A DNA stretch of 45,907 bases from Deltaproteobacteria bacterium (GTDB lineage: Bacteria > Myxococcota > JACRCW01): the NCBI GenBank assembly GCA_016218805.1, contig JACRCW010000166.1, positions 1-45,907 on the forward strand, read 5' to 3'. Positions within the stretch are counted from its first letter, which is position 1; each line of letters opens with the position of its first letter. Below the pieces are notes generated by a model that was not told where the DNA came from, did not search any database, and worked only from the letters and a program-made list of their open reading frames with translations. Positions 1 through 45,907 of the stretch are shown piece after piece. The translations under genes and the position numbers were made by a program.

Positions 1-10
1 CCGGCTGCCC

Positions 11-1516
11 ATGGGCGTGGGCCTGGCGGGCTGGGTGGCCAAGGCGGGCCAGCCGCTCAACCTGCGGGACGTCTACCAGGACAAGCGCTTCAACAAGGCG
101 GTGGACCAGCGCACCGGGTACCGGACGCAGAACATGCTGGCGTTCCCCATGCGGGACCACCGCGGCAACGTGCTGGGCGTCATCCAGGCGCTCAACAAGA
201 AGGTCGGTGGCGGCTTCTCTGACGAGGACGAGCGCACGCTGGAGGCGGTCAGTTCGCAGGCGGCGGCGGCCATTGAGAACGCCATGCTGTACTCCGAGGC
301 GCTGGCGCGCGCCGGCGAACTCACCCGCACGCGGGACGAGTTGGCGCGCAAGCTGGCTGAGATGGACCTGCTGTTTGAGTTCACGCAGACCCTGGCGCGC
401 GCGCGCGACGCGCGGGAGATGGTGCAGCTGGTGCTGGGACGCGCCTCCACGCTCATTGGCAGCGAGGGCGCGGCCCTGATGCGGCTGGACGGACCGCAGG
501 CCCTGCTGGACCTGTACGTGGCGTCAGACACACCGGAACCGGCGGTGAGCCGGTCTTTTCCCACCGACCCCAATGAGGGCGTCCCCGGCTGGATCATCCG
601 CCACGCGCAGGCGGTGATCATTGGGGACCTGGCCAAGGACAAGCGGCACGCCAAGGCCATGGCCAAGCGCTGGGACGTGACGCTGGACAACGTGTGCGGC
701 GTCCCGCTGCTGGCGTCTGACGGCGGCTGCAGCGGCGCGCTGGTGCTGTTCAACCGGGACCCGGTGTTCTCCGAGGAACACGTGGTGCTGCTGACCATGC
801 TGGCCAACCACGTGGCCAAGGCGCTGGAGGCCGCGCGCATCAAGGAGCAGGACCAGAACGCACTGCGCCTGCAGACCATTGGCCAGATGCTGTCCGGCGT
901 GGTGCATGACTTCAAGACGCCCATGACCATCATCTCCGGCTACGTGCAGCTCATGGAGAGCAGCGACGCCAAGGAAGAGCGGCAGGAATACGCGGAGCTG
1001 GTCCTCAAACAGTTTGAGAACCTCTCGCAGATGACCAAGGAGTTGCTGCAGTTTGCCAAGGGCGAGGTGGAGGTGTTCCTCCACAAGGTGTACCTGCAGC
1101 AGTTCATTGCCGAGGTGGACGAGGTGCTCAAACACCTGTTTGAGAACAGCCCGGTGGACTACGTCCTGGAGACCCGGTTCAAGGGCACCGTCCGCATGGA
1201 CGCCGGCAAGATGCTGCGCGTGGTCACCAACATTGCGCGCAACGCCAAGGAAGCCATGCCGGAGGGTGGCAAGTTCAAGTTCACCGTGGAGCAGAGCGGG
1301 GAAAGCGTGCTGCTGGTGATGGCGGACAACGGGCCGGGCATTGCGGAAGAGCTGGAGGGACGGCTGTTCACGGAGTTCGCCACGCACGGCAAGGCGGACG
1401 GCACGGGCCTGGGGCTGGCCGTGGTCAAGCGGATTGTCCAGCAACACCACGGTGACATCTCCTATGAGTCCCGCCGCGGGAAAGGCACCACCTTCACGGT
1501 GCGGCTGCCCCTGTGA
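11..1516 (+). CDS. GAF-GAF sensor histidine kinase (5'-partial; frame is open to the window edge)
   Basis: GAF motifs (DKRFNKAVDQRTGYRT..LNK..F..DE), H-box VVHDFKTPMT, N-box NIARNAKEAM, DNGPG, GTGLGL. Confidence 0.92.
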   Translation: MGVGLAGWVAKAGQPLNLRDVYQDKRFNKAVDQRTGYRTQNMLAFPMRDHRGNVLGVIQALNKKVGGGFSDEDERTLEAVSSQAAAAIENAMLYSEALARAGELTRTRDELARKLAEMDLLFEFTQTLARARDAREMVQLVLGRASTLIGSEGAALMRLDGPQALLDLYVASDTPEPAVSRSFPTDPNEGVPGWIIRHAQAVIIGDLAKDKRHAKAMAKRWDVTLDNVCGVPLLASDGGCSGALVLFNRDPVFSEEHVVLLTMLANHVAKALEAARIKEQDQNALRLQTIGQMLSGVVHDFKTPMTIISGYVQLMESSDAKEERQEYAELVLKQFENLSQMTKELLQFAKGEVEVFLHKVYLQQFIAEVDEVLKHLFENSPVDYVLETRFKGTVRMDAGKMLRVVTNIARNAKEAMPEGGKFKFTVEQSGESVLLVMADNGPGIAEELEGRLFTEFATHGKADGTGLGLAVVKRIVQQHHGDISYESRRGKGTTFTVRLPL

Positions 1517-1566
1517 GGCGGGGCGTGCTTTCGCCGGCCGCGCGCATGCACTAGGTTTCCCCGTGC

Positions 1567-2694
1567 ATGGGCACCGGCAAGCTCGACGTCACGCAGCTGG
1601 AGGCGCTGGTAGCCCAGGGCCGCCACCAGGAGGCGATGGAGGGGTACCAGCGGCTGCTGGCCACGCGGCCCAATGATCCGCTGCTGCGGGCGCGCGTGGA
1701 CATGCTGCGGGAAGCCGCCGCCAACGCGGACGCGTTTGCCAGCGCCCAGGACCAGCTCCCTCCCGCGCTGCGTGACCGCGAAACGGACATGAAGACCACG
1801 TTTGTGGTCACCCCGGAGGAAGTGGCGGACAGCTACGTGGTGGCGGGCCGCTACGACGACGCGCTGCTGCTGCTGGAGAAGTCCCTGCAGCAGCGGCCGC
1901 AGGACAAGGGACTGGTGGAGCGCATTGAGAAGGTGCGCCGGCTGCGCCAGGTGAGCGCGGACGGCGGCGCGGGTGAGGTCACCACGCCGCAACAGACCCT
2001 GCCGGTGAGCCGCCCCGCGCCCGCCCGGGCGGCGCCGGCGCGCGCGGCCGCTCCCGTGGCGCCGGCGTTTGGGGCGCCGCGGTCCAGCGCCGGTGGGCCG
2101 GGAGCCGCCGCCCGCAGCGCGGTGCCGGTCGCGGCGGATCGCGCGGCCACCGTCGTCGCCAGCGAGCGGCAGCTGGAGGCCCTGCGCACCGCCGCCGCCG
2201 CGCCAACGTTTGGCCAGCCGCGCTCCACACCGGGCGGGGCGGGCGCGCGCCGCCGGTCGGACTCGTCCTCCGCCACGCCCACGCTCCCCGCCGACACCGC
2301 CGCCCCCGAGCGCACCGTGCGGTCACCACCGCCGCGCGTGCGCCCCGTCTCCGCACAGCCCCTGGCGGAGGCCACCGTCATCTCCCCGCCCCCGGCGCGT
2401 GAGCCCACCGGGGATGGCAACTCAGATACCAGCGCGGAGGTGGCGTCAGCCCACTATGACGCCAGCGAGCTGCCCGACGAGCGCACCACGCCGGCCCGCA
2501 GCGTGGTGGAGGACGCCGAGGACGCCACCAAGACGGTGCTGGCGCCGCCGCCCACGGGCCTGGTGGACGCGCTGTCCACGGGTGATGAGATCAGCGGCGG
2601 CTTCCAAAGCAGCCCGCGCCTGGGGCCGGTGGAGCCCACGCAGGTCTCCCCCCCGCCGGAGCCCACCCGCACCACGCTGGCCAAGAAGAAGTGA
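1567..2694 (+). CDS. TPR-like N-terminal domain protein with Pro/Ala/Thr-rich disordered C-terminus
   Basis: TPR-like helices (ALVAQGRHQEAMEGYQRLL..P, YVVAGRYDDALLLLEKSL..P); host-like codon usage. Confidence 0.7.
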   Translation: MGTGKLDVTQLEALVAQGRHQEAMEGYQRLLATRPNDPLLRARVDMLREAAANADAFASAQDQLPPALRDRETDMKTTFVVTPEEVADSYVVAGRYDDALLLLEKSLQQRPQDKGLVERIEKVRRLRQVSADGGAGEVTTPQQTLPVSRPAPARAAPARAAAPVAPAFGAPRSSAGGPGAAARSAVPVAADRAATVVASERQLEALRTAAAAPTFGQPRSTPGGAGARRRSDSSSATPTLPADTAAPERTVRSPPPRVRPVSAQPLAEATVISPPPAREPTGDGNSDTSAEVASAHYDASELPDERTTPARSVVEDAEDATKTVLAPPPTGLVDALSTGDEISGGFQSSPRLGPVEPTQVSPPPEPTRTTLAKKK

Positions 2695-2698
2695 CCCG

Positions 2699-3346
2699 TC
2701 AGACCGCGGGAACGGCCACCAGTTCAATGATGAACGTGACTTCGTCCTTGTTGCGCACCGCGCCGAACATGGCGCTGTAGGGCTTCCAACCGAACTGCGT
2801 CTGCTTCACCGTGAAGGTGCCGCGGGCGGTGACCGTTCCGTCCGCCGCGGCCTCCACCGTGGCGGGGAAGGACACCGGCTGCGCCGAGCCGCGCAACGTG
2901 AGGTGGCCGCTGACCACGTACGTGCCATCCGCCGCGCGCGTGACCTTGCTGGAGAGGAACGTCAGGTGCGGGAACCTGGCCACGTACAGCTGGTCCTCCG
3001 CCAGCATGGCCTTGCGCACGTCCTCCACGTCACCGCGGCTGAGGACAGAGGTCTCGCCAAATTTCTTCCGCATCGCCGGGTCGTCCAGGATCAGCGTGCG
3101 CGCATCCACAGTGACGGAAACCGCGCACGCGTCGGGGTTGGCCGGGTCATACTTCAGCGTGCCGGAGAGGTCCTTGGCAACGACGACGTGGTTGTGCGCC
3201 AGGCGTGCCGCCGGACCGTCTTTGGCAGTGCGCACCACCAGGAGGCTGCGCGCGGGATCCACGCGGTAGTCAGCGGCGGAGGCGGTGGAGGCAGACACGA
3301 CGAGGAAGAGCACCGGCAGGCGGTGGAGACTGACAGGAAAGTGCAT
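2699..3346 (-). CDS. YceI-like lipid/polyisoprenoid-binding protein, secreted
   Basis: Signal peptide, YRVDPARS, QLYVARFPHLTF.S, GHLTLRG, QTQFG..P; ATG at 3346. Confidence 0.85.
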   Translation of the reverse strand: MHFPVSLHRLPVLFLVVSASTASAADYRVDPARSLLVVRTAKDGPAARLAHNHVVVAKDLSGTLKYDPANPDACAVSVTVDARTLILDDPAMRKKFGETSVLSRGDVEDVRKAMLAEDQLYVARFPHLTFLSSKVTRAADGTYVVSGHLTLRGSAQPVSFPATVEAAADGTVTARGTFTVKQTQFGWKPYSAMFGAVRNKDEVTFIIELVAVPAV

Positions 3347-3440
3347 CTGGCAAAGGTAACAGGTCGTGGCCGCCGCGCCACCGGTGTTGTTGACACCTTG
3401 CTGCCCGCTGACCATGTATGCGCACCCTGCCGGACCCCCC

Positions 3441-4892
3441 ATGCCGCTCCCCATCCTGCCCGCCCACGTGGACAACGAGCCCGCCGGCTGCGCGCTGCCC
3501 GCGCCGGCCCGGCCGCGGCCCGCGCGCCGGCTGTCCGCGGACAGCCACCCGCACGGCGTGTTCATTGAGACCTTTGGCTGCCAGATGAACGCGCATGATA
3601 CCGAGCGCCTGCAGGAGCTGCTGGAGCCGCTGGGCTACCGCGCGGTGGACCGCCAGGAGGAGGCGGACCTGGTCATCCTCAACAGCTGTGACATCCGGGA
3701 GAAGGCGGAGCACAAGCTGATGAGCGCGCTGGGCCGCCTCAAGGACCTCAAGCGCGAACGCCGCGACCTGGTGGTCGCCGTGGCGGGGTGCGTGGCCCAG
3801 GTGGAGGGCGACAAGCTGCTCCGCCGCGCGCCGCACGTGGACATTGTGGTGGGGACGGACCAGCTGCGTGCCGTGCCGGACATGGTGCGCGCGGCCCGCG
3901 CTGGCAGCGGCCCGCAGGTCAACAACGCGCCGTGGGACCCGGGTGATGGGCTGGATGCGGACACGGCGTTTGTGGGCGCCATGGAAGGCGCGCAACCCAC
4001 CGGCGTGACGGCGTTTGTGACGGCCATGACCGGGTGCGACAAGAAATGCGCGTATTGCATTGTCCCGTTCACCCGCGGCCGCGAGCGCAGCCGCCCCCTC
4101 CCCTCCATCCTGGCCGAGGTGGAGATGCTGGTGGGCAAGGGAATCCGCGAGGTCATGCTCATTGGCCAGACGGTCAACACGTGGGGCATGGACTTTGCGC
4201 CCGGCGGGCCGGACTTTGCGGACCTGCTGCGCGCGGTCCATGACGTGCCGGGCCTGCAGCGGGTCCGCTTCATGACCAGTCACCCGCGTGACATGACGGA
4301 CCGCCTGGTGGCCGCGCTGGGCGCGCTGCCGCGCGTGGCCGCGCACCTGCACCTCCCGGTGCAGGCCGGTTCTGACGCGGTGCTGGCCCGGATGGGGCGC
4401 GGTTACACGCGCGCCTACTACCTGGAGCGGGTGGCCGCCCTGCGGCGCGCGCGCCCGGAGCTCTCCATCACCTCGGACATCATTGTGGGCTTTCCCGGAG
4501 AGACCGAAGCGGACTTTGCCGCCACCATGGCGCTGCTGGACGAAGTCCGGTTTGACAACCTGTTCAGTTTTGCCTTCTCCGAACGCCCAGGGACGGCGGC
4601 CGCGGACCTCCCGGACCCCGTGCCGCCCGACGTGCGGCGCGCCCGGCTCAACATCCTGCAGGCGCGGCAGCGGCAGTTCACGCGGGAGTTCCTGGACCGG
4701 CAGCGGGACACGCACGTGGAGGTCCTGGTGGAGGGCCCCAGCCGCAACGACGGTGGCGTGTTGTGCGGCAAGACCGGTCAGAACGTCACGGTGAACTTCA
4801 CCGGGCAGGCGGGGGCCGGTGACCTGGTCCGCATCCGCGTGGACGAGGTGCGGGGCAACACGTTCTTTGGCGCGCTGGCGGGCGCCGCGTGA
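3441..4892 (+). CDS. miaB: tRNA-2-methylthio-N6-dimethylallyladenosine synthase MiaB
   Basis: ETFGCQMNAHD, radical-SAM CDKKCAYC-IVPFTRGRERSR, DIIVGFPGET, C-terminal TRAM domain; start uncertain (3414/3441). Confidence 0.95.
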   Translation: MPLPILPAHVDNEPAGCALPAPARPRPARRLSADSHPHGVFIETFGCQMNAHDTERLQELLEPLGYRAVDRQEEADLVILNSCDIREKAEHKLMSALGRLKDLKRERRDLVVAVAGCVAQVEGDKLLRRAPHVDIVVGTDQLRAVPDMVRAARAGSGPQVNNAPWDPGDGLDADTAFVGAMEGAQPTGVTAFVTAMTGCDKKCAYCIVPFTRGRERSRPLPSILAEVEMLVGKGIREVMLIGQTVNTWGMDFAPGGPDFADLLRAVHDVPGLQRVRFMTSHPRDMTDRLVAALGALPRVAAHLHLPVQAGSDAVLARMGRGYTRAYYLERVAALRRARPELSITSDIIVGFPGETEADFAATMALLDEVRFDNLFSFAFSERPGTAAADLPDPVPPDVRRARLNILQARQRQFTREFLDRQRDTHVEVLVEGPSRNDGGVLCGKTGQNVTVNFTGQAGAGDLVRIRVDEVRGNTFFGALAGAA

Positions 4893-5272
4893 GCGCCCGG
4901 TGGCGCGCCGCCGGGTGGCCGGCGTGGGCCGCGCTGGGCTGGGCCGCCCTCATCCACCTGATGTCCAGTGCGCCGCGGCAGCTCCCTGCGTTTCTAGACG
5001 TGGACGGCCTGGATAAGCTCATCCACCTGGTGGAATTCGGGACGCTGGGCGGGCTGCTCACCGCAGCGCTGTGGCGCGGCGTCCCGGAGTTGGCCGGGGC
5101 GGGCGCATGGGTGGCGGCGCTGGGAGCCGCGGCGTACGGCTGCGTGGACGAACTCCACCAAGCCTACGTCCCCGGCCGGTCGTCCAGCTTCTATGACGTG
5201 GTGGCGGATGCGGTGGGCGCGCTGGCCGCAGCGCTGCTGGTCCGCCGGGTCCTGCAGCGGCGGGCGCGCTGA
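4889..5272 (+). CDS. VanZ family membrane protein
   Basis: DKLIHLVEFG, DELHQAYVPGRSSSFYDVVADAVG; GTGA overlap with miaB. Confidence 0.88.
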   Translation: MSARWRAAGWPAWAALGWAALIHLMSSAPRQLPAFLDVDGLDKLIHLVEFGTLGGLLTAALWRGVPELAGAGAWVAALGAAAYGCVDELHQAYVPGRSSSFYDVVADAVGALAAALLVRRVLQRRAR

Positions 5273-5527
5273 GAACCGCTCCCCGGAGAGAAGTGACCTT
5301 GTGTGGCGGAGGGCGCTGTTCCGCGTGTTTCCTCTGGTTTCCGCAGGGCGTTCCGCAGGTTTCCGCAGGTCTTTTCCGCGGGTTTCCGCGCGTTCCTCGT
5401 AGGGCGGGGGCTTGTCCCCCGCCCGATTGAGATGCAGGGCCGTTCAGACGCGATGACTTCCTCCGACGTGTCGCAGAGAACGGATTCGGCTCGACACTGA
5501 GGAACAGCTTTCTCTGGGGACGTGTGC
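5273..5527. mobile_element. MITE-like element family A, copy 1 (255 bp)
   Basis: Imperfect TIRs GAACCGCTCCCCGGAGA / TCTCTGGGGACGTGTGC, flanked by TGA on both sides (5270-72, 5528-30); 5399-5494 matches 19487-19582 at 88/96 nt. Confidence 0.7.
5399..5424 (+). repeat. GTAG-type REP palindrome
   Basis: GTAG followed by stem GGGCGGGGG-CTTGT-CCCCCGCCC. Confidence 0.8.
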
Positions 5528-5540
5528 TGAGGCCCCCTGG

Positions 5541-7811
5541 TCAGAACTGGATGCCCAGGATGCCGTGGAAGCGCTGGGCAAACTTTGCTTCACCAAACTT
5601 GTTCTGGTTGTCCGGCGACACGTAGCTGTAGGCGTCTTTCTGGTAGCAGTAGTTGAGGTCCGTTGAGGGCTTGTCACAGCGAGCGTGGTGGAAGCCGGCC
5701 AGCGGGAGCATGAAGGCGTACGTGAAGCCCGCGTAGAAGCCGTCCTCCGACTTGTAGAACAGGTGGCCGTTGAACTCCGCGCCCAACAGGTTGCTGTCGC
5801 CGGGGGTTGACGAGGAATACTGCGCAATCGCCGCGATGGCGTCACCGCGCACCCCCAGCCCGTCCAGGATGTAATAGGTGACTGACGGTTTGACGTAGAC
5901 CGCGTCGGTGACGGTGCCGATGACCTCGCGGAACATGAGCATGTCCACGCGGTAGTCCGGGTTGAACTTGAAGTTCTGGATGGTGTTGTCCGTGACGCAC
6001 GGCCCGCTCTGGGTATTGGTCTCATCCTGCGTGCACGCGCCGCCGCCTTCCGCCTGGCCCGTCTGGGCACCAAATTGCCGGCCGTCCAGGTCACCGCGGC
6101 GGGTGGGCATGAAGTTGTTGGCGCCGTTGCGCACGCCAAAGCCGGGCGCGTCATCACCGGAGGCGTATCCCAGCCCGCCGCCAATGATGAGGCTGTCATT
6201 GAGGAAGGAATAGGACGCCTCCAGCGCGAACCCGAGCTGCTGGATGCACGCGCCCGGTCCCAGGTCCAGCCAGCCCTGTGACGGGTCCGGCGGGAAGCGC
6301 AGGTTGCTGGGGCTGAAGCCGTCCTCGCCCGGGCGCGCGGCGCCGCGCCGCAGGAAGCTCTCCGGCCGCGGGATGGCGTAGCAGTGCGGCACGCCAAAGC
6401 CCTTGCCTTCCGCGTCCAGGTACACCGGCGTGCCGTTCACGAGCTTGTAGTTGGCCACCATGCCATTGGGGAGCGTGCCGGAGGTCTGCATGTTGCCAAT
6501 GTGGCCGTAGATGCCGGCAAGCTCGCCTTCAATCTTCAGCTTGCGCCACTGGAACAGGCCCCACAGGCTGCCAATGGTGGCCCACGCATTGCGGGTCATC
6601 ATGTCACCCGCCTGGATCCCGCGGCCCGGTCCGTTCAGATAGTAGAGGGGCGTGTCATAGCTCTGCTGCCGGAACTGGCCATACGCGCCGTAGTTGAGCA
6701 CAAACCCGCCGCCGTTGAGCTTCTCGCGGATGTCCGCCGGGCTGTCCCGCTTGGCCACCGCCAGGATCCAGCTCTTGACGTCGTCACGCGGGTCCAGGTC
6801 AAACGGCTGGCCCTGCTCATTGGGGTGGAACATCAGCGTGTTGGCCGCCGGCCCGCCGCCGCGGCCCACCGGGCCGGACGCCGTGAACTCCCACATGGGG
6901 ATGATGTAGTGCCCCAGCACCCGCGTCACGAACATGATGCGGTCCGACGAGCTGCCGCTGTCACACTCCAGGCAATTGCCGTCATTGGCCAGGATGCCCA
7001 GGCCAAAGTGGCTGGCCATGCGGCCAAACCGCACCTGACCGAACGGGGTGGTGACCTCGCCCCAGGCGCGCTTGAGGCGGATGGAGCTGCCCAGGAACGT
7101 GTTGACGCCCATCTCCGGCGGCAACTGCGAGGTGGTGAAGGCGGACAGCGGGTTGCCGGGGTTGATGGCCAGGCCGGGCAGCGTGTCCGGCGTGGAACCC
7201 AGCACCACGTTGTCCAGGATGTCCGCCGTCATGCGCAGGCGGATGTCTTCGGACACGTTCAGCGTGGGGTCCAGGCGCAGGCGCATGTTGGCGCTGGTCA
7301 GCGTGTCATGGCGGTCATCCGGGGTGGGGTAGTTGAGCGGGGGCGGCACGTTGGAGGTGCCCACGCCCACGGCGGGGTCATACGTGCCCAGGTGCGCGCG
7401 CTGGAACAGGTCCACGCGGGTGCGGAAGTAGCCGTCAAAGTCCAGGAAGTTCAGCTTGGGCTTGAGTTCCTCCACCCAGCTCTCCTCCTCCCACTCCGCG
7501 GCCTGCCGGCGCGTCTGCGCCGCCTCCCGCGCCGCCTTCTCAATCTCCACCCGCATCTCCTCGCGGAGGTCGCTCTTGATCTCGTTGCGCAGCCGGTCCA
7601 GCTCCTCGGGCGTCAGCGTGGCCGGCGCGGGGGAAGCCGGCGCGGCGGGCGTGACGGGAGCCGGGGTGGGGGCGGTGTTCTCGACGGCGGGCGCCGCGGC
7701 GGGCTCGCTGGGCTGTGCCGGGACGGCCGGCTCCGTGCCGGGCTCCTGCGCCCGGGCGGAACCGCCCCACAGTCCAAGTACAACCCACGCGAGGGAAAGG
7801 GTGCGCTTCAT
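5541..7811 (-). CDS. TIGR04551-like myxobacterial outer-membrane beta-barrel protein
   Basis: Signal peptide, FLDFDGYFRTR, ANMRLRLDPTLNVSEDIR..DILDNVVLGSTPD, NFKFNPDYRVDMLMFRE, C-terminal Phe. Confidence 0.8.
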   Translation of the reverse strand: MKRTLSLAWVVLGLWGGSARAQEPGTEPAVPAQPSEPAAAPAVENTAPTPAPVTPAAPASPAPATLTPEELDRLRNEIKSDLREEMRVEIEKAAREAAQTRRQAAEWEEESWVEELKPKLNFLDFDGYFRTRVDLFQRAHLGTYDPAVGVGTSNVPPPLNYPTPDDRHDTLTSANMRLRLDPTLNVSEDIRLRMTADILDNVVLGSTPDTLPGLAINPGNPLSAFTTSQLPPEMGVNTFLGSSIRLKRAWGEVTTPFGQVRFGRMASHFGLGILANDGNCLECDSGSSSDRIMFVTRVLGHYIIPMWEFTASGPVGRGGGPAANTLMFHPNEQGQPFDLDPRDDVKSWILAVAKRDSPADIREKLNGGGFVLNYGAYGQFRQQSYDTPLYYLNGPGRGIQAGDMMTRNAWATIGSLWGLFQWRKLKIEGELAGIYGHIGNMQTSGTLPNGMVANYKLVNGTPVYLDAEGKGFGVPHCYAIPRPESFLRRGAARPGEDGFSPSNLRFPPDPSQGWLDLGPGACIQQLGFALEASYSFLNDSLIIGGGLGYASGDDAPGFGVRNGANNFMPTRRGDLDGRQFGAQTGQAEGGGACTQDETNTQSGPCVTDNTIQNFKFNPDYRVDMLMFREVIGTVTDAVYVKPSVTYYILDGLGVRGDAIAAIAQYSSSTPGDSNLLGAEFNGHLFYKSEDGFYAGFTYAFMLPLAGFHHARCDKPSTDLNYCYQKDAYSYVSPDNQNKFGEAKFAQRFHGILGIQF

Positions 7812-7981
7812 GGGATCCCGTCGAGGGCGTCCGGGGCCCCGGGCGCCTTCAAAGTGTGCCGGCTCCTCGACAAGAGGACCGGCGGGGGCACGCTGCTAGC
7901 ACGCACCCGTCGGCGCCAACAAGCCGGTCCCCCGTGCGGCCCTTGCCCCCGCCGCCGACGGCTGGCTACACGCCGCGCCCC

Positions 7982-8311
7982 ATGGAACTCACGGCCAGGC
8001 AGCGGCAGTACCTCAAGGGGTTGGGCCACCACCGCAAGGCGGTCATCCACGTGGGTCACCACGGCATCACGGCGGAGCTGTGCGTGGAGACCGGCCGCGC
8101 CCTGCAGGCGCATGAGCTCATCAAGGTGAAGTTCAGTGACACCGCCCCCGGTGACCGCCGCGAAGCGGCCGGCCAGCTCGCCCGCGAAACCGGCGCCGCC
8201 GTGGCGCAGGTCATTGGCAGGGTGGCGCTGCTGTACAAGCGGCGGGAGGAGGACCCGGAGATTGTCCTGCCGGCCGCCTCCGCCGCCAGGCCCGCGCGCA
8301 AGGCCCGGTAA
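7982..8311 (+). CDS. yhbY: YhbY/CRM-domain RNA-binding protein
   Basis: LTARQRQYLKGLGHH, ALQAHELIKVK, QVIGRVALLY. Confidence 0.92.
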   Translation: MELTARQRQYLKGLGHHRKAVIHVGHHGITAELCVETGRALQAHELIKVKFSDTAPGDRREAAGQLARETGAAVAQVIGRVALLYKRREEDPEIVLPAASAARPARKAR

Positions 8312-8534
8312 GGGGCTGGAAATGAATAGACTGGACAGGTGCCGCTGTCCGGAGCGCACGGTTGACGTCGTGGCGGCGGGGCCTGCAGCCGCCGCATTGG
8401 GCGCATTGCGGCGGCCGCGGGTGCCGCCGCTACCCAGCGTTTTCCGTCGACAGACTCGTCCAGCCGCACCGGACGAGAAGGCACAGAGCACCTTCATGTG
8501 GACGGAACTCGCCGGTCTGTTTGGATCCAGCCCC
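8312..8534. mobile_element. MITE-like element family B, copy 1
   Basis: TIRs GGGGCTGGAAATGAATAGAC / GTCTGTTTGGATCCAGCCCC (15/20); flanks TAA (yhbY stop) / CAA; 8350-8382 matches the reverse complement of 36228-36260 at 32/33 nt. Confidence 0.6.
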
Positions 8535-8558
8535 CAACCCGGCGCGCCGCGCGCCCGG

Positions 8559-9854
8559 TCAGCCCCGGGCCACCACGGCCATGGACTCGGCGGCCGCATC
8601 AGCCAGCAGCTTGAGGTCCGCGTCGCTCATCGCCAGGGACAGGAACGCGGCCTCCAACTGCGAGGGCGCCAGGTACACGCCCCGCTGCAGCATGGCGTGG
8701 AAGAACACACCAAACCGCTTGCGGTCGCTCTTCAGGGCGTCGTCCTCGTTGCGCACCGGGCCCTGCTGGAAGAACGCGGTGAACATGGAGCCCACGCGCT
8801 GCACGCACAGGTCAATTCCGGCCTTCCGGGCCGCGTCTTCCAGGCCCTGCTGCACGGTGGCCCCGGTGCGCTCCAGCTTCTGGTATGCGCCCGGCGCGCG
8901 CAGCAGCTTCAACGTTGTCAGCCCCGCCGCCATGGCCAGCGGGTTCCCGGACAGCGTGCCCGCCTGGTAGATGGGGCCTTCCGGCGCCACCTTGCCCATC
9001 AGCGCCTTGCCGGCGCCGTACGCGCCCACCGGCAGCCCGCCGCCGATGATTTTCCCCAGCGTGACAATGTCCGCGCGCACGCCGTAGCGCTCCTGCGCGC
9101 CGCCGTAGGCCACGCGGAAACCGGTCATCACCTCGTCCAGGATGAGCAGCGCGCCGTGGCGGTTGCACACCTCCTTGATCGCCTTGAGGTAGCCATCCTG
9201 CGGCGGCACCAGCCCCATGTTCCCCACCACGGGCTCCACAATGAACGCGGCAATCGCATCCTTGTGCTGCTCAAACGCGCGTTCGAGCGCCGGCACGTCA
9301 TTGTACGGGACCGTGATGGTCATGCGGGCCAACTCCGCGGGCACGCCGGGGGAATCCGGCAGGCCCAAGGTGGCCACGCCGCTGCCCGCCTTCACCAGCA
9401 GGCTGTCACCGTGGCCGTGGTAGCAGCCCGCCGCCTTGACAATGAGCGAGCGCCCGGTGGCACCGCGCGCCAGCCGCAGCGCCGCCATGGTGGCCTCCGT
9501 CCCCGACGACACGAACCGCACCTTCTCCATGGCGGGGAACGCGCGCCGCACCTCCTCCGCCAACTCCGCCTCCAGCGCGTTGGGCGCGCCGTAGCTGGTC
9601 CCCAGCCGGGTGCGTTCAATGACCGCCGCCACCACGTCCGGGTGCGCGTGCCCCACGATCATGGGCCCCCAACTCCCCACCAGGTCCAGCAGCTTGTTGC
9701 CGTCCACGTCCCACAGGTACGCGCCCTCCCCACGCGCCATCACCACCGGCGTGCCACCCACGCCCTTGAAGGCCCGCACTGGGCTGTTCACCCCGCCCAC
9801 CAGCACGTCGCGGGCGCGTTCCATCAACTCTTCGCTCTTCCTGAAGGACACCAT
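8559..9854 (-). CDS. hemL: Glutamate-1-semialdehyde 2,1-aminomutase
   Basis: GGVNSPVRAF, SGTEATM, DEVMTGFR, PLP lysine GKIIGGGLP, QAGTLSGNP; RBS AGGAG before ATG 9854. Confidence 0.97.
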   Translation of the reverse strand: MVSFRKSEELMERARDVLVGGVNSPVRAFKGVGGTPVVMARGEGAYLWDVDGNKLLDLVGSWGPMIVGHAHPDVVAAVIERTRLGTSYGAPNALEAELAEEVRRAFPAMEKVRFVSSGTEATMAALRLARGATGRSLIVKAAGCYHGHGDSLLVKAGSGVATLGLPDSPGVPAELARMTITVPYNDVPALERAFEQHKDAIAAFIVEPVVGNMGLVPPQDGYLKAIKEVCNRHGALLILDEVMTGFRVAYGGAQERYGVRADIVTLGKIIGGGLPVGAYGAGKALMGKVAPEGPIYQAGTLSGNPLAMAAGLTTLKLLRAPGAYQKLERTGATVQQGLEDAARKAGIDLCVQRVGSMFTAFFQQGPVRNEDDALKSDRKRFGVFFHAMLQRGVYLAPSQLEAAFLSLAMSDADLKLLADAAAESMAVVARG

Positions 9855-9883
9855 GCTTCTCCTCTGCGGGGCGCGCGGCGCCC

Positions 9884-10546
9884 TCACGCAAGGAGCGCTG
9901 CATAGCGCCATACGTAGTACGGGATCACCTGCTCACCGCGGGTCAGCGGGCTGAGGCGCAGCAGACCGGCCACCGCTTCCGCGTCCATGAGACGGACCTC
10001 GCGCCCTTCCAGGTGCCGGCCCATGTCCTTGCACGCGTAGAACTCGTCACGGGACTGCAGGCGGCTGACGCCAAACAACCGCCCGCGCAGCTCACGCGCG
10101 GCGTAGGCCGTGCACCTCCCGGCGTCATCCAGCACCGGGCAATCAAAGCGGAGTGACAGCGCCGCGGCCACGCGGTCCGCCACCGCCGGGCGCTCCCGCG
10201 CGTCCTCACCGGTCAACGCGGGTGCGCCGGGGCACTCCGGGTGACCAAACGCCAGGATGCGGTCGCCGTGCCGCTGAAAGGTGGCCACGCCCGCACGCAC
10301 CACGCGGGCGCGCGCCTCCGGGCTGAAGGCCACCTCCAGGTGGTTGAGCAGGAACAGCGCTTCCAGCGTGGTCAGGAACACGCTGTCCCGGCAGCACGCG
10401 GAGCACCCCGCATGGCACAGCAGGTCCAGGGCGGGCGCCAGCCGCGCCGCGTGCTCGTCAACCCGGCGGTACAGGTCCGCCAGGACCTCAAACGCCTGCG
10501 GCAGGGTGAAGCCGTCCACGCCGGTAGGAATGTCAACAATGGGCAC
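9884..10546 (-). CDS. YkgJ/UPF0153 cysteine-cluster (putative Fe-S/Zn) protein
   Basis: CHAGCSACC, CPVLDDAGRCTAYAAR; GTG start with GGAGG RBS. Confidence 0.8.
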   Translation of the reverse strand: MPIVDIPTGVDGFTLPQAFEVLADLYRRVDEHAARLAPALDLLCHAGCSACCRDSVFLTTLEALFLLNHLEVAFSPEARARVVRAGVATFQRHGDRILAFGHPECPGAPALTGEDARERPAVADRVAAALSLRFDCPVLDDAGRCTAYAARELRGRLFGVSRLQSRDEFYACKDMGRHLEGREVRLMDAEAVAGLLRLSPLTRGEQVIPYYVWRYAALLA

Positions 10547-12929
10547 GCCGCCTCCGACGGTGCACGGCGGCCGCCACGGCCACGCCCAACCATCCGGCCA
10601 CGGGCGAGCCCGTTGCGCAACCGCAGTCCCACCCCGGTGGCAGGCCGCCCCGTCCTGTGTTGGAGGTTGACGCGGTCCCCCCGGATGCTCCGCCGCTGCT
10701 GATGCCCCCGCTGGAAGGCGGCCCGGAACTGGACGAACCCACATCCGCTCTGCACGTCGCGGACGCCTCGGCCAGGGACACATCATCCACGCCCGCCTCC
10801 ACGATGTTCTGCTGCGCACCGGCGTCCCCAACCACCCACCGCACGCGCAACCGGGCGCCACCCGCCACGGAAAGGCCGGGCACGCGCCATAGCGCCACGT
10901 CCCGGTTGACCCACGCGCCCGGCGAGCCGCCCTCGCGGTGCACCTCGGTCCACGCGCCGTCGTCCACGGAGACCAGCATGACCAGATCGTCACCCCGCGC
11001 GTCATCCACGCGGGACTCCACCAGATCCACCAGCAGCGCCGCATGCCACGCGGACCACGCCAGCACCGGGCGCTGCATCCCCGCCAGGTTCATCACGGGT
11101 GACTGCAGCGTGGTGTGCCCCAGGTCCACGTCGGTTGCATCAAACTCCGCCGGCAGCAGCCCCGGCGGCCCCGGGTCCGTGAGGAACGCGCGCGTACCGT
11201 CAGCGCTGGCATCTTCCGCCGGCTGGAAGCGGATGTGCGCGTAGCCCCAGGCCGCCAGGCTGGTGGGGCGTGGTGCGCCGCGGCTCCACGCCCCCGCCAA
11301 CGCGGTGTCCGTGCCGTCCGGGTCCACGGTCCAACCGGTGCCGTCCTCCATGTCCCAGCGCTGGTGCACGGTCACGCCCACGTCCGCTCGGACGGACGTG
11401 GTGGCCACGCTGGCTCCGCTGGCGGACAGGCGCAGCGTGACCAGCAGGGGCTCGCCGCAGGGGTAGTCCGGCAGCGCGGTGACCGTGAACCGCAAGGGGG
11501 CGCGCGCGGACGTTGCCAGGCTGCCCACCAGCGCAGTGGCGGGTTCCACGTGCGCGTGCGGTCCGGCATCCACCGTCACCGCGGCGGACGCGGAGGGGCT
11601 GGCCCCCAGGTTGTGCACTTCCGCCGTCACGGTGACGGATTCACCGGGCAACACGGCGGAGGGCGTGATGCGCGCGTTGGCCAGTTCCAGCGGGACCCGT
11701 TGGCACACGCCGGACAGGGACGTGCACAGCGTGCCTCGCCCGCGCGTCCATTCCTGGAAGCGCGCCTCCCAACGCACCCGGAAGGTGTCCACCTCCGCCA
11801 CCAGCGCGGTCACCTCCGCCGCCGTGGTTCCGGGCGGCGTGACAACCACCACCGCCATGGAGAAGTCCTTCTGCGCATCCACGTGGTCCGGCACCCGCCG
11901 GCCCAGTGCGGCCATGACGTGGTCCACGGACAGGTCCATGCGCGTGCCGGTGACGGAAATCCCCCGGTCCAGGACCGCACTGGCCGCCACCGCCTGCCCG
12001 CCGTAGCGCGCGTTCTGCACCAGGAAGAACGGCTCCACCTCGTCAGGGGCCAGGAACCCCATCAGGTACAGGTCCAGCGGCGCGTAGCGCGCCCGCGGAG
12101 ACGCGCGGAACTGCGAGTCCGTCGCCACATCAAGGACCGTGAAGGTCCCATCACCGTTGTCGCGCCAGGACACGCCTTCCAGGACGCTGGCGTACTGCTC
12201 CGCGCCGGGGTCCCGCGGACCGGTGTGCACCAGCGCGGACCAGTGCGCGGCCTGCCGTCCCAGCAGCAGCCCCGCCGGGCGCCCCTCATTGAAGCCCTCC
12301 AGGATGAAGCGCGCGTGCACCAGCCACCGGTGGCCCAGCTCGTGACCCGCAATGGCGTGCGCCAGGCTGTCCGGGTCAGAGACGGGCAGCCCGTCATGCG
12401 CGGCATACGCGGCCGGCTGGTTCATGTTGATGAACCCCTGCAGCCGCCCCGCGGACCCCCACGTACGCGCGTCGTCAAACGCATCCACGCCAATGCCCTC
12501 ATCCGCGTTGCGGATCCCCGCGTAGTAGGCAAGCCCGGGGTTCAGCAGGTCATTGAACGCGGGAAACACCACCACGAAGTCAAAGTGGTCACCCTCCTCC
12601 GCAATGGCCTGGGCCGTGATGCGCGCCAGGTCCATGCGCGCGTCGTCCATTCGCAGACCCCAGCCGTCACCCGCCAGGCCGTGCACGGGGGACACGTTGG
12701 TGGTGTCACCCTGGATCACCTTGACCTCGCCCAGGTTCACACTGGTGGCAAACACCCCTTGCGCCACCTGCGGCACCGGTCCCAGTTCCACGTCGGCAGG
12801 CGGGCGCCAGGTTGTGTGGCGCCGGAATGATTCCATGGCGCGCCGCGCTTCCTGGTCCGGAGGCTGCGGGGCCTGGCAGGCCCCGAGCACCACCCCCGTG
12901 ACGACGAAGAGTCCCCGCACCCCGCGCAT
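10533..12929 (-). CDS. Secreted lipoprotein with HExxH zinc-metallopeptidase motif, Ig/CARDB-like domain and MYXO-CTERM-like tail
   Basis: Lipobox VVLGAC, GHELGHRW, Ser/Gly linker then CGCATG..WLGVAVAAAVHRRRRR. Confidence 0.78.
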   Translation of the reverse strand: MRGVRGLFVVTGVVLGACQAPQPPDQEARRAMESFRRHTTWRPPADVELGPVPQVAQGVFATSVNLGEVKVIQGDTTNVSPVHGLAGDGWGLRMDDARMDLARITAQAIAEEGDHFDFVVVFPAFNDLLNPGLAYYAGIRNADEGIGVDAFDDARTWGSAGRLQGFINMNQPAAYAAHDGLPVSDPDSLAHAIAGHELGHRWLVHARFILEGFNEGRPAGLLLGRQAAHWSALVHTGPRDPGAEQYASVLEGVSWRDNGDGTFTVLDVATDSQFRASPRARYAPLDLYLMGFLAPDEVEPFFLVQNARYGGQAVAASAVLDRGISVTGTRMDLSVDHVMAALGRRVPDHVDAQKDFSMAVVVVTPPGTTAAEVTALVAEVDTFRVRWEARFQEWTRGRGTLCTSLSGVCQRVPLELANARITPSAVLPGESVTVTAEVHNLGASPSASAAVTVDAGPHAHVEPATALVGSLATSARAPLRFTVTALPDYPCGEPLLVTLRLSASGASVATTSVRADVGVTVHQRWDMEDGTGWTVDPDGTDTALAGAWSRGAPRPTSLAAWGYAHIRFQPAEDASADGTRAFLTDPGPPGLLPAEFDATDVDLGHTTLQSPVMNLAGMQRPVLAWSAWHAALLVDLVESRVDDARGDDLVMLVSVDDGAWTEVHREGGSPGAWVNRDVALWRVPGLSVAGGARLRVRWVVGDAGAQQNIVEAGVDDVSLAEASATCRADVGSSSSGPPSSGGISSGGASGGTASTSNTGRGGLPPGWDCGCATGSPVAGWLGVAVAAAVHRRRRRAHC

Positions 12930-12990
12930 GGGGAGACTCTACTGCCGCCGCGGCTGGGTGCGTAGCCCGCCGCGCCGGACGGGGCGGCGC

Positions 12991-13620
12991 TCAGCTGCCG
13001 GACGAGGACACCGCCGCCGCCGACGTGGCGGTGGCGCCGGAAGAAGACTGCAGGAGCGAGGATGCACCCGCGCTGGACGCGCCCGCCGATGAAGACGGCG
13101 GCGCCGACGAACAGGCCGCCCCGGAAGACGACGCCGGCGACGCCGACGTTGCAGGCGCCGATGACGACGCCTCACCCGACGACGCGGCACCCGACGACGA
13201 GACGGCGGCTGACGACGACGCGGCGGCTGACGACGAGACGGTTCCCGAGGACGACCCGGTTCCCGACGCGGATGCCGGACCGCTGGATGACGAGTTCCCG
13301 GCCGTGCACGGGTACAACCGCCCGCAGAACGCGGCCACGCCGGCGTCCCCCTTCTGGCAGGCCACGCATGCCGCGTGGAGGCACACCGCGGCGGGCGCGG
13401 TGACGTCGGCGCAGGCGGCCTCGCAGCCCTCATGCACGCACACGGCAAACCCGGCATCCGTCCCCGCGTCCGCCGGCACCCCGCCGCCGTCCCGCGGGTG
13501 TGCCGGGCCCACCCCCGCGTCATATGGGTTGCGGCACGCATCCAGGACGGTCACGCACAGGTTGGTGCAGCCGGCGCCGGCCAGCAGCGCGGCGGCCAGC
13601 GCAACGAGCGGACGGCGCAT
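12991..13620 (-). CDS. Cys-rich lipoprotein with Ser/Ala-rich tail
   Basis: MRRPLVALAAALLAGAGC lipobox, DAG repeats, many Cys, SSS repeats; starts 1 nt after the AAA gene stop. Confidence 0.7.
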   Translation of the reverse strand: MRRPLVALAAALLAGAGCTNLCVTVLDACRNPYDAGVGPAHPRDGGGVPADAGTDAGFAVCVHEGCEAACADVTAPAAVCLHAACVACQKGDAGVAAFCGRLYPCTAGNSSSSGPASASGTGSSSGTVSSSAAASSSAAVSSSGAASSGEASSSAPATSASPASSSGAACSSAPPSSSAGASSAGASSLLQSSSGATATSAAAVSSSGS

Positions 13621-13621
13621 G

Positions 13622-15442
<1,821 letters not shown>

Positions 15443-15608
15443 GGCGCGCGACCGTAGGGCAGCCACCCCAGGCGCTCAACCTGCCGGGAACCGGACGTCG
15501 TCACAGCGGGGCTGGCCAGGGCGCGCGCCGGGCGCCGGCGGCTGCCGCGGGGCCTTGCCCTGTCGGGCCGAGCGGTCTAAGGGTGCGCGCCTTCACGAGG
15601 TAGAGACC

Positions 15609-16163
15609 ATGCTCAACCGCTTCGTTCGTTCCTCCGCCGCCCTGATGGGCCTCGCATTCCTCCTGGCCACGGTGACCACCCACGCGCAGCCGGCCGCGAC
15701 GCCGACCGATCCGGCCGCCGCACCAGCCCTGGTGCCGGCGGATCCCAACGCGGCCCCGGCCGAGCCGGCACCCGCCGAGGACCCCGCGAAGAAGAAGGAA
15801 GAGGAGAAGAAGGACGAGGCGGCCGCACCCGCACCCGCGGCCGACACACCCGTGGCCGACGCGCCCGTGGCTGCCCCGGCGCCGGAACCCACGCCGGAAC
15901 CCGCCAAGCCCGCGGCCGCTGCCACCACCGCGGAGAAGGGCTGGGGCTGGCTGTCGGTCGGTGGCTGGGCGGCACTCGCCGTTGGCACCATTGGCGTGGT
16001 CATTGGCGCCGTCACGCTGGCCAACCCGCAGGACTTCTACGCGGCCACCGCCAACCGCCGCATCACGCCCAACAGCGTGTTCGGGTTTGGTGCGCTGGTG
16101 GCCGGCGCGGCCCTGGCCGTTGCGGGTGGCGTGCTGTTGTACCTGGACACCGCGCTGAACTGA
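15609..16163 (+). CDS. Hypothetical membrane protein (signal peptide, Pro/Ala linker, two C-terminal TM helices)
   Basis: RBS GAGG before ATG 15609; hydrophobic segments; codon usage. Confidence 0.7.
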   Translation: MLNRFVRSSAALMGLAFLLATVTTHAQPAATPTDPAAAPALVPADPNAAPAEPAPAEDPAKKKEEEKKDEAAAPAPAADTPVADAPVAAPAPEPTPEPAKPAAAATTAEKGWGWLSVGGWAALAVGTIGVVIGAVTLANPQDFYAATANRRITPNSVFGFGALVAGAALAVAGGVLLYLDTALN

Positions 16164-16378
16164 CCCCGCGGTCCTGCCCGTCCCGCCGGTCCTTCTCCGG
16201 CCGCCGCGGGCGCTTGCCCCGTCCCACCCTGCTGTCTCGCACCCGTCGTCGTCGCACCGCGCCGGAATGAGCCCGCGCGCAAGCCCGGGCCGGGTTGGGC
16301 TTGGAAGGATGGGCCGGCGGCCGGCGCGGGACCCATTCTGGCCCCCGGAGTGTAACGACAACCGTTACAGTTGAGACG

Positions 16379-17311
16379 TCAGCCGGCCAGCGCCACGCCT
16401 TGAGCAGGCTTCACGCGCGGGCGATAGCGCGCGGCCACGGGCGCCGGCAGGTCCGACGCCAGGATCCACTCCACCGCGTCCTGCTGCAGGATGGCGCGGC
16501 CCAGCGCCACGTGGAGCGCATGACCGGCCTTGTGCAACTCCACGCAGCCCATCATGGGCGCGCCCAGCAGGTAGAGGTCCCCCAGCGCGTCCAGAATCTT
16601 GTGCCGCACAAACTCATCCTGGAACCGCAGCCCCTCGGGATTCATGATGCACTCGCGGTCCACCACCACCGCGTTCTCCAGCGACCCGCCGCGCGCCAGC
16701 CCCGCCTTGCGCAGCATCTCCACCTCGTGCAGGAAGCCGAACGTCCGCGCGTGCGCCAGGTCCTTGCGGAACACCTCGCCGTCCACCGTGAGGGACAGCT
16801 GCTGCTGCGTGATGAGCGGGTGGCGGAAATCAATGGCGCACGCCACGGACAGCCCCACGCCCGGCCGCACGCTGGCGCGCTTGTCACCGTCCCGCACCTC
16901 CACCGGCGCCGCCACCCGCGCCACGCGCCGCGCCGCGGTCTGGGCCACCAGGCCGGCCTGCTCCACCAGCTCCACCCACGGACCCGCTGAGCCGTCCATC
17001 ACCGGCACTTCCGGGCCCGTCACGTCCACCACCGCGTTGTCCACCCCGCACGCCCACAGCGCCGCCAGCACGTGTTCCACGGTGGACAGCGTCACGCCGT
17101 CCCGCCCAATCATGGTGGCCAGCCGCGTGTCCACCACGTGGGACAGCCGCGCGGGGATCTCCACCACGCGCGCCACGTCCGTCCGGCGGAACACAATGCC
17201 CGCGCCCGCGTCCGCCGGCCGCAGCGTCAAGCGGATGGGCGCCCCCGTGTGCAGCCCCACCCCTTCACTGGACACGTGCGTGGCAAGCGTGTGCTGGTGG
17301 TTCTGGCTCAT
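16379..17311 (-). CDS. lpxC: UDP-3-O-acyl-N-acetylglucosamine deacetylase
   Basis: GVGLHTG, TVEHVLAAL, PVMDGSA, ARTFGF, RHKILDALGDL. Confidence 0.97.
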   Translation of the reverse strand: MSQNHQHTLATHVSSEGVGLHTGAPIRLTLRPADAGAGIVFRRTDVARVVEIPARLSHVVDTRLATMIGRDGVTLSTVEHVLAALWACGVDNAVVDVTGPEVPVMDGSAGPWVELVEQAGLVAQTAARRVARVAAPVEVRDGDKRASVRPGVGLSVACAIDFRHPLITQQQLSLTVDGEVFRKDLAHARTFGFLHEVEMLRKAGLARGGSLENAVVVDRECIMNPEGLRFQDEFVRHKILDALGDLYLLGAPMMGCVELHKAGHALHVALGRAILQQDAVEWILASDLPAPVAARYRPRVKPAQGVALAG

Positions 17312-17365
17312 GCCTTGGGCCTCGGTCTGGGCCGGGGTGGATCCGGCGCAAGGGACGGCCCCAGC

Positions 17366-17380
17366 GCAAGAGACGTGCCA
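17366..17380 (-). promoter_or_regulatory. Sigma-54 (-24/-12) promoter upstream of lpxC
   Basis: Minus strand TGGCAC-GTCTC-TTGC, an exact match to the TGGCAC-N5-TTGC consensus, 54 nt before the ATG. Confidence 0.7.
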
Positions 17381-17571
17381 CGTTGTTGAATTCATGGATG
17401 AACGCGCGTGCGGGCGCGGACGGACGCGGGAATTCGCGGCGGGGACAAATCCGGCGCCGGCGGGTCACCCGGGCCGCAGTGTGACGACGAGGCACACGGA
17501 ATGGGGCGTGGCGTTCACACGTGACGGTTCGAAACATTGACGGCGCCGGGCATCAGGCGGACGCTTCAGGC

Positions 17572-18801
17572 ATGGCAAAGATCATGGGAATGATCCTGGC
17601 TGGCGGCGAGGGACGGCGGTTGTGGCCGTTGACCGCGGACCGCGCGAAGCCCGCCGTGCCCTACGGTGGCAAATACCGGCTCATTGACTTTGTGTTGACC
17701 AACTTTGCGCACAGCGGGTTCCTGCGCCTCAAGGTCCTCACGCAGTACAAGAGCGAATCCCTCAACGTGCACATCAGCCGCGGCTGGCGCCTGTCCACGC
17801 TGCTGGACAACTACATTGAGGTGGTGCCGCCGCAGCAGCGCATCAACCGCGACTGGTACAAGGGCAGCGCGGACGCGATCTACCAGAACCTCAACGTCAT
17901 CTCCGACGAGAACCCTGACGACGTGTTCGTGTTTGGCGCGGACCACGTGTACCGCATGGACCTGCGGCCCATGTTCCGCCTGCACAAGAAGAACAAGGCG
18001 GCGTGCACGGTGGCGGCGCTCCCGGTGCCCATTGCGCAGGCGAACCAATTTGGCGTGCTGGAGGTGGACCAGAACTGGATGATGGTGGGCTTCCAGGAGA
18101 AGCCCAAGCAGCCCAAGCCCATGCCGGGCAATCCCAACCTGGCCCTGGTCTCCATGGGCAACTACCTGTTTGACCGCAAGGTGCTGTGCGCGGAGGTCAC
18201 GCGTGACGCGCCGCTGGAGACCAACCACGACTTTGGCAAGGACATCATTCCGGGGCTGCTGGGGCGTTTCCCGGTGTTTGTCTATGACTTCCTGCAGAAC
18301 GAGATCCCCGGCGTGGAGGGTGACGAGAAGGGCTACTGGCGCGACGTGGGGACCATTGAGAGCTACTTCGCGTCCAACATGGACCTCATCAGCGTCAAGC
18401 CGCAGTTCAACTTGTACAACAACGGCTGGCAGATCATGACGCACACCAAGACGCTGCCGCCGGCCAAGTTTGTCTTTGATGACCCGGGCAGCCAGCGGCA
18501 GGGCCTGGCGCTCAACTCCATGGTGTCTGACGGCTGCATCATCTCCGGCGGCCGGCTGCGCCGCTGCATCCTGGCACCGGAGTGCCGCATCAACAGCTAC
18601 AGCGAGATGGAGGACTGCATCCTGTTTGACAGCGTGCAGGTGGGCCGCCGCTCGCGCATCCGGCGCGCCATCATTGACAAGAACATTGTGATTCCCCCGG
18701 ACACCACCATTGGCTACGACGTGGAGGCGGACAAGAAGCGCTTCCACGTCTCCGAAGGCGGCATTGTGGTCATCCCCAAGGGCTACACGTTTGGTTCATG
18801 A
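17572..18801 (+). CDS. glgC: Glucose-1-phosphate adenylyltransferase
   Basis: [54 protein letters not shown]. Confidence 0.97.
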
Positions 18802-19289
18802 GGGCGCCCGTGATTGACGCGCAGGAGCTGGCACACTGGCGGGCGGCACCGCCCGTTGAGCTGGTGGACCACCTCATGGAGGCCTACCACGCACCGCTGC
18901 GCGAGGGACTGCCGCGCCTGGCGGCGATGATTGCCCGCGCGCGGCCGCCGGGACCGGAGGGGGACGCCATCCTCAAGTGCTTTGAGACGCTGTCCAACGA
19001 GTTGGACCACCACATCCACCACGAAGAGGTGGCGCTGTTCCCCGTGGTGCGGGCCGGGCAGAAGGTGGTGGAGGGGCGCGGGCTGTGGGGGCTGCGCGCG
19101 GAGCACGCGGGCACCGCGGCCGGGCTGCATGATCTCGCGCGGCTCACCCACGGGTACGCCGTGCCGGACGGCGCCACCCCGGCGTGGCGCGCATGCCTGG
19201 AGGGGCTGCGCAACCTGGACGAGGCAACGCAGGACCACATGAAGCTGGAGGACGAGGTGCTGCTGCCCGCGGTGGTGGCCGCGCCCTGA
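18798..19289 (+). CDS. Hemerythrin-domain protein (RIC/YtfE-like, no ScdA_N domain)
   Basis: [41 protein letters not shown] overlap with glgC. Confidence 0.82.
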
Positions 19290-19295
19290 GGTTCA

Positions 19296-19828
19296 GGACC
19301 GCTTCCAGAAGAGTGATCTTGGGAGCGGGCTTCTGCGGCCGCGGGTTGCCACGGCGCAGTGAAGGGGTGCCGCCGAGGGCTCCGCGCTACCGCAGAGGGT
19401 TCCGCAGGTCTCCGCACGTGCCCGCGGGTCCTCCACGCGCTTCCGCATGTGCCCACGGGTCTTCCAAGCGCTTCCGCACGTTTCCTGTAGGGCGGGGGCT
19501 TGTCCCCCGCTCGGATGAGATGCAGGGCCGTTCGGACGCGATGACTTCCTCCACCGCGTCGCAGAGAACGGATTGGGCTCGAACGTGCTCTCCACGCGGA
19601 GTTGGGCCGCGGTGTTCGATCGAACACCATGGCGTCAGGGCGCGCCCGCGTTTGAGTGAACCGGGGCGGGGGACAGCCCGGACAAGCCCGGACAAGCCCC
19701 CGCCCTACGGCGTGGTTCGTTGCCGGCGTGGTTCATGACCGGCCCTGTCGTCGATGGCGAACCTCGCCGCGTAAATCACCGCGCGCAGTCTCGCCTCATC
19801 GGATCACCCTTTCTCTGGGGACCTGTAC
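19296..19828. mobile_element. MITE-like element family A, copy 2 (533 bp), containing a REP doublet
   Basis: Ends GGACCGCTTCCAGAAGAGTGATC / GATCACCCTTTCTCTGGGGACCTGTAC, flanked by TCA on both sides (19293-95, 19829-31); homologous to 5273-5527. Confidence 0.72.
19487..19708. repeat. Inverted GTAG-REP pair (REPIN-like)
   Basis: GTAGGGCGGGGGCTTGTCCCCCGCTC at 19487 and an inverted copy ending CCCCCGCCCTAC at 19708, with internal GGACAAGCCC tandem expansion. Confidence 0.78.
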
Positions 19829-21595
19829 TCAGGACACTTCCGACCAGCGCGGCGAGGCGGCGAACGCCGCGTGGATCATCCCGACGTGGGAATACGCCTG
19901 CGGGAAGTTCCCCCACATGGTCTTGGTGCGCGGGTCCATGTCCTCAGAAAGCAGCCCCAGCGGCGGGGCCAGGAAGCGCACACGCTCCAGGATCGCCCGG
20001 GCCTCCTCAACGCGGCCGATGGCCGCCAGCGCCTCCACCAGCCAGAACGTGCACAGCGTGAAGGCCACCGCGGGGACGCCGAGCCCGTCGTCAGAGCGGT
20101 AGCGGCGCAGCCACCCGTCCACCTCCAGGTCCGCCCGCACCGCGTCCACCGTTGCCACCATGCGCGCATCGCTCGGGGCCAGCAGGCGCAGGGTCACCGC
20201 CTGCAGCAGGGCGGCGTCCACCTCGCGGCCGCCGTGGTCCGCCACCAGGCAGCCGCGCACCGGGTCCAGCGCCTGCTCCAGGATCACCGCCCGCGTCCGC
20301 GCCGCGGCGGTGCTGAACTCCTCCGCGTCCGCGGGCCGGTGAACGCGCGCAATGCGCGCCATGCGGTCCGCCGCGGCCCAGCACATCAGCGTGCTGAACG
20401 TCTGCGGCCGCCACTCCTTGCGGTACTCCCAGATGCCCGCGTCCGGCTCCCCGGCCACGCGCACCGCCTTGCGCGCCAACCGCGTCACCAGGTCCAGCGC
20501 GGGCGGCGTCACCTGTTCCTTGAAGCGCGCGTCCAGGAACATGGGTGTGAGCGCCAGGACCATTTCGCCAAACACGTCATGCTGGCGGTGGGTCACCGCG
20601 TCGTTCCCCACGCGCACCGGTCCCTCACCGCGGAAGCCGGGCCACTCCGGCAGCGTGCGCTCCGCCAGGTCCGTCCGCCCGTCCACGCGGTACAGCGGCG
20701 CCAGGTCCAGCTCCGGTGCGGAAGACGCCACGTTCAGCAGGAACTGCAGGAACTGTTCGCGCTCCTCAAAGTGCCCCAGCAGCCGGAACGCCTCCAGCGC
20801 GTAGAATGAGTCACGCAGCCAGCAGTAGCGGTAGTCCCACGTGCGCCCGGAACCCGGCGCCTCCGGGATGGACGTGGTCAGCGCAGCGACGATGGCTCCG
20901 GTGTCCTCAAAGCAATGCAGCTTGAGGGCCAGCGCCGAGCGGATGACCTCCTCCTGGTACAGCGGCGGGATGTCACACTCCTTTACCCAATGCTGCCAGT
21001 ACTGGACGGTGCCGCGCAGGAACCGGTCACACAGCGGCGTCAGCGGCTCCTCCACCGGCGCGCCCCAGGAAAACACAAAGTGCCGCCGCGCGGACAACGC
21101 AAACGGCTCGCCGTTCAGGTAGGACAGCGAGGCGTCTGTCGTCAGGCGCACGTCCGTCTCGTACCCCCGGTACCCGACGTGGTGGGACCCGACGTCACGC
21201 TGGGGCCGTTCACGCGTCCAGCCCAGGATGGGATCACACCGCACGCGGATGCGCGGCATGCCGGACAGCGGCTCCACCATGCGCACCAGCTTGCTGGGCC
21301 GGAAGCTGCGCTCAAACTGCACAAACCGCGGCGCAAAATCCAACACGCGGAACGTGCCGTCCGCGCCTTCAAACCGCGTCTCCAGCACGTTGGTGTTGGG
21401 CAGGTAGCGCTGGATGCCCACGCCGCCGTCCGCAGGGCCAACCAGGAACTCGCCGCCGCCTCCCTCATCCAGCAGCGCGGCGAACACCGGCGGCGAGTCA
21501 AACCGCGGCAGGCAGGACCACACGATGGCGCCGCGGCGGTCCACCAGCGCGGACACCTGGCAGTTCCCGATGAGCCCGAGATCGCGCAGGTCCAT
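19829..21595 (-). CDS. Glycoside hydrolase family 15 (trehalase/glucoamylase-like)
   Basis: LIGNCQVSALVD, GAIVAALTTSIPE, WDYRYCWLRD, DAGIWEYR, GNFPQAYSH. Confidence 0.93.
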   Translation of the reverse strand: MDLRDLGLIGNCQVSALVDRRGAIVWSCLPRFDSPPVFAALLDEGGGGEFLVGPADGGVGIQRYLPNTNVLETRFEGADGTFRVLDFAPRFVQFERSFRPSKLVRMVEPLSGMPRIRVRCDPILGWTRERPQRDVGSHHVGYRGYETDVRLTTDASLSYLNGEPFALSARRHFVFSWGAPVEEPLTPLCDRFLRGTVQYWQHWVKECDIPPLYQEEVIRSALALKLHCFEDTGAIVAALTTSIPEAPGSGRTWDYRYCWLRDSFYALEAFRLLGHFEEREQFLQFLLNVASSAPELDLAPLYRVDGRTDLAERTLPEWPGFRGEGPVRVGNDAVTHRQHDVFGEMVLALTPMFLDARFKEQVTPPALDLVTRLARKAVRVAGEPDAGIWEYRKEWRPQTFSTLMCWAAADRMARIARVHRPADAEEFSTAAARTRAVILEQALDPVRGCLVADHGGREVDAALLQAVTLRLLAPSDARMVATVDAVRADLEVDGWLRRYRSDDGLGVPAVAFTLCTFWLVEALAAIGRVEEARAILERVRFLAPPLGLLSEDMDPRTKTMWGNFPQAYSHVGMIHAAFAASPRWSEVS

Positions 21596-21605
21596 GAAGG
21601 GATTG

Positions 21606-21645
21606 GTAGCACGCGATGCTTGGGTACCCAAGTACCGCGTGCTAC
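21606..21645. promoter_or_regulatory. 40-bp near-perfect palindrome in the divergent GH15/otsA promoter region
   Basis: GTAGCACGCGATGCTTGGGT|ACCCAAGTACCGCGTGCTAC, 18/20 pairs. Confidence 0.65.
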
Positions 21646-21655
21646 ATCCGCGCTG

Positions 21656-23884
21656 ATGCGTCTGCCGCTCAAGTTCCTTGCCGTGTTGCTCACGTCCCTG
21701 GGTCTGCTGGCGGGCGGCGGCTACGCCATGCTGACCAGCATGACCCGCGAGTGGTTTGAGAAGGACCTGCGTTTGCGCTCCCAGCTTGCCGTGGGGGCCG
21801 CACGCATGGGGCTGGTGGAAGCCTGGACCAACCGGTCCGGCGTGCTTGCCGAGCGGCTCACGGACATCACGCGCGACGAGCGCATCATGAGTGCGGCGGC
21901 CTGTTCCATGACGGGGGACCTGGTCGCCGCCACGGACGGCTACCTGCGCGACTTCTCATGCCGGTCCGTCCTTGAGCGGATCCAGCGGGATGTAGCCACG
22001 GAGATTGACGCGTGGACCATGACGTCAGACCTGCCGTCCGGGCGCGTGCAGCTGAGCGGACACCTGGTGCTTGATGATGGCCCGCCGCTTGGATTTGTCC
22101 TGCTGGTGCATGACCTGAGCTTCCTGGGGCGCCGGGAGGAGGCCACGCGGGACCTGCTGCTGCTGGCGTTTTTTGTGCTGGCGCTGGGGGCCGCCCTGGT
22201 CACGTTGCTGGCGGCCAAACTGGCGTGGCGTGGCTGGACGCGGGACCTGCAGCGCGCGTTGTCCGGGGACGCTCCGCGCGAGTTCCAGCCGCTGGTCCGC
22301 GACGTGCGCGCGTTGGTGGACCGGCTCTCCCGCGAGGCGGAGACGCGCACGGGCCCGTGGGACCCGGAGCGCCTGCGGGCCACGCTGCTGCAGCACCTCA
22401 AGGGCGAGCGCGTGGTCATCCTGGCCAACCGCGAGCCGTACATCCACGTGAAGACGCCGCACGGCATCCGCGTGCAGCACCCGGCCAGCGGCCTGGTGAC
22501 GGCGTTGGAGCCGGTGATGCGCGCGTGCTCCGGCGTGTGGGTTGCGCACGGCGGCGGCAGCGCGGACCGGGAGACGGTGGACACGCGGGACCGGGTGGCG
22601 GTGCCGCCCGGCGAGGAGTCCTACCTGGTGCGGCGCGTGTGGCTCACCGAGGAGGAGGAGAACGGGTACTACTACGGCTTCTCCAACGAGGGGCTCTGGC
22701 CGCTGTGCCACATTGCGCACGCGCGCCCCATCTTCCGCGCGGATGACTGGAAACACTATGTCGCCGTGAACCGGAAGTTTGCCGCCGCGGTGTGTGAGGA
22801 GGTGGACTCCGAGGACCCCATCATCCTGGTGCAGGACTACCACTTTGCCCTGGCACCCCGGATGATCCGCGAGCGGCTGCCGCGCGCCACCATCCTCACC
22901 TTCTGGCACATCCCCTGGCCCAACGGGGAACGCGTGGGCATCTGCCCGTGGCGCGAGGAGATCATCTCGGGCCTGCTGGGGTCCAGCATTGTCGGGTTTC
23001 ACACGCAGCAGCACTGCAACAACTTCTTTGACGCGGTGGACGCATTCATGGAGAGCCGCATTGACCGCGAAGCCCACGCGGTCATCCAGGGCAGCCACCG
23101 CACGCTGGTGCGCCCGTATCCCATTTCCATTGAATGGCCCGTGCACTGGCTGGCCGGCCTGCCCCCGGTGGAAGAATGCCGCCGCTCCATCCGGCAGGAG
23201 CTGGGCCTGCCGGCGGACGCGCTGCTGGGCGTGGGAATTGATCGGTTGGACTACACCAAAGGGATCGAAGAGCGCTTGCAGGCGGTGGACGAGTTGCTGA
23301 CGCGCTACCCGGAGTTCCGCGGCCGCTTCTGGTTTGCGCAGCTGGCGGCCCCCAGCCGCACCAAGATTGACCGCTACCGCGAGCTCAACGCCCGCGTGGA
23401 GACGGTGGCCAATGAAATCAATGAGAAGTGGCAGAAGCACGGTCACAAGCCCATTGTGTTGCTGCGTTCCCACCACGAGCCGCCCGCCGTGTTCCGCTAC
23501 TACCGCGCCGCGGACCTCTGTTACGTCAGCAGCCTGCATGACGGGATGAACCTGGTGGCCAAGGAGTTTGTGGCCGCGCGGGACGACGAGAAGGGCGTGC
23601 TGGTGCTCTCCCAGTTCACGGGCGCCGCACGGGACCTGACCGAGGCGCTGGTGGTGAACCCGTATGACTTCCGCCAGGCCAGTGACGCGCTGGCCGCCGC
23701 GCTGAACATGCCCGTGGCGGAGCAGCAGGAGCGCATGCATTCCATGCGGCGGCTGGTCTCCGAGTTCAACGTCTACCGCTGGGCCGGGCGGATGCTGGTG
23801 GACGCCGCGGAGTTGCGCCGGCGCGAGCGGATGTCCGGGCGCCTGTCCAGCGTGGCTCCCCAGCGGACGACGGACGGCGCATGA
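21656..23884 (+). CDS. otsA: Trehalose-6-phosphate synthase with N-terminal TM-extracytoplasmic-TM extension
   Basis: ANREPY, SGLVTAL, YYGFSNEGLWPLCH, QDYHF, FWHIPWP, DRLDYTKG, DGMNLVAKEF. Confidence 0.93.
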   Translation: MRLPLKFLAVLLTSLGLLAGGGYAMLTSMTREWFEKDLRLRSQLAVGAARMGLVEAWTNRSGVLAERLTDITRDERIMSAAACSMTGDLVAATDGYLRDFSCRSVLERIQRDVATEIDAWTMTSDLPSGRVQLSGHLVLDDGPPLGFVLLVHDLSFLGRREEATRDLLLLAFFVLALGAALVTLLAAKLAWRGWTRDLQRALSGDAPREFQPLVRDVRALVDRLSREAETRTGPWDPERLRATLLQHLKGERVVILANREPYIHVKTPHGIRVQHPASGLVTALEPVMRACSGVWVAHGGGSADRETVDTRDRVAVPPGEESYLVRRVWLTEEEENGYYYGFSNEGLWPLCHIAHARPIFRADDWKHYVAVNRKFAAAVCEEVDSEDPIILVQDYHFALAPRMIRERLPRATILTFWHIPWPNGERVGICPWREEIISGLLGSSIVGFHTQQHCNNFFDAVDAFMESRIDREAHAVIQGSHRTLVRPYPISIEWPVHWLAGLPPVEECRRSIRQELGLPADALLGVGIDRLDYTKGIEERLQAVDELLTRYPEFRGRFWFAQLAAPSRTKIDRYRELNARVETVANEINEKWQKHGHKPIVLLRSHHEPPAVFRYYRAADLCYVSSLHDGMNLVAKEFVAARDDEKGVLVLSQFTGAARDLTEALVVNPYDFRQASDALAAALNMPVAEQQERMHSMRRLVSEFNVYRWAGRMLVDAAELRRRERMSGRLSSVAPQRTTDGA

Positions 23885-24639
23885 AACACGTCCTTTCCCC
23901 GGCCAACCTGGATGTGCTGGCGCAATACGCGTGGGCGCGCGTGCTGCTGGCCTTTGACTTTGACGGCACGCTGGCGCCCATTGTGCCCCGGCGGGATGAC
24001 GCGCGGATGCGCGTGCGCACGCGGGACCTGCTGGCAGGGCTGTGCGCGCGTTACCCGTGCGCCGTGATCTCCGGCCGCAGCGAGGCCGACGTCGAGGCCC
24101 GACTCAACGGCGTGGGCGTTCCGCACATCATTGGCAACCACGGGATGGAACCCGGGGATTCGCTGGCCCGGTTTGAGGCGGAGGTGGCCGCCATCCGGCC
24201 CCTGCTCATGCGGGCGCTGGCCCATGAGCCGGGGATCGACATCGAGGACAAGCGCTTCTCGCTGGCGCTGCACTACCGGAAGTCACGGCGGCGCATGCAG
24301 GCCCAGGCGTGTATCCGCGCCGCGGTGACAGGTCTGCCGCATCCGGTGCGGGCCATCCCCGGCAAGTGGGTGGTCAACCTGGTCCCCGCCAACGCGCCCA
24401 ACAAGGGCGACGCGCTGCGCGCGCTGCGCGCGCAGCTGGGCCTGGATGCCGCGGTGTTCGTGGGCGACGACGAGACGGACGAGGACGTGTTTGCGCTGGA
24501 TGAACCGGGACGGCTGCTCACCATCCGCGTGGGGCTCTCCCACAAGTCCGCGGCCGCGTACTTTGTGAAGGACCAGCGCGAAGTAGACCCGCTGCTGGCC
24601 GCGCTGGTCCGCTTCCGCCCACCGGAGCAGGCCACGTGA
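23881..24639 (+). CDS. otsB: Trehalose-6-phosphate phosphatase (HAD family)
   Basis: DFDGTLAPI, ISGR, GNHG.E, EDK..SLALHYR, GDDETDED. Confidence 0.93.
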   Translation: MKHVLSPANLDVLAQYAWARVLLAFDFDGTLAPIVPRRDDARMRVRTRDLLAGLCARYPCAVISGRSEADVEARLNGVGVPHIIGNHGMEPGDSLARFEAEVAAIRPLLMRALAHEPGIDIEDKRFSLALHYRKSRRRMQAQACIRAAVTGLPHPVRAIPGKWVVNLVPANAPNKGDALRALRAQLGLDAAVFVGDDETDEDVFALDEPGRLLTIRVGLSHKSAAAYFVKDQREVDPLLAALVRFRPPEQAT

Positions 24640-25133
24640 CCGGGCGCGAACGCACCCCGCCGCTGGCGCTGGGTCCTGAGTTGGACTTCCTACGCACCGT
24701 GTGGCGCCTCAACCACGCCGTGGAGCGCGTGTCCGCGGACATGGCGCGCACGCTGGGCGTCACCGCGCAGCAGCGGCTGGCGCTGCGCATCATTGGCAAG
24801 TTCCCCGGCATCACGCCGGGCATGCTGGCTGAGCTGCTGCACCTGGACCCGGGCACCGTGTCTGCCACGCTCCGCCGCCTGGAAAGCCGCGGCCTGGTCC
24901 AGCGCCGCCGGGATCACCGTGACCGGCGGCGCGTGGTACTGGGACTGACCGCGGCAGGCCGCCAACTGGACCGGCCCACCGAGGGCACCCTTGAGGCCGC
25001 TGTGGCGCAGCTCCTCCGCCCCGGCGACGCCCGCGCCCTCGGTCATGCCGCTGACACACTTGTCAGGCTGGCGGTCCTGCTGGAAAAGCGGCCGCTCACC
25101 TCCACCGGCAGGCGGCGTCGCGCCGCTCCGTGA
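24636..25133 (+). CDS. MarR family transcriptional regulator
   Basis: wHTH with LAELLHLDPGTVSATLRRLESRGLV..DRRRVVLGLT..G. Confidence 0.9.
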   Translation: MTGRERTPPLALGPELDFLRTVWRLNHAVERVSADMARTLGVTAQQRLALRIIGKFPGITPGMLAELLHLDPGTVSATLRRLESRGLVQRRRDHRDRRRVVLGLTAAGRQLDRPTEGTLEAAVAQLLRPGDARALGHAADTLVRLAVLLEKRPLTSTGRRRRAAP

Positions 25134-25160
25134 TGGACCAGACCGCCCCAAAGGACCTCC

Positions 25161-26507
25161 ATGACTGCTGGATCCGGTGTTGCCCGCTCGACCACGCCCG
25201 GCCGCAGCGGTCTGCGTGCGCGGGTTACCCTTGCCGCCGCTCTGCTCCTCATCCCGTCGGCTCTGCTCGCCGCCACCACCACCCCCGCCCCGGCTCCTGA
25301 ACTGGCGGGCGTCCCCGTTGAGTTCATTCTCTTTGGCCTCACGCTGCTGGGCGTGGCCGCGCTGCACCACCACGCCATGGTGGTGGCTCTGTCCGGGCTG
25401 GGGACGGTGCTCGCCTACAAACTCGCGTTCACCCGCTTTGACCTGGTCACCCACCTCCACCACGAGTGGATGATCCTGGTGAACCTGCTTGGCCTTTTGC
25501 TGGGCTTTGCGCTGCTGGCCAAGCACTTTGAGGACAGCGGCGTGCCCAACAAGCTCCCGGACTACCTCCCTGACGATTGGAAGGGAGGGCTGGTGCTGCT
25601 CGTCATCGTGTGCGTGCTGTCGTCGTTCCTGGACAACATCGCCGCGGCCATGATCGGCGGCACCGTGGCCCGTGTCGTCTTCAAGGGCCGGGTGCACGTC
25701 GGGTACCTGGCGGGGATTGTGGCGGCCTCCAATGCGGGCGGCGCGGGCAGCGTGGTGGGTGACACCACCACCACCATGATGTGGATTGACGGCGTGCCCG
25801 CGCTGGGCGTGGCCGGCGCGTCGCTCGGGGCGGTCGTCTCGCTGGCGTTGTTCGGCGTGGTGGCGGCGCGGCAGCAGCATGCGTTTGAACCCATTACGCG
25901 GGACGCGCCCGCGGGTGCCCGCGTGGACTGGGGCCGCCTCGCCATCGTCGCCGCCATCCTGGCCGGCACCATTGCCACCAATGTGCTGCTGGACTTCCCC
26001 GCCGTGGGGCTGTGGCTGGCGCTGGTGGCCGGCTCCTTCTTCCGCCACACCGAGTGGGGTGAGCTGCGCGGCGCCCTCAAGGGCACGGTCTTCCTCCTCA
26101 GCCTGGTGCTGTGTGCCTCCATGATGCCGGTGGAACGCCTCCCCGACGCGTCCTGGCAGACCACCCTGGGGCTGGGGTTTGTCTCCGCCATCTTCGACAA
26201 CATTCCGCTCACCAAGCTGGCGCTGGAACAGGGCGGCTATGACGCCGTGTTCCTCGCGTTCGCTGTCGGGTTCGGTGGTTCCATGATCTGGTTCGGGTCG
26301 TCGGCCGGGGTGGCGCTCACCAACGCCTTCCCCGAAGGCCGTTCCACCGTGCAATGGCTCCGTCACGGCTGGCACGTGGCGGTGGCGTACGTGGTGGCGT
26401 TCTTCGTGATGCTCGCCGTGTTTGGGTACCACCCCACGCAGTACACGCGAAAAGGCGCGCGGCCTGCGGCCTCCGCGCCGCACGCCGAACCGGCCCAGGC
26501 GCACTGA
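25161..26507 (+). CDS. Ion transporter superfamily permease (citrate transporter / NhaD-like)
   Basis: SSFLDNIAAA, ASNAGGAGSVVGDTTTTM, SAIFDNIPLT, GGSMIWFGSSAGVA. Confidence 0.85.
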   Translation: MTAGSGVARSTTPGRSGLRARVTLAAALLLIPSALLAATTTPAPAPELAGVPVEFILFGLTLLGVAALHHHAMVVALSGLGTVLAYKLAFTRFDLVTHLHHEWMILVNLLGLLLGFALLAKHFEDSGVPNKLPDYLPDDWKGGLVLLVIVCVLSSFLDNIAAAMIGGTVARVVFKGRVHVGYLAGIVAASNAGGAGSVVGDTTTTMMWIDGVPALGVAGASLGAVVSLALFGVVAARQQHAFEPITRDAPAGARVDWGRLAIVAAILAGTIATNVLLDFPAVGLWLALVAGSFFRHTEWGELRGALKGTVFLLSLVLCASMMPVERLPDASWQTTLGLGFVSAIFDNIPLTKLALEQGGYDAVFLAFAVGFGGSMIWFGSSAGVALTNAFPEGRSTVQWLRHGWHVAVAYVVAFFVMLAVFGYHPTQYTRKGARPAASAPHAEPAQAH

Positions 26508-26595
26508 CCCGCCGTCACCCGGCGTACGGCGGCGGCTGACACCCCTGCCTCCGGGTTTGCCTCGGTCACGGCAACGTTGGTACCGGGTTGGGCAA

Positions 26596-26649
26596 GGGTG
26601 TGACGGCGCCGCTGTCACAGGCTTCCACGGACGGTCGGGCCGCCATCCG
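26596..26649 (+). ncRNA. nhaA-I-like riboswitch candidate upstream of dctM
   Basis: GGGTG, stem GTGACGGC/GCTGTCAC, CAGG, hairpin CGGACGG-TCGGGCCG-CCATCCG. Confidence 0.75.
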
Positions 26650-26783
26650 CCTGCCAGGCTCACGCAAGCGCGTGGGCCGGCGGCGGGCACCGGCATCACC
26701 GGCGCGCGCCGTCATCCGGAGCCCAGGCCCATGCCCCAACCACGCTGCTCCACGCGGTTCCTCTCCCTCCGCCGGGGCCCGAC

Positions 26784-28400
26784 GTGACGGCGCTCCACGT
26801 CGGTCTGCTGGTTCTGGACGCCGTGCTCGCCGTGCTGGCCTACCGGCGCCGCCGCCGAGGCATGGCGGTGTGGCTCGCCCTGCTCACCACGACCTTCCTC
26901 TTCACGGGCAAGGTGACCTTCGTGGTGTTGGGCACCGTCGCAGCGGCGTTGCTCCTGGGCCAGCCGTTGTTTGTGCTGATGGGTACGCTGGGGATCCTGC
27001 TGTTGGCCACCGTGTCCGGCATGGGCAGCCTGGATGACCTCACCGTGGTCGTTCGCAAGCTGCTGGAGTTGGCCAGCAAGGAGGTGCTGCTGGCCATTCC
27101 GTTCTTCGTCGTGGCGGGGGAACTGATGACCCACGGCAGCCTTGCGCGCCGGTTGGTGGACGTCATGCGCAGCCTGTTCGCGTGGATTCCCGGCGGACTG
27201 GCCATGGCCGCGGTGTCCGGGTGCGTCTTCTTCGCCGCCATTTCCGGGAGTTCGCCCGTCACCGTGGTGGCCATCGGTTCCATCATGGCCCCGGCGCTCA
27301 TCAAGTCCCGCTATCCGGAGGATTTCTCCATTGGCCTGCTCACCACGGCGGGCTCCCTGGGCATCCTCATTCCGCCCTCCATCCCCATGATCGTCTACGC
27401 CATCATGGTGGGTGCCTCCACGCCGGTGGACCCCATGGAGCTGTTCATCGCCGGCATCCTGCCCGGCCTCATGATCGGCGCCCTGCTCGCGGGGTACTCG
27501 TTTCTGGTTGGTTACCGGCGGCGCGTCCCCACGGAGCCGTTCAGCTGGCCCACCGTCACCACGGCGGTGTCTGAAGGCATCTGGTCCCTGCTGCTGCCCA
27601 TCATCATCCTGGGTGGCATCTACTCCGGCACCTTCACCGCCACTGAGGCGGCAGCCGTCAGCGTCCTTTACGCGCTGGCCGTGGAGGTGTTCATCCACAA
27701 GGAGCTGGACGGAAAGAAGCTCGCCGCGGTGGCTGCCGGTTCCATGACGGTGATGGGCTCCCTGCTGGTCATCATCGCGCTGGCCATCACGCTCAACTAC
27801 TTCCTTGTGCTGGAGGGCATCCCCGACCTGATGGTGAACTGGCTCAAGGGGCTGGACCTGTCCCGGCCTACCTTCCTGCTGCTGGTGAACCTGCTGTTGC
27901 TGGTGGTCGGCTGCTTCATGGACATCATGAGCGCCATCCTCATCATCGCGCCCATGCTCGCGCCCATGGCCAACGCCATGGGGATTGACCCGGTCCACAT
28001 GGGCATCATCTTCATCGTGAATCTGGAGATCGGTTACCTCACGCCTCCGGTGGGACTGAACCTGTTCGTGAGTTCCACGCTGTTCAAAAGGAGCCTCGGG
28101 TTTGTCACGCGTGCGGTGCTGCCCACGCTGGCCATCATGGTGTTCGGTCTGTGCATTGTGGTCTGGGTGCCGCAGGTCTCCCTGCTGCTGGTGGAAGCGG
28201 TCCGCAAACCGCCCACGGCCCCCGCCGCTGTCATCACGCCGGCGGTTCCTCCGGCGGGCCCCGCCCGGGTCAAGACGCTGGAGGAGCTGATGCGCGAACA
28301 GCGCGACGGGGGCGCGTCGCCCAGCACCACACCGCCGCCGCCCCGGGTGAAGACGCTGGAAGAACTCATGCGCGAGGCGCGCGAGCGCGGGACCGAGTGA
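26784..28400 (+). CDS. dctM: TRAP transporter large permease (DctM family)
   Basis: LLAIPFF, FFAAISGSS, GSLGILIPPSIPMIVY, FTATEAAA, GYLTPPVGLNLFV. Confidence 0.92.
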   Translation: MTALHVGLLVLDAVLAVLAYRRRRRGMAVWLALLTTTFLFTGKVTFVVLGTVAAALLLGQPLFVLMGTLGILLLATVSGMGSLDDLTVVVRKLLELASKEVLLAIPFFVVAGELMTHGSLARRLVDVMRSLFAWIPGGLAMAAVSGCVFFAAISGSSPVTVVAIGSIMAPALIKSRYPEDFSIGLLTTAGSLGILIPPSIPMIVYAIMVGASTPVDPMELFIAGILPGLMIGALLAGYSFLVGYRRRVPTEPFSWPTVTTAVSEGIWSLLLPIIILGGIYSGTFTATEAAAVSVLYALAVEVFIHKELDGKKLAAVAAGSMTVMGSLLVIIALAITLNYFLVLEGIPDLMVNWLKGLDLSRPTFLLLVNLLLLVVGCFMDIMSAILIIAPMLAPMANAMGIDPVHMGIIFIVNLEIGYLTPPVGLNLFVSSTLFKRSLGFVTRAVLPTLAIMVFGLCIVVWVPQVSLLLVEAVRKPPTAPAAVITPAVPPAGPARVKTLEELMREQRDGGASPSTTPPPPRVKTLEELMREARERGTE

Positions 28401-28415
28401 CGGACGGGTTCTACG

Positions 28416-28844
28416 TCAATGCACCAGTGTGACCGGCAGCCGTGTGCGGTGGATGACCTTGGTGGCCACGGAGCCCATCACCAGGTTTCCCACGGCACCC
28501 ATCCCGTGCGTCCCCATCACAATGGCCTGGCAAGCCTCCTCCTCGGCCACACGGGCAATCTCGTCGGCCACGTGCCCCTCCCTGGCCTGGCTGGTGAAGG
28601 GAACGCCCGCCTCCTTGAGCCGCCTGGCCGCGTCGGCAAGTTGGCGCTCGCTGGCATCCAGCCGCTGCGCTTCCGCGGCGCGTTCACTGACGTACACCGC
28701 CACCTCCCCGTACACGATGGGCGGTTCCTGAACGTTGAGCAGCCGGACCTCCAGTGGCCCCAGCTCCTGGGACAGGCCAATCACGTGGTCCACGGCGTGG
28801 AGCGAGGATTCAGACCCGTCAACGGGCAGCAGAATGCGGTGCAT
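28416..28844 (-). CDS. Universal stress protein
   Basis: ILLPVDGS, IVMGTHG.G, MGSVATKV; GGAGG RBS. Confidence 0.93.
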   Translation of the reverse strand: MHRILLPVDGSESSLHAVDHVIGLSQELGPLEVRLLNVQEPPIVYGEVAVYVSERAAEAQRLDASERQLADAARRLKEAGVPFTSQAREGHVADEIARVAEEEACQAIVMGTHGMGAVGNLVMGSVATKVIHRTRLPVTLVH

Positions 28845-28986
28845 CATCACCTCCGCTGAACACCGGGTGGCTGCAAGGAAGATGGGCATCAACGCACGGG
28901 GCGGCAACCGCGCTGGCATGGAGTCTCTGGGGCGCTGCAACCGTTGCCCGGCCCCACTTCCGTCGATACACAGCCGCCAGCTTCAC

Positions 28987-29044
28987 GGGTGCACGGCGAC
29001 GCCGCTGCAGGACGTAAGAGGGAGGGTCGGGCCGCCCTCCCCTT
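28987..29044 (+). ncRNA. nhaA-I-like riboswitch candidate upstream of nhaA
   Basis: GGGTG-stem-CAGG, hairpin GGGAGGG-TCGGGCCG-CCCTCCC; directly 5' of nhaA. Confidence 0.8.
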
Positions 29045-29078
29045 GGATGCGCCCTAGCGGCGCCGGAACCGCGAGCCC

Positions 29079-30434
29079 ATGGCCCACGCAACGGACCCGA
29101 TGAACCTGACCCGGCCAGCGCCGATCGAGCGGCTGGTTGCCCCCGTGCAGGCGTTCCTCAGGCACCGCCTGGCCGGCGCGGGGTTGTTGCTGGGTGCCGC
29201 CGTCGCAGCGCTGGCCTGGGCGTCCTCGCCGTGGGGAGACGGTTATGACGCCCTGCTCCACACCCGCGCGGCCGTGACGCTGGGACCGTGGACGCTGGAG
29301 AAGACCGTGCACCACTGGGTCAATGACGCCGTCATGGCCCTGTTCTTCTTCGTCGTTGGCCTGGAGCTCAAGCGCGAAATCCTTGAAGGCGAGCTGTCCA
29401 CACGCGCCAAGGCCATGCTCCCCGCGGCGTGCGCCGCCGGCGGAATGCTGGTGCCTGCGGCCATCTACGCCGCGGTGAACACCGGCAGGCCCTCGCTGGC
29501 GGGCTGGGGGATCCCCATGGCGACGGACATCGCCTTTGCGTTGGGCGTGCTGGCTTTGCTGGGTGAGCGGATCCCGGCCGCGTACAAGGTCTTCCTCACC
29601 GCCGTGGCCGTCGCGGATGACCTCGGTGCGGTGCTGGTCATTGCGTTGTTCTACACGGACGGCCTCTCCATCCCCGCGCTCCTTGGGGGCGGGCTGCTGG
29701 TGGGCCTCGCCGTCGTGATGAACGTCGTCGGCATCCGCCACCACGTCGCCTATTTCGTCGTAGGGCTTGGGGTCTGGCTCTGCTTCTTGGAGTCCGGCGT
29801 CCACGCCACCCTGGCCGCCCTCCTGGTGGCCTTCACCATCCCCGCGCGTACCCGGCTGGACAGCCGGGGCATGGCGCAGTCCCTGGACCGGCTGGTCCAG
29901 CACTACGCCGCTCAACCGCTGCCTGACGGATACGGCCTGTTGAAACCCTACGAGCAGGATGTCCTGCACGAGATTGAACACGTGGTGGAGCGGGGAACGG
30001 CGCCGCTGCAGCGCCTGGAACACGCGCTGCTGCCGCTGGTCACGCTGGTCGTGCTGCCCGTGTTCGCGTTTGCCAACGCGGGCGTGCGCGTCCAGGGCAA
30101 CCCGTTGGACCTGGTGGCCAGCCCGCTGGTGCTGGGCATCGTCCTCGGGCTGGTCGTCGGGAAACCCGTGGGCATCCTGGCGGCGGCATGGGTGACGGTG
30201 CGGCTTGGCGTGGGGGAGTTGCCCGCCGGGCTGTCCTTCCGGGCGGTGGGCGCACTGGGTGTGCTGGGCGGGATCGGTTTCACCATGTCGCTGTTTGTCG
30301 GCGGGCTGGCGTTCAGTGACCCGGCGCTGGTGGACGCGGCCAAGGTGGGCACGCTGCTGGCGTCCGTGGTGGCCGGCACCGCGGGATTTCTGGTCCTGCG
30401 GCGGCTCCGCCCGGTACCCCGGCCCCCGGCCTGA
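29079..30434 (+). CDS. nhaA: Na+/H+ antiporter NhaA
   Basis: WVNDAVMALFFF.VGLELKRE, GWGIPMATDIAF, AVADDLGA, GKPVGI, GIGFTMSLF. Confidence 0.97.
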   Translation: MAHATDPMNLTRPAPIERLVAPVQAFLRHRLAGAGLLLGAAVAALAWASSPWGDGYDALLHTRAAVTLGPWTLEKTVHHWVNDAVMALFFFVVGLELKREILEGELSTRAKAMLPAACAAGGMLVPAAIYAAVNTGRPSLAGWGIPMATDIAFALGVLALLGERIPAAYKVFLTAVAVADDLGAVLVIALFYTDGLSIPALLGGGLLVGLAVVMNVVGIRHHVAYFVVGLGVWLCFLESGVHATLAALLVAFTIPARTRLDSRGMAQSLDRLVQHYAAQPLPDGYGLLKPYEQDVLHEIEHVVERGTAPLQRLEHALLPLVTLVVLPVFAFANAGVRVQGNPLDLVASPLVLGIVLGLVVGKPVGILAAAWVTVRLGVGELPAGLSFRAVGALGVLGGIGFTMSLFVGGLAFSDPALVDAAKVGTLLASVVAGTAGFLVLRRLRPVPRPPA

Positions 30435-30539
30435 TCAGCGCCTGCCGGGCGCGCCGCCGCAGGGACCGCGTGGAGCGGGACGGCTTCGCGGGCGCTCAGA
30501 CGTGGTTGGCGGTGGCGCCGGGGTAGGGACCAGCGCGCT

Positions 30540-31397
30540 TCACCCTGTGGGGGGCGTGTTCATCGGCGCCGTGACCGGCGGCTCCGGGGTCTCACCGTCC
30601 GCCCGGGTGCGCGTTGGGCGCAGGCGGCGCAGCGCACTGCGGAAGGACACGCGCTCAAACTTCTGAGCGGTTGCCGGGTCATTCCAGTAGGCACTCATTC
30701 CGCACGCACGGGCGTGCCGTGCAAGGAGCACCGCCAGCGTGAGCAGCCGATCCCGCAACTGCTTCATTTCTGCCTGAGACCGCACTCCAATAAGCGCCAG
30801 CACATCCCGGCCTTCGGCGGCCGTCAGCAGGCGCTCACCTTCATGGATGTCCGCGTCAGTGAACCCGACGGCGCCCAGTTGTGCCTGGTCGCTCCGGGCT
30901 GCCATCACCAGGGCGCGCAAGTCCGCGCATTCCTCCTCAATGGTCCCGGACTCGTTGTGGTCCTGGTAGGTGCCCAGCTTGGTGGCATCAAAGAAGAACA
31001 CCTGGGACGCCTTCAACCGCAGCTTGTTGCGCCAAGGCATGCTTGCGCGGATGGCCTGATCCACCGTCTGCGCCTTCCAATCTCCCAGCCGCAGCTGGTT
31101 GGAGAACAGGCCATTCACGGTCAACAGCGCCACAATGGTGTCGCGGAATCGGCTCCGCTCCGCTGGGCCGAACTGCACGCGGGCAAGGTCCGACTCGTGG
31201 TCGTTGATCATCAAGAACAGATCCACCACCTCCAGCCGCGTGGCCTCCACGCTCTGATCGGGTTCCATCACCTCGGTGACCAATGTGGCCAGCGGTTCCC
31301 GCAACCTGGCCAGCAGTTCCTGCAGTGCGTCCGCGGATTCCACGGGTTTCAGCTGGCGCAGGACCAGGGCCTGCGCCTCAGAGATTTGGACTGGCAT
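30540..31397 (-). CDS. Hypothetical all-alpha-helical protein (285 aa)
   Basis: Long ORF with GGAGG RBS before ATG 31397; lower GC and atypical codons; no recognisable motif. Confidence 0.75.
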   Translation of the reverse strand: MPVQISEAQALVLRQLKPVESADALQELLARLREPLATLVTEVMEPDQSVEATRLEVVDLFLMINDHESDLARVQFGPAERSRFRDTIVALLTVNGLFSNQLRLGDWKAQTVDQAIRASMPWRNKLRLKASQVFFFDATKLGTYQDHNESGTIEEECADLRALVMAARSDQAQLGAVGFTDADIHEGERLLTAAEGRDVLALIGVRSQAEMKQLRDRLLTLAVLLARHARACGMSAYWNDPATAQKFERVSFRSALRRLRPTRTRADGETPEPPVTAPMNTPPTG

Positions 31398-31446
31398 CAC
31401 CCACCTCCAAGCAGCGTTATCTGTTGGGGCACGGCCCCCGCCGCGT

Positions 31447-31579
31447 GTGGTTGCCCGCCTACCCTCCGCCCTTTTCAAGCCGCAACCACGGACCGCGCGA
31501 ATACGACATTTGGCGGAGGGTGCGGGCGGCGTGTTGAGGCCGCGCTTCTCATCGCCGTGATGGCGCCGTCTCACGGCGA
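31447..31579 (-). other. Highly structured leader / candidate ncRNA upstream of the hypothetical gene
   Basis: Stems ACCCTCCGCC(31461-70)/GGCGGAGGGT(31512-21), GTGGTTGC(31447-54)/GCAACCAC(31482-89), TCGCCGTGA(31552-60)/TCACGGCGA(31571-79). Confidence 0.45.
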
Positions 31580-31690
31580 GGCCCAGATGAAGGACGAGAC
31601 CAGGTCACGCCTGACGCGTGGCCACCACAGCGCGAACGAATGGAGCAAATGCCCGGTCCTTGTTCTTGGTTGGAGCGGGAAGATCATCTC

Positions 31691-31969
31691 CCAGCGCGGC
31701 GTCACGGGCGCTCCAGCGCGTCCGCGCGGCAGCGCCAGTGCGCCCGCCATCCCATGCCGGCGCCCGCGCCACGCGCCGCCAGCGCGGGGGGGACCAGTTC
31801 CCAGCGCGCCCCAGACCCAACCCCAGCGCACCCCGGAGCTGACTCCAGCGCACCCCTCATGCTGCCCGGCAGGCGCTGGTGTGGGTTCCCGTGCGTGCTG
31901 GTGAGGAGTCGGGGGAGTGCTGGTGCGCTTCCAGGGGCCTGCTGGTGTTGGCTGCGGGGAGTGCTGGTG
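31691..31969. repeat. Head-to-head 22-bp-phased motif array (8 + 5 units, variable 15-nt spacers)
   Basis: CCRGYGC at 31691, 31713, 31735, 31757, 31779, 31801, 31823, 31845; inverted SYGCTGGTG at 31873, 31895, 31917, 31939, 31961. Confidence 0.88.
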
Positions 31970-32716
31970 GAGACGCGGCTCACGCAGGGCGTGGAGGACC
32001 CGGCGTTTGCGGCTGGCGTCAGGACCCAGGTCCGGGTGCTGCGCCGGGTGGTGGCCATGATCATTGCCATCCTTGGGACGGCGCTGGTGCTGATGCAATT
32101 CGCCGTGGTCCGCAACGTGGGCGCGTCATTGCTGGCCAGCGCCGGCGTTGCGGGGATTGTGCTGGGGCTGGCGGCGCAGCGGTCCATCTCCATGCTGCTG
32201 GCCGGAATCCAACTCTCCCTGACACAGCCCATCCGCATCGGTGACACGGTGATCATTGAGAACGAATGGGGATGGATTGAGGAGATCACGCTGACCTACG
32301 TGGTGGTGCGCGTCTGGGACCTGCGGCGGCTGGTGGTGCCCATCACGCGGTTCCTGGAGCAGCCGTTCCAGAACTGGACCAAGGTGACCCCGGAGATCAT
32401 GGGGACGGTGTCGGTTTTCGCGGATTACTGCGTGCCGGTGGACGCGGTGCGCCAGCACCTCAGCCTCGTCGTCAAGGACGACCCGCTGTGGAATGGGAAA
32501 GTGTGCGGCCTGCAGGTCACGGAGGCCACCGACCGGGTGGTGACCCTGCGCGCGCTGGTGTCATCCGCGGACGCGGGGAAGAACTGGGACCTGCGCTGCA
32601 ATGTGCGCGAAAAGCTGGTGGCCTACCTGCGGGACCTGGAAGGCGGACGGTACCTGCCGCAGCAGCGCGTACTGCTCACACAGCCCCAGCCACCAACGGA
32701 CAGGCGGTTGACCTGA
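31961..32716 (+). pseudogene. Small-conductance mechanosensitive channel (MscS family), apparently 5'-truncated
   Basis: ASAGVAGIVLGLAAQ, PIRIGD, GWIEEITLTYVVVRVWDLRRLVVP; the upstream in-frame sequence is the repeat array, not TM helices. Confidence 0.65.
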
Positions 32717-32758
32717 GGGCCGCCGGATGCGCCTGAGAACCCGCCATCACCGGCTCCC

Positions 32759-32830
32759 GGGTTGACATGACGTGAAGGCGGTGAAACCCGGGCTTTCAAG
32801 CGGTCCCTGCCGCTCGCAGCCGGGCCGCGC
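32759..32830 (+). ncRNA. Candidate cis-regulatory RNA (GGTTGA...CGGTG...GCAGCCGGGCCG; DUF1646/Na+-riboswitch-like)
   Basis: Shares CGCAGCCGGGCCG (32815-27), a preceding hairpin and an upstream TTGAC with the trkH leader; sits just before the GGAGG RBS. Confidence 0.4.
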
Positions 32831-32843
32831 ACGGAGGTCGCAG

Positions 32844-33545
32844 ATGGCGGTGGTGGTTTCGCTCCACGGAGCGGAGAAGTCGTACGGGACAACCGTCAGG
32901 ACGCGGGCGTTGCACCCCACTTCGCTGGAGTTTGAGGGCGGCAAGGTGGTGGCCATCCTCGGTCCGTCGGGGTCCGGAAAGACCACCCTGCTCAACCTGG
33001 TGGGCGGGCTGGATCGTCCTGACGGCGGGCGAGTGGTGGTGGACAACGTGGACATCAGCGGGCTGAACGACCGCGGACTCACGGAGTTCCGGCGGCGGAC
33101 GGTGGGTTTTGTGTTCCAGTTCTTCAACCTGGTTCCCAGCCTGACGGTGCGCGAGAACGTTGCCTTTGCCGCCGAGATAGCGGGTCTTTCCACCGACGTG
33201 GACGGTGTCATCCGTGACGTAGGCCTGGCGGGCTTGGAGGACCGTTTTCCCGGGGAACTGTCCGGCGGCCAGCAGCAGCGGGTGGCCATTGCCCGGGCGC
33301 TGGCCAAGAAGCCCAGGCTGGTCCTGGCCGACGAGCCGACGGGAGCGCTGGACCAGGACACGGGCAAGCAGGTTCTGGCTCTGCTGCAGGACGCGGCCCG
33401 GAACCAGGGCACCACCGTCCTGCTGGTGACGCACAACACGCCGCTGGCCGCCATGGCTGACCGGGTGACCCGGCTGAAGGACGGCGCGGTGGTGAAGGAT
33501 GAGATGAACCTGTCGCCGATGCCGATTGCCGACATCAACTGGTGA
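32844..33545 (+). CDS. ABC transporter ATP-binding protein (LolD/MacB-like)
   Basis: GPSGSGKT, GFVFQFFNL, LSGGQQQRVAIARAL, LADEPTGALD. Confidence 0.95.
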   Translation: MAVVVSLHGAEKSYGTTVRTRALHPTSLEFEGGKVVAILGPSGSGKTTLLNLVGGLDRPDGGRVVVDNVDISGLNDRGLTEFRRRTVGFVFQFFNLVPSLTVRENVAFAAEIAGLSTDVDGVIRDVGLAGLEDRFPGELSGGQQQRVAIARALAKKPRLVLADEPTGALDQDTGKQVLALLQDAARNQGTTVLLVTHNTPLAAMADRVTRLKDGAVVKDEMNLSPMPIADINW

Positions 33546-33554
33546 GGGGTGCAG

Positions 33555-36014
33555 ATGCTACGCAGGAAGGTCTTCCGCGAGGTCCTCCGCCAGGGCGGCC
33601 AGGCCATCGCGGTCGCGCTGGTGATGGGGCTGGGCGTGATGATGTTCGTCGCTTCCTACGGCGGGTACCTGGACCTGTCGGCCAGCTACGACCACAGCAT
33701 GGACCGCATGCACCTGGCGGACTGGACGCTGGCGCTGGACGACGTGACGGCGGAGGAGGTCGCGCGCGTCGCCCGGGTGGACGGCGTGGCGGCGGCGGAC
33801 GCGAGGCTGGTGGCGGATCTGCCGGTCACCCTCCCGCGCGGGCGGCTGGCTGAGGACCGCGAGGGAGAGGTGGTCCTGCAGGGGCGCATTATCTCGCTGC
33901 CGGATGCGGGCCAGCCCGTCCTGGACCAGGTGGTGCTGGTGGCCGGCGAGCTGCCGCGCACCGGCCAGGTGCTCGTCGAAAAGCGGTTCGCGCGCTTCCA
34001 CCACCTTGAGGCGGGAAGCAGCGTGGAGGTGCGTGTTGGAGAGGTGAAACGGGCGTTCACGGTGTCCGGGCTGGCCGTCAGCGCGGAATACCTGTGGGTC
34101 GCCCGCAGCCGGCAGGACATCTTCCCTCAGCCGACGGAGTTCGGCGTGATGTGGCTCCGTCGGTCGGACCTCGCGGGCGTCGCCAAGACGGTTGGCGCGG
34201 CCATGATGTTCCGCCCGCCGGCATCCGGCACGCCGGACGCGGCCGCCCAGGCCCTGCAACGGCTGGTGCTGACCGCTTCGCACGTTGACCACGGCAACGA
34301 GTTGCTGGTGGACGTTGCGGCCGGGAGGGATCCGCGCGCTGTGCTCGCCGGGGTGCGCAGCCTCCTCGGACCTGACCGCGTGAACGAGGCGGTGCCGCGG
34401 GATGAGCTGGTGGGGGTGGAGCTTCTGCGCCTGGACGTGGATGGCTTCCGCGAGATGGCGGGGTTCTTCCCGTTCTTCTTCCTCGCCGTGGGCGCGTTCA
34501 TCGTGCTCGCGTTGCTGGGGCGGATGGTGGACGCGCAACGGGCGCTCATCGGCACGTTCCGCGCGCTGGGCCTGCACACCGGTGCCATCCACCGGCACTA
34601 CCTCGGCTTCGCGCTGGTGGTGTGCGCAACGGGCGTGGTCCCCGGCGCGCTGCTTGGCATGTTTGCGTCCGTGGGGATCACGCGCGTCTACGCACAGGAA
34701 CTCGGCCTGCCGTTCGTCACCAGCCGCCTGCACCCGGAGCTGCTCCTCGGCGGCCTGGCCATGGGCATGGCGGTGGCGCTGGTGGCGGGGATGGTACCCG
34801 CCCGGCGCGCCAGCAGGCTGCTCCCCGCCGAGGCGATGCGCGCCGCGGCGCCGGCGGCTGGGCCCATGCTGCGCTGGATGAGGGCGGGCGGGGCGCTTCC
34901 CTTGTGGGCGCGGATGGCCGTGCGCAACCTGCTGCGGCGTCCGGGGCGCAGCCTGTCCACCGCGCTCGGCGTGTCATCGGCGCTGGTGCTGCTGGTCGTT
35001 TCGGGAGGTCTGGTGGAATCCGCGGTGGCCGGCGTGGATGCGCAGTTCTCTGAGGGGCTGCGTTACGACATGCGCGTGGACCTCTTCTCGGCGGCACCCG
35101 CGGACGAGCTGCGCCGTCGGGTCGCGTCGCTGGCGGACGCAGAGCGCGCGGAGGTCCTGCTGGCGCTGCCCGTGCGCCTGGCCACAGCAACGGCAACCCG
35201 GGACACCGTGCTCCAGGGCCTGGGGGACCACGCTGAGCTGCTGCGCGCGGTGGACTTCAAGGGCGCACCGGTGGCGCTGGCGCAGGATGGCCTCACGCTC
35301 AGCACGGCCCTGGCGCAGAAGCTGGGGGTGAAGGTGGGTGACGTGCTTGACGTGCGCCTGCTCCCGGACGGGCAGCACCAGCGGGTGCCCCTCACCGGGA
35401 TGAGTGACCTGGCGTTCGGCAGCAGCGTCACCATGCGGCTCGCGGATGCGCAGCGGCGCTTCAGGATGCCGGGGCTGGCCAACAGCGCGGTGGCGGTGGC
35501 GCGCGCTGGCAAACGCGTGGAACTGCGCCAGGCCATGCAGGGCCTGGATGGTGTGGCGCGCGTAGAGGATGCGGGTGGTCTCCGGGACCTGGTGAACCAG
35601 TTCATGGGCCTGACCTGGCTCATGCTGGGGATGATGCTCCTGCTCAGCGCCATCCTCGCTGCGGCGATCCTGTACAACACCGCCAGCCTCTCCATCCTGG
35701 AGCGCACGCGCGAGCTGGCCACGCTGCGCGCACTGGGGCTGGACCCCCGACGCGTTGCGCGGGCCGTGACGCTGGAGAATGCCGTGCTGGCGCTGGTGGG
35801 ACTGGTCCTGGGCTACCCGGTGGCCCATGGGATGTTCTTGCAGGCGATGGCGCTGTGGACCAGCGACATGTTTGCACTTCCGCCGGTCATCAGCGCCACG
35901 ACGCTGGGTGTGTGCGCGTGCGCCATCCTGCTGGTGTTGTTGGCTGCCCAGTGGCCTGCGCTCCGGCAGCTCTCCCGGCTCAACCTTGCCGATGCGGTCC
36001 GCGCGCGCGAATAG
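33555..36014 (+). CDS. ABC transporter permease with tandem MacB/FtsX domains
   Basis: Two repeats of TM + large periplasmic domain + IGTFRALG / ELATLRALG. Confidence 0.9.
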   Translation: MLRRKVFREVLRQGGQAIAVALVMGLGVMMFVASYGGYLDLSASYDHSMDRMHLADWTLALDDVTAEEVARVARVDGVAAADARLVADLPVTLPRGRLAEDREGEVVLQGRIISLPDAGQPVLDQVVLVAGELPRTGQVLVEKRFARFHHLEAGSSVEVRVGEVKRAFTVSGLAVSAEYLWVARSRQDIFPQPTEFGVMWLRRSDLAGVAKTVGAAMMFRPPASGTPDAAAQALQRLVLTASHVDHGNELLVDVAAGRDPRAVLAGVRSLLGPDRVNEAVPRDELVGVELLRLDVDGFREMAGFFPFFFLAVGAFIVLALLGRMVDAQRALIGTFRALGLHTGAIHRHYLGFALVVCATGVVPGALLGMFASVGITRVYAQELGLPFVTSRLHPELLLGGLAMGMAVALVAGMVPARRASRLLPAEAMRAAAPAAGPMLRWMRAGGALPLWARMAVRNLLRRPGRSLSTALGVSSALVLLVVSGGLVESAVAGVDAQFSEGLRYDMRVDLFSAAPADELRRRVASLADAERAEVLLALPVRLATATATRDTVLQGLGDHAELLRAVDFKGAPVALAQDGLTLSTALAQKLGVKVGDVLDVRLLPDGQHQRVPLTGMSDLAFGSSVTMRLADAQRRFRMPGLANSAVAVARAGKRVELRQAMQGLDGVARVEDAGGLRDLVNQFMGLTWLMLGMMLLLSAILAAAILYNTASLSILERTRELATLRALGLDPRRVARAVTLENAVLALVGLVLGYPVAHGMFLQAMALWTSDMFALPPVISATTLGVCACAILLVLLAAQWPALRQLSRLNLADAVRARE

Positions 36015-36060
36015 CGGAGCGGCGCCCCACGTGGTTGACCCGTCGAGCTGACACCCGGGA

Positions 36061-36147
36061 GCCCCCCACCCCAACCCTCCCCCCGTCGCCACTGCCGCAA
36101 TTAATTAGTCGGCAAGCGAGGGCGGGGGGAGGGCTGGGGTGGGGGGC
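36061..36147. repeat. Long C-rich/G-rich inverted repeat between convergent genes
   Basis: GCCCCCCACCCCAACCCTCCCCCCG / CGGGGGGAGGGCTGGGGTGGGGGGC (24/25), inner stem TGCCG/CGGCA, AT-rich loop AATTAATT. Confidence 0.75.
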
Positions 36148-36187
36148 AGCCGTTGAGCGTGTGAGCCCCGCCAGAAAGCACCTGGTG

Positions 36188-36295
36188 GCCGCAGTCCGCC
36201 CGTTGCGGCGGGTGCAGACCAGTGCATGCCCCGCCGCCACGACGTCCACCGTGCGCTCCGCATGGCCGCAGCTGTCCAAATCTAATCTGTTCGCA
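36188..36295 (-). repeat. MITE-like family B, partial copy 2
   Basis: Homologous to ~8324-8412; begins immediately after the rnfE TAG. Confidence 0.6.
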
Positions 36296-36922
36296 CTAGC
36301 GCGCCCGCCGCTGCGCCAGTTTCTCCTTGGCCCACGTGAGCCCCACCAGCAGCACCCCCAGCGTCAGGAATCCGCCCGGCGGGAGCTTCATGACCGCCCA
36401 CGGTTCAAAGCGGTCCCCAAAAACCTGCACCCCGCCCAGCGTGCCGGAGCCCAGCAGTCCGCGGATGCCGCCCACCAGGCTCAGCACCAGCGTGAACCCG
36501 CCCGCCATCCCCACGGCGTCCGCCACGGACAGCCACACCGTGTTGCGGCTGGCAAACGCCTCGGCGCGGCCCAGGATGATGCAGTTGACCACAATCAGCG
36601 AGATGAACGCCCCGAGCTGCCGGTGCGCCGTGGGCAACCACGCGGCGAGCATGAAATCCGCCGCCGTCACGAACGTGGCGATGATGATGATGTACGTGGC
36701 GATGCGGACCGGCCCCGGGATCACCGCGCGCAGCGCGCTGATCAGCGCGGAGGACCCCACCAGCACAAATGTGGACGCCAGGCCCATCACCACACCGTTG
36801 GCCAGTGAGTTGGTCACCGCCAGCGCCGGACACAGCCCGAGCACCAGGGTGAACACGGGGTTTTCGCGCCACAGCCCCTTGAGCAGTTCCCGCTTGAAGG
36901 CGCAGTCCGCCGTGTCGTTCAT
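36296..36922 (-). CDS. rnfE: Rnf/Rsx electron transport complex subunit E
   Basis: ENPVF..VLGLCPALAVT, VRIATYIIIIATFVT, LIVVNCIILGRAEAFA, GGIRGLLGSG, LPPGGF. Confidence 0.9.
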   Translation of the reverse strand: MNDTADCAFKRELLKGLWRENPVFTLVLGLCPALAVTNSLANGVVMGLASTFVLVGSSALISALRAVIPGPVRIATYIIIIATFVTAADFMLAAWLPTAHRQLGAFISLIVVNCIILGRAEAFASRNTVWLSVADAVGMAGGFTLVLSLVGGIRGLLGSGTLGGVQVFGDRFEPWAVMKLPPGGFLTLGVLLVGLTWAKEKLAQRRAR

Positions 36923-37680
36923 GGTCTCTCCGTGCCGGCGGCGTCCGCCGCCCGCGGGTGCGTGCTGAAGAACGTGTGAATGCCGGGCGCAACCCCGGCG
37001 CGTTGCCGGCGTGGTTCGGCCGGTGCGGAGCGCCGCTCGCGGCGCGACGCGGGCGGCGGTGCGTCCCCGACGGACAGCGGCGCCAGTTGTGCGGCCACGC
37101 GCGCCGTCAGCCCGACCGGCGTGAACAGCGCGCAGAACCATCCCCCGCGGTCACCGTTGCCCTGCTGACCCGTGCGGCCCTCCACGGCCACCCACTGCTG
37201 GCCGTCCGGGATGTCCCCCAGTTCCAGACCGCCAAACGACGTCCAGGTCCCGTTCCGGGTATCCACGTCCCGCACGCCGGCCAGCGCCACGTTCCCCCGG
37301 GGCGCATCCAGTCCGCTGTCACGCAGGTCCTGGCAGGTCACCGTCGCCGCAGGGCAGTCCTGCGTGCGTTCGCACACGGCGCGCGCCGCCGAGCGCGGGT
37401 GCACCACGGCGTAGCGGACGGACCGCAGGGGGACGCCGGCGGGCGTGACAACATCCGCCACCAGGTGGTGCGTGCCTGACGGACGGGGCGTGCACGTGCC
37501 GCCCACGCAGTACGTGGTGGCGGTCTCCGGCGCGCGCGAAGAGGTCCCCGCAACCAGCGGCCCGCAATCCGCTGCCGCGTTGCACTCCGGTGCATGGGAT
37601 GGACAGGCGGGCCCAAGCGCGACCCACGCCGCCAAGGGGAGGAGCCGGGAAGATGCGGGAGTTCCTACGCAAGGGGCCAT
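36919..37680 (-). CDS. Hypothetical Cys-rich exported protein / lipoprotein
   Basis: Signal-like segment ending LGPAC, CNAAADC..YCVGGTC; ATGA overlap with the rnfE start. Confidence 0.55.
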   Translation of the reverse strand: MAPCVGTPASSRLLPLAAWVALGPACPSHAPECNAAADCGPLVAGTSSRAPETATTYCVGGTCTPRPSGTHHLVADVVTPAGVPLRSVRYAVVHPRSAARAVCERTQDCPAATVTCQDLRDSGLDAPRGNVALAGVRDVDTRNGTWTSFGGLELGDIPDGQQWVAVEGRTGQQGNGDRGGWFCALFTPVGLTARVAAQLAPLSVGDAPPPASRRERRSAPAEPRRQRAGVAPGIHTFFSTHPRAADAAGTERP

Positions 37681-37726
37681 CAGTCCCACCGGGGCGGACG
37701 CCGCGCGTGGCGCGCGTCCTGCAGCC

Positions 37727-37781
37727 GGTTGGCGGCCCGACCAACCTGAACCTGCGTCTGCCACCCTTTGGCAGCACACCC
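37727..37781 (-). ncRNA. nhaA-I-like riboswitch candidate upstream of the lipoprotein-rnfE genes
   Basis: Minus strand GGGTGTGCTGCCAAAGGGTGGCAGACGCAGG...GGTTGG-TCGGGCCG-CCAACC. Confidence 0.75.
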
Positions 37782-37893
37782 TGTGCGGGCGCCTGTAGAC
37801 CGCCGCCGTCCCGCCGACAAGCTGCGGCCCGGGACGGACCGGAGGCACGGAGGCCAGACCGTCCGGCGCCGCGCTGTGCAGCGCGCCCGTGGT

Positions 37894-38577
37894 TCACACG
37901 GCCTCGCGCCCCAGTGCCTCCACCGCTTCGTCCGGCCCGGCCACCACCAGGACGTCCCCATCCTCAAGGCGCAACGTGGGCTCCGCGCGCACCGCCGTCT
38001 CCACCGCCTGGCCGGCGCGGTCCACCCGGCGGCGCACGGCAATCACCGTGGCGTGCGCGTGGCCGCGCTCCGCCAGCGCGCCAAGCTCTTCGCCCACAAA
38101 GTGCGCGGGAACCACCACGGACGCGAGCGAATACCCCGACGGCAGCGCCAACGCGGACTCCAATCCGGGCGCCACCAGCGTGCGGGCCACCTGCTCCGCC
38201 GCCTGCAACTCCGGGTACACCACCTGGGTGGCGCCCAGCGCCTGGAGGATGCGCCCGCGCGTGTGGGACGGCGCACGGGACACAATCCGCGGGATCCCCA
38301 TCCGCGCCAGTGCGCTGACGCCCAGCGCGGCGGCCTCAAAGTCCTCCTCGCCCAGCGCAAACACGACGCAGTCCGCCTTGTCCAGGCCCGCGCCGCGGAG
38401 CGCGGCCTCGTCAGCGCAGTCCAGCCGGACCGCGCGCGCCACCAAGTCCTTGATACCCTCCACCTTGGCCATGTCCTCGTCCGCGGCAATGACGTGCGCG
38501 CCCGCACGCGTCAGCGTCAACGCCAGGTGCCGCCCGAACTGCCCCAGGCCAATCACCCCAAACGCCTGCTTCGCCAT
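37894..38577 (-). CDS. trkA: Trk/Ktr potassium uptake RCK subunit
   Basis: VIGLGQFG Rossmann motif, LGATQVVYPE, TrkA_C-like end. Confidence 0.9.
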   Translation of the reverse strand: MAKQAFGVIGLGQFGRHLALTLTRAGAHVIAADEDMAKVEGIKDLVARAVRLDCADEAALRGAGLDKADCVVFALGEEDFEAAALGVSALARMGIPRIVSRAPSHTRGRILQALGATQVVYPELQAAEQVARTLVAPGLESALALPSGYSLASVVVPAHFVGEELGALAERGHAHATVIAVRRRVDRAGQAVETAVRAEPTLRLEDGDVLVVAGPDEAVEALGREAV

Positions 38578-38589
38578 GGCTTCTCCTCG

Positions 38590-40377
38590 TCAACCCACCT
38601 GGACACGCCCTTCGGGATACTCCACGGGCGCCGCGCGCCGGGTCCCGCCCAGTGCCAGCGCCAGGGTGAACGGCCCCAGCCGGCCCATGAACATCATGGC
38701 CACCAGCACCGTCTGCCCGCCGTCAGACAACGTGGGCGTCAGGTTCAGGGTGTACCCCACGGTGGCAAACGCGCTCACCGCCTCAAACGCCAGCGCCAGG
38801 AACGGCACCGCGGGCTCCGCCAGCATCAGCAGCACCGTCAGGGCCCAAAGCAAACCCAATGACAGCGTGACCACCGTGATGGCGCGGTGGACCTGCCCGG
38901 TGGGGATGGTGCGGCCAAACACCTCCGCGCGCGGGCGGCCACGGATGGCCGCGCGCACCGCCAGCAGGATCACCGCCAGCGACGTTGTCTTCACCCCGCC
39001 GGCCATGCCCCCCGGCGAGCCGCCCACCAGCATCAGGAACAGGCACACCAGCAGCGCCGGCGGCCCCAGCGTGGCGAGATCAACCGTGGCGAACCCCGCG
39101 GTCCGCAGCGACACGGACTGGAACAGCCCAATGAGCAGGACCTCGTCCCAGCGGCGGTCCCGCCATCCGTGCCCGCCCTCCAGCACGCACAGCGCCGCCG
39201 CCCCCACCAGCACCAGCGCGGTGGAGGTGGTGAGCACCAGCCGCGTGTGGACGGACAGGAAATCCCAGGCGTGCCGCGGCCCGTGGCGCCACGGGGCCCG
39301 GACCAGATCCATGAATACGGATGCGCCCAGGCCGCCCAGGAAGATGAGCGCCATGGTGACCCCGTTGACCAACCACGACGACGAGAACCGGACGAACCCG
39401 TCCGCGTACAGCGCAAATCCCGCGTTGCAGTACGCGCTGACGGAGTGGAACACCGCGTAGAACACCCGGTCCGGCCCAAGCAGCGGGGCACCGGATGGGT
39501 CCACCGTCATGGCGGGGAACAGGCCCACCGCACCCAGCCCCTCGCACAACACCGTGGATGCCACAATGGTGACCAGCAGCCCGCGCAGTTCACCCGCGTT
39601 GCGTGCCTCCAGCATCTCCTGCACCGCCACGCCGGCCCGGCCCGCCAGGCGCTCCCGCATCATCACCGCCACGCCACTGGTCAGCGTGATGATGCCCAGC
39701 CCGCCCACCTGGATGAGGATCAGGATCACCCACTGGCCAAACCGCGAGTAGTACGTCCCGGGATCCACCACGGTCAGGCCGGTGACGCACACGGCCGACG
39801 TGGCGGTGAACAGCGCCACCAGCGGGAATTTCACCACGTGCTCCGCGGTGGCACTGGGCGTGAGCAGCAGCACCGTCCCCGCAAAGATGGTCCCCAGGAA
39901 GGAGACGACGAGCGCGGACGCCGGCCGTGCCATCAACCAGTGGAGCACGCGCGCGCCGCCGCTGCGGTGCGTCACCTGCAGCGTACTCACCATCACGGTC
40001 CGCAGGATGACCACCAGCCCCGCCGCGCGCAGACTGGCCACCGCCAGCAGCAGCAGCGACGCCATGAAGAACAGCAGGTCCACGCCGCCGCGGCCCCGCA
40101 GCGTGCGCGCGGGCGAGACCAGCGTGGCCCACGTGGACAGCGACGCGACGCTCATCAACCCCAGGTGCAGCGCGTCATACGCGAGACTGATGTGCACGGA
40201 TTCCGTGCCGCCCCGCCAGCCGAACTCGATCACCGCCAGCAGCGCCACGTACAGCCACGTGGCGCGGCCTGGGCGGTCCGCCTCGTCAAGCGCCCGGCGG
40301 CCCAACCCGGACACCTGGCGTAACAGGCGCCGCAGCGGGCCGGCCGTTTCGACTTGGGGTTCCTGCGGGGAGGCCAT
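38590..40377 (-). CDS. trkH: Trk/Ktr potassium uptake membrane subunit with N-terminal TM extension
   Basis: FTATSAVCVTGL, LIQVGGLG, SAYCNAGF, RTAGF, GGVKTT, FEAVSAFATVG, MFMGRLG; start chosen at ATG 40377 (GGAG RBS). Confidence 0.9.
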   Translation of the reverse strand: MASPQEPQVETAGPLRRLLRQVSGLGRRALDEADRPGRATWLYVALLAVIEFGWRGGTESVHISLAYDALHLGLMSVASLSTWATLVSPARTLRGRGGVDLLFFMASLLLLAVASLRAAGLVVILRTVMVSTLQVTHRSGGARVLHWLMARPASALVVSFLGTIFAGTVLLLTPSATAEHVVKFPLVALFTATSAVCVTGLTVVDPGTYYSRFGQWVILILIQVGGLGIITLTSGVAVMMRERLAGRAGVAVQEMLEARNAGELRGLLVTIVASTVLCEGLGAVGLFPAMTVDPSGAPLLGPDRVFYAVFHSVSAYCNAGFALYADGFVRFSSSWLVNGVTMALIFLGGLGASVFMDLVRAPWRHGPRHAWDFLSVHTRLVLTTSTALVLVGAAALCVLEGGHGWRDRRWDEVLLIGLFQSVSLRTAGFATVDLATLGPPALLVCLFLMLVGGSPGGMAGGVKTTSLAVILLAVRAAIRGRPRAEVFGRTIPTGQVHRAITVVTLSLGLLWALTVLLMLAEPAVPFLALAFEAVSAFATVGYTLNLTPTLSDGGQTVLVAMMFMGRLGPFTLALALGGTRRAAPVEYPEGRVQVG

Positions 40378-40395
40378 GAACGCTCCGGCGCGGTC

Positions 40396-40468
40396 CGGCC
40401 CGGCTGCGGGCAGGAGCCAGCGCGCTGCCCGGCGAATGGCCGACCGGACGCCCACCGGTCAACACCGC
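40396..40468 (-). ncRNA. Candidate cis-regulatory RNA upstream of trkH (related to 32759-32830)
   Basis: Minus strand TTGAC...hairpin GGGCAG/CTGCCC-GCAGCCGGGCCG, then the RBS. Confidence 0.35.
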
Positions 40469-40576
40469 CTGGGTGCGCTGCACCGGGCAGGCGCGGATGC
40501 GTTCCGGGCGGAATGGAAACGCGGGACTACCGGGCGCACGGCGTTTCCCCTCGCGCCCGGCAGCTCCCGTTCCAGG

Positions 40577-41254
40577 TCACTTCTTGGCGGGCGCGGCGGC
40601 CGGCGCAGCACCCTTGGCGGGCGCGGCTGCGGGCGCGGCGGCGGGCTGGGCTGCGGGCGCCGGCTGCGCGGCGGGTGCAGCAGCGGCGGGCTGCGCGGCG
40701 GGCGCGGCGGCAGCCTGCGGGGCGCTCATGCCACCCCAACCGGCCTCCACCATGCTCTTGAACTTCCACTGGCCGTCACGCTTCACCAGCAGGCTCTGGT
40801 TGCGGCCGGTGATCTTGGTCTTGCCCATGGTCATCGTGAAGTCATCCACCACGGAAACCAGCGAATCACTCAGCACCGTGATGACGGGCTTGTGCGTCGT
40901 CTTGGCGTCCTTGGGCATGTTCTCATAGAACGGCTTCATCATCGCCACGTATTCATCCTTGCCGTACGGCTTGGACTCCGGCACGCCCTTGAGGTCGTCC
41001 GTCACCATGAACACCGGGAAATCCCGGAGCGCCAGCATGCCCTCCATGTCGCCCTTCTTGCCCAGTTCGTCGTCCTTCTTGAAGAACTCGTCGATTTCCT
41101 TCTTGGTCTGCTTTTCGTTGGTGGGCTTGCGGGCCATGGGGCCCATCTTGGTCATGTCCATCGCGGGCGCGGCGGGCGCCGCCGCCGGCGCGGTCTGCGC
41201 CAGCGCAACGGTTGAGAAACACACGCACGCGAGGAAACTGAGCGCCTTCTTCAT
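40577..41254 (-). CDS. Secreted Met-rich NTF2-like (DUF4440-like) protein with Ala/Pro tail
   Basis: Signal peptide ..VALA, LLVKRDGQWKF terminal strand; AGGAG RBS. Confidence 0.7.
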   Translation of the reverse strand: MKKALSFLACVCFSTVALAQTAPAAAPAAPAMDMTKMGPMARKPTNEKQTKKEIDEFFKKDDELGKKGDMEGMLALRDFPVFMVTDDLKGVPESKPYGKDEYVAMMKPFYENMPKDAKTTHKPVITVLSDSLVSVVDDFTMTMGKTKITGRNQSLLVKRDGQWKFKSMVEAGWGGMSAPQAAAAPAAQPAAAAPAAQPAPAAQPAAAPAAAPAKGAAPAAAPAKK

Positions 41255-41450
41255 TGGCAAGCTCCTGCCCGGAGGTCCGGGAGTTGAGGTGATGCGGCGC
41301 GGGTAGCGCTGGGGTCTGCGGCGGGTCAAGCCAAGCGCCCGTCGGAAGCACGGTGTGACATATGACCATCCGGGACGTCATCACCAAGCGGGCGCCTAGG
41401 TTCGTCAGACCGGCGTGGCCGTTCACGCTGTGCGACAGCAGGGCACGCAG

Positions 41451-41625
41451 GAACGTCCGGCCTGGTCGCACGGACCCTCCGGCATGCACCAAGTGAGCAT
41501 CCGGGATGGCCCATCGGACCGCTCGTGGTGGTCAGGTCCGCCGTACGCGGTGCACCGGCGGACCATCCGGGGCGCTCCACGGAGCACACGCGGTTCACCC
41601 CCGGAACAAAGGGACGACGCGGTTG
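41451..41625 (+). repeat. Degenerate 22-bp-period tandem array
   Basis: GA(A/C/G)CnTCCGG at 41451, 41473, 41495, 41561; weaker units at 41517, 41539, 41582, 41604; further GACCATCCGG at 41364. Confidence 0.55.
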
Positions 41626-41902
41626 GCCAACGTCGACCTCATGCAGCCAACACCAGTTCCGTTCGGCTGGTCCGTCATGGCCCGGCTCCTTGGCGTTGCC
41701 GCCACTGCGGGTGCCGTCGGCCCGAAGCCGTGCTGTGGGTAGATGCGTCGCGCACCGCGGCGCGGTCGTTCGCACCGCCCGGCGGCGCGACCCGGCGCGA
41801 CCCGCCCACGCATCCTGCTGGTTTCCCACGTCGAACAAGCCTGCTAGACAGCGCCCTTGTCGACCCTGGCTCTCCGCTGGGAGGTCACGGAGGTTGGAGC
41901 CG

Positions 41903-43081
41903 TTGCCGCTGATTCGTGAGGTAACCATTGAGAACTTCAAGTCCATCCGCACCCTTACGATGGCACTTGGGAGGGTGAATGTGCTCATCGGCGAGAACGG
42001 GTCGGGCAAGAGCAACCTCTTGGAGGCGCTGGTGATGGGATGCGCCGCTGGCCGCGGCCGGGAAGGGCCTGAGTACCTCGCGCCGCGCGGAGTCCGGGTG
42101 ACGGATCCCAAGTACATGCGCTCTGCCTTTGATGAAGGAAGTTCTGGGATCCCGGCCCGCGTGCACCTCCGGGATGAACGCGGCGTCGAGACGAGCGTGG
42201 AGTTGAACTTTGACCCGTCAGAGAACGCCAGGTTTCGCGGGTTCATGGCAAGCATGATGCCTAGGATCCTGCAAACGCTCACAGCATCCGGGGAGACCCG
42301 GTTCCTGGCTCCGCTCAACAATCTCATGCATTCCGGAACGCTCACGCAGGAGGACCAAAAGGATCTTGACGCATTCCTTGAGATGATCCTCAAGACCGTT
42401 ACGGAAGCCGGGACCATCAATGCCCCACCGGATTTCCGAATATTCGCACCCGAGAACGCCTCCCTCCGTGCGTTCCAACTAGAAGGCCAAACGCTCCCGC
42501 TCAGCGGCTCTGGTGTGGGCCTTTTTGCCCATCTCAAGGCCCTCTCCGTGGACAAGCAGCCCGTCTTCCAGAAGATCACTGACCGGCTGGCGCTTTTGGA
42601 CTGGTTTGAGAAGCTGGAGATGCCACAGGACTTGGCGCCGCAGGAACGGAGCATCCGCATCCGTGACCGATTCCTCTCTCCGGGAGCGTTGTTTGATCAG
42701 CGCAGCGCCAATGAGGGTTTCCTCTTCCTTCTTTTCTATTTCACGTTGTTCATCAGCCCAGAAACCCCGGCTTTCTTTGCCGTCGACAACGTGGACGCGT
42801 CGCTGAATCCCAAGCTATGCCGCGCGCTGGTGAAGGATTTGGCCCAACTCGCCGTTGACCATGGCAAGCAGGTCATCTTCACCACCCACAACCCCTCGGT
42901 GCTTGATGGCCTGGACCTCTCAGATGAAGAGCAGCGTCTCTTCGTCGTCGAGCGTGGGGAGGATGGTGCCACGCATGTTCGACGCGTCCCTCAACCCAGG
43001 CCGCCTGAAGGTGAATCCCCGGTGAAGCTGTCCGACGCATTCCTCCGAGGCTACCTGGGTGGACTGCCCAACAATTTCTGA
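41903..43081 (+). CDS. ABC-type ATPase (AAA_21/AAA_15-like), putative anti-phage component
   Basis: IENFKSI, GENGSGKSN, FFAVDNVDASLNP, IFTTHNP; TTG start (41894 or 41903) with GGAGG. Confidence 0.85.
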   Translation: MPLIREVTIENFKSIRTLTMALGRVNVLIGENGSGKSNLLEALVMGCAAGRGREGPEYLAPRGVRVTDPKYMRSAFDEGSSGIPARVHLRDERGVETSVELNFDPSENARFRGFMASMMPRILQTLTASGETRFLAPLNNLMHSGTLTQEDQKDLDAFLEMILKTVTEAGTINAPPDFRIFAPENASLRAFQLEGQTLPLSGSGVGLFAHLKALSVDKQPVFQKITDRLALLDWFEKLEMPQDLAPQERSIRIRDRFLSPGALFDQRSANEGFLFLLFYFTLFISPETPAFFAVDNVDASLNPKLCRALVKDLAQLAVDHGKQVIFTTHNPSVLDGLDLSDEEQRLFVVERGEDGATHVRRVPQPRPPEGESPVKLSDAFLRGYLGGLPNNF

Positions 43082-43090
43082 GGCAGCAGC

Positions 43091-43750
43091 GTGCTCACGT
43101 TTGGGGTCATTGCGGAAGGAAAAACGGACTTTCCGGTCCTGAGGAACATCCTGTGCGGTTACTTCACCGACCCGGCGGTCAACCGGGTGCAGCCGGAGAA
43201 CGACGAAGATCCCGCGGGCTGGTCGCAGGTGTTTGCGGCACTGAACAAAGGCAAGCACCGTGAAGCCCTGCAGTTCAACGACTTCGTGGTTGTGCACGTG
43301 GATACCGACGTGTGCCAGGAAAAGGGCTTTGATGTCCCCGTGCACGCGGAAGGGCGGGCGCTTTCCAAGGACGAGGTGCTGGACCGCGTTTGTCAGAGAT
43401 TGAAGGAGCTCTTGGGAGCACCTTTCCTGGACCGCTACGGAGACCGGGTCATCCTTGCCGTCGCTGTAGAGGCCATCGAATGCTGGCTGATGCCCCTGCT
43501 CTTCCGCGATGCAAAACAAGCCAAGACCACCGGCTGCCTGAGAGCTGTGAACCGTGAGAGGACGCGGAGGAACTTGCTCGCCCTCTCCAGCGCGGACGAG
43601 AAACAGAAGTTCCTGCGACAGTACGACGATGCGTCGCGCGAGTATCGCACGCGCAAGACACTGCTTGAACGCGCTCCGGAGAACCTCAGTCTGGCGCATT
43701 TTGTCTTTCAATTGAGCCTCCTCACGCCAACCGTCATCGACCGGAGTTGA
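43091..43750 (+). CDS. TOPRIM-like (OLD/DUF4435/DUF4276-type) putative nuclease partner of the ATPase
   Basis: VIAEGKTD and HVDTD acidic motifs, IECWL; 9 nt downstream of the ATPase. Confidence 0.7.
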   Translation: MLTFGVIAEGKTDFPVLRNILCGYFTDPAVNRVQPENDEDPAGWSQVFAALNKGKHREALQFNDFVVVHVDTDVCQEKGFDVPVHAEGRALSKDEVLDRVCQRLKELLGAPFLDRYGDRVILAVAVEAIECWLMPLLFRDAKQAKTTGCLRAVNRERTRRNLLALSSADEKQKFLRQYDDASREYRTRKTLLERAPENLSLAHFVFQLSLLTPTVIDRS

Positions 43751-44007
43751 GGATCGGATCGGCGGTGTCCCAGGTCGCCCGACGGGCCCCGCCCGCTGAG
43801 CACCATCGGACCAACGGGGCGGGACGGAAGGCCGCCTGCGGGGTTCCGGCACAACTGTGCGCGCCTGTCGGGCAGGCGACGGGCGTGGACTGGCCATGGC
43901 GTGGTGGCGGCCAACTTTGGCTGCCCGGGGGGTTCACGCGGAGCCTGGCCCGCGCTGGAGAACTGAACGCGGGACCGCGCCTGAGTCTGTCCACCGCGAA
44001 AAGGCCC

Positions 44008-45081
44008 TCAACCGCGCCGGTGTGCCATTTCCGCCACTTTCCCCGGCACGTGCTGGTTTGGCCGTCGCGGGAGTTCGCCGCCTTCAGCAGGCGTTCCGCC
44101 CAGCAACAACCACCCGCAATAGACGGCAAAGAACGTCACCAGCAGCGCGCCCGCGGGACGGGACACGCGTTGCCGGTGGAACGTGAGCAGTCCCAGCAAT
44201 CCGCCCGTGGCCAGCATGATCCACATGTCCACGCCGCTGAGCGCCGCGGCCACGGGGATGGGCGTGACCAGCCCGGCCACGCCCAGGATCATCAGCGTGT
44301 TGAACACGTTGGAGCCCACCACGTTGGCTACCGCCATCTCGTGGTGCCCGCGCCGCGCGGCCAACAGGCTTGCCGCCAGTTCCGGGAGTGAGGTGCCCAC
44401 CGCCACCACGGTCAGGCCAATGACCCGTTCAGTGATACCCAGCATTCGCGCGGTGTGAATGGCGCCGTTGACCAGGGCGGACGCGCTCACCGACAGCGCC
44501 ACCAGCGTGACCAGCAGTCCCAGCAGCAGAGCGGGCAGCGGGCGGGTGGCCAGACCCGCCGCCGGGGGCGGCACCTGTTCCGCCAGTTCCTGGCGCTCCG
44601 CCGGTGGCAGGACCCGCCGCGCCAGCCACACCGAGTAGGAAATGAACGCCACCATGGCGGCCGTCAGCAGCGCGGCCTCCACCCGGTCCAGCAGGCCGTC
44701 ACGGGACAGCACCAGCACCAGCGCCCCGGACAGCATCATCACCGGGTACTCCAGCCGGAGGATGGCGGGAGCAATGGGAACGGGCCAGGCAAGTGCCACC
44801 GCTCCGAGGACGAGCGTGAGGTTGGAGATGTTGGAGCCCACCACGTTGCCCACGGCAATATCGGGCGAGCCGTCCCAGGCGGCGGCCACGGAGACGAACA
44901 GCTCAGGGAACGACGTGCCCGCGGCCACCACCGTCAGGCCGATGACGGCGGGTGACAGGCGCGCCCGCTCTGCCAGCGCGGCGGCGAAATCAACGAGTTT
45001 GTCACCGGCAAGCCACAGCCCGGCCGTCCCGAGGACCATCAGCCCGATGTGAAGCACCACGGTGCACCCCGCGGTCCCCAT
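44008..45081 (-). CDS. Ca2+/Na+ antiporter (YrbG family)
   Basis: Two alpha-repeats: GLTVVAAGTSFPEL..GNVVGSN and GLTVVAVGTSLPEL..NVVGSN; start may be a GTG slightly downstream. Confidence 0.93.
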   Translation of the reverse strand: MGTAGCTVVLHIGLMVLGTAGLWLAGDKLVDFAAALAERARLSPAVIGLTVVAAGTSFPELFVSVAAAWDGSPDIAVGNVVGSNISNLTLVLGAVALAWPVPIAPAILRLEYPVMMLSGALVLVLSRDGLLDRVEAALLTAAMVAFISYSVWLARRVLPPAERQELAEQVPPPAAGLATRPLPALLLGLLVTLVALSVSASALVNGAIHTARMLGITERVIGLTVVAVGTSLPELAASLLAARRGHHEMAVANVVGSNVFNTLMILGVAGLVTPIPVAAALSGVDMWIMLATGGLLGLLTFHRQRVSRPAGALLVTFFAVYCGWLLLGGTPAEGGELPRRPNQHVPGKVAEMAHRRG

Positions 45082-45094
45082 GAGGGGACCCCCG

Positions 45095-45151
45095 GGATGG
45101 CGGCCCGACCATCCGTTGCCTGCATGACCGCCAGCGCGGCGGCGTGCACCC
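45095..45151 (-). ncRNA. nhaA-I-like riboswitch candidate upstream of the Ca2+/Na+ antiporter
   Basis: Minus strand GGGTGCA...TGCAGG-CAAC-GGATGG-TCGGGCCG-CCATCC. Confidence 0.78.
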
Positions 45152-45245
45152 TTGTTCCTGTTCTCCGCAACTTGTCACACGGGTGGGCCCGCGCCTCAAC
45201 CGTTGGCCCAGCGCCGCCGGACCCGCGCGACGCTCGCGTCCCCGG

Positions 45246-45318
45246 GGGTGTACGGTGCCCCGCCCGGTGGACAGGAGCAGTGCAGCGTGTGTGGCCGTGA
45301 CTGGCCCGGGCCGCACAC
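45246..45318 (+). ncRNA. Possible variant of the same RNA upstream of the cation:proton antiporter
   Basis: GGGTGT...ACAGG, then GTGTG-T[14-nt insert]CGGGCCG-CACAC. Confidence 0.3.
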
Positions 45319-45336
45319 CGATGGAGAGGTGGCACC

Positions 45337-45768
45337 GTGACAACCGAGGGCAAGGAAGGCTGGCGCGGCGGCGCGGCGCTGCTTGGGGGCGTGGTGGCGG
45401 TGGGGCTGTTGGCCACCAGCCGGCAGTACCTCCCGTTCGTCGACGCGATGTCGCCCTCGGGCCGGATGCTGTTCTCGCTGGGTTTCCTGCTGCTCGCCGG
45501 GCTCGTGGCTGGCCAGGGGGCGGCCATGATCGGTCTGCCACGCCTCACGGGTTACCTGGCCGCGGGGCTCCTGTTCGGACCGGGTGGCGTGGCAATCGTC
45601 GGCCGCGAGCAGGTGACGTCCATGGCGCTGCTCAACGCGCTGGCCCTGGCGCTCATTGCGCTGCAAGCCGGTGCGGAGTTCACCACGGACATGCTCCGGC
45701 GCGGCCTGCGCAGTCTCACGTGGGGATCGGCGGCGCAGGTCCTGGTGGTCCTGCCCGGCATGGCGCTG
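45337..45768 (+). pseudogene. Cation:proton antiporter (CPA2/Kef-type) N-terminal part, interrupted
   Basis: GLPRLTGYLAAGLLFGP, ALALIALQAGAEF; similarity stops abruptly at 45768. Confidence 0.7.
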
Positions 45769-45907
45769 CAGGGCGATCGCATTCTGGCTTGGGAACTTGA
45801 GAGGGGGGCTGCGTTCCGGAGGGCCGTGAGTCGAGGCAAGGGCGTGTGGCTCTGAAAAAGGTCAGCGGAAACGATCTGTTGCGTGCGAGGTCAAAGGCGA
45901 GTCCTCG
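45769..45907. mobile_element. Probable end of an ISAs1-family insertion sequence
   Basis: CAGGGCGATCGCAT at the junction resembles ISAs1 termini (CAGGG...); composition changes and the window ends inside it. Confidence 0.55.

Follow-up and report, generated by a model that had tools for sequence, protein, structure and literature searches.

Four RNA elements in the 45,907-nt stretch of DNA analyzed here (the window) are, with a probability of roughly 0.8, genuine members of the nhaA-I/Li+-I riboswitch class that act as translational ON switches and define a small regulon in a salt-stress gene island. The RNA class is already known (White et al., 2022); the gene associations are what is new. 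The covariance-model check suggested by a first-pass annotation of the DNA was carried out by running cmscan over the window in full with 4227 Rfam families and their gathering thresholds. It returns four matches, all to RF03057 (nhaA-I; cut-off 37 bits), with E-values of 8.6e-08 to 4e-05. All four align over positions 1–55 of the 55-position model, and their class membership is directly established.

26596..26648, forward strand: nhaA-I aptamer copy 1 (Li+-I type), 45.0 bits, leader of a DctM-like gene
28987..29040, forward strand: nhaA-I aptamer copy 2, 42.1 bits, leader of nhaA
37727..37781, reverse strand: nhaA-I aptamer copy 3, 53.1 bits (E 8.6e-08), leader of a lipoprotein-RnfE pair
45095..45151, reverse strand: nhaA-I aptamer copy 4, 44.6 bits, leader of a Ca2+/Na+ antiporter gene

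The motif described in the first-pass annotation (GGGTG, a variable stem, CAGG, a linker and a stem-TCGGGCCG-stem hairpin) is found at all four sites, and the start coordinates given there agree exactly with those of cmscan. The nhaA-I identity proposed there is borne out by the scores of 42.1–53.1 bits, for a class validated as Li+-responsive (PMC9646797). A genome-wide scan with the covariance model reveals a fifth copy on another contig (43.1 bits), which brings the genome total to five, four of them within 18.6 kb; this is the highest nhaA-I count among 151 genomes of the phylum. All five copies precede a gene of their own strand by 13–135 nt, and the genome-wide scan contains no antisense or intragenic match (0/5). 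The sense 5′ UTR position claimed for the window copies thus holds at each of the four, and the common antisense or non-UTR occurrence that had been named as a refuting result is not seen. The distance from aptamer to start codon is 135 nt for copy 1, 38 nt for copy 2 and 46 nt for copy 3. For copy 4, it is 13 nt to the ATG at 45081 or 37 nt to the in-frame GTG at 45057, which is the more likely start judging from the first residue covered by the Pfam match (residue 11).

The invariant nucleotides GGGUG, CAGG and GGUCGGGCCGCC and both hairpins (P1 and P2) are kept in all five copies. P1 consists of 7–9 bp of unrelated sequence (8, 7, 9 and 9 bp in copies 1–4), and P2 consists of 6–7 pairs, two positions of which show A-U/U-A and G-C/U-A exchanges. 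The P2 strands are GGAGGGU/GCCCUCC in copy 2, GGUUGGU/GCCAACC in copy 3 and GGAUGGU/GCCAUCC in copy 4; the three stem pairs quoted earlier are correct for these copies, while the pair of copy 1 is GGACGG/CCAUCC, with one C-A mismatch.

The five copies are of the Li+-I sequence type: in each, GGGUG has its fifth-position G, CAGG has its C, and CGGGCC is preceded by U. Like the Li+-I riboswitch (RF03057; White et al., 2022, Sci Rep 12:19145, PMC9646797), they combine the invariant nucleotides with two covarying hairpins, occupy sense 5′ leaders of cation-transport genes without a terminator, and include one copy before nhaA. They differ from the published description in their number per genome (five), in their unlisted targets and in the nucleotide that follows CAGG; their ligand is presumably Li+, by analogy with that class. 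The Na+-II riboswitch (variant nhaA-I RNAs of Deltaproteobacteria) shares the overall fold and the Rfam family, also occurs in the former Deltaproteobacteria and is linked to genes other than nhaA, some of them of unknown function. Its representative from Desulfobulbus propionicus, however, carries GGGUC, GGAGG, a C in front of CGGGCC and an expression platform with an intrinsic terminator (PMC9646797), all of which are missing from the window copies. The Na+-II variant was considered for the present copies and rejected, as U before CGGGCC and GGGUG/CAGG occur in 5/5. No terminator-like site was found between any aptamer and its start codon, and the leaders contain no U-tracts. Since the Na+-II signature does occur in a phylum-mate (L216), its absence here is informative. 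The Na+-I riboswitch (DUF1646 motif; White et al., 2022, Nat Chem Biol 18:878, PMC9337991) has a similar two-hairpin architecture but belongs to a different Rfam family, which the scan of the window did not return. Multi-copy use is described for Na+-I in Acetivibrio cellulolyticus, with three copies for three sodium-related processes (Extended Data Fig. 6 legend, PMC9337991), and Nqr, Rnf and TRAP are not mentioned in the main text of that paper.

The genes of the island are listed below in order of position.

19829..26507: island start, with a trehalase-like GH15 gene (reverse strand), otsA, otsB, a MarR regulator and an NhaD-like membrane protein (weak assignment, 47.8 bits, far below the cut-off)
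26731..26787, forward strand: 18-codon upstream ORF, called from the sequence, with GGAG 9–12 nt before its ATG
26784..28400, forward strand: DctM-like permease, 538 aa (PF06808 333.5 bits; TIGR00786 381.9 bits, cut-off 268.45)
28416..28940, reverse strand: universal stress protein (Usp) gene (PF00582 99.2 bits), convergent with the DctM gene and ending 46 nt before aptamer 2
29079..30434, forward strand: NhaA Na+(Li+)/H+ antiporter, the target typical of this riboswitch class (PF06965 465.1 bits; TIGR00773 409.6 bits)
36296..36922, reverse strand: solitary RnfE, 208 aa (PF02508 197 bits; TIGR01948 213.6 bits, cut-off 213.4)
36919..37680, reverse strand: Cys-rich protein, 253 aa, hydrophobic near its N-terminus and putatively either secreted or a lipoprotein
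37894..40455, reverse strand: trkH-trkA for K+ uptake (TrkH PF02386 178.1 bits; TrkA_N, TrkA_C), immediately preceding aptamer 3 and in its orientation
44008..45081, reverse strand: CaCA-family Ca2+/Na+ antiporter (PF01699 201.1 bits, two repeats; TIGR00367 211.3 bits, cut-off 179.65)

The four genes named as targets by the first-pass annotation are the right ones, although their listing order was not: the copy at 26596 precedes the DctM gene and the copy at 28987 precedes nhaA. On the other contig, copy 5 precedes a gene for a small membrane protein of a family without a Pfam entry, followed by genes for Usp and a CPA antiporter. The surroundings with otsA/otsB, MscS, TrkAH, Usp and the CPA antiporter fit a salt response. 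The host is described as a groundwater bacterium, and four of its copies sit in one salt-stress gene island.

The three window targets other than nhaA are unusual, as had been claimed. TRAP/DctM, Rnf/Nqr and Ca2+/Na+ exchangers are absent from the associations named in the published table for 944 nhaA-I RNAs, although 52 of these RNAs are pooled under 'Other', 171 under 'Hypothetical' and 185 under 'No gene information' (PMC9646797). Each appears at most once among 54 aptamer loci from other genomes: a solitary NqrE and an NhaA-CaCA operon occur at one locus apiece, and DctM at none.

The DctM gene begins with a GTG that overlaps the TGA stop of the upstream ORF (GTGA). Neither DctQ nor DctP is fused or adjacent to it, and its neighbors are the NhaD-like gene and the convergent Usp gene. 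By comparison, DctQ matches in the genome fall only within the open frames of its other two DctM copies, and DctP matches only beside one of those. Full-length orthologs of the window DctM with 61–73% identity are present in at least 20 of 301 genomes of the phylum.

The target of copy 3 is a two-gene unit in which the ATG of RnfE overlaps the stop codon of the Cys-rich protein gene (ATGA). The Cys-rich protein has no Pfam or NCBIfam match, and no close relative was found in metagenome contigs. Its frame has a third-codon-position GC of 0.80–0.90 between 37600 and 37180; a signal peptide and a lipobox, judged by eye, are putative. Its nearest atlas clusters are Myxococcota hypotheticals with scores of 0.87–0.89, a lead only. 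These matches, all below 0.9, fit the myxobacterium named by the first-pass annotation, which is a probable rather than a rigorous assignment of the host. RnfE itself is flanked by this family-less gene and by a convergent FtsX gene. It is the only PF02508 match in the 92.4%-complete genome, in which neither an RnfA/NqrE partner (PF02508) nor an RnfD/NqrB (PF03116, 0 matches) was found, although partners could sit in the missing 8%. At 29 of 29 other RnfE/NqrD loci examined in the phylum, the partner paralog is adjacent.

In Rnf, the RnfA/RnfE (NqrE/NqrD) dimer is the Na+-conducting module (Kumar et al., 2025, Nat Commun 16:2302, PMC11889175; PDB 9ERI). The window RnfE aligns end to end with subunit E of the Acetobacterium woodii (A. 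woodii) Na+-Rnf (9eri_E, 197 bits), and its residues L28, C31, R73, L109, V112, N113, C114 and E121 correspond to L22, C25, R67, L103, V106, N107, C108 and E115, which serve the [2Fe2S] cluster, gating and Na+ binding (PMC11889175). Both cluster cysteines and the residues of the Na+ path are thus kept, but in contrast to the Rnf module the protein lacks RnfA/NqrE and RnfD/NqrB and is paired with a family-less secreted protein behind a cation riboswitch. The lipoprotein-RnfE unit was not found in the other genomes searched. In a Porticoccaceae genome, this riboswitch precedes an additional, full-length nqrE that is likewise solitary and represents the other half of the RnfA/RnfE-type pair. A speculative and rather improbable reading is that the secreted protein and RnfE form a stand-alone alkali-cation device, in which half of the Rnf Na+ module, detached from the redox pump and induced by Li+ or Na+, would move or buffer ions; the Porticoccaceae case would then suggest repeated recruitment of single A/E-type subunits into cation-stress regulons.

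The proposed mechanism starts with each copy being transcribed as the 5′ leader of its own gene. A rise in cytoplasmic alkali cation, Li+ as shown for this sequence type or possibly Na+, would stabilize the two-hairpin aptamer (P1, P2 and the GGGUG/CAGG/UCGGGCC nucleotides). The P1 or P2 strands would then be removed from alternative pairings with the downstream leader, so that the ribosome-binding region opens and expression increases. For nhaA-associated members, the Li+ response and the ON direction come from in-line probing and reporter assays, and RBS control is seen as the usual mode of Li+-I by White et al. (PMC9646797). In the unconstrained minimum-energy fold of all five leaders, P1 or P2 is broken by pairing with the downstream leader, and enforcing the aptamer fold costs 3.9–10.5 kcal/mol. 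The pyrimidine-rich 3′ arm of P2 is predicted to pair with the Shine-Dalgarno region in copies 3 and 5. Any 70%-GC leader would be expected to have alternative pairings, and only the leader of copy 1 folds better than its shuffles (z -3.06; others z -0.28 to -1.05). As a weak test, the mean unpaired probability of the ribosome-binding region was compared between the free ensemble and that with the aptamer enforced: it increases from 0.49 to 0.53 for copy 2, from 0.40 to 0.46 for copy 3, from 0.27 to 0.39 for copy 4 (GTG 45057) and from 0.44 to 0.48 for copy 5, and shows no rise for copy 1 (0.28 to 0.27). As copy 1 lies 135 nt from its gene with the 18-codon ORF in between, its mechanism may differ. 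We infer from the shared cis-elements that the copies constitute a regulon, the label already given by the first-pass annotation. Within the island, it would co-induce NhaA for Li+/Na+ extrusion, the CaCA exchanger, the DctM-only permease and the secreted protein with the solitary RnfE, and on the other contig the small membrane protein, then Usp and the CPA antiporter.

These small accessibility changes, nil for copy 1, speak for a rival reading in which the elements would act mainly on transcription, for example through Rho-dependent termination or translation-coupled RNA stability, and not by direct occlusion of the RBS. Long leaders leave space for Rho, and both the 135-nt leader of copy 1 with its short ORF and the 365-nt leader of the solitary nqrE in L044 offer such space. 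This is nevertheless unlikely, given that copies 2–5 end 37–46 nt from a plausible start codon, as in translational platforms, that intrinsic terminators were not found in the leaders and that the usual mode reported for Li+-I is RBS control (PMC9646797). That any of the non-nhaA copies is a relic in decay, or resembles the class by chance, and has no regulatory role is very improbable. The DctM link is not conserved (the aptamer is present at 0/20 of the closest orthologs by the Rfam model and 0/29 by pattern) and the lipoprotein-RnfE unit is confined to this genome among those searched, but all copies exceed the curated cut-off along the entire model, none has lost an invariant nucleotide or either helix, and the five matches of the genome are all in sense leaders.

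A possible, though less favored, alternative retains the RNA class and changes the ligand: some or all copies would sense Na+ instead of Li+ and control a sodium regulon, as specificity variants that are neither Li+-I proper nor Na+-II. Most Na+ pathways also carry Li+, and a Na+-linked target is thus compatible with either ion. The non-nhaA targets are all of Na+-linked families, namely RnfE (by way of the RnfA/E module; PMC11889175), the Ca2+/Na+ antiporter and the TRAP-type permease. A single nucleotide (C54U) can shift or broaden specificity in this fold, and White et al. left the ligand of otsA-linked and tandem examples undetermined (PMC9646797). In copies 1–5, CAGG is followed by C, A, U, C and C, respectively, and the consensus U is absent from 3/4 window copies and 4/5 genome copies. 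The neighbor of this position, nucleotide 38, is one of the two sites at which Li+ modulation is strongest in the validated 73 nhaA construct (PMC9646797), and specificity could therefore differ. An NhaA-type gene follows 1/9 aptamers with C after CAGG versus 30/49 with U, A or G, which points the same way, but the tally was made post hoc and by hand on related genomes, three of the nine aptamers with C are copies 1, 4 and 5 themselves, and the one exception, L213, has C and an NhaA target. That C-after-CAGG aptamers form a specificity or target subclass is a weaker companion to the stand-alone RnfE reading. Against Na+ sensing, all copies have two marks of the Li+-responsive type, the U that precedes CGGGCC and the G...C pair that closes P1, and none has the Na+-II terminator platform. 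We favor translational ON switches of the Li+-I type.

The RNA adds no new riboswitch class, and its value is as a pointer to genes. Functions of unknown proteins have time and again been deduced from the riboswitches associated with their genes. In the present genome, a single validated sensor of cations points to three genes of poorly understood function as members of a Li+/Na+ response: a DctM permease without its usual TRAP partners that is conserved across the phylum, a lone RnfE, and a small membrane-protein family without a Pfam entry. The lone RnfE ties to the 2025 result that RnfA/E is the Na+ path of Rnf (PMC11889175) and provides a natural minimal system for asking whether one subunit can handle ions alone. 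Five copies with differing leader contexts in one genome form a compact natural test set, which could reveal how the position after CAGG and the expression platform affect Li+/Na+ selectivity.

All 4227 Rfam families were searched against the window at their curated thresholds. Only the nhaA-I model (RF03057; cut-off 37 bits) gave matches, four in number, and each covers model positions 1-55 of 55:

nhaA-I (RF03057) aptamers in the window
Copy 1: 26596-26648, (+), 45.0 bits
Copy 2: 28987-29040, (+), 42.1 bits
Copy 3: 37781-37727, (-), 53.1 bits
Copy 4: 45151-45095, (-), 44.6 bits

The first-pass annotation had placed a repeated nhaA-I-like Li+ riboswitch at these same four sites, and the full-length matches above the cut-off confirm that identity. 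The invariant blocks GGGUG, CAGG and GGUCGGGCCGCC are present in each copy. The first hairpin (P1) consists of 7-9 bp with four unrelated sequences, and the second (P2) shows A-U/U-A and G-C/U-A exchanges between copies; pairing is thus retained across differing stems, and the covariation claimed within one window is correct. Genome-wide (6.43 Mb in 170 contigs; completeness 92.4%) there are five matches, the four in the window and one on contig C34 (copy 5). None of the five is antisense or intragenic, which removes the concern that the motif might be common outside leaders. The E-values and the sense-leader position of all five copies likewise rule out chance resemblance. The RNA belongs to a known class, and these copies are new members of it. 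The bases preceding GGGUG in ten aptamers of this genome and its relatives read CAA in six and ACA, AAA, CAC or GAA in the others, and transcription may begin at this triplet; none of the copies has a sigma-70 consensus promoter nearby.

Each copy precedes a different gene:

Genes downstream of the five aptamers
Copy 1: 135 nt, then a 538-aa DctM-type permease
Copy 2: 38 nt, then NhaA
Copy 3: 46 nt, then a 253-aa Cys-rich protein of no known family, followed by a 208-aa RnfE
Copy 4: 13-37 nt, then a CaCA Ca2+/Na+ antiporter
Copy 5: a 125-aa membrane protein, then a Usp gene and a CPA antiporter

The genes first proposed as targets are retained, but the order for copies 1 and 2 had been swapped. 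Aptamer 1 and the DctM gene are separated by an 18-codon ORF (26731-26787, (+)) that has a good Shine-Dalgarno sequence and whose TGA stop overlaps the DctM GTG start (GTGA). A third-position GC of 0.80-0.90 clearly marks the 253-aa frame as coding, and its stop overlaps the RnfE start (ATGA). A metagenome scan, which detects close relatives only, confirmed no relative of the 253-aa protein. The window copies lie within a salt-stress island of 26 kb that contains a trehalase-like gene, otsA, otsB, MarR, a weakly NhaD-like protein, Usp, MscS, an ABC/FtsX pair, TrkH/TrkA and, at the window edge, a CPA exchanger.

Among sequencing runs, the region turned up only in DNA runs from a single groundwater study, and one of these may be the source run. 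Error-free contig pieces span Usp, aptamer 2 and nhaA in two sister samples and, in one sister sample, the stretch between RnfE and the 253-aa gene. Only the possible source run covers the FtsX-to-RnfE side and the junction that joins the 253-aa gene, aptamer 3, trkA and trkH. Over the ABC ATPase gene (window 32670-33306), the summed contig depth in groundwater runs is ~10-20x that of the flanks; contigs of other organisms with conserved ABC sequence most likely cross-map there.

White et al. (2022, PMC9646797) showed that nhaA-I RNAs are ON switches selective for Li+ (Li+-I) and that rare Deltaproteobacterial variants sense Na+ instead (Na+-II); these variants carry an intrinsic terminator, and C replaces the U of most members at one position. 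In their Na+-II D. propionicus construct (PMC9646797, Supplementary Table II), this C immediately precedes the CGGGCC loop, and the P1 base reads GGGUC...GGAGG. In contrast, all five copies of this genome carry the Li+-I letters at these positions, and no terminator-like site lies between aptamer and start codon in any of them. By every sequence criterion available, the copies classify as Li+-I-type aptamers; we infer their ligand identity and switching mechanism. One aptamer in another Myxococcota genome (L216; G084:C11:7904-7962) has the full Na+-II signature (GGGUC, GGAGG and AGCCGGGCCGCU), so the two types coexist in the phylum sample; it precedes genes for a 163-aa protein of no family and a cNMP-binding/CBS protein.

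The nucleotide after CAGG is U in the Rfam consensus and C, A, U, C and C in copies 1 to 5, respectively. This position is next to nucleotide 38, which in the validated 73 nhaA RNA is one of the two sites that Li+ modulates most strongly (PMC9646797). It was compared over 58 aptamers (the window copies, L004, L006-L011, 29 census loci and 19 phylum loci). In a post hoc hand count that includes related genomes, an NhaA-type gene comes next in 1/9 aptamers with C, as in copies 1, 4 and 5, and in 30/49 with U, A or G. A MAFFT/RNAalifold consensus of 39 aptamers misaligned the variable P1 and was used only for invariant columns and the post-CAGG nucleotide.

White et al. regard control of the ribosome-binding site as the usual Li+-I platform (PMC9646797). 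In the unconstrained minimum-energy fold, each of the five leaders loses P1 or P2 to competing pairs with leader sequence farther downstream. The Shine-Dalgarno region is paired with the pyrimidine-rich P2 3' arm in copies 3 and 5, and a long-range complement of the P1 5' strand adjoins the start site in copies 1 and 4. Enforcing the aptamer fold costs 3.9-10.5 kcal/mol and slightly raises the mean unpaired probability of the ribosome-binding region in four leaders (e.g. 0.27 to 0.39 and 0.40 to 0.46), with no gain in accessibility for copy 1. Fold stability significantly exceeds that of shuffles only in the 146-nt leader of copy 1 (z -3.06), where the P1 5' strand pairs ~100 nt downstream. 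A leader-peptide attenuator, for which the 18-codon ORF made copy 1 a candidate, was set aside in view of the full-length aptamer match and the absence of a regulatory-codon run in the ORF. Because the predicted folds are only suggestive of switching, a translational ON switch is proposed for these copies by analogy.

Among 151 Myxococcota genomes, 20 contain nhaA-I: this genome has five matches, the highest copy number in the sample, two genomes have three, six have two and eleven have one. Clustered copies also occur elsewhere in the phylum. One of the three-copy genomes holds all three within 9.2 kb (G133:C1:4453465-4462722), and another genome holds two within 8.5 kb (G001:C11:18111-26601), with otsA and a CPA antiporter as targets.

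Outside the phylum, a loose DNA pattern recovered at least 120 stretches, 80 of them with 3-kb flanks; the 40 short-flank loci were left out of all counts. Among the matches listed, 29 of the 80 fully flanked loci pass the Rfam cut-off; the rest of these 80 are for the most part chance hits in high-GC Actinobacteria, followed by unrelated genes. Our own helix filter passed 12/120 and failed known true members, and the covariance model was used instead. Gene calls were GC3-filtered, as the longest-ORF call is unreliable in high-GC DNA. In the phylum, 26 of 27 loci were parsed.

First gene downstream of nhaA-I, census outside the phylum (29 loci, among the matches listed)
NhaA: 15/29
Na_H_antiport_3: 5/29
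Small membrane-protein family: 2/29
CPA: 1/29
CitMHS: 1/29
Mrp: 1/29
Sucrose-phosphate genes: 1/29
Rnf-Nqr: 1/29
Resolvase: 1/29
Without assignment: 1/29

First gene downstream of nhaA-I, phylum (26 loci)
NhaA: 11/26
Small membrane-protein family: 3/26
Others without assignment: 3/26
CPA: 2/26
GT28 glycosyltransferase: 2/26
OtsA: 1/26
Sucrose-synthase-like glycosyltransferase: 1/26
P-type ATPase: 1/26
Usp: 1/26
Rce1-like: 1/26

The two sets share one locus (L093 = L209) and thus comprise 54 distinct loci. Among the matches listed, DctM follows the aptamer in 0/54, CaCA in 1/54 (L093, as the second gene after NhaA) and an Rnf/Nqr-family gene in 1/54 (L044). The published table of 944 associations, which has large 'Other', 'Hypothetical' and 'No gene information' bins, does not name DctM, CaCA or Rnf/Nqr (PMC9646797), and a full-text literature search gave no paper in which these riboswitch names appear together with TRAP or Rnf. 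The three associations, with DctM, CaCA and the RnfE unit, were thus not found in print. At the resolvase locus (L041, a Phytopseudomonas argentinensis record), nhaA-I (45.5 bits) precedes the resolvase gene and an autotransporter lipase, and a mobile element may have displaced the original target.

Membrane proteins of ~107-125 aa with no Pfam or NCBIfam match are the first gene after nhaA-I in six loci:

Small membrane-protein genes
L004:1083-1460(-), the copy 5 target of this genome
L218:1579-1899
L220:1571-1915
L224:1134-1478
L086:2440-2907
L098:2616-2960

Their pairwise identity is 27-45% (E 1e-7 to 1e-20), and the hosts are Myxococcota, one Acidobacteria MAG and one Planctomycetota MAG. 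The family probably falls within the 'Hypothetical' bin of the published table.

The window DctM is the best-scoring of the three DctM genes of the genome and, unlike the other two, has neither an in-frame DctQ nor a nearby DctP. Full-length orthologs with both terminal extensions (61-73% identity) occur in at least 20/301 phylum genomes, and no aptamer precedes the 20 closest by the Rfam model (0/20) or 29 by pattern (0/29). With no aptamer at any of the orthologs examined, a conserved DctM permease gained the riboswitch in this lineage only; its DctM-only status is known from this genome.

Apart from the window RnfE, the genome has no PF02508 member, and PF03116 (RnfD/NqrB) gives no match in the 92.4%-complete assembly. 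The window RnfE is nevertheless a very ordinary one, with 197 bits to the A. woodii subunit, and conserves at +6 all the A. woodii RnfE residues named in PMC11889175 (L22, C25, R67, L103, V106, N107, C108 and E115). Relatives occur in 44/301 phylum genomes, and an RnfA/NqrE paralog adjoins the gene in all 29 other loci retrieved, of which L153 belongs to a genome flagged as unpublished. The closest relatives (54-69% identity) lie in normal rnf operons wherever the contig shows the neighbours, and no aptamer was found within 1.5 kb at 20 loci scanned. None of the six loci from a metagenome scan has an aptamer. RnfA follows in two of them, the contig end truncates another two, and the remaining two are NqrD-like and followed by the paralog. 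In a comparison of K+R (positive-inside) bias between RnfE and 11 operon-encoded relatives, hydropathy segmentation resolved only 3/6 expected helices; a two-copy RnfE complex prediction from a 12-row alignment gave no verdict (score 0.02, mark 0.42) and weighs neither for nor against self-association.

A parallel occurs in L044, a locus of a Porticoccaceae MAG, where nhaA-I and a 365-nt leader precede a monocistronic full-length NqrE with its cysteines kept (273 bits to V. cholerae NqrE); that genome also has one normal Rnf pair and one normal Nqr pair. Lone A/E-type subunits, one from each half of the pair, thus stand behind nhaA-I in two unrelated lineages. According to Kumar et al. (2025, PMC11889175), Na+ passes the membrane [2Fe2S] cluster through the RnfA/E dimer and not through RnfD, and this link to the Na+ path of Rnf makes the lone RnfE the most interesting of the three associations.

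Follow-up and report, generated by a model that had tools for sequence, protein, structure and literature searches.

What is the function of a long, evenly phased array of short motifs, arranged in two opposed arms, that lies beside a gene whose product resembles no known protein family? This question is raised by a locus in the window, by which we mean the whole stretch of 45,907 nucleotides of Myxococcota DNA that was analyzed. A preliminary description, made from the letters of the window, had reported eight CCRGYGC motifs exactly 22 bp apart, five inverted motifs with the same spacing, and a nearby 285-aa reading frame of lower G+C content and without a recognizable domain. Both arms are borne out by their coordinates, and the central features of the locus are as follows.

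30540 to 31397, minus strand: orphan gene encoding 285 aa, with its ATG at 31397
31680 to 31690, plus strand: AAGATCAT, which marks the left edge of the array unit and is common to a paralogous array on contig C158, whose similarity to the window starts at 31680
31691 to 31873, plus strand: left arm, nine units with the core CCRGYRS
31866 to 31879, unstranded: array center, an inverted pair CCGGCAG/GCGCTGG at which the arms abut, with core starts 6 nt apart
31873 to 31969, plus strand: right arm, five units of GYGCTGGTG, inverse to the core of the left arm

On the plus strand, CCRGYGC begins at 31691, 31713, 31735, 31757, 31779, 31801, 31823 and 31845, that is, in steps of exactly 22 bp, and the series continues with a weaker ninth unit, CCGGCAG, at 31866/31867, 21 bp after the eighth. 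The right-arm motif begins at 31873, 31895, 31917, 31939 and 31961, also with a period of 22 bp. The spacers differ in every unit, and a CCCC/GGGG tail behind the core is moderately conserved (0.7 to 1.4 bits), as the initial observation of diverse spacers with a loose GGGG tail had suggested.

The array has a G+C content of 75% and lies in a window of 69% G+C, in which the motif matches 226 times on the two strands, versus 134 +/- 11 times in shuffled sequences. Throughout the 6.43-Mb genome, chains of at least five motifs with a period of 22 occur only in the window array (8 units) and its C158 paralog (5 units). When the other periods between 15 and 30 were considered, chains of at least four motifs were present only at 16 (one chain), 18 (two) and 21 (two). 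At a lag of 22, the left arm has 21 exact 5-mer matches and the right arm has 16, whereas the mean over 5000 random 175-bp windows of the genome is 1.2, and 35 of these 5000 windows reach at least 9. The assembly itself is consistent with public contigs of further samples from the same study, which agree across the junctions with zero differences; agreement with the first of those listed here is not independent, because X1 may be the source sample.

31253 to 32400: public contig X1 record 6, identical to the window
31701 to 32082: public contig X3 record 20, identical to the window
31627 to 31777: public contig X4 record 26, identical to the window

Two familiar classes of repeats were considered and set aside. 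A CRISPR array does not fit, in that the core spans only 7 to 9 nt of each 22-bp period, repeats of ~23 to 50 bp are absent and the arms are mutually inverted; there are no cas genes within ~5 kb of the array, and the orphan gene has no PADLOC match. A plain tandem repeat, or slippage-derived VNTR, does not fit either, since TRF finds only fragments of 2.6 copies, conservation is biased toward the core and the arms are inverted. The view taken at the outset, that the diverging spacers and short cores belong to neither class, is thus upheld.

The orphan gene has GGAGGTG positioned 6 nt before its start codon and a G+C content of 65.0%, compared with 70.2% for the genome. Its product has no match in Pfam (E<=0.1), NCBIfam, PADLOC or PHROGs, so the reported lack of a recognizable domain stands, and 24 family members that were scanned have no common Pfam family. 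A sequence search of the PDB gave no match. The AF2 model is all helical (pLDDT 89.3), with three short helices at the N-terminus (residues 7-15, 22-31 and 33-39). Foldseek returned nothing for this model at E<=1e-3, and the best VIA Z score, 8.2, was to generic helical bundles and lies under the level that this tool treats as meaningful for helical proteins. The VIA comparison mainly involved residues 45-259, and no fold match covers the N-terminal helices. Neither the sequence families nor the model revealed a recognizable DNA-binding domain or fold. Myxococcota encode many hypothetical proteins and repeat families that are largely unexplored.

Searches for the orphan protein found 5 and 38 relatives, and its matches in the ESM Atlas fall only into unnamed Myxococcota clusters. 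Among ~400 Myxococcota species genomes, the family is present in three: the window genome (G000), G001 and G072. The underlying search of 401 genomes (E<=1e-3) gave four matches, including a weak one broken by stop codons, and a search among 246 genomes gave two. Within the order of G072, 1 of 20 genomes carries the gene, the order and the class being represented by the same 20 genomes. Searches of this order and class, and a search of the phylum centered on G116, which drew the same sample as the search of 401 genomes, yielded no additional carriers. There was no match by tblastn in plasmid and phage collections, and scans of metagenomes gave no locus, whether the query was the family alignment or P0002. 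Based on these searches and on the model, we assign the protein to a rare, apparently Myxococcota-only family that is predicted to be all helical. The homologs in G001 and G072 have 54% and 34% identity to the window protein, respectively. In addition, the window genome has a distant partial paralog at C42:87385-87639 (E 1e-3).

In all three carriers, a head-to-head phased array is located 100 to 290 bp upstream of the gene. The preliminary description had guessed that array and gene are linked, and had proposed to abandon this idea if homologs had no arrays nearby; every one of the three homologous loci has its array upstream.

Window genome (G000): 9+5 units, 22-bp period, ~290 bp to the start codon, core CCAGCRC
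G001: ~8+7 units, mixed 21/22-bp period, ~100 bp to the start codon, core CCGGCRC
G072: ~12+11 units, 21-bp period, ~130 bp to the start codon, core GSCAGCRS

This comparison covers three genomes from three genera, with the window genome and G001 in one family. The periods agree with the early estimate of about two helical turns per unit, and phasing by two helical turns is a conserved feature of the three loci. Because the cores recur every two turns, they would share a single face of the double helix. Arm polarity is identical in the six arrays seen, with the CAGC-type arm preceding the GCTG-type arm, and the central abutting inverted pair is present in five of the six (the window, C158, C75 and G072 arrays by core chains, and the G001 array by reading of the sequence). 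The spacing between array and gene is not conserved, because a gene remnant intervenes in the window. Other genes neighboring the orphan gene differ among the three genomes, and the flanks of G001 and the window genome are not syntenic, so they provided no empty site for comparison. The strands and coordinates of the next downstream gene show that it converges on the orphan gene in 3/3 genomes, and the orphan gene therefore appears to stand alone. With the gene apparently alone and its neighbor convergent, any binder encoded in cis must be the orphan protein.

The sequence that flanks the array in the window contains parts of two other genes.

31398 to 31562, minus strand: leader of the orphan gene; BLAST against its own genome finds 31401-31526 to be 85-88% identical to the leader of a degenerate paralog on contig C164
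31563 to 31673, minus strand: hemerythrin remnant, consisting of the last ~22 codons, a stop codon at 31605-31607 and 3' flank
31976 to 32716, plus strand: MscS-like gene without its 5' part, matching PF00924 only

The hemerythrin remnant is 81% identical to C164:52903-53008 and breaks off where the array starts. A full-length copy of this gene occupies C164:52944-53361 (minus strand) and matches PF01814, Hemerythrin, with E 4e-8. On C164, the broken second copy of the orphan gene is followed by this hemerythrin gene and an ISL3 element, and there is no array. On the other side of the window array, similarity of the MscS-like gene to its orthologs begins 7 bp past the last core: residues 113-331 align to residues 115-333 of the G002 protein with 58% identity, and nothing upstream aligns. 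The orthologs in G002, G003, G012 and G007 have longer N-termini, and ~114 residues, which we read as putative hydrophobic, TM-like helices, are missing from the window gene. This gene would consequently lack the full set of N-terminal TM helices that precedes the beta domain in an MscS channel. A truncated gene thus bounds the array on either side, the 3' stub of a hemerythrin gene on one and the 5'-truncated MscS-like gene on the other, and the module in this window occupies a rearranged site. Within ~5 kb of the array lie genes for DctM, Usp and NhaA, the orphan gene, the MscS remnant, and genes for an ABC ATPase and an FtsX permease. By their Pfam names, none of these neighbors is a plasmid or partition gene.

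The leader had also been described as structured. What stands of this claim is that the RNA of 31398-31680 folds modestly better than shuffled sequences (z -2.63, with 3 of 200 shuffles folding as well), and what does not is its extent, as part of the region is the 3' remnant of the hemerythrin gene. The G+C content of the leader is 66%. The same observation bears on the idea that the array works at the level of RNA or single-stranded DNA, with its arms paired as a long imperfect hairpin or its transcript cut into repeat-spacer RNAs. The arms are indeed mutually inverse, and in the minimum-energy structure the four innermost units of the left arm combine with the five of the right arm into a single long hairpin. 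However, this fold is weak for a sequence of 75% G+C (z -2.04, equaled by 5 of 200 shuffles), the spacers differ between the arms such that the "stem" would be mostly internal loops, and a fixed period of 21 to 22 nt suits a face of the DNA helix, not RNA pairing. There is also no Rfam match. We consider a role as RNA or single-stranded DNA very improbable, and found no support for the processed short-RNA array proposed at first.

Related arrays without the adjacent gene ("solo" arrays) are present on C158 and C75 of the window genome and on C281 of G072. BLAST with the array of each genome as query gives three copies in the window genome, a pair in G072 and a single copy in G001. The C158 copy is 83% identical to the window array and adjoins a hemerythrin gene and an ISL3 element; the C75 copy is ~70% identical and lies in a convergent intergenic site. 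Between the window and C158 arrays, cores have changed more slowly than spacers: 92 of 101 core positions are identical (91%), compared with 148 of 187 spacer positions (79%; Fisher p 0.012).

A further explanation to weigh is that the array is functionless: slippage and inverted duplication would have created a minisatellite or foldback-type repeat, which an island that is mobile or prone to recombination carries along with the gene, and repeated duplication of units would keep it regular. Unrelated tandem arrays are numerous in the window genome, with units of about 22, 43-44, 64 and 85 bp. Since unrelated minisatellites of 21-22 and 43 bp fill this genome, the period by itself does not distinguish the array in this lineage. 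In G072, the right arm repeats a 21-bp unit almost perfectly in tandem, a sign of recent expansion. Duplication of the array itself, the ISL3 element that abuts the C158 copy, the truncated genes in the window and the patchy distribution of the gene, exemplified by the order of G072, would likewise be expected of a mobile repeat. Against this explanation, cores outlast spacers, and the phase, polarity, central pair and core are kept at 34% protein identity, where neutral decay would be expected. Moreover, the remaining minisatellites of the window genome are not head-to-head: among 12 adjacent pairs of 20- to 23-bp arrays, only those on C141, C158 and C75 are mutually inverse, and the head-to-head structure is thus specific to this array family within the genome. 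On balance, we regard a neutral origin as quite unlikely. Were it correct, the locus would still illustrate clearly how a minisatellite can preserve its architecture even as it moves along with a gene.

Pattern searches contribute little to this assessment. A scan of sequence collections for three consecutive GCTGGTG-N15 units gave at least 119 stretches from many phyla. The 119 loci analyzed are mostly ordinary 22-bp tandem repeats, and none has a head-to-head, core-only structure, but the scan is uninformative on distribution because the pattern itself selects 22-bp repeats. Three CAGCRC motifs at 21-22 bp match in 263 of 401 genomes, mostly within coding sequence, and this pattern is therefore useless for judging arrays without the gene. 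In G072 and G001, pattern searches either missed the known arrays, which have a 21-bp or mixed period, or stayed at background level.

We favor, tentatively and with somewhat less than even confidence, the hypothesis that the array is a cis-acting binding platform paired with the orphan protein, resembling an iteron array or a repeated operator. Array and adjacent gene would together form a two-part module, with the array as its cis component and the gene contributing the 285-aa protein, which is predicted to be all helical. A dimer might nucleate on the central inverted pair, CCRGCAG/GYGCYGG, and further protomers would then be added outward, presumably cooperatively, along the same-facing half-sites of each arm. 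The resulting complex would control the promoter of the orphan gene, which we place between array and gene, and might also assemble on solo arrays at other places in the genome. Possible uses of such a complex are autoregulation or a role like that of a centromere, an iteron or a fork barrier. With one gene and ~300 bp of DNA, the module is small and directly testable. It might, moreover, help to account for the preference of this genome for repeat units of ~21.5 bp and multiples thereof.

A bolder form of this hypothesis, which we think rather doubtful, is that the protein represents a new family of all-helical DNA-binding proteins, known to date only from Myxococcota, that polymerize outward from the central pair along two convergent half-site arrays with two-turn spacing into a large, one-faced nucleoprotein complex. 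This complex would both control its own gene and mark the sites of solo arrays, where it might, for example, serve as an anchor like a centromere, as a barrier in both directions or as a landmark prone to recombination. Such a landmark, if real, would account for the truncated genes that flank the array.

The platform could alternatively serve another factor encoded by the host, such as a global regulator or a nucleoid-associated protein, for which the array would act as a docking site or an enhancer, with the orphan gene as no more than a regulated target that has retained the region upstream of it. A conserved host factor predicts the nearly constant CAGCRC-like core that is seen across two orders, and would be compatible with solo arrays beside other sequences (the hemerythrin gene on C158 and the convergent intergenic site on C75) and with an orphan protein that has no recognizable DNA-binding fold. 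Conversely, one to three array copies per genome are few for a global factor, and a common binder hardly explains why the array is so closely paired with a gene that only 3 of ~400 genomes carry. We judge this alternative unlikely.

Binding by the orphan protein, the reading we prefer, invites comparison with known pairings of arrays and genes, namely iteron-Rep, centromere-adaptor and KfrA-type modules. In iteron systems (P1 RepA with incC/incA, R6K pi and RK2 TrfA), the protein encoded beside the repeats binds them and acts as a repressor of its own promoter, and extra arrays are present elsewhere on the replicon. The loci described here are similar in having short cores about every 22 bp directly beside a single gene of ~285 aa in 3/3 genomes. 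They differ in that the orphan protein matches neither Rep_3 nor another Pfam family and is predicted to be all helical, not winged-helix, and also in their chromosomal setting, in the 6 to 9 nt conserved per unit and in arms that converge on a central inverted pair. Reading of the sequence disclosed neither an A+T-rich stretch in 31400-32000 nor a DnaA box beside the array.

Pfam presumably includes a KfrA family, and the orphan family matches no Pfam family at all. KfrA of plasmid RA3, an alpha-helical protein, is reported to regulate its own gene and to bind five direct repeats of 9 bp that overlap the promoter of that gene (PMC7783346). The likeness lies in an alpha-helical protein, an apparently lone gene and an upstream, operator-like array of a repeated short motif. 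The difference is that our arrays have 14 to 23 units, spaced 21-22 bp apart in two opposed arms, and are upstream of the promoter region.

Plasmid centromeres (parC-ParR of R1 and parH-ParG of TP228) are arrays of short boxes with a period of 7 to 11 bp that are bound by small ribbon-helix-helix adaptors and double as operators. The present arrays share with them degenerate short boxes in helical phase beside the gene of a candidate binding protein, but have no adjacent gene for a ParA, ParM or TubZ NTPase, a 285-aa helical protein in place of a small adaptor, and a period of 21-22 bp. In the DnaA-oligomerization region of oriC, opposed left and right arrays of DnaA boxes, spaced by about one turn, support two opposed oligomers. 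Two oppositely oriented arrays of directional, here candidate, sites are common to both, whereas the motif, the two-turn period, the absence of a dnaA/dnaN context and the several copies per genome set our arrays apart. If the orphan protein does bind its array, it would represent a new DNA-binding fold and would add to this repertoire a new site grammar, in which 14 to 23 half-sites with two-turn spacing are divided between opposed arms that flank a central inverted pair.

Three more specific readings of the motifs were discarded. The partition iterons of pMF1 have a different motif, AGATGTCT (PMC3235114). A sigma-54-like TGGCATG lies downstream of three arrays, and no matching -12 element was evident by eye. 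Finally, GCTGGTG has what we take to be a resemblance to Chi, but G001 and G072 have other cores, and helical phasing is not a requirement of Chi.

The draft genome that contains the window (G000) comprises 6.43 Mb with 70.2% G+C in 170 contigs, of which the window is one in its entirety (C141, 45,907 bp). Sequencing runs containing the window sequence are labeled as groundwater metagenomes. The two opposed arms reported in the preliminary description were recovered as claimed. Eight CCRGYGC motifs, at 22-bp steps throughout, start at 31691, 31713, 31735, 31757, 31779, 31801, 31823 and 31845, and five inverted GYGCTGGTG units with a 22-bp period occupy 31873-31961. We also found a ninth left-arm unit, CCGGCAG, located 21 bp past the eighth and abutting the first inverted unit without a gap. 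When the 13 clear units are turned one way, their logo reads A-N5-C-N-CCAGCRC-N-CCCC, with 1.1-2.0 bits per position in the core and little information at most spacer positions.

The CCRGYGC motif by itself is common in the G+C-rich window (226 matches versus 134 expected). Chains of at least five units at period 22 occur in the whole G000 genome only in this array and in a paralog on contig C158. At lag 22, the left arm has 21 exact 5-mer matches and the right arm 16; 5000 random 175-bp windows averaged 1.2, and 35 of them reached at least 9. In contigs obtained from additional samples of the study, the junctions of leader, array and the neighboring MscS-like gene are covered with zero differences, so the array structure is no assembly artefact. 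An open frame runs through the array, and its translation is not protein-like. The weakest rival explanation, that the array acts as an RNA hairpin, is highly improbable, because its fold reaches only z -2.0, it has no Rfam match and its period suits DNA geometry.

Across G000, TRF detected abundant non-coding tandem arrays whose units are unrelated, with unit-length peaks at 22, 43-44, 64 and 85 bp. Examples are as follows.

C114:52216-52488, tandem array
C163:42444-42736, tandem array
C162:26323-26493, tandem array
C133:98016-98367, tandem array

TRF rows per period were 34 at 20 bp, 69 at 22, 18 at 23, 2 at 41, 25 at 43, 7 at 44 and 2 at 46; strong loci with periods that are not multiples of 3 fell at 22 (6 loci), 43 (14), 44 (7), 64 (5) and 85 bp (2). 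Unit lengths thus gather near multiples of approximately 21.5 bp, which points to a preference across the lineage for units two or four helical turns long. Because unrelated arrays have similar unit lengths, the period alone is a lineage property. When the 12 adjacent pairs of 20-23-bp arrays in G000 were compared, a head-to-head arrangement was confined to the three arrays of the window array's family. These are the window array (31680-31969), the paralog at C158:97511-97224 (83% identity; 9+6 or more units, with a few steps of 21 bp) and a more distant copy in a convergent intergenic region at C75:14567-14820 (8+5 units). The C158 array has an ISL3 element end on one side and an intact hemerythrin gene on the other. 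The orphan gene itself is intact once, in the window; a degenerate second copy on C164 lacks residues 59-178 and carries a frameshift. A rival view, in which a neutral or selfish repeat travels along with the gene, is unlikely.

The gene and one of its conserved features are located as follows.

30540-31397, minus strand: orphan ORF, 285 aa, 65% G+C, left of the array
about 30930-30962, minus strand: D-x-N-x-S-G-T-[ILV]-E-E-E loop, aa 146-156

The ORF has a Shine-Dalgarno-like site, GGAGGTG. Its product matched no Pfam, NCBIfam, PADLOC or PHROGs family and no PDB sequence. An AlphaFold2 model built from a 24-sequence alignment is confident and all-helical (pLDDT 89.3, pTM 0.68). Foldseek returned zero matches to it at E<=1e-3, and the top hits of an exhaustive VIA fold search were generic helical bundles at Z 8.2, a level that the tool itself rates as uninformative for helical proteins. 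The loop lies between two helices and is nearly invariant; we take it to resemble a calcium-binding EF-hand loop, and Pfam reported no EF-hand. Also conserved are a GRD motif at aa 196-198 and, at the C terminus, a basic SFRNALRRLRP segment. One relative, P0017, has a CopG/BrnA-like region ahead of the native start, which may be a merged neighboring gene.

Members of the protein family are rare: 5 relatives came from a word-indexed search across 5.8 billion proteins, and 38 at E<=1e-3 from exhaustive HMMER searching of 1.84 billion representatives. All 10 that we looked up are singleton clusters of metagenome or MAG origin, and the two with an organism name are both Myxococcota; ESM Atlas relatives likewise form only unnamed Myxococcota clusters. 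Among approximately 400 Myxococcota species genomes, the only carriers are G000, G001 (same family, 54% protein identity) and G072 (another order, in which 1 of 20 genomes has the gene; 34% identity). The family profile also weakly matches residues ~110-197 within other hypothetical helical proteins at G001 C371:2674-2940 (E 7e-7) and G000 C42:87385-87639 (E 1e-3), similarities that hint at a wider superfamily with a common central four-helix part.

Inspection of the homologs' flanks revealed the same kind of phased array upstream of the gene in both G001 and G072. In G001, about 8 CCRGCRN cores at steps of 21-22 bp lead to the center, CCGGCGA/CTGCCGG, and about 7 GYGCYGG cores follow, the arm stopping ~100 bp short of the start codon; BLAST with this array found no second copy in that genome. 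The G072 left arm has about 12 GSCAGCRS cores with a 21-bp period, the center is GCCAGCAG/GTGCTGCC, and the right arm, a nearly perfect tandem repeat of about 11 GCGCTGCCC units at 21 bp, stops ~130 bp ahead of the AGGAGGAG-ATG start. A second, solo array on G072 C281 is partly decayed. Across these three genomes, two of them in one family, the arrays agree in polarity, in having a central inverted pair and a CAGCRC-like core, and in a two-helical-turn period; what is conserved is two turns, 21 or 22 bp, rather than 22 as such. Since the remaining neighbor genes are wholly different among the three loci, gene plus array is the conserved unit.

The simplest account, which we advance tentatively, is that this self-contained unit couples a candidate cis-acting binding platform to a protein of its own. 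Three observations point to it: the unit is retained through deep protein divergence, its half-sites lie on one DNA face with a central inverted pair, and cores change more slowly than spacers (92/101 versus 148/187 positions identical between the window and C158 arrays; p 0.012). That another host factor, not the orphan protein, binds the array is somewhat unlikely. The predicted platform and protein, whose binding, stoichiometry and purpose are presumed, would function in the manner of an iteron-Rep, centromere-adaptor or KfrA-operator pair (for KfrA, see PMC7783346). Membership in any of these three families was rejected, since neither sequence nor fold searches matched the protein to them and the neighbors of gene and array include neither an NTPase nor a replication gene. 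Reading of the sequence beside the array revealed no evident A+T-rich element.

In the window, truncated genes flank the array on both sides: a hemerythrin 3' end on its left and a 5'-truncated MscS-like gene on its right. The orphan "leader" is a mosaic of two separately matching segments: 31401-31526 matches the leader of the broken orphan copy on C164 at 85-88% identity, and 31563-31668 is the hemerythrin 3' end, a gene whose full copy comes after the orphan leader on C164. For the MscS-like gene (31976-32716), the alignment with orthologs begins only at 31976, and ~114 N-terminal residues of those in four genomes (G002, G003, G012 and G007), read as putative outer TM helices, have no counterpart. 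The gene has no start codon preceded by sequence orthologous to that of its relatives, and it is probably a pseudogene or encodes a truncated product. In G072, a 329-aa ORF downstream of the homolog (locus L165, C81, 8727-9716) has, of the domains of a cation-transporting P-type ATPase, just the C-terminal one (PF00689); this module too may lie beside a truncated gene.

The same 140 bp of an ISL3-family IS (DDE_Tnp_ISL3, E 2e-68) ends three G000 contigs.

C164:53401-53540, ISL3 end
C158:97513-97652, ISL3 end
C143:2-141, ISL3 end
near C76:500-2600, full ISL3 copy

The copy on C158 adjoins the array there, and another lies against the hemerythrin gene beside the broken orphan copy. The leader of that broken copy, compared with the window, is split by a 416-bp MITE-like insertion with long internal inverted repeats (C164:52487-52902).
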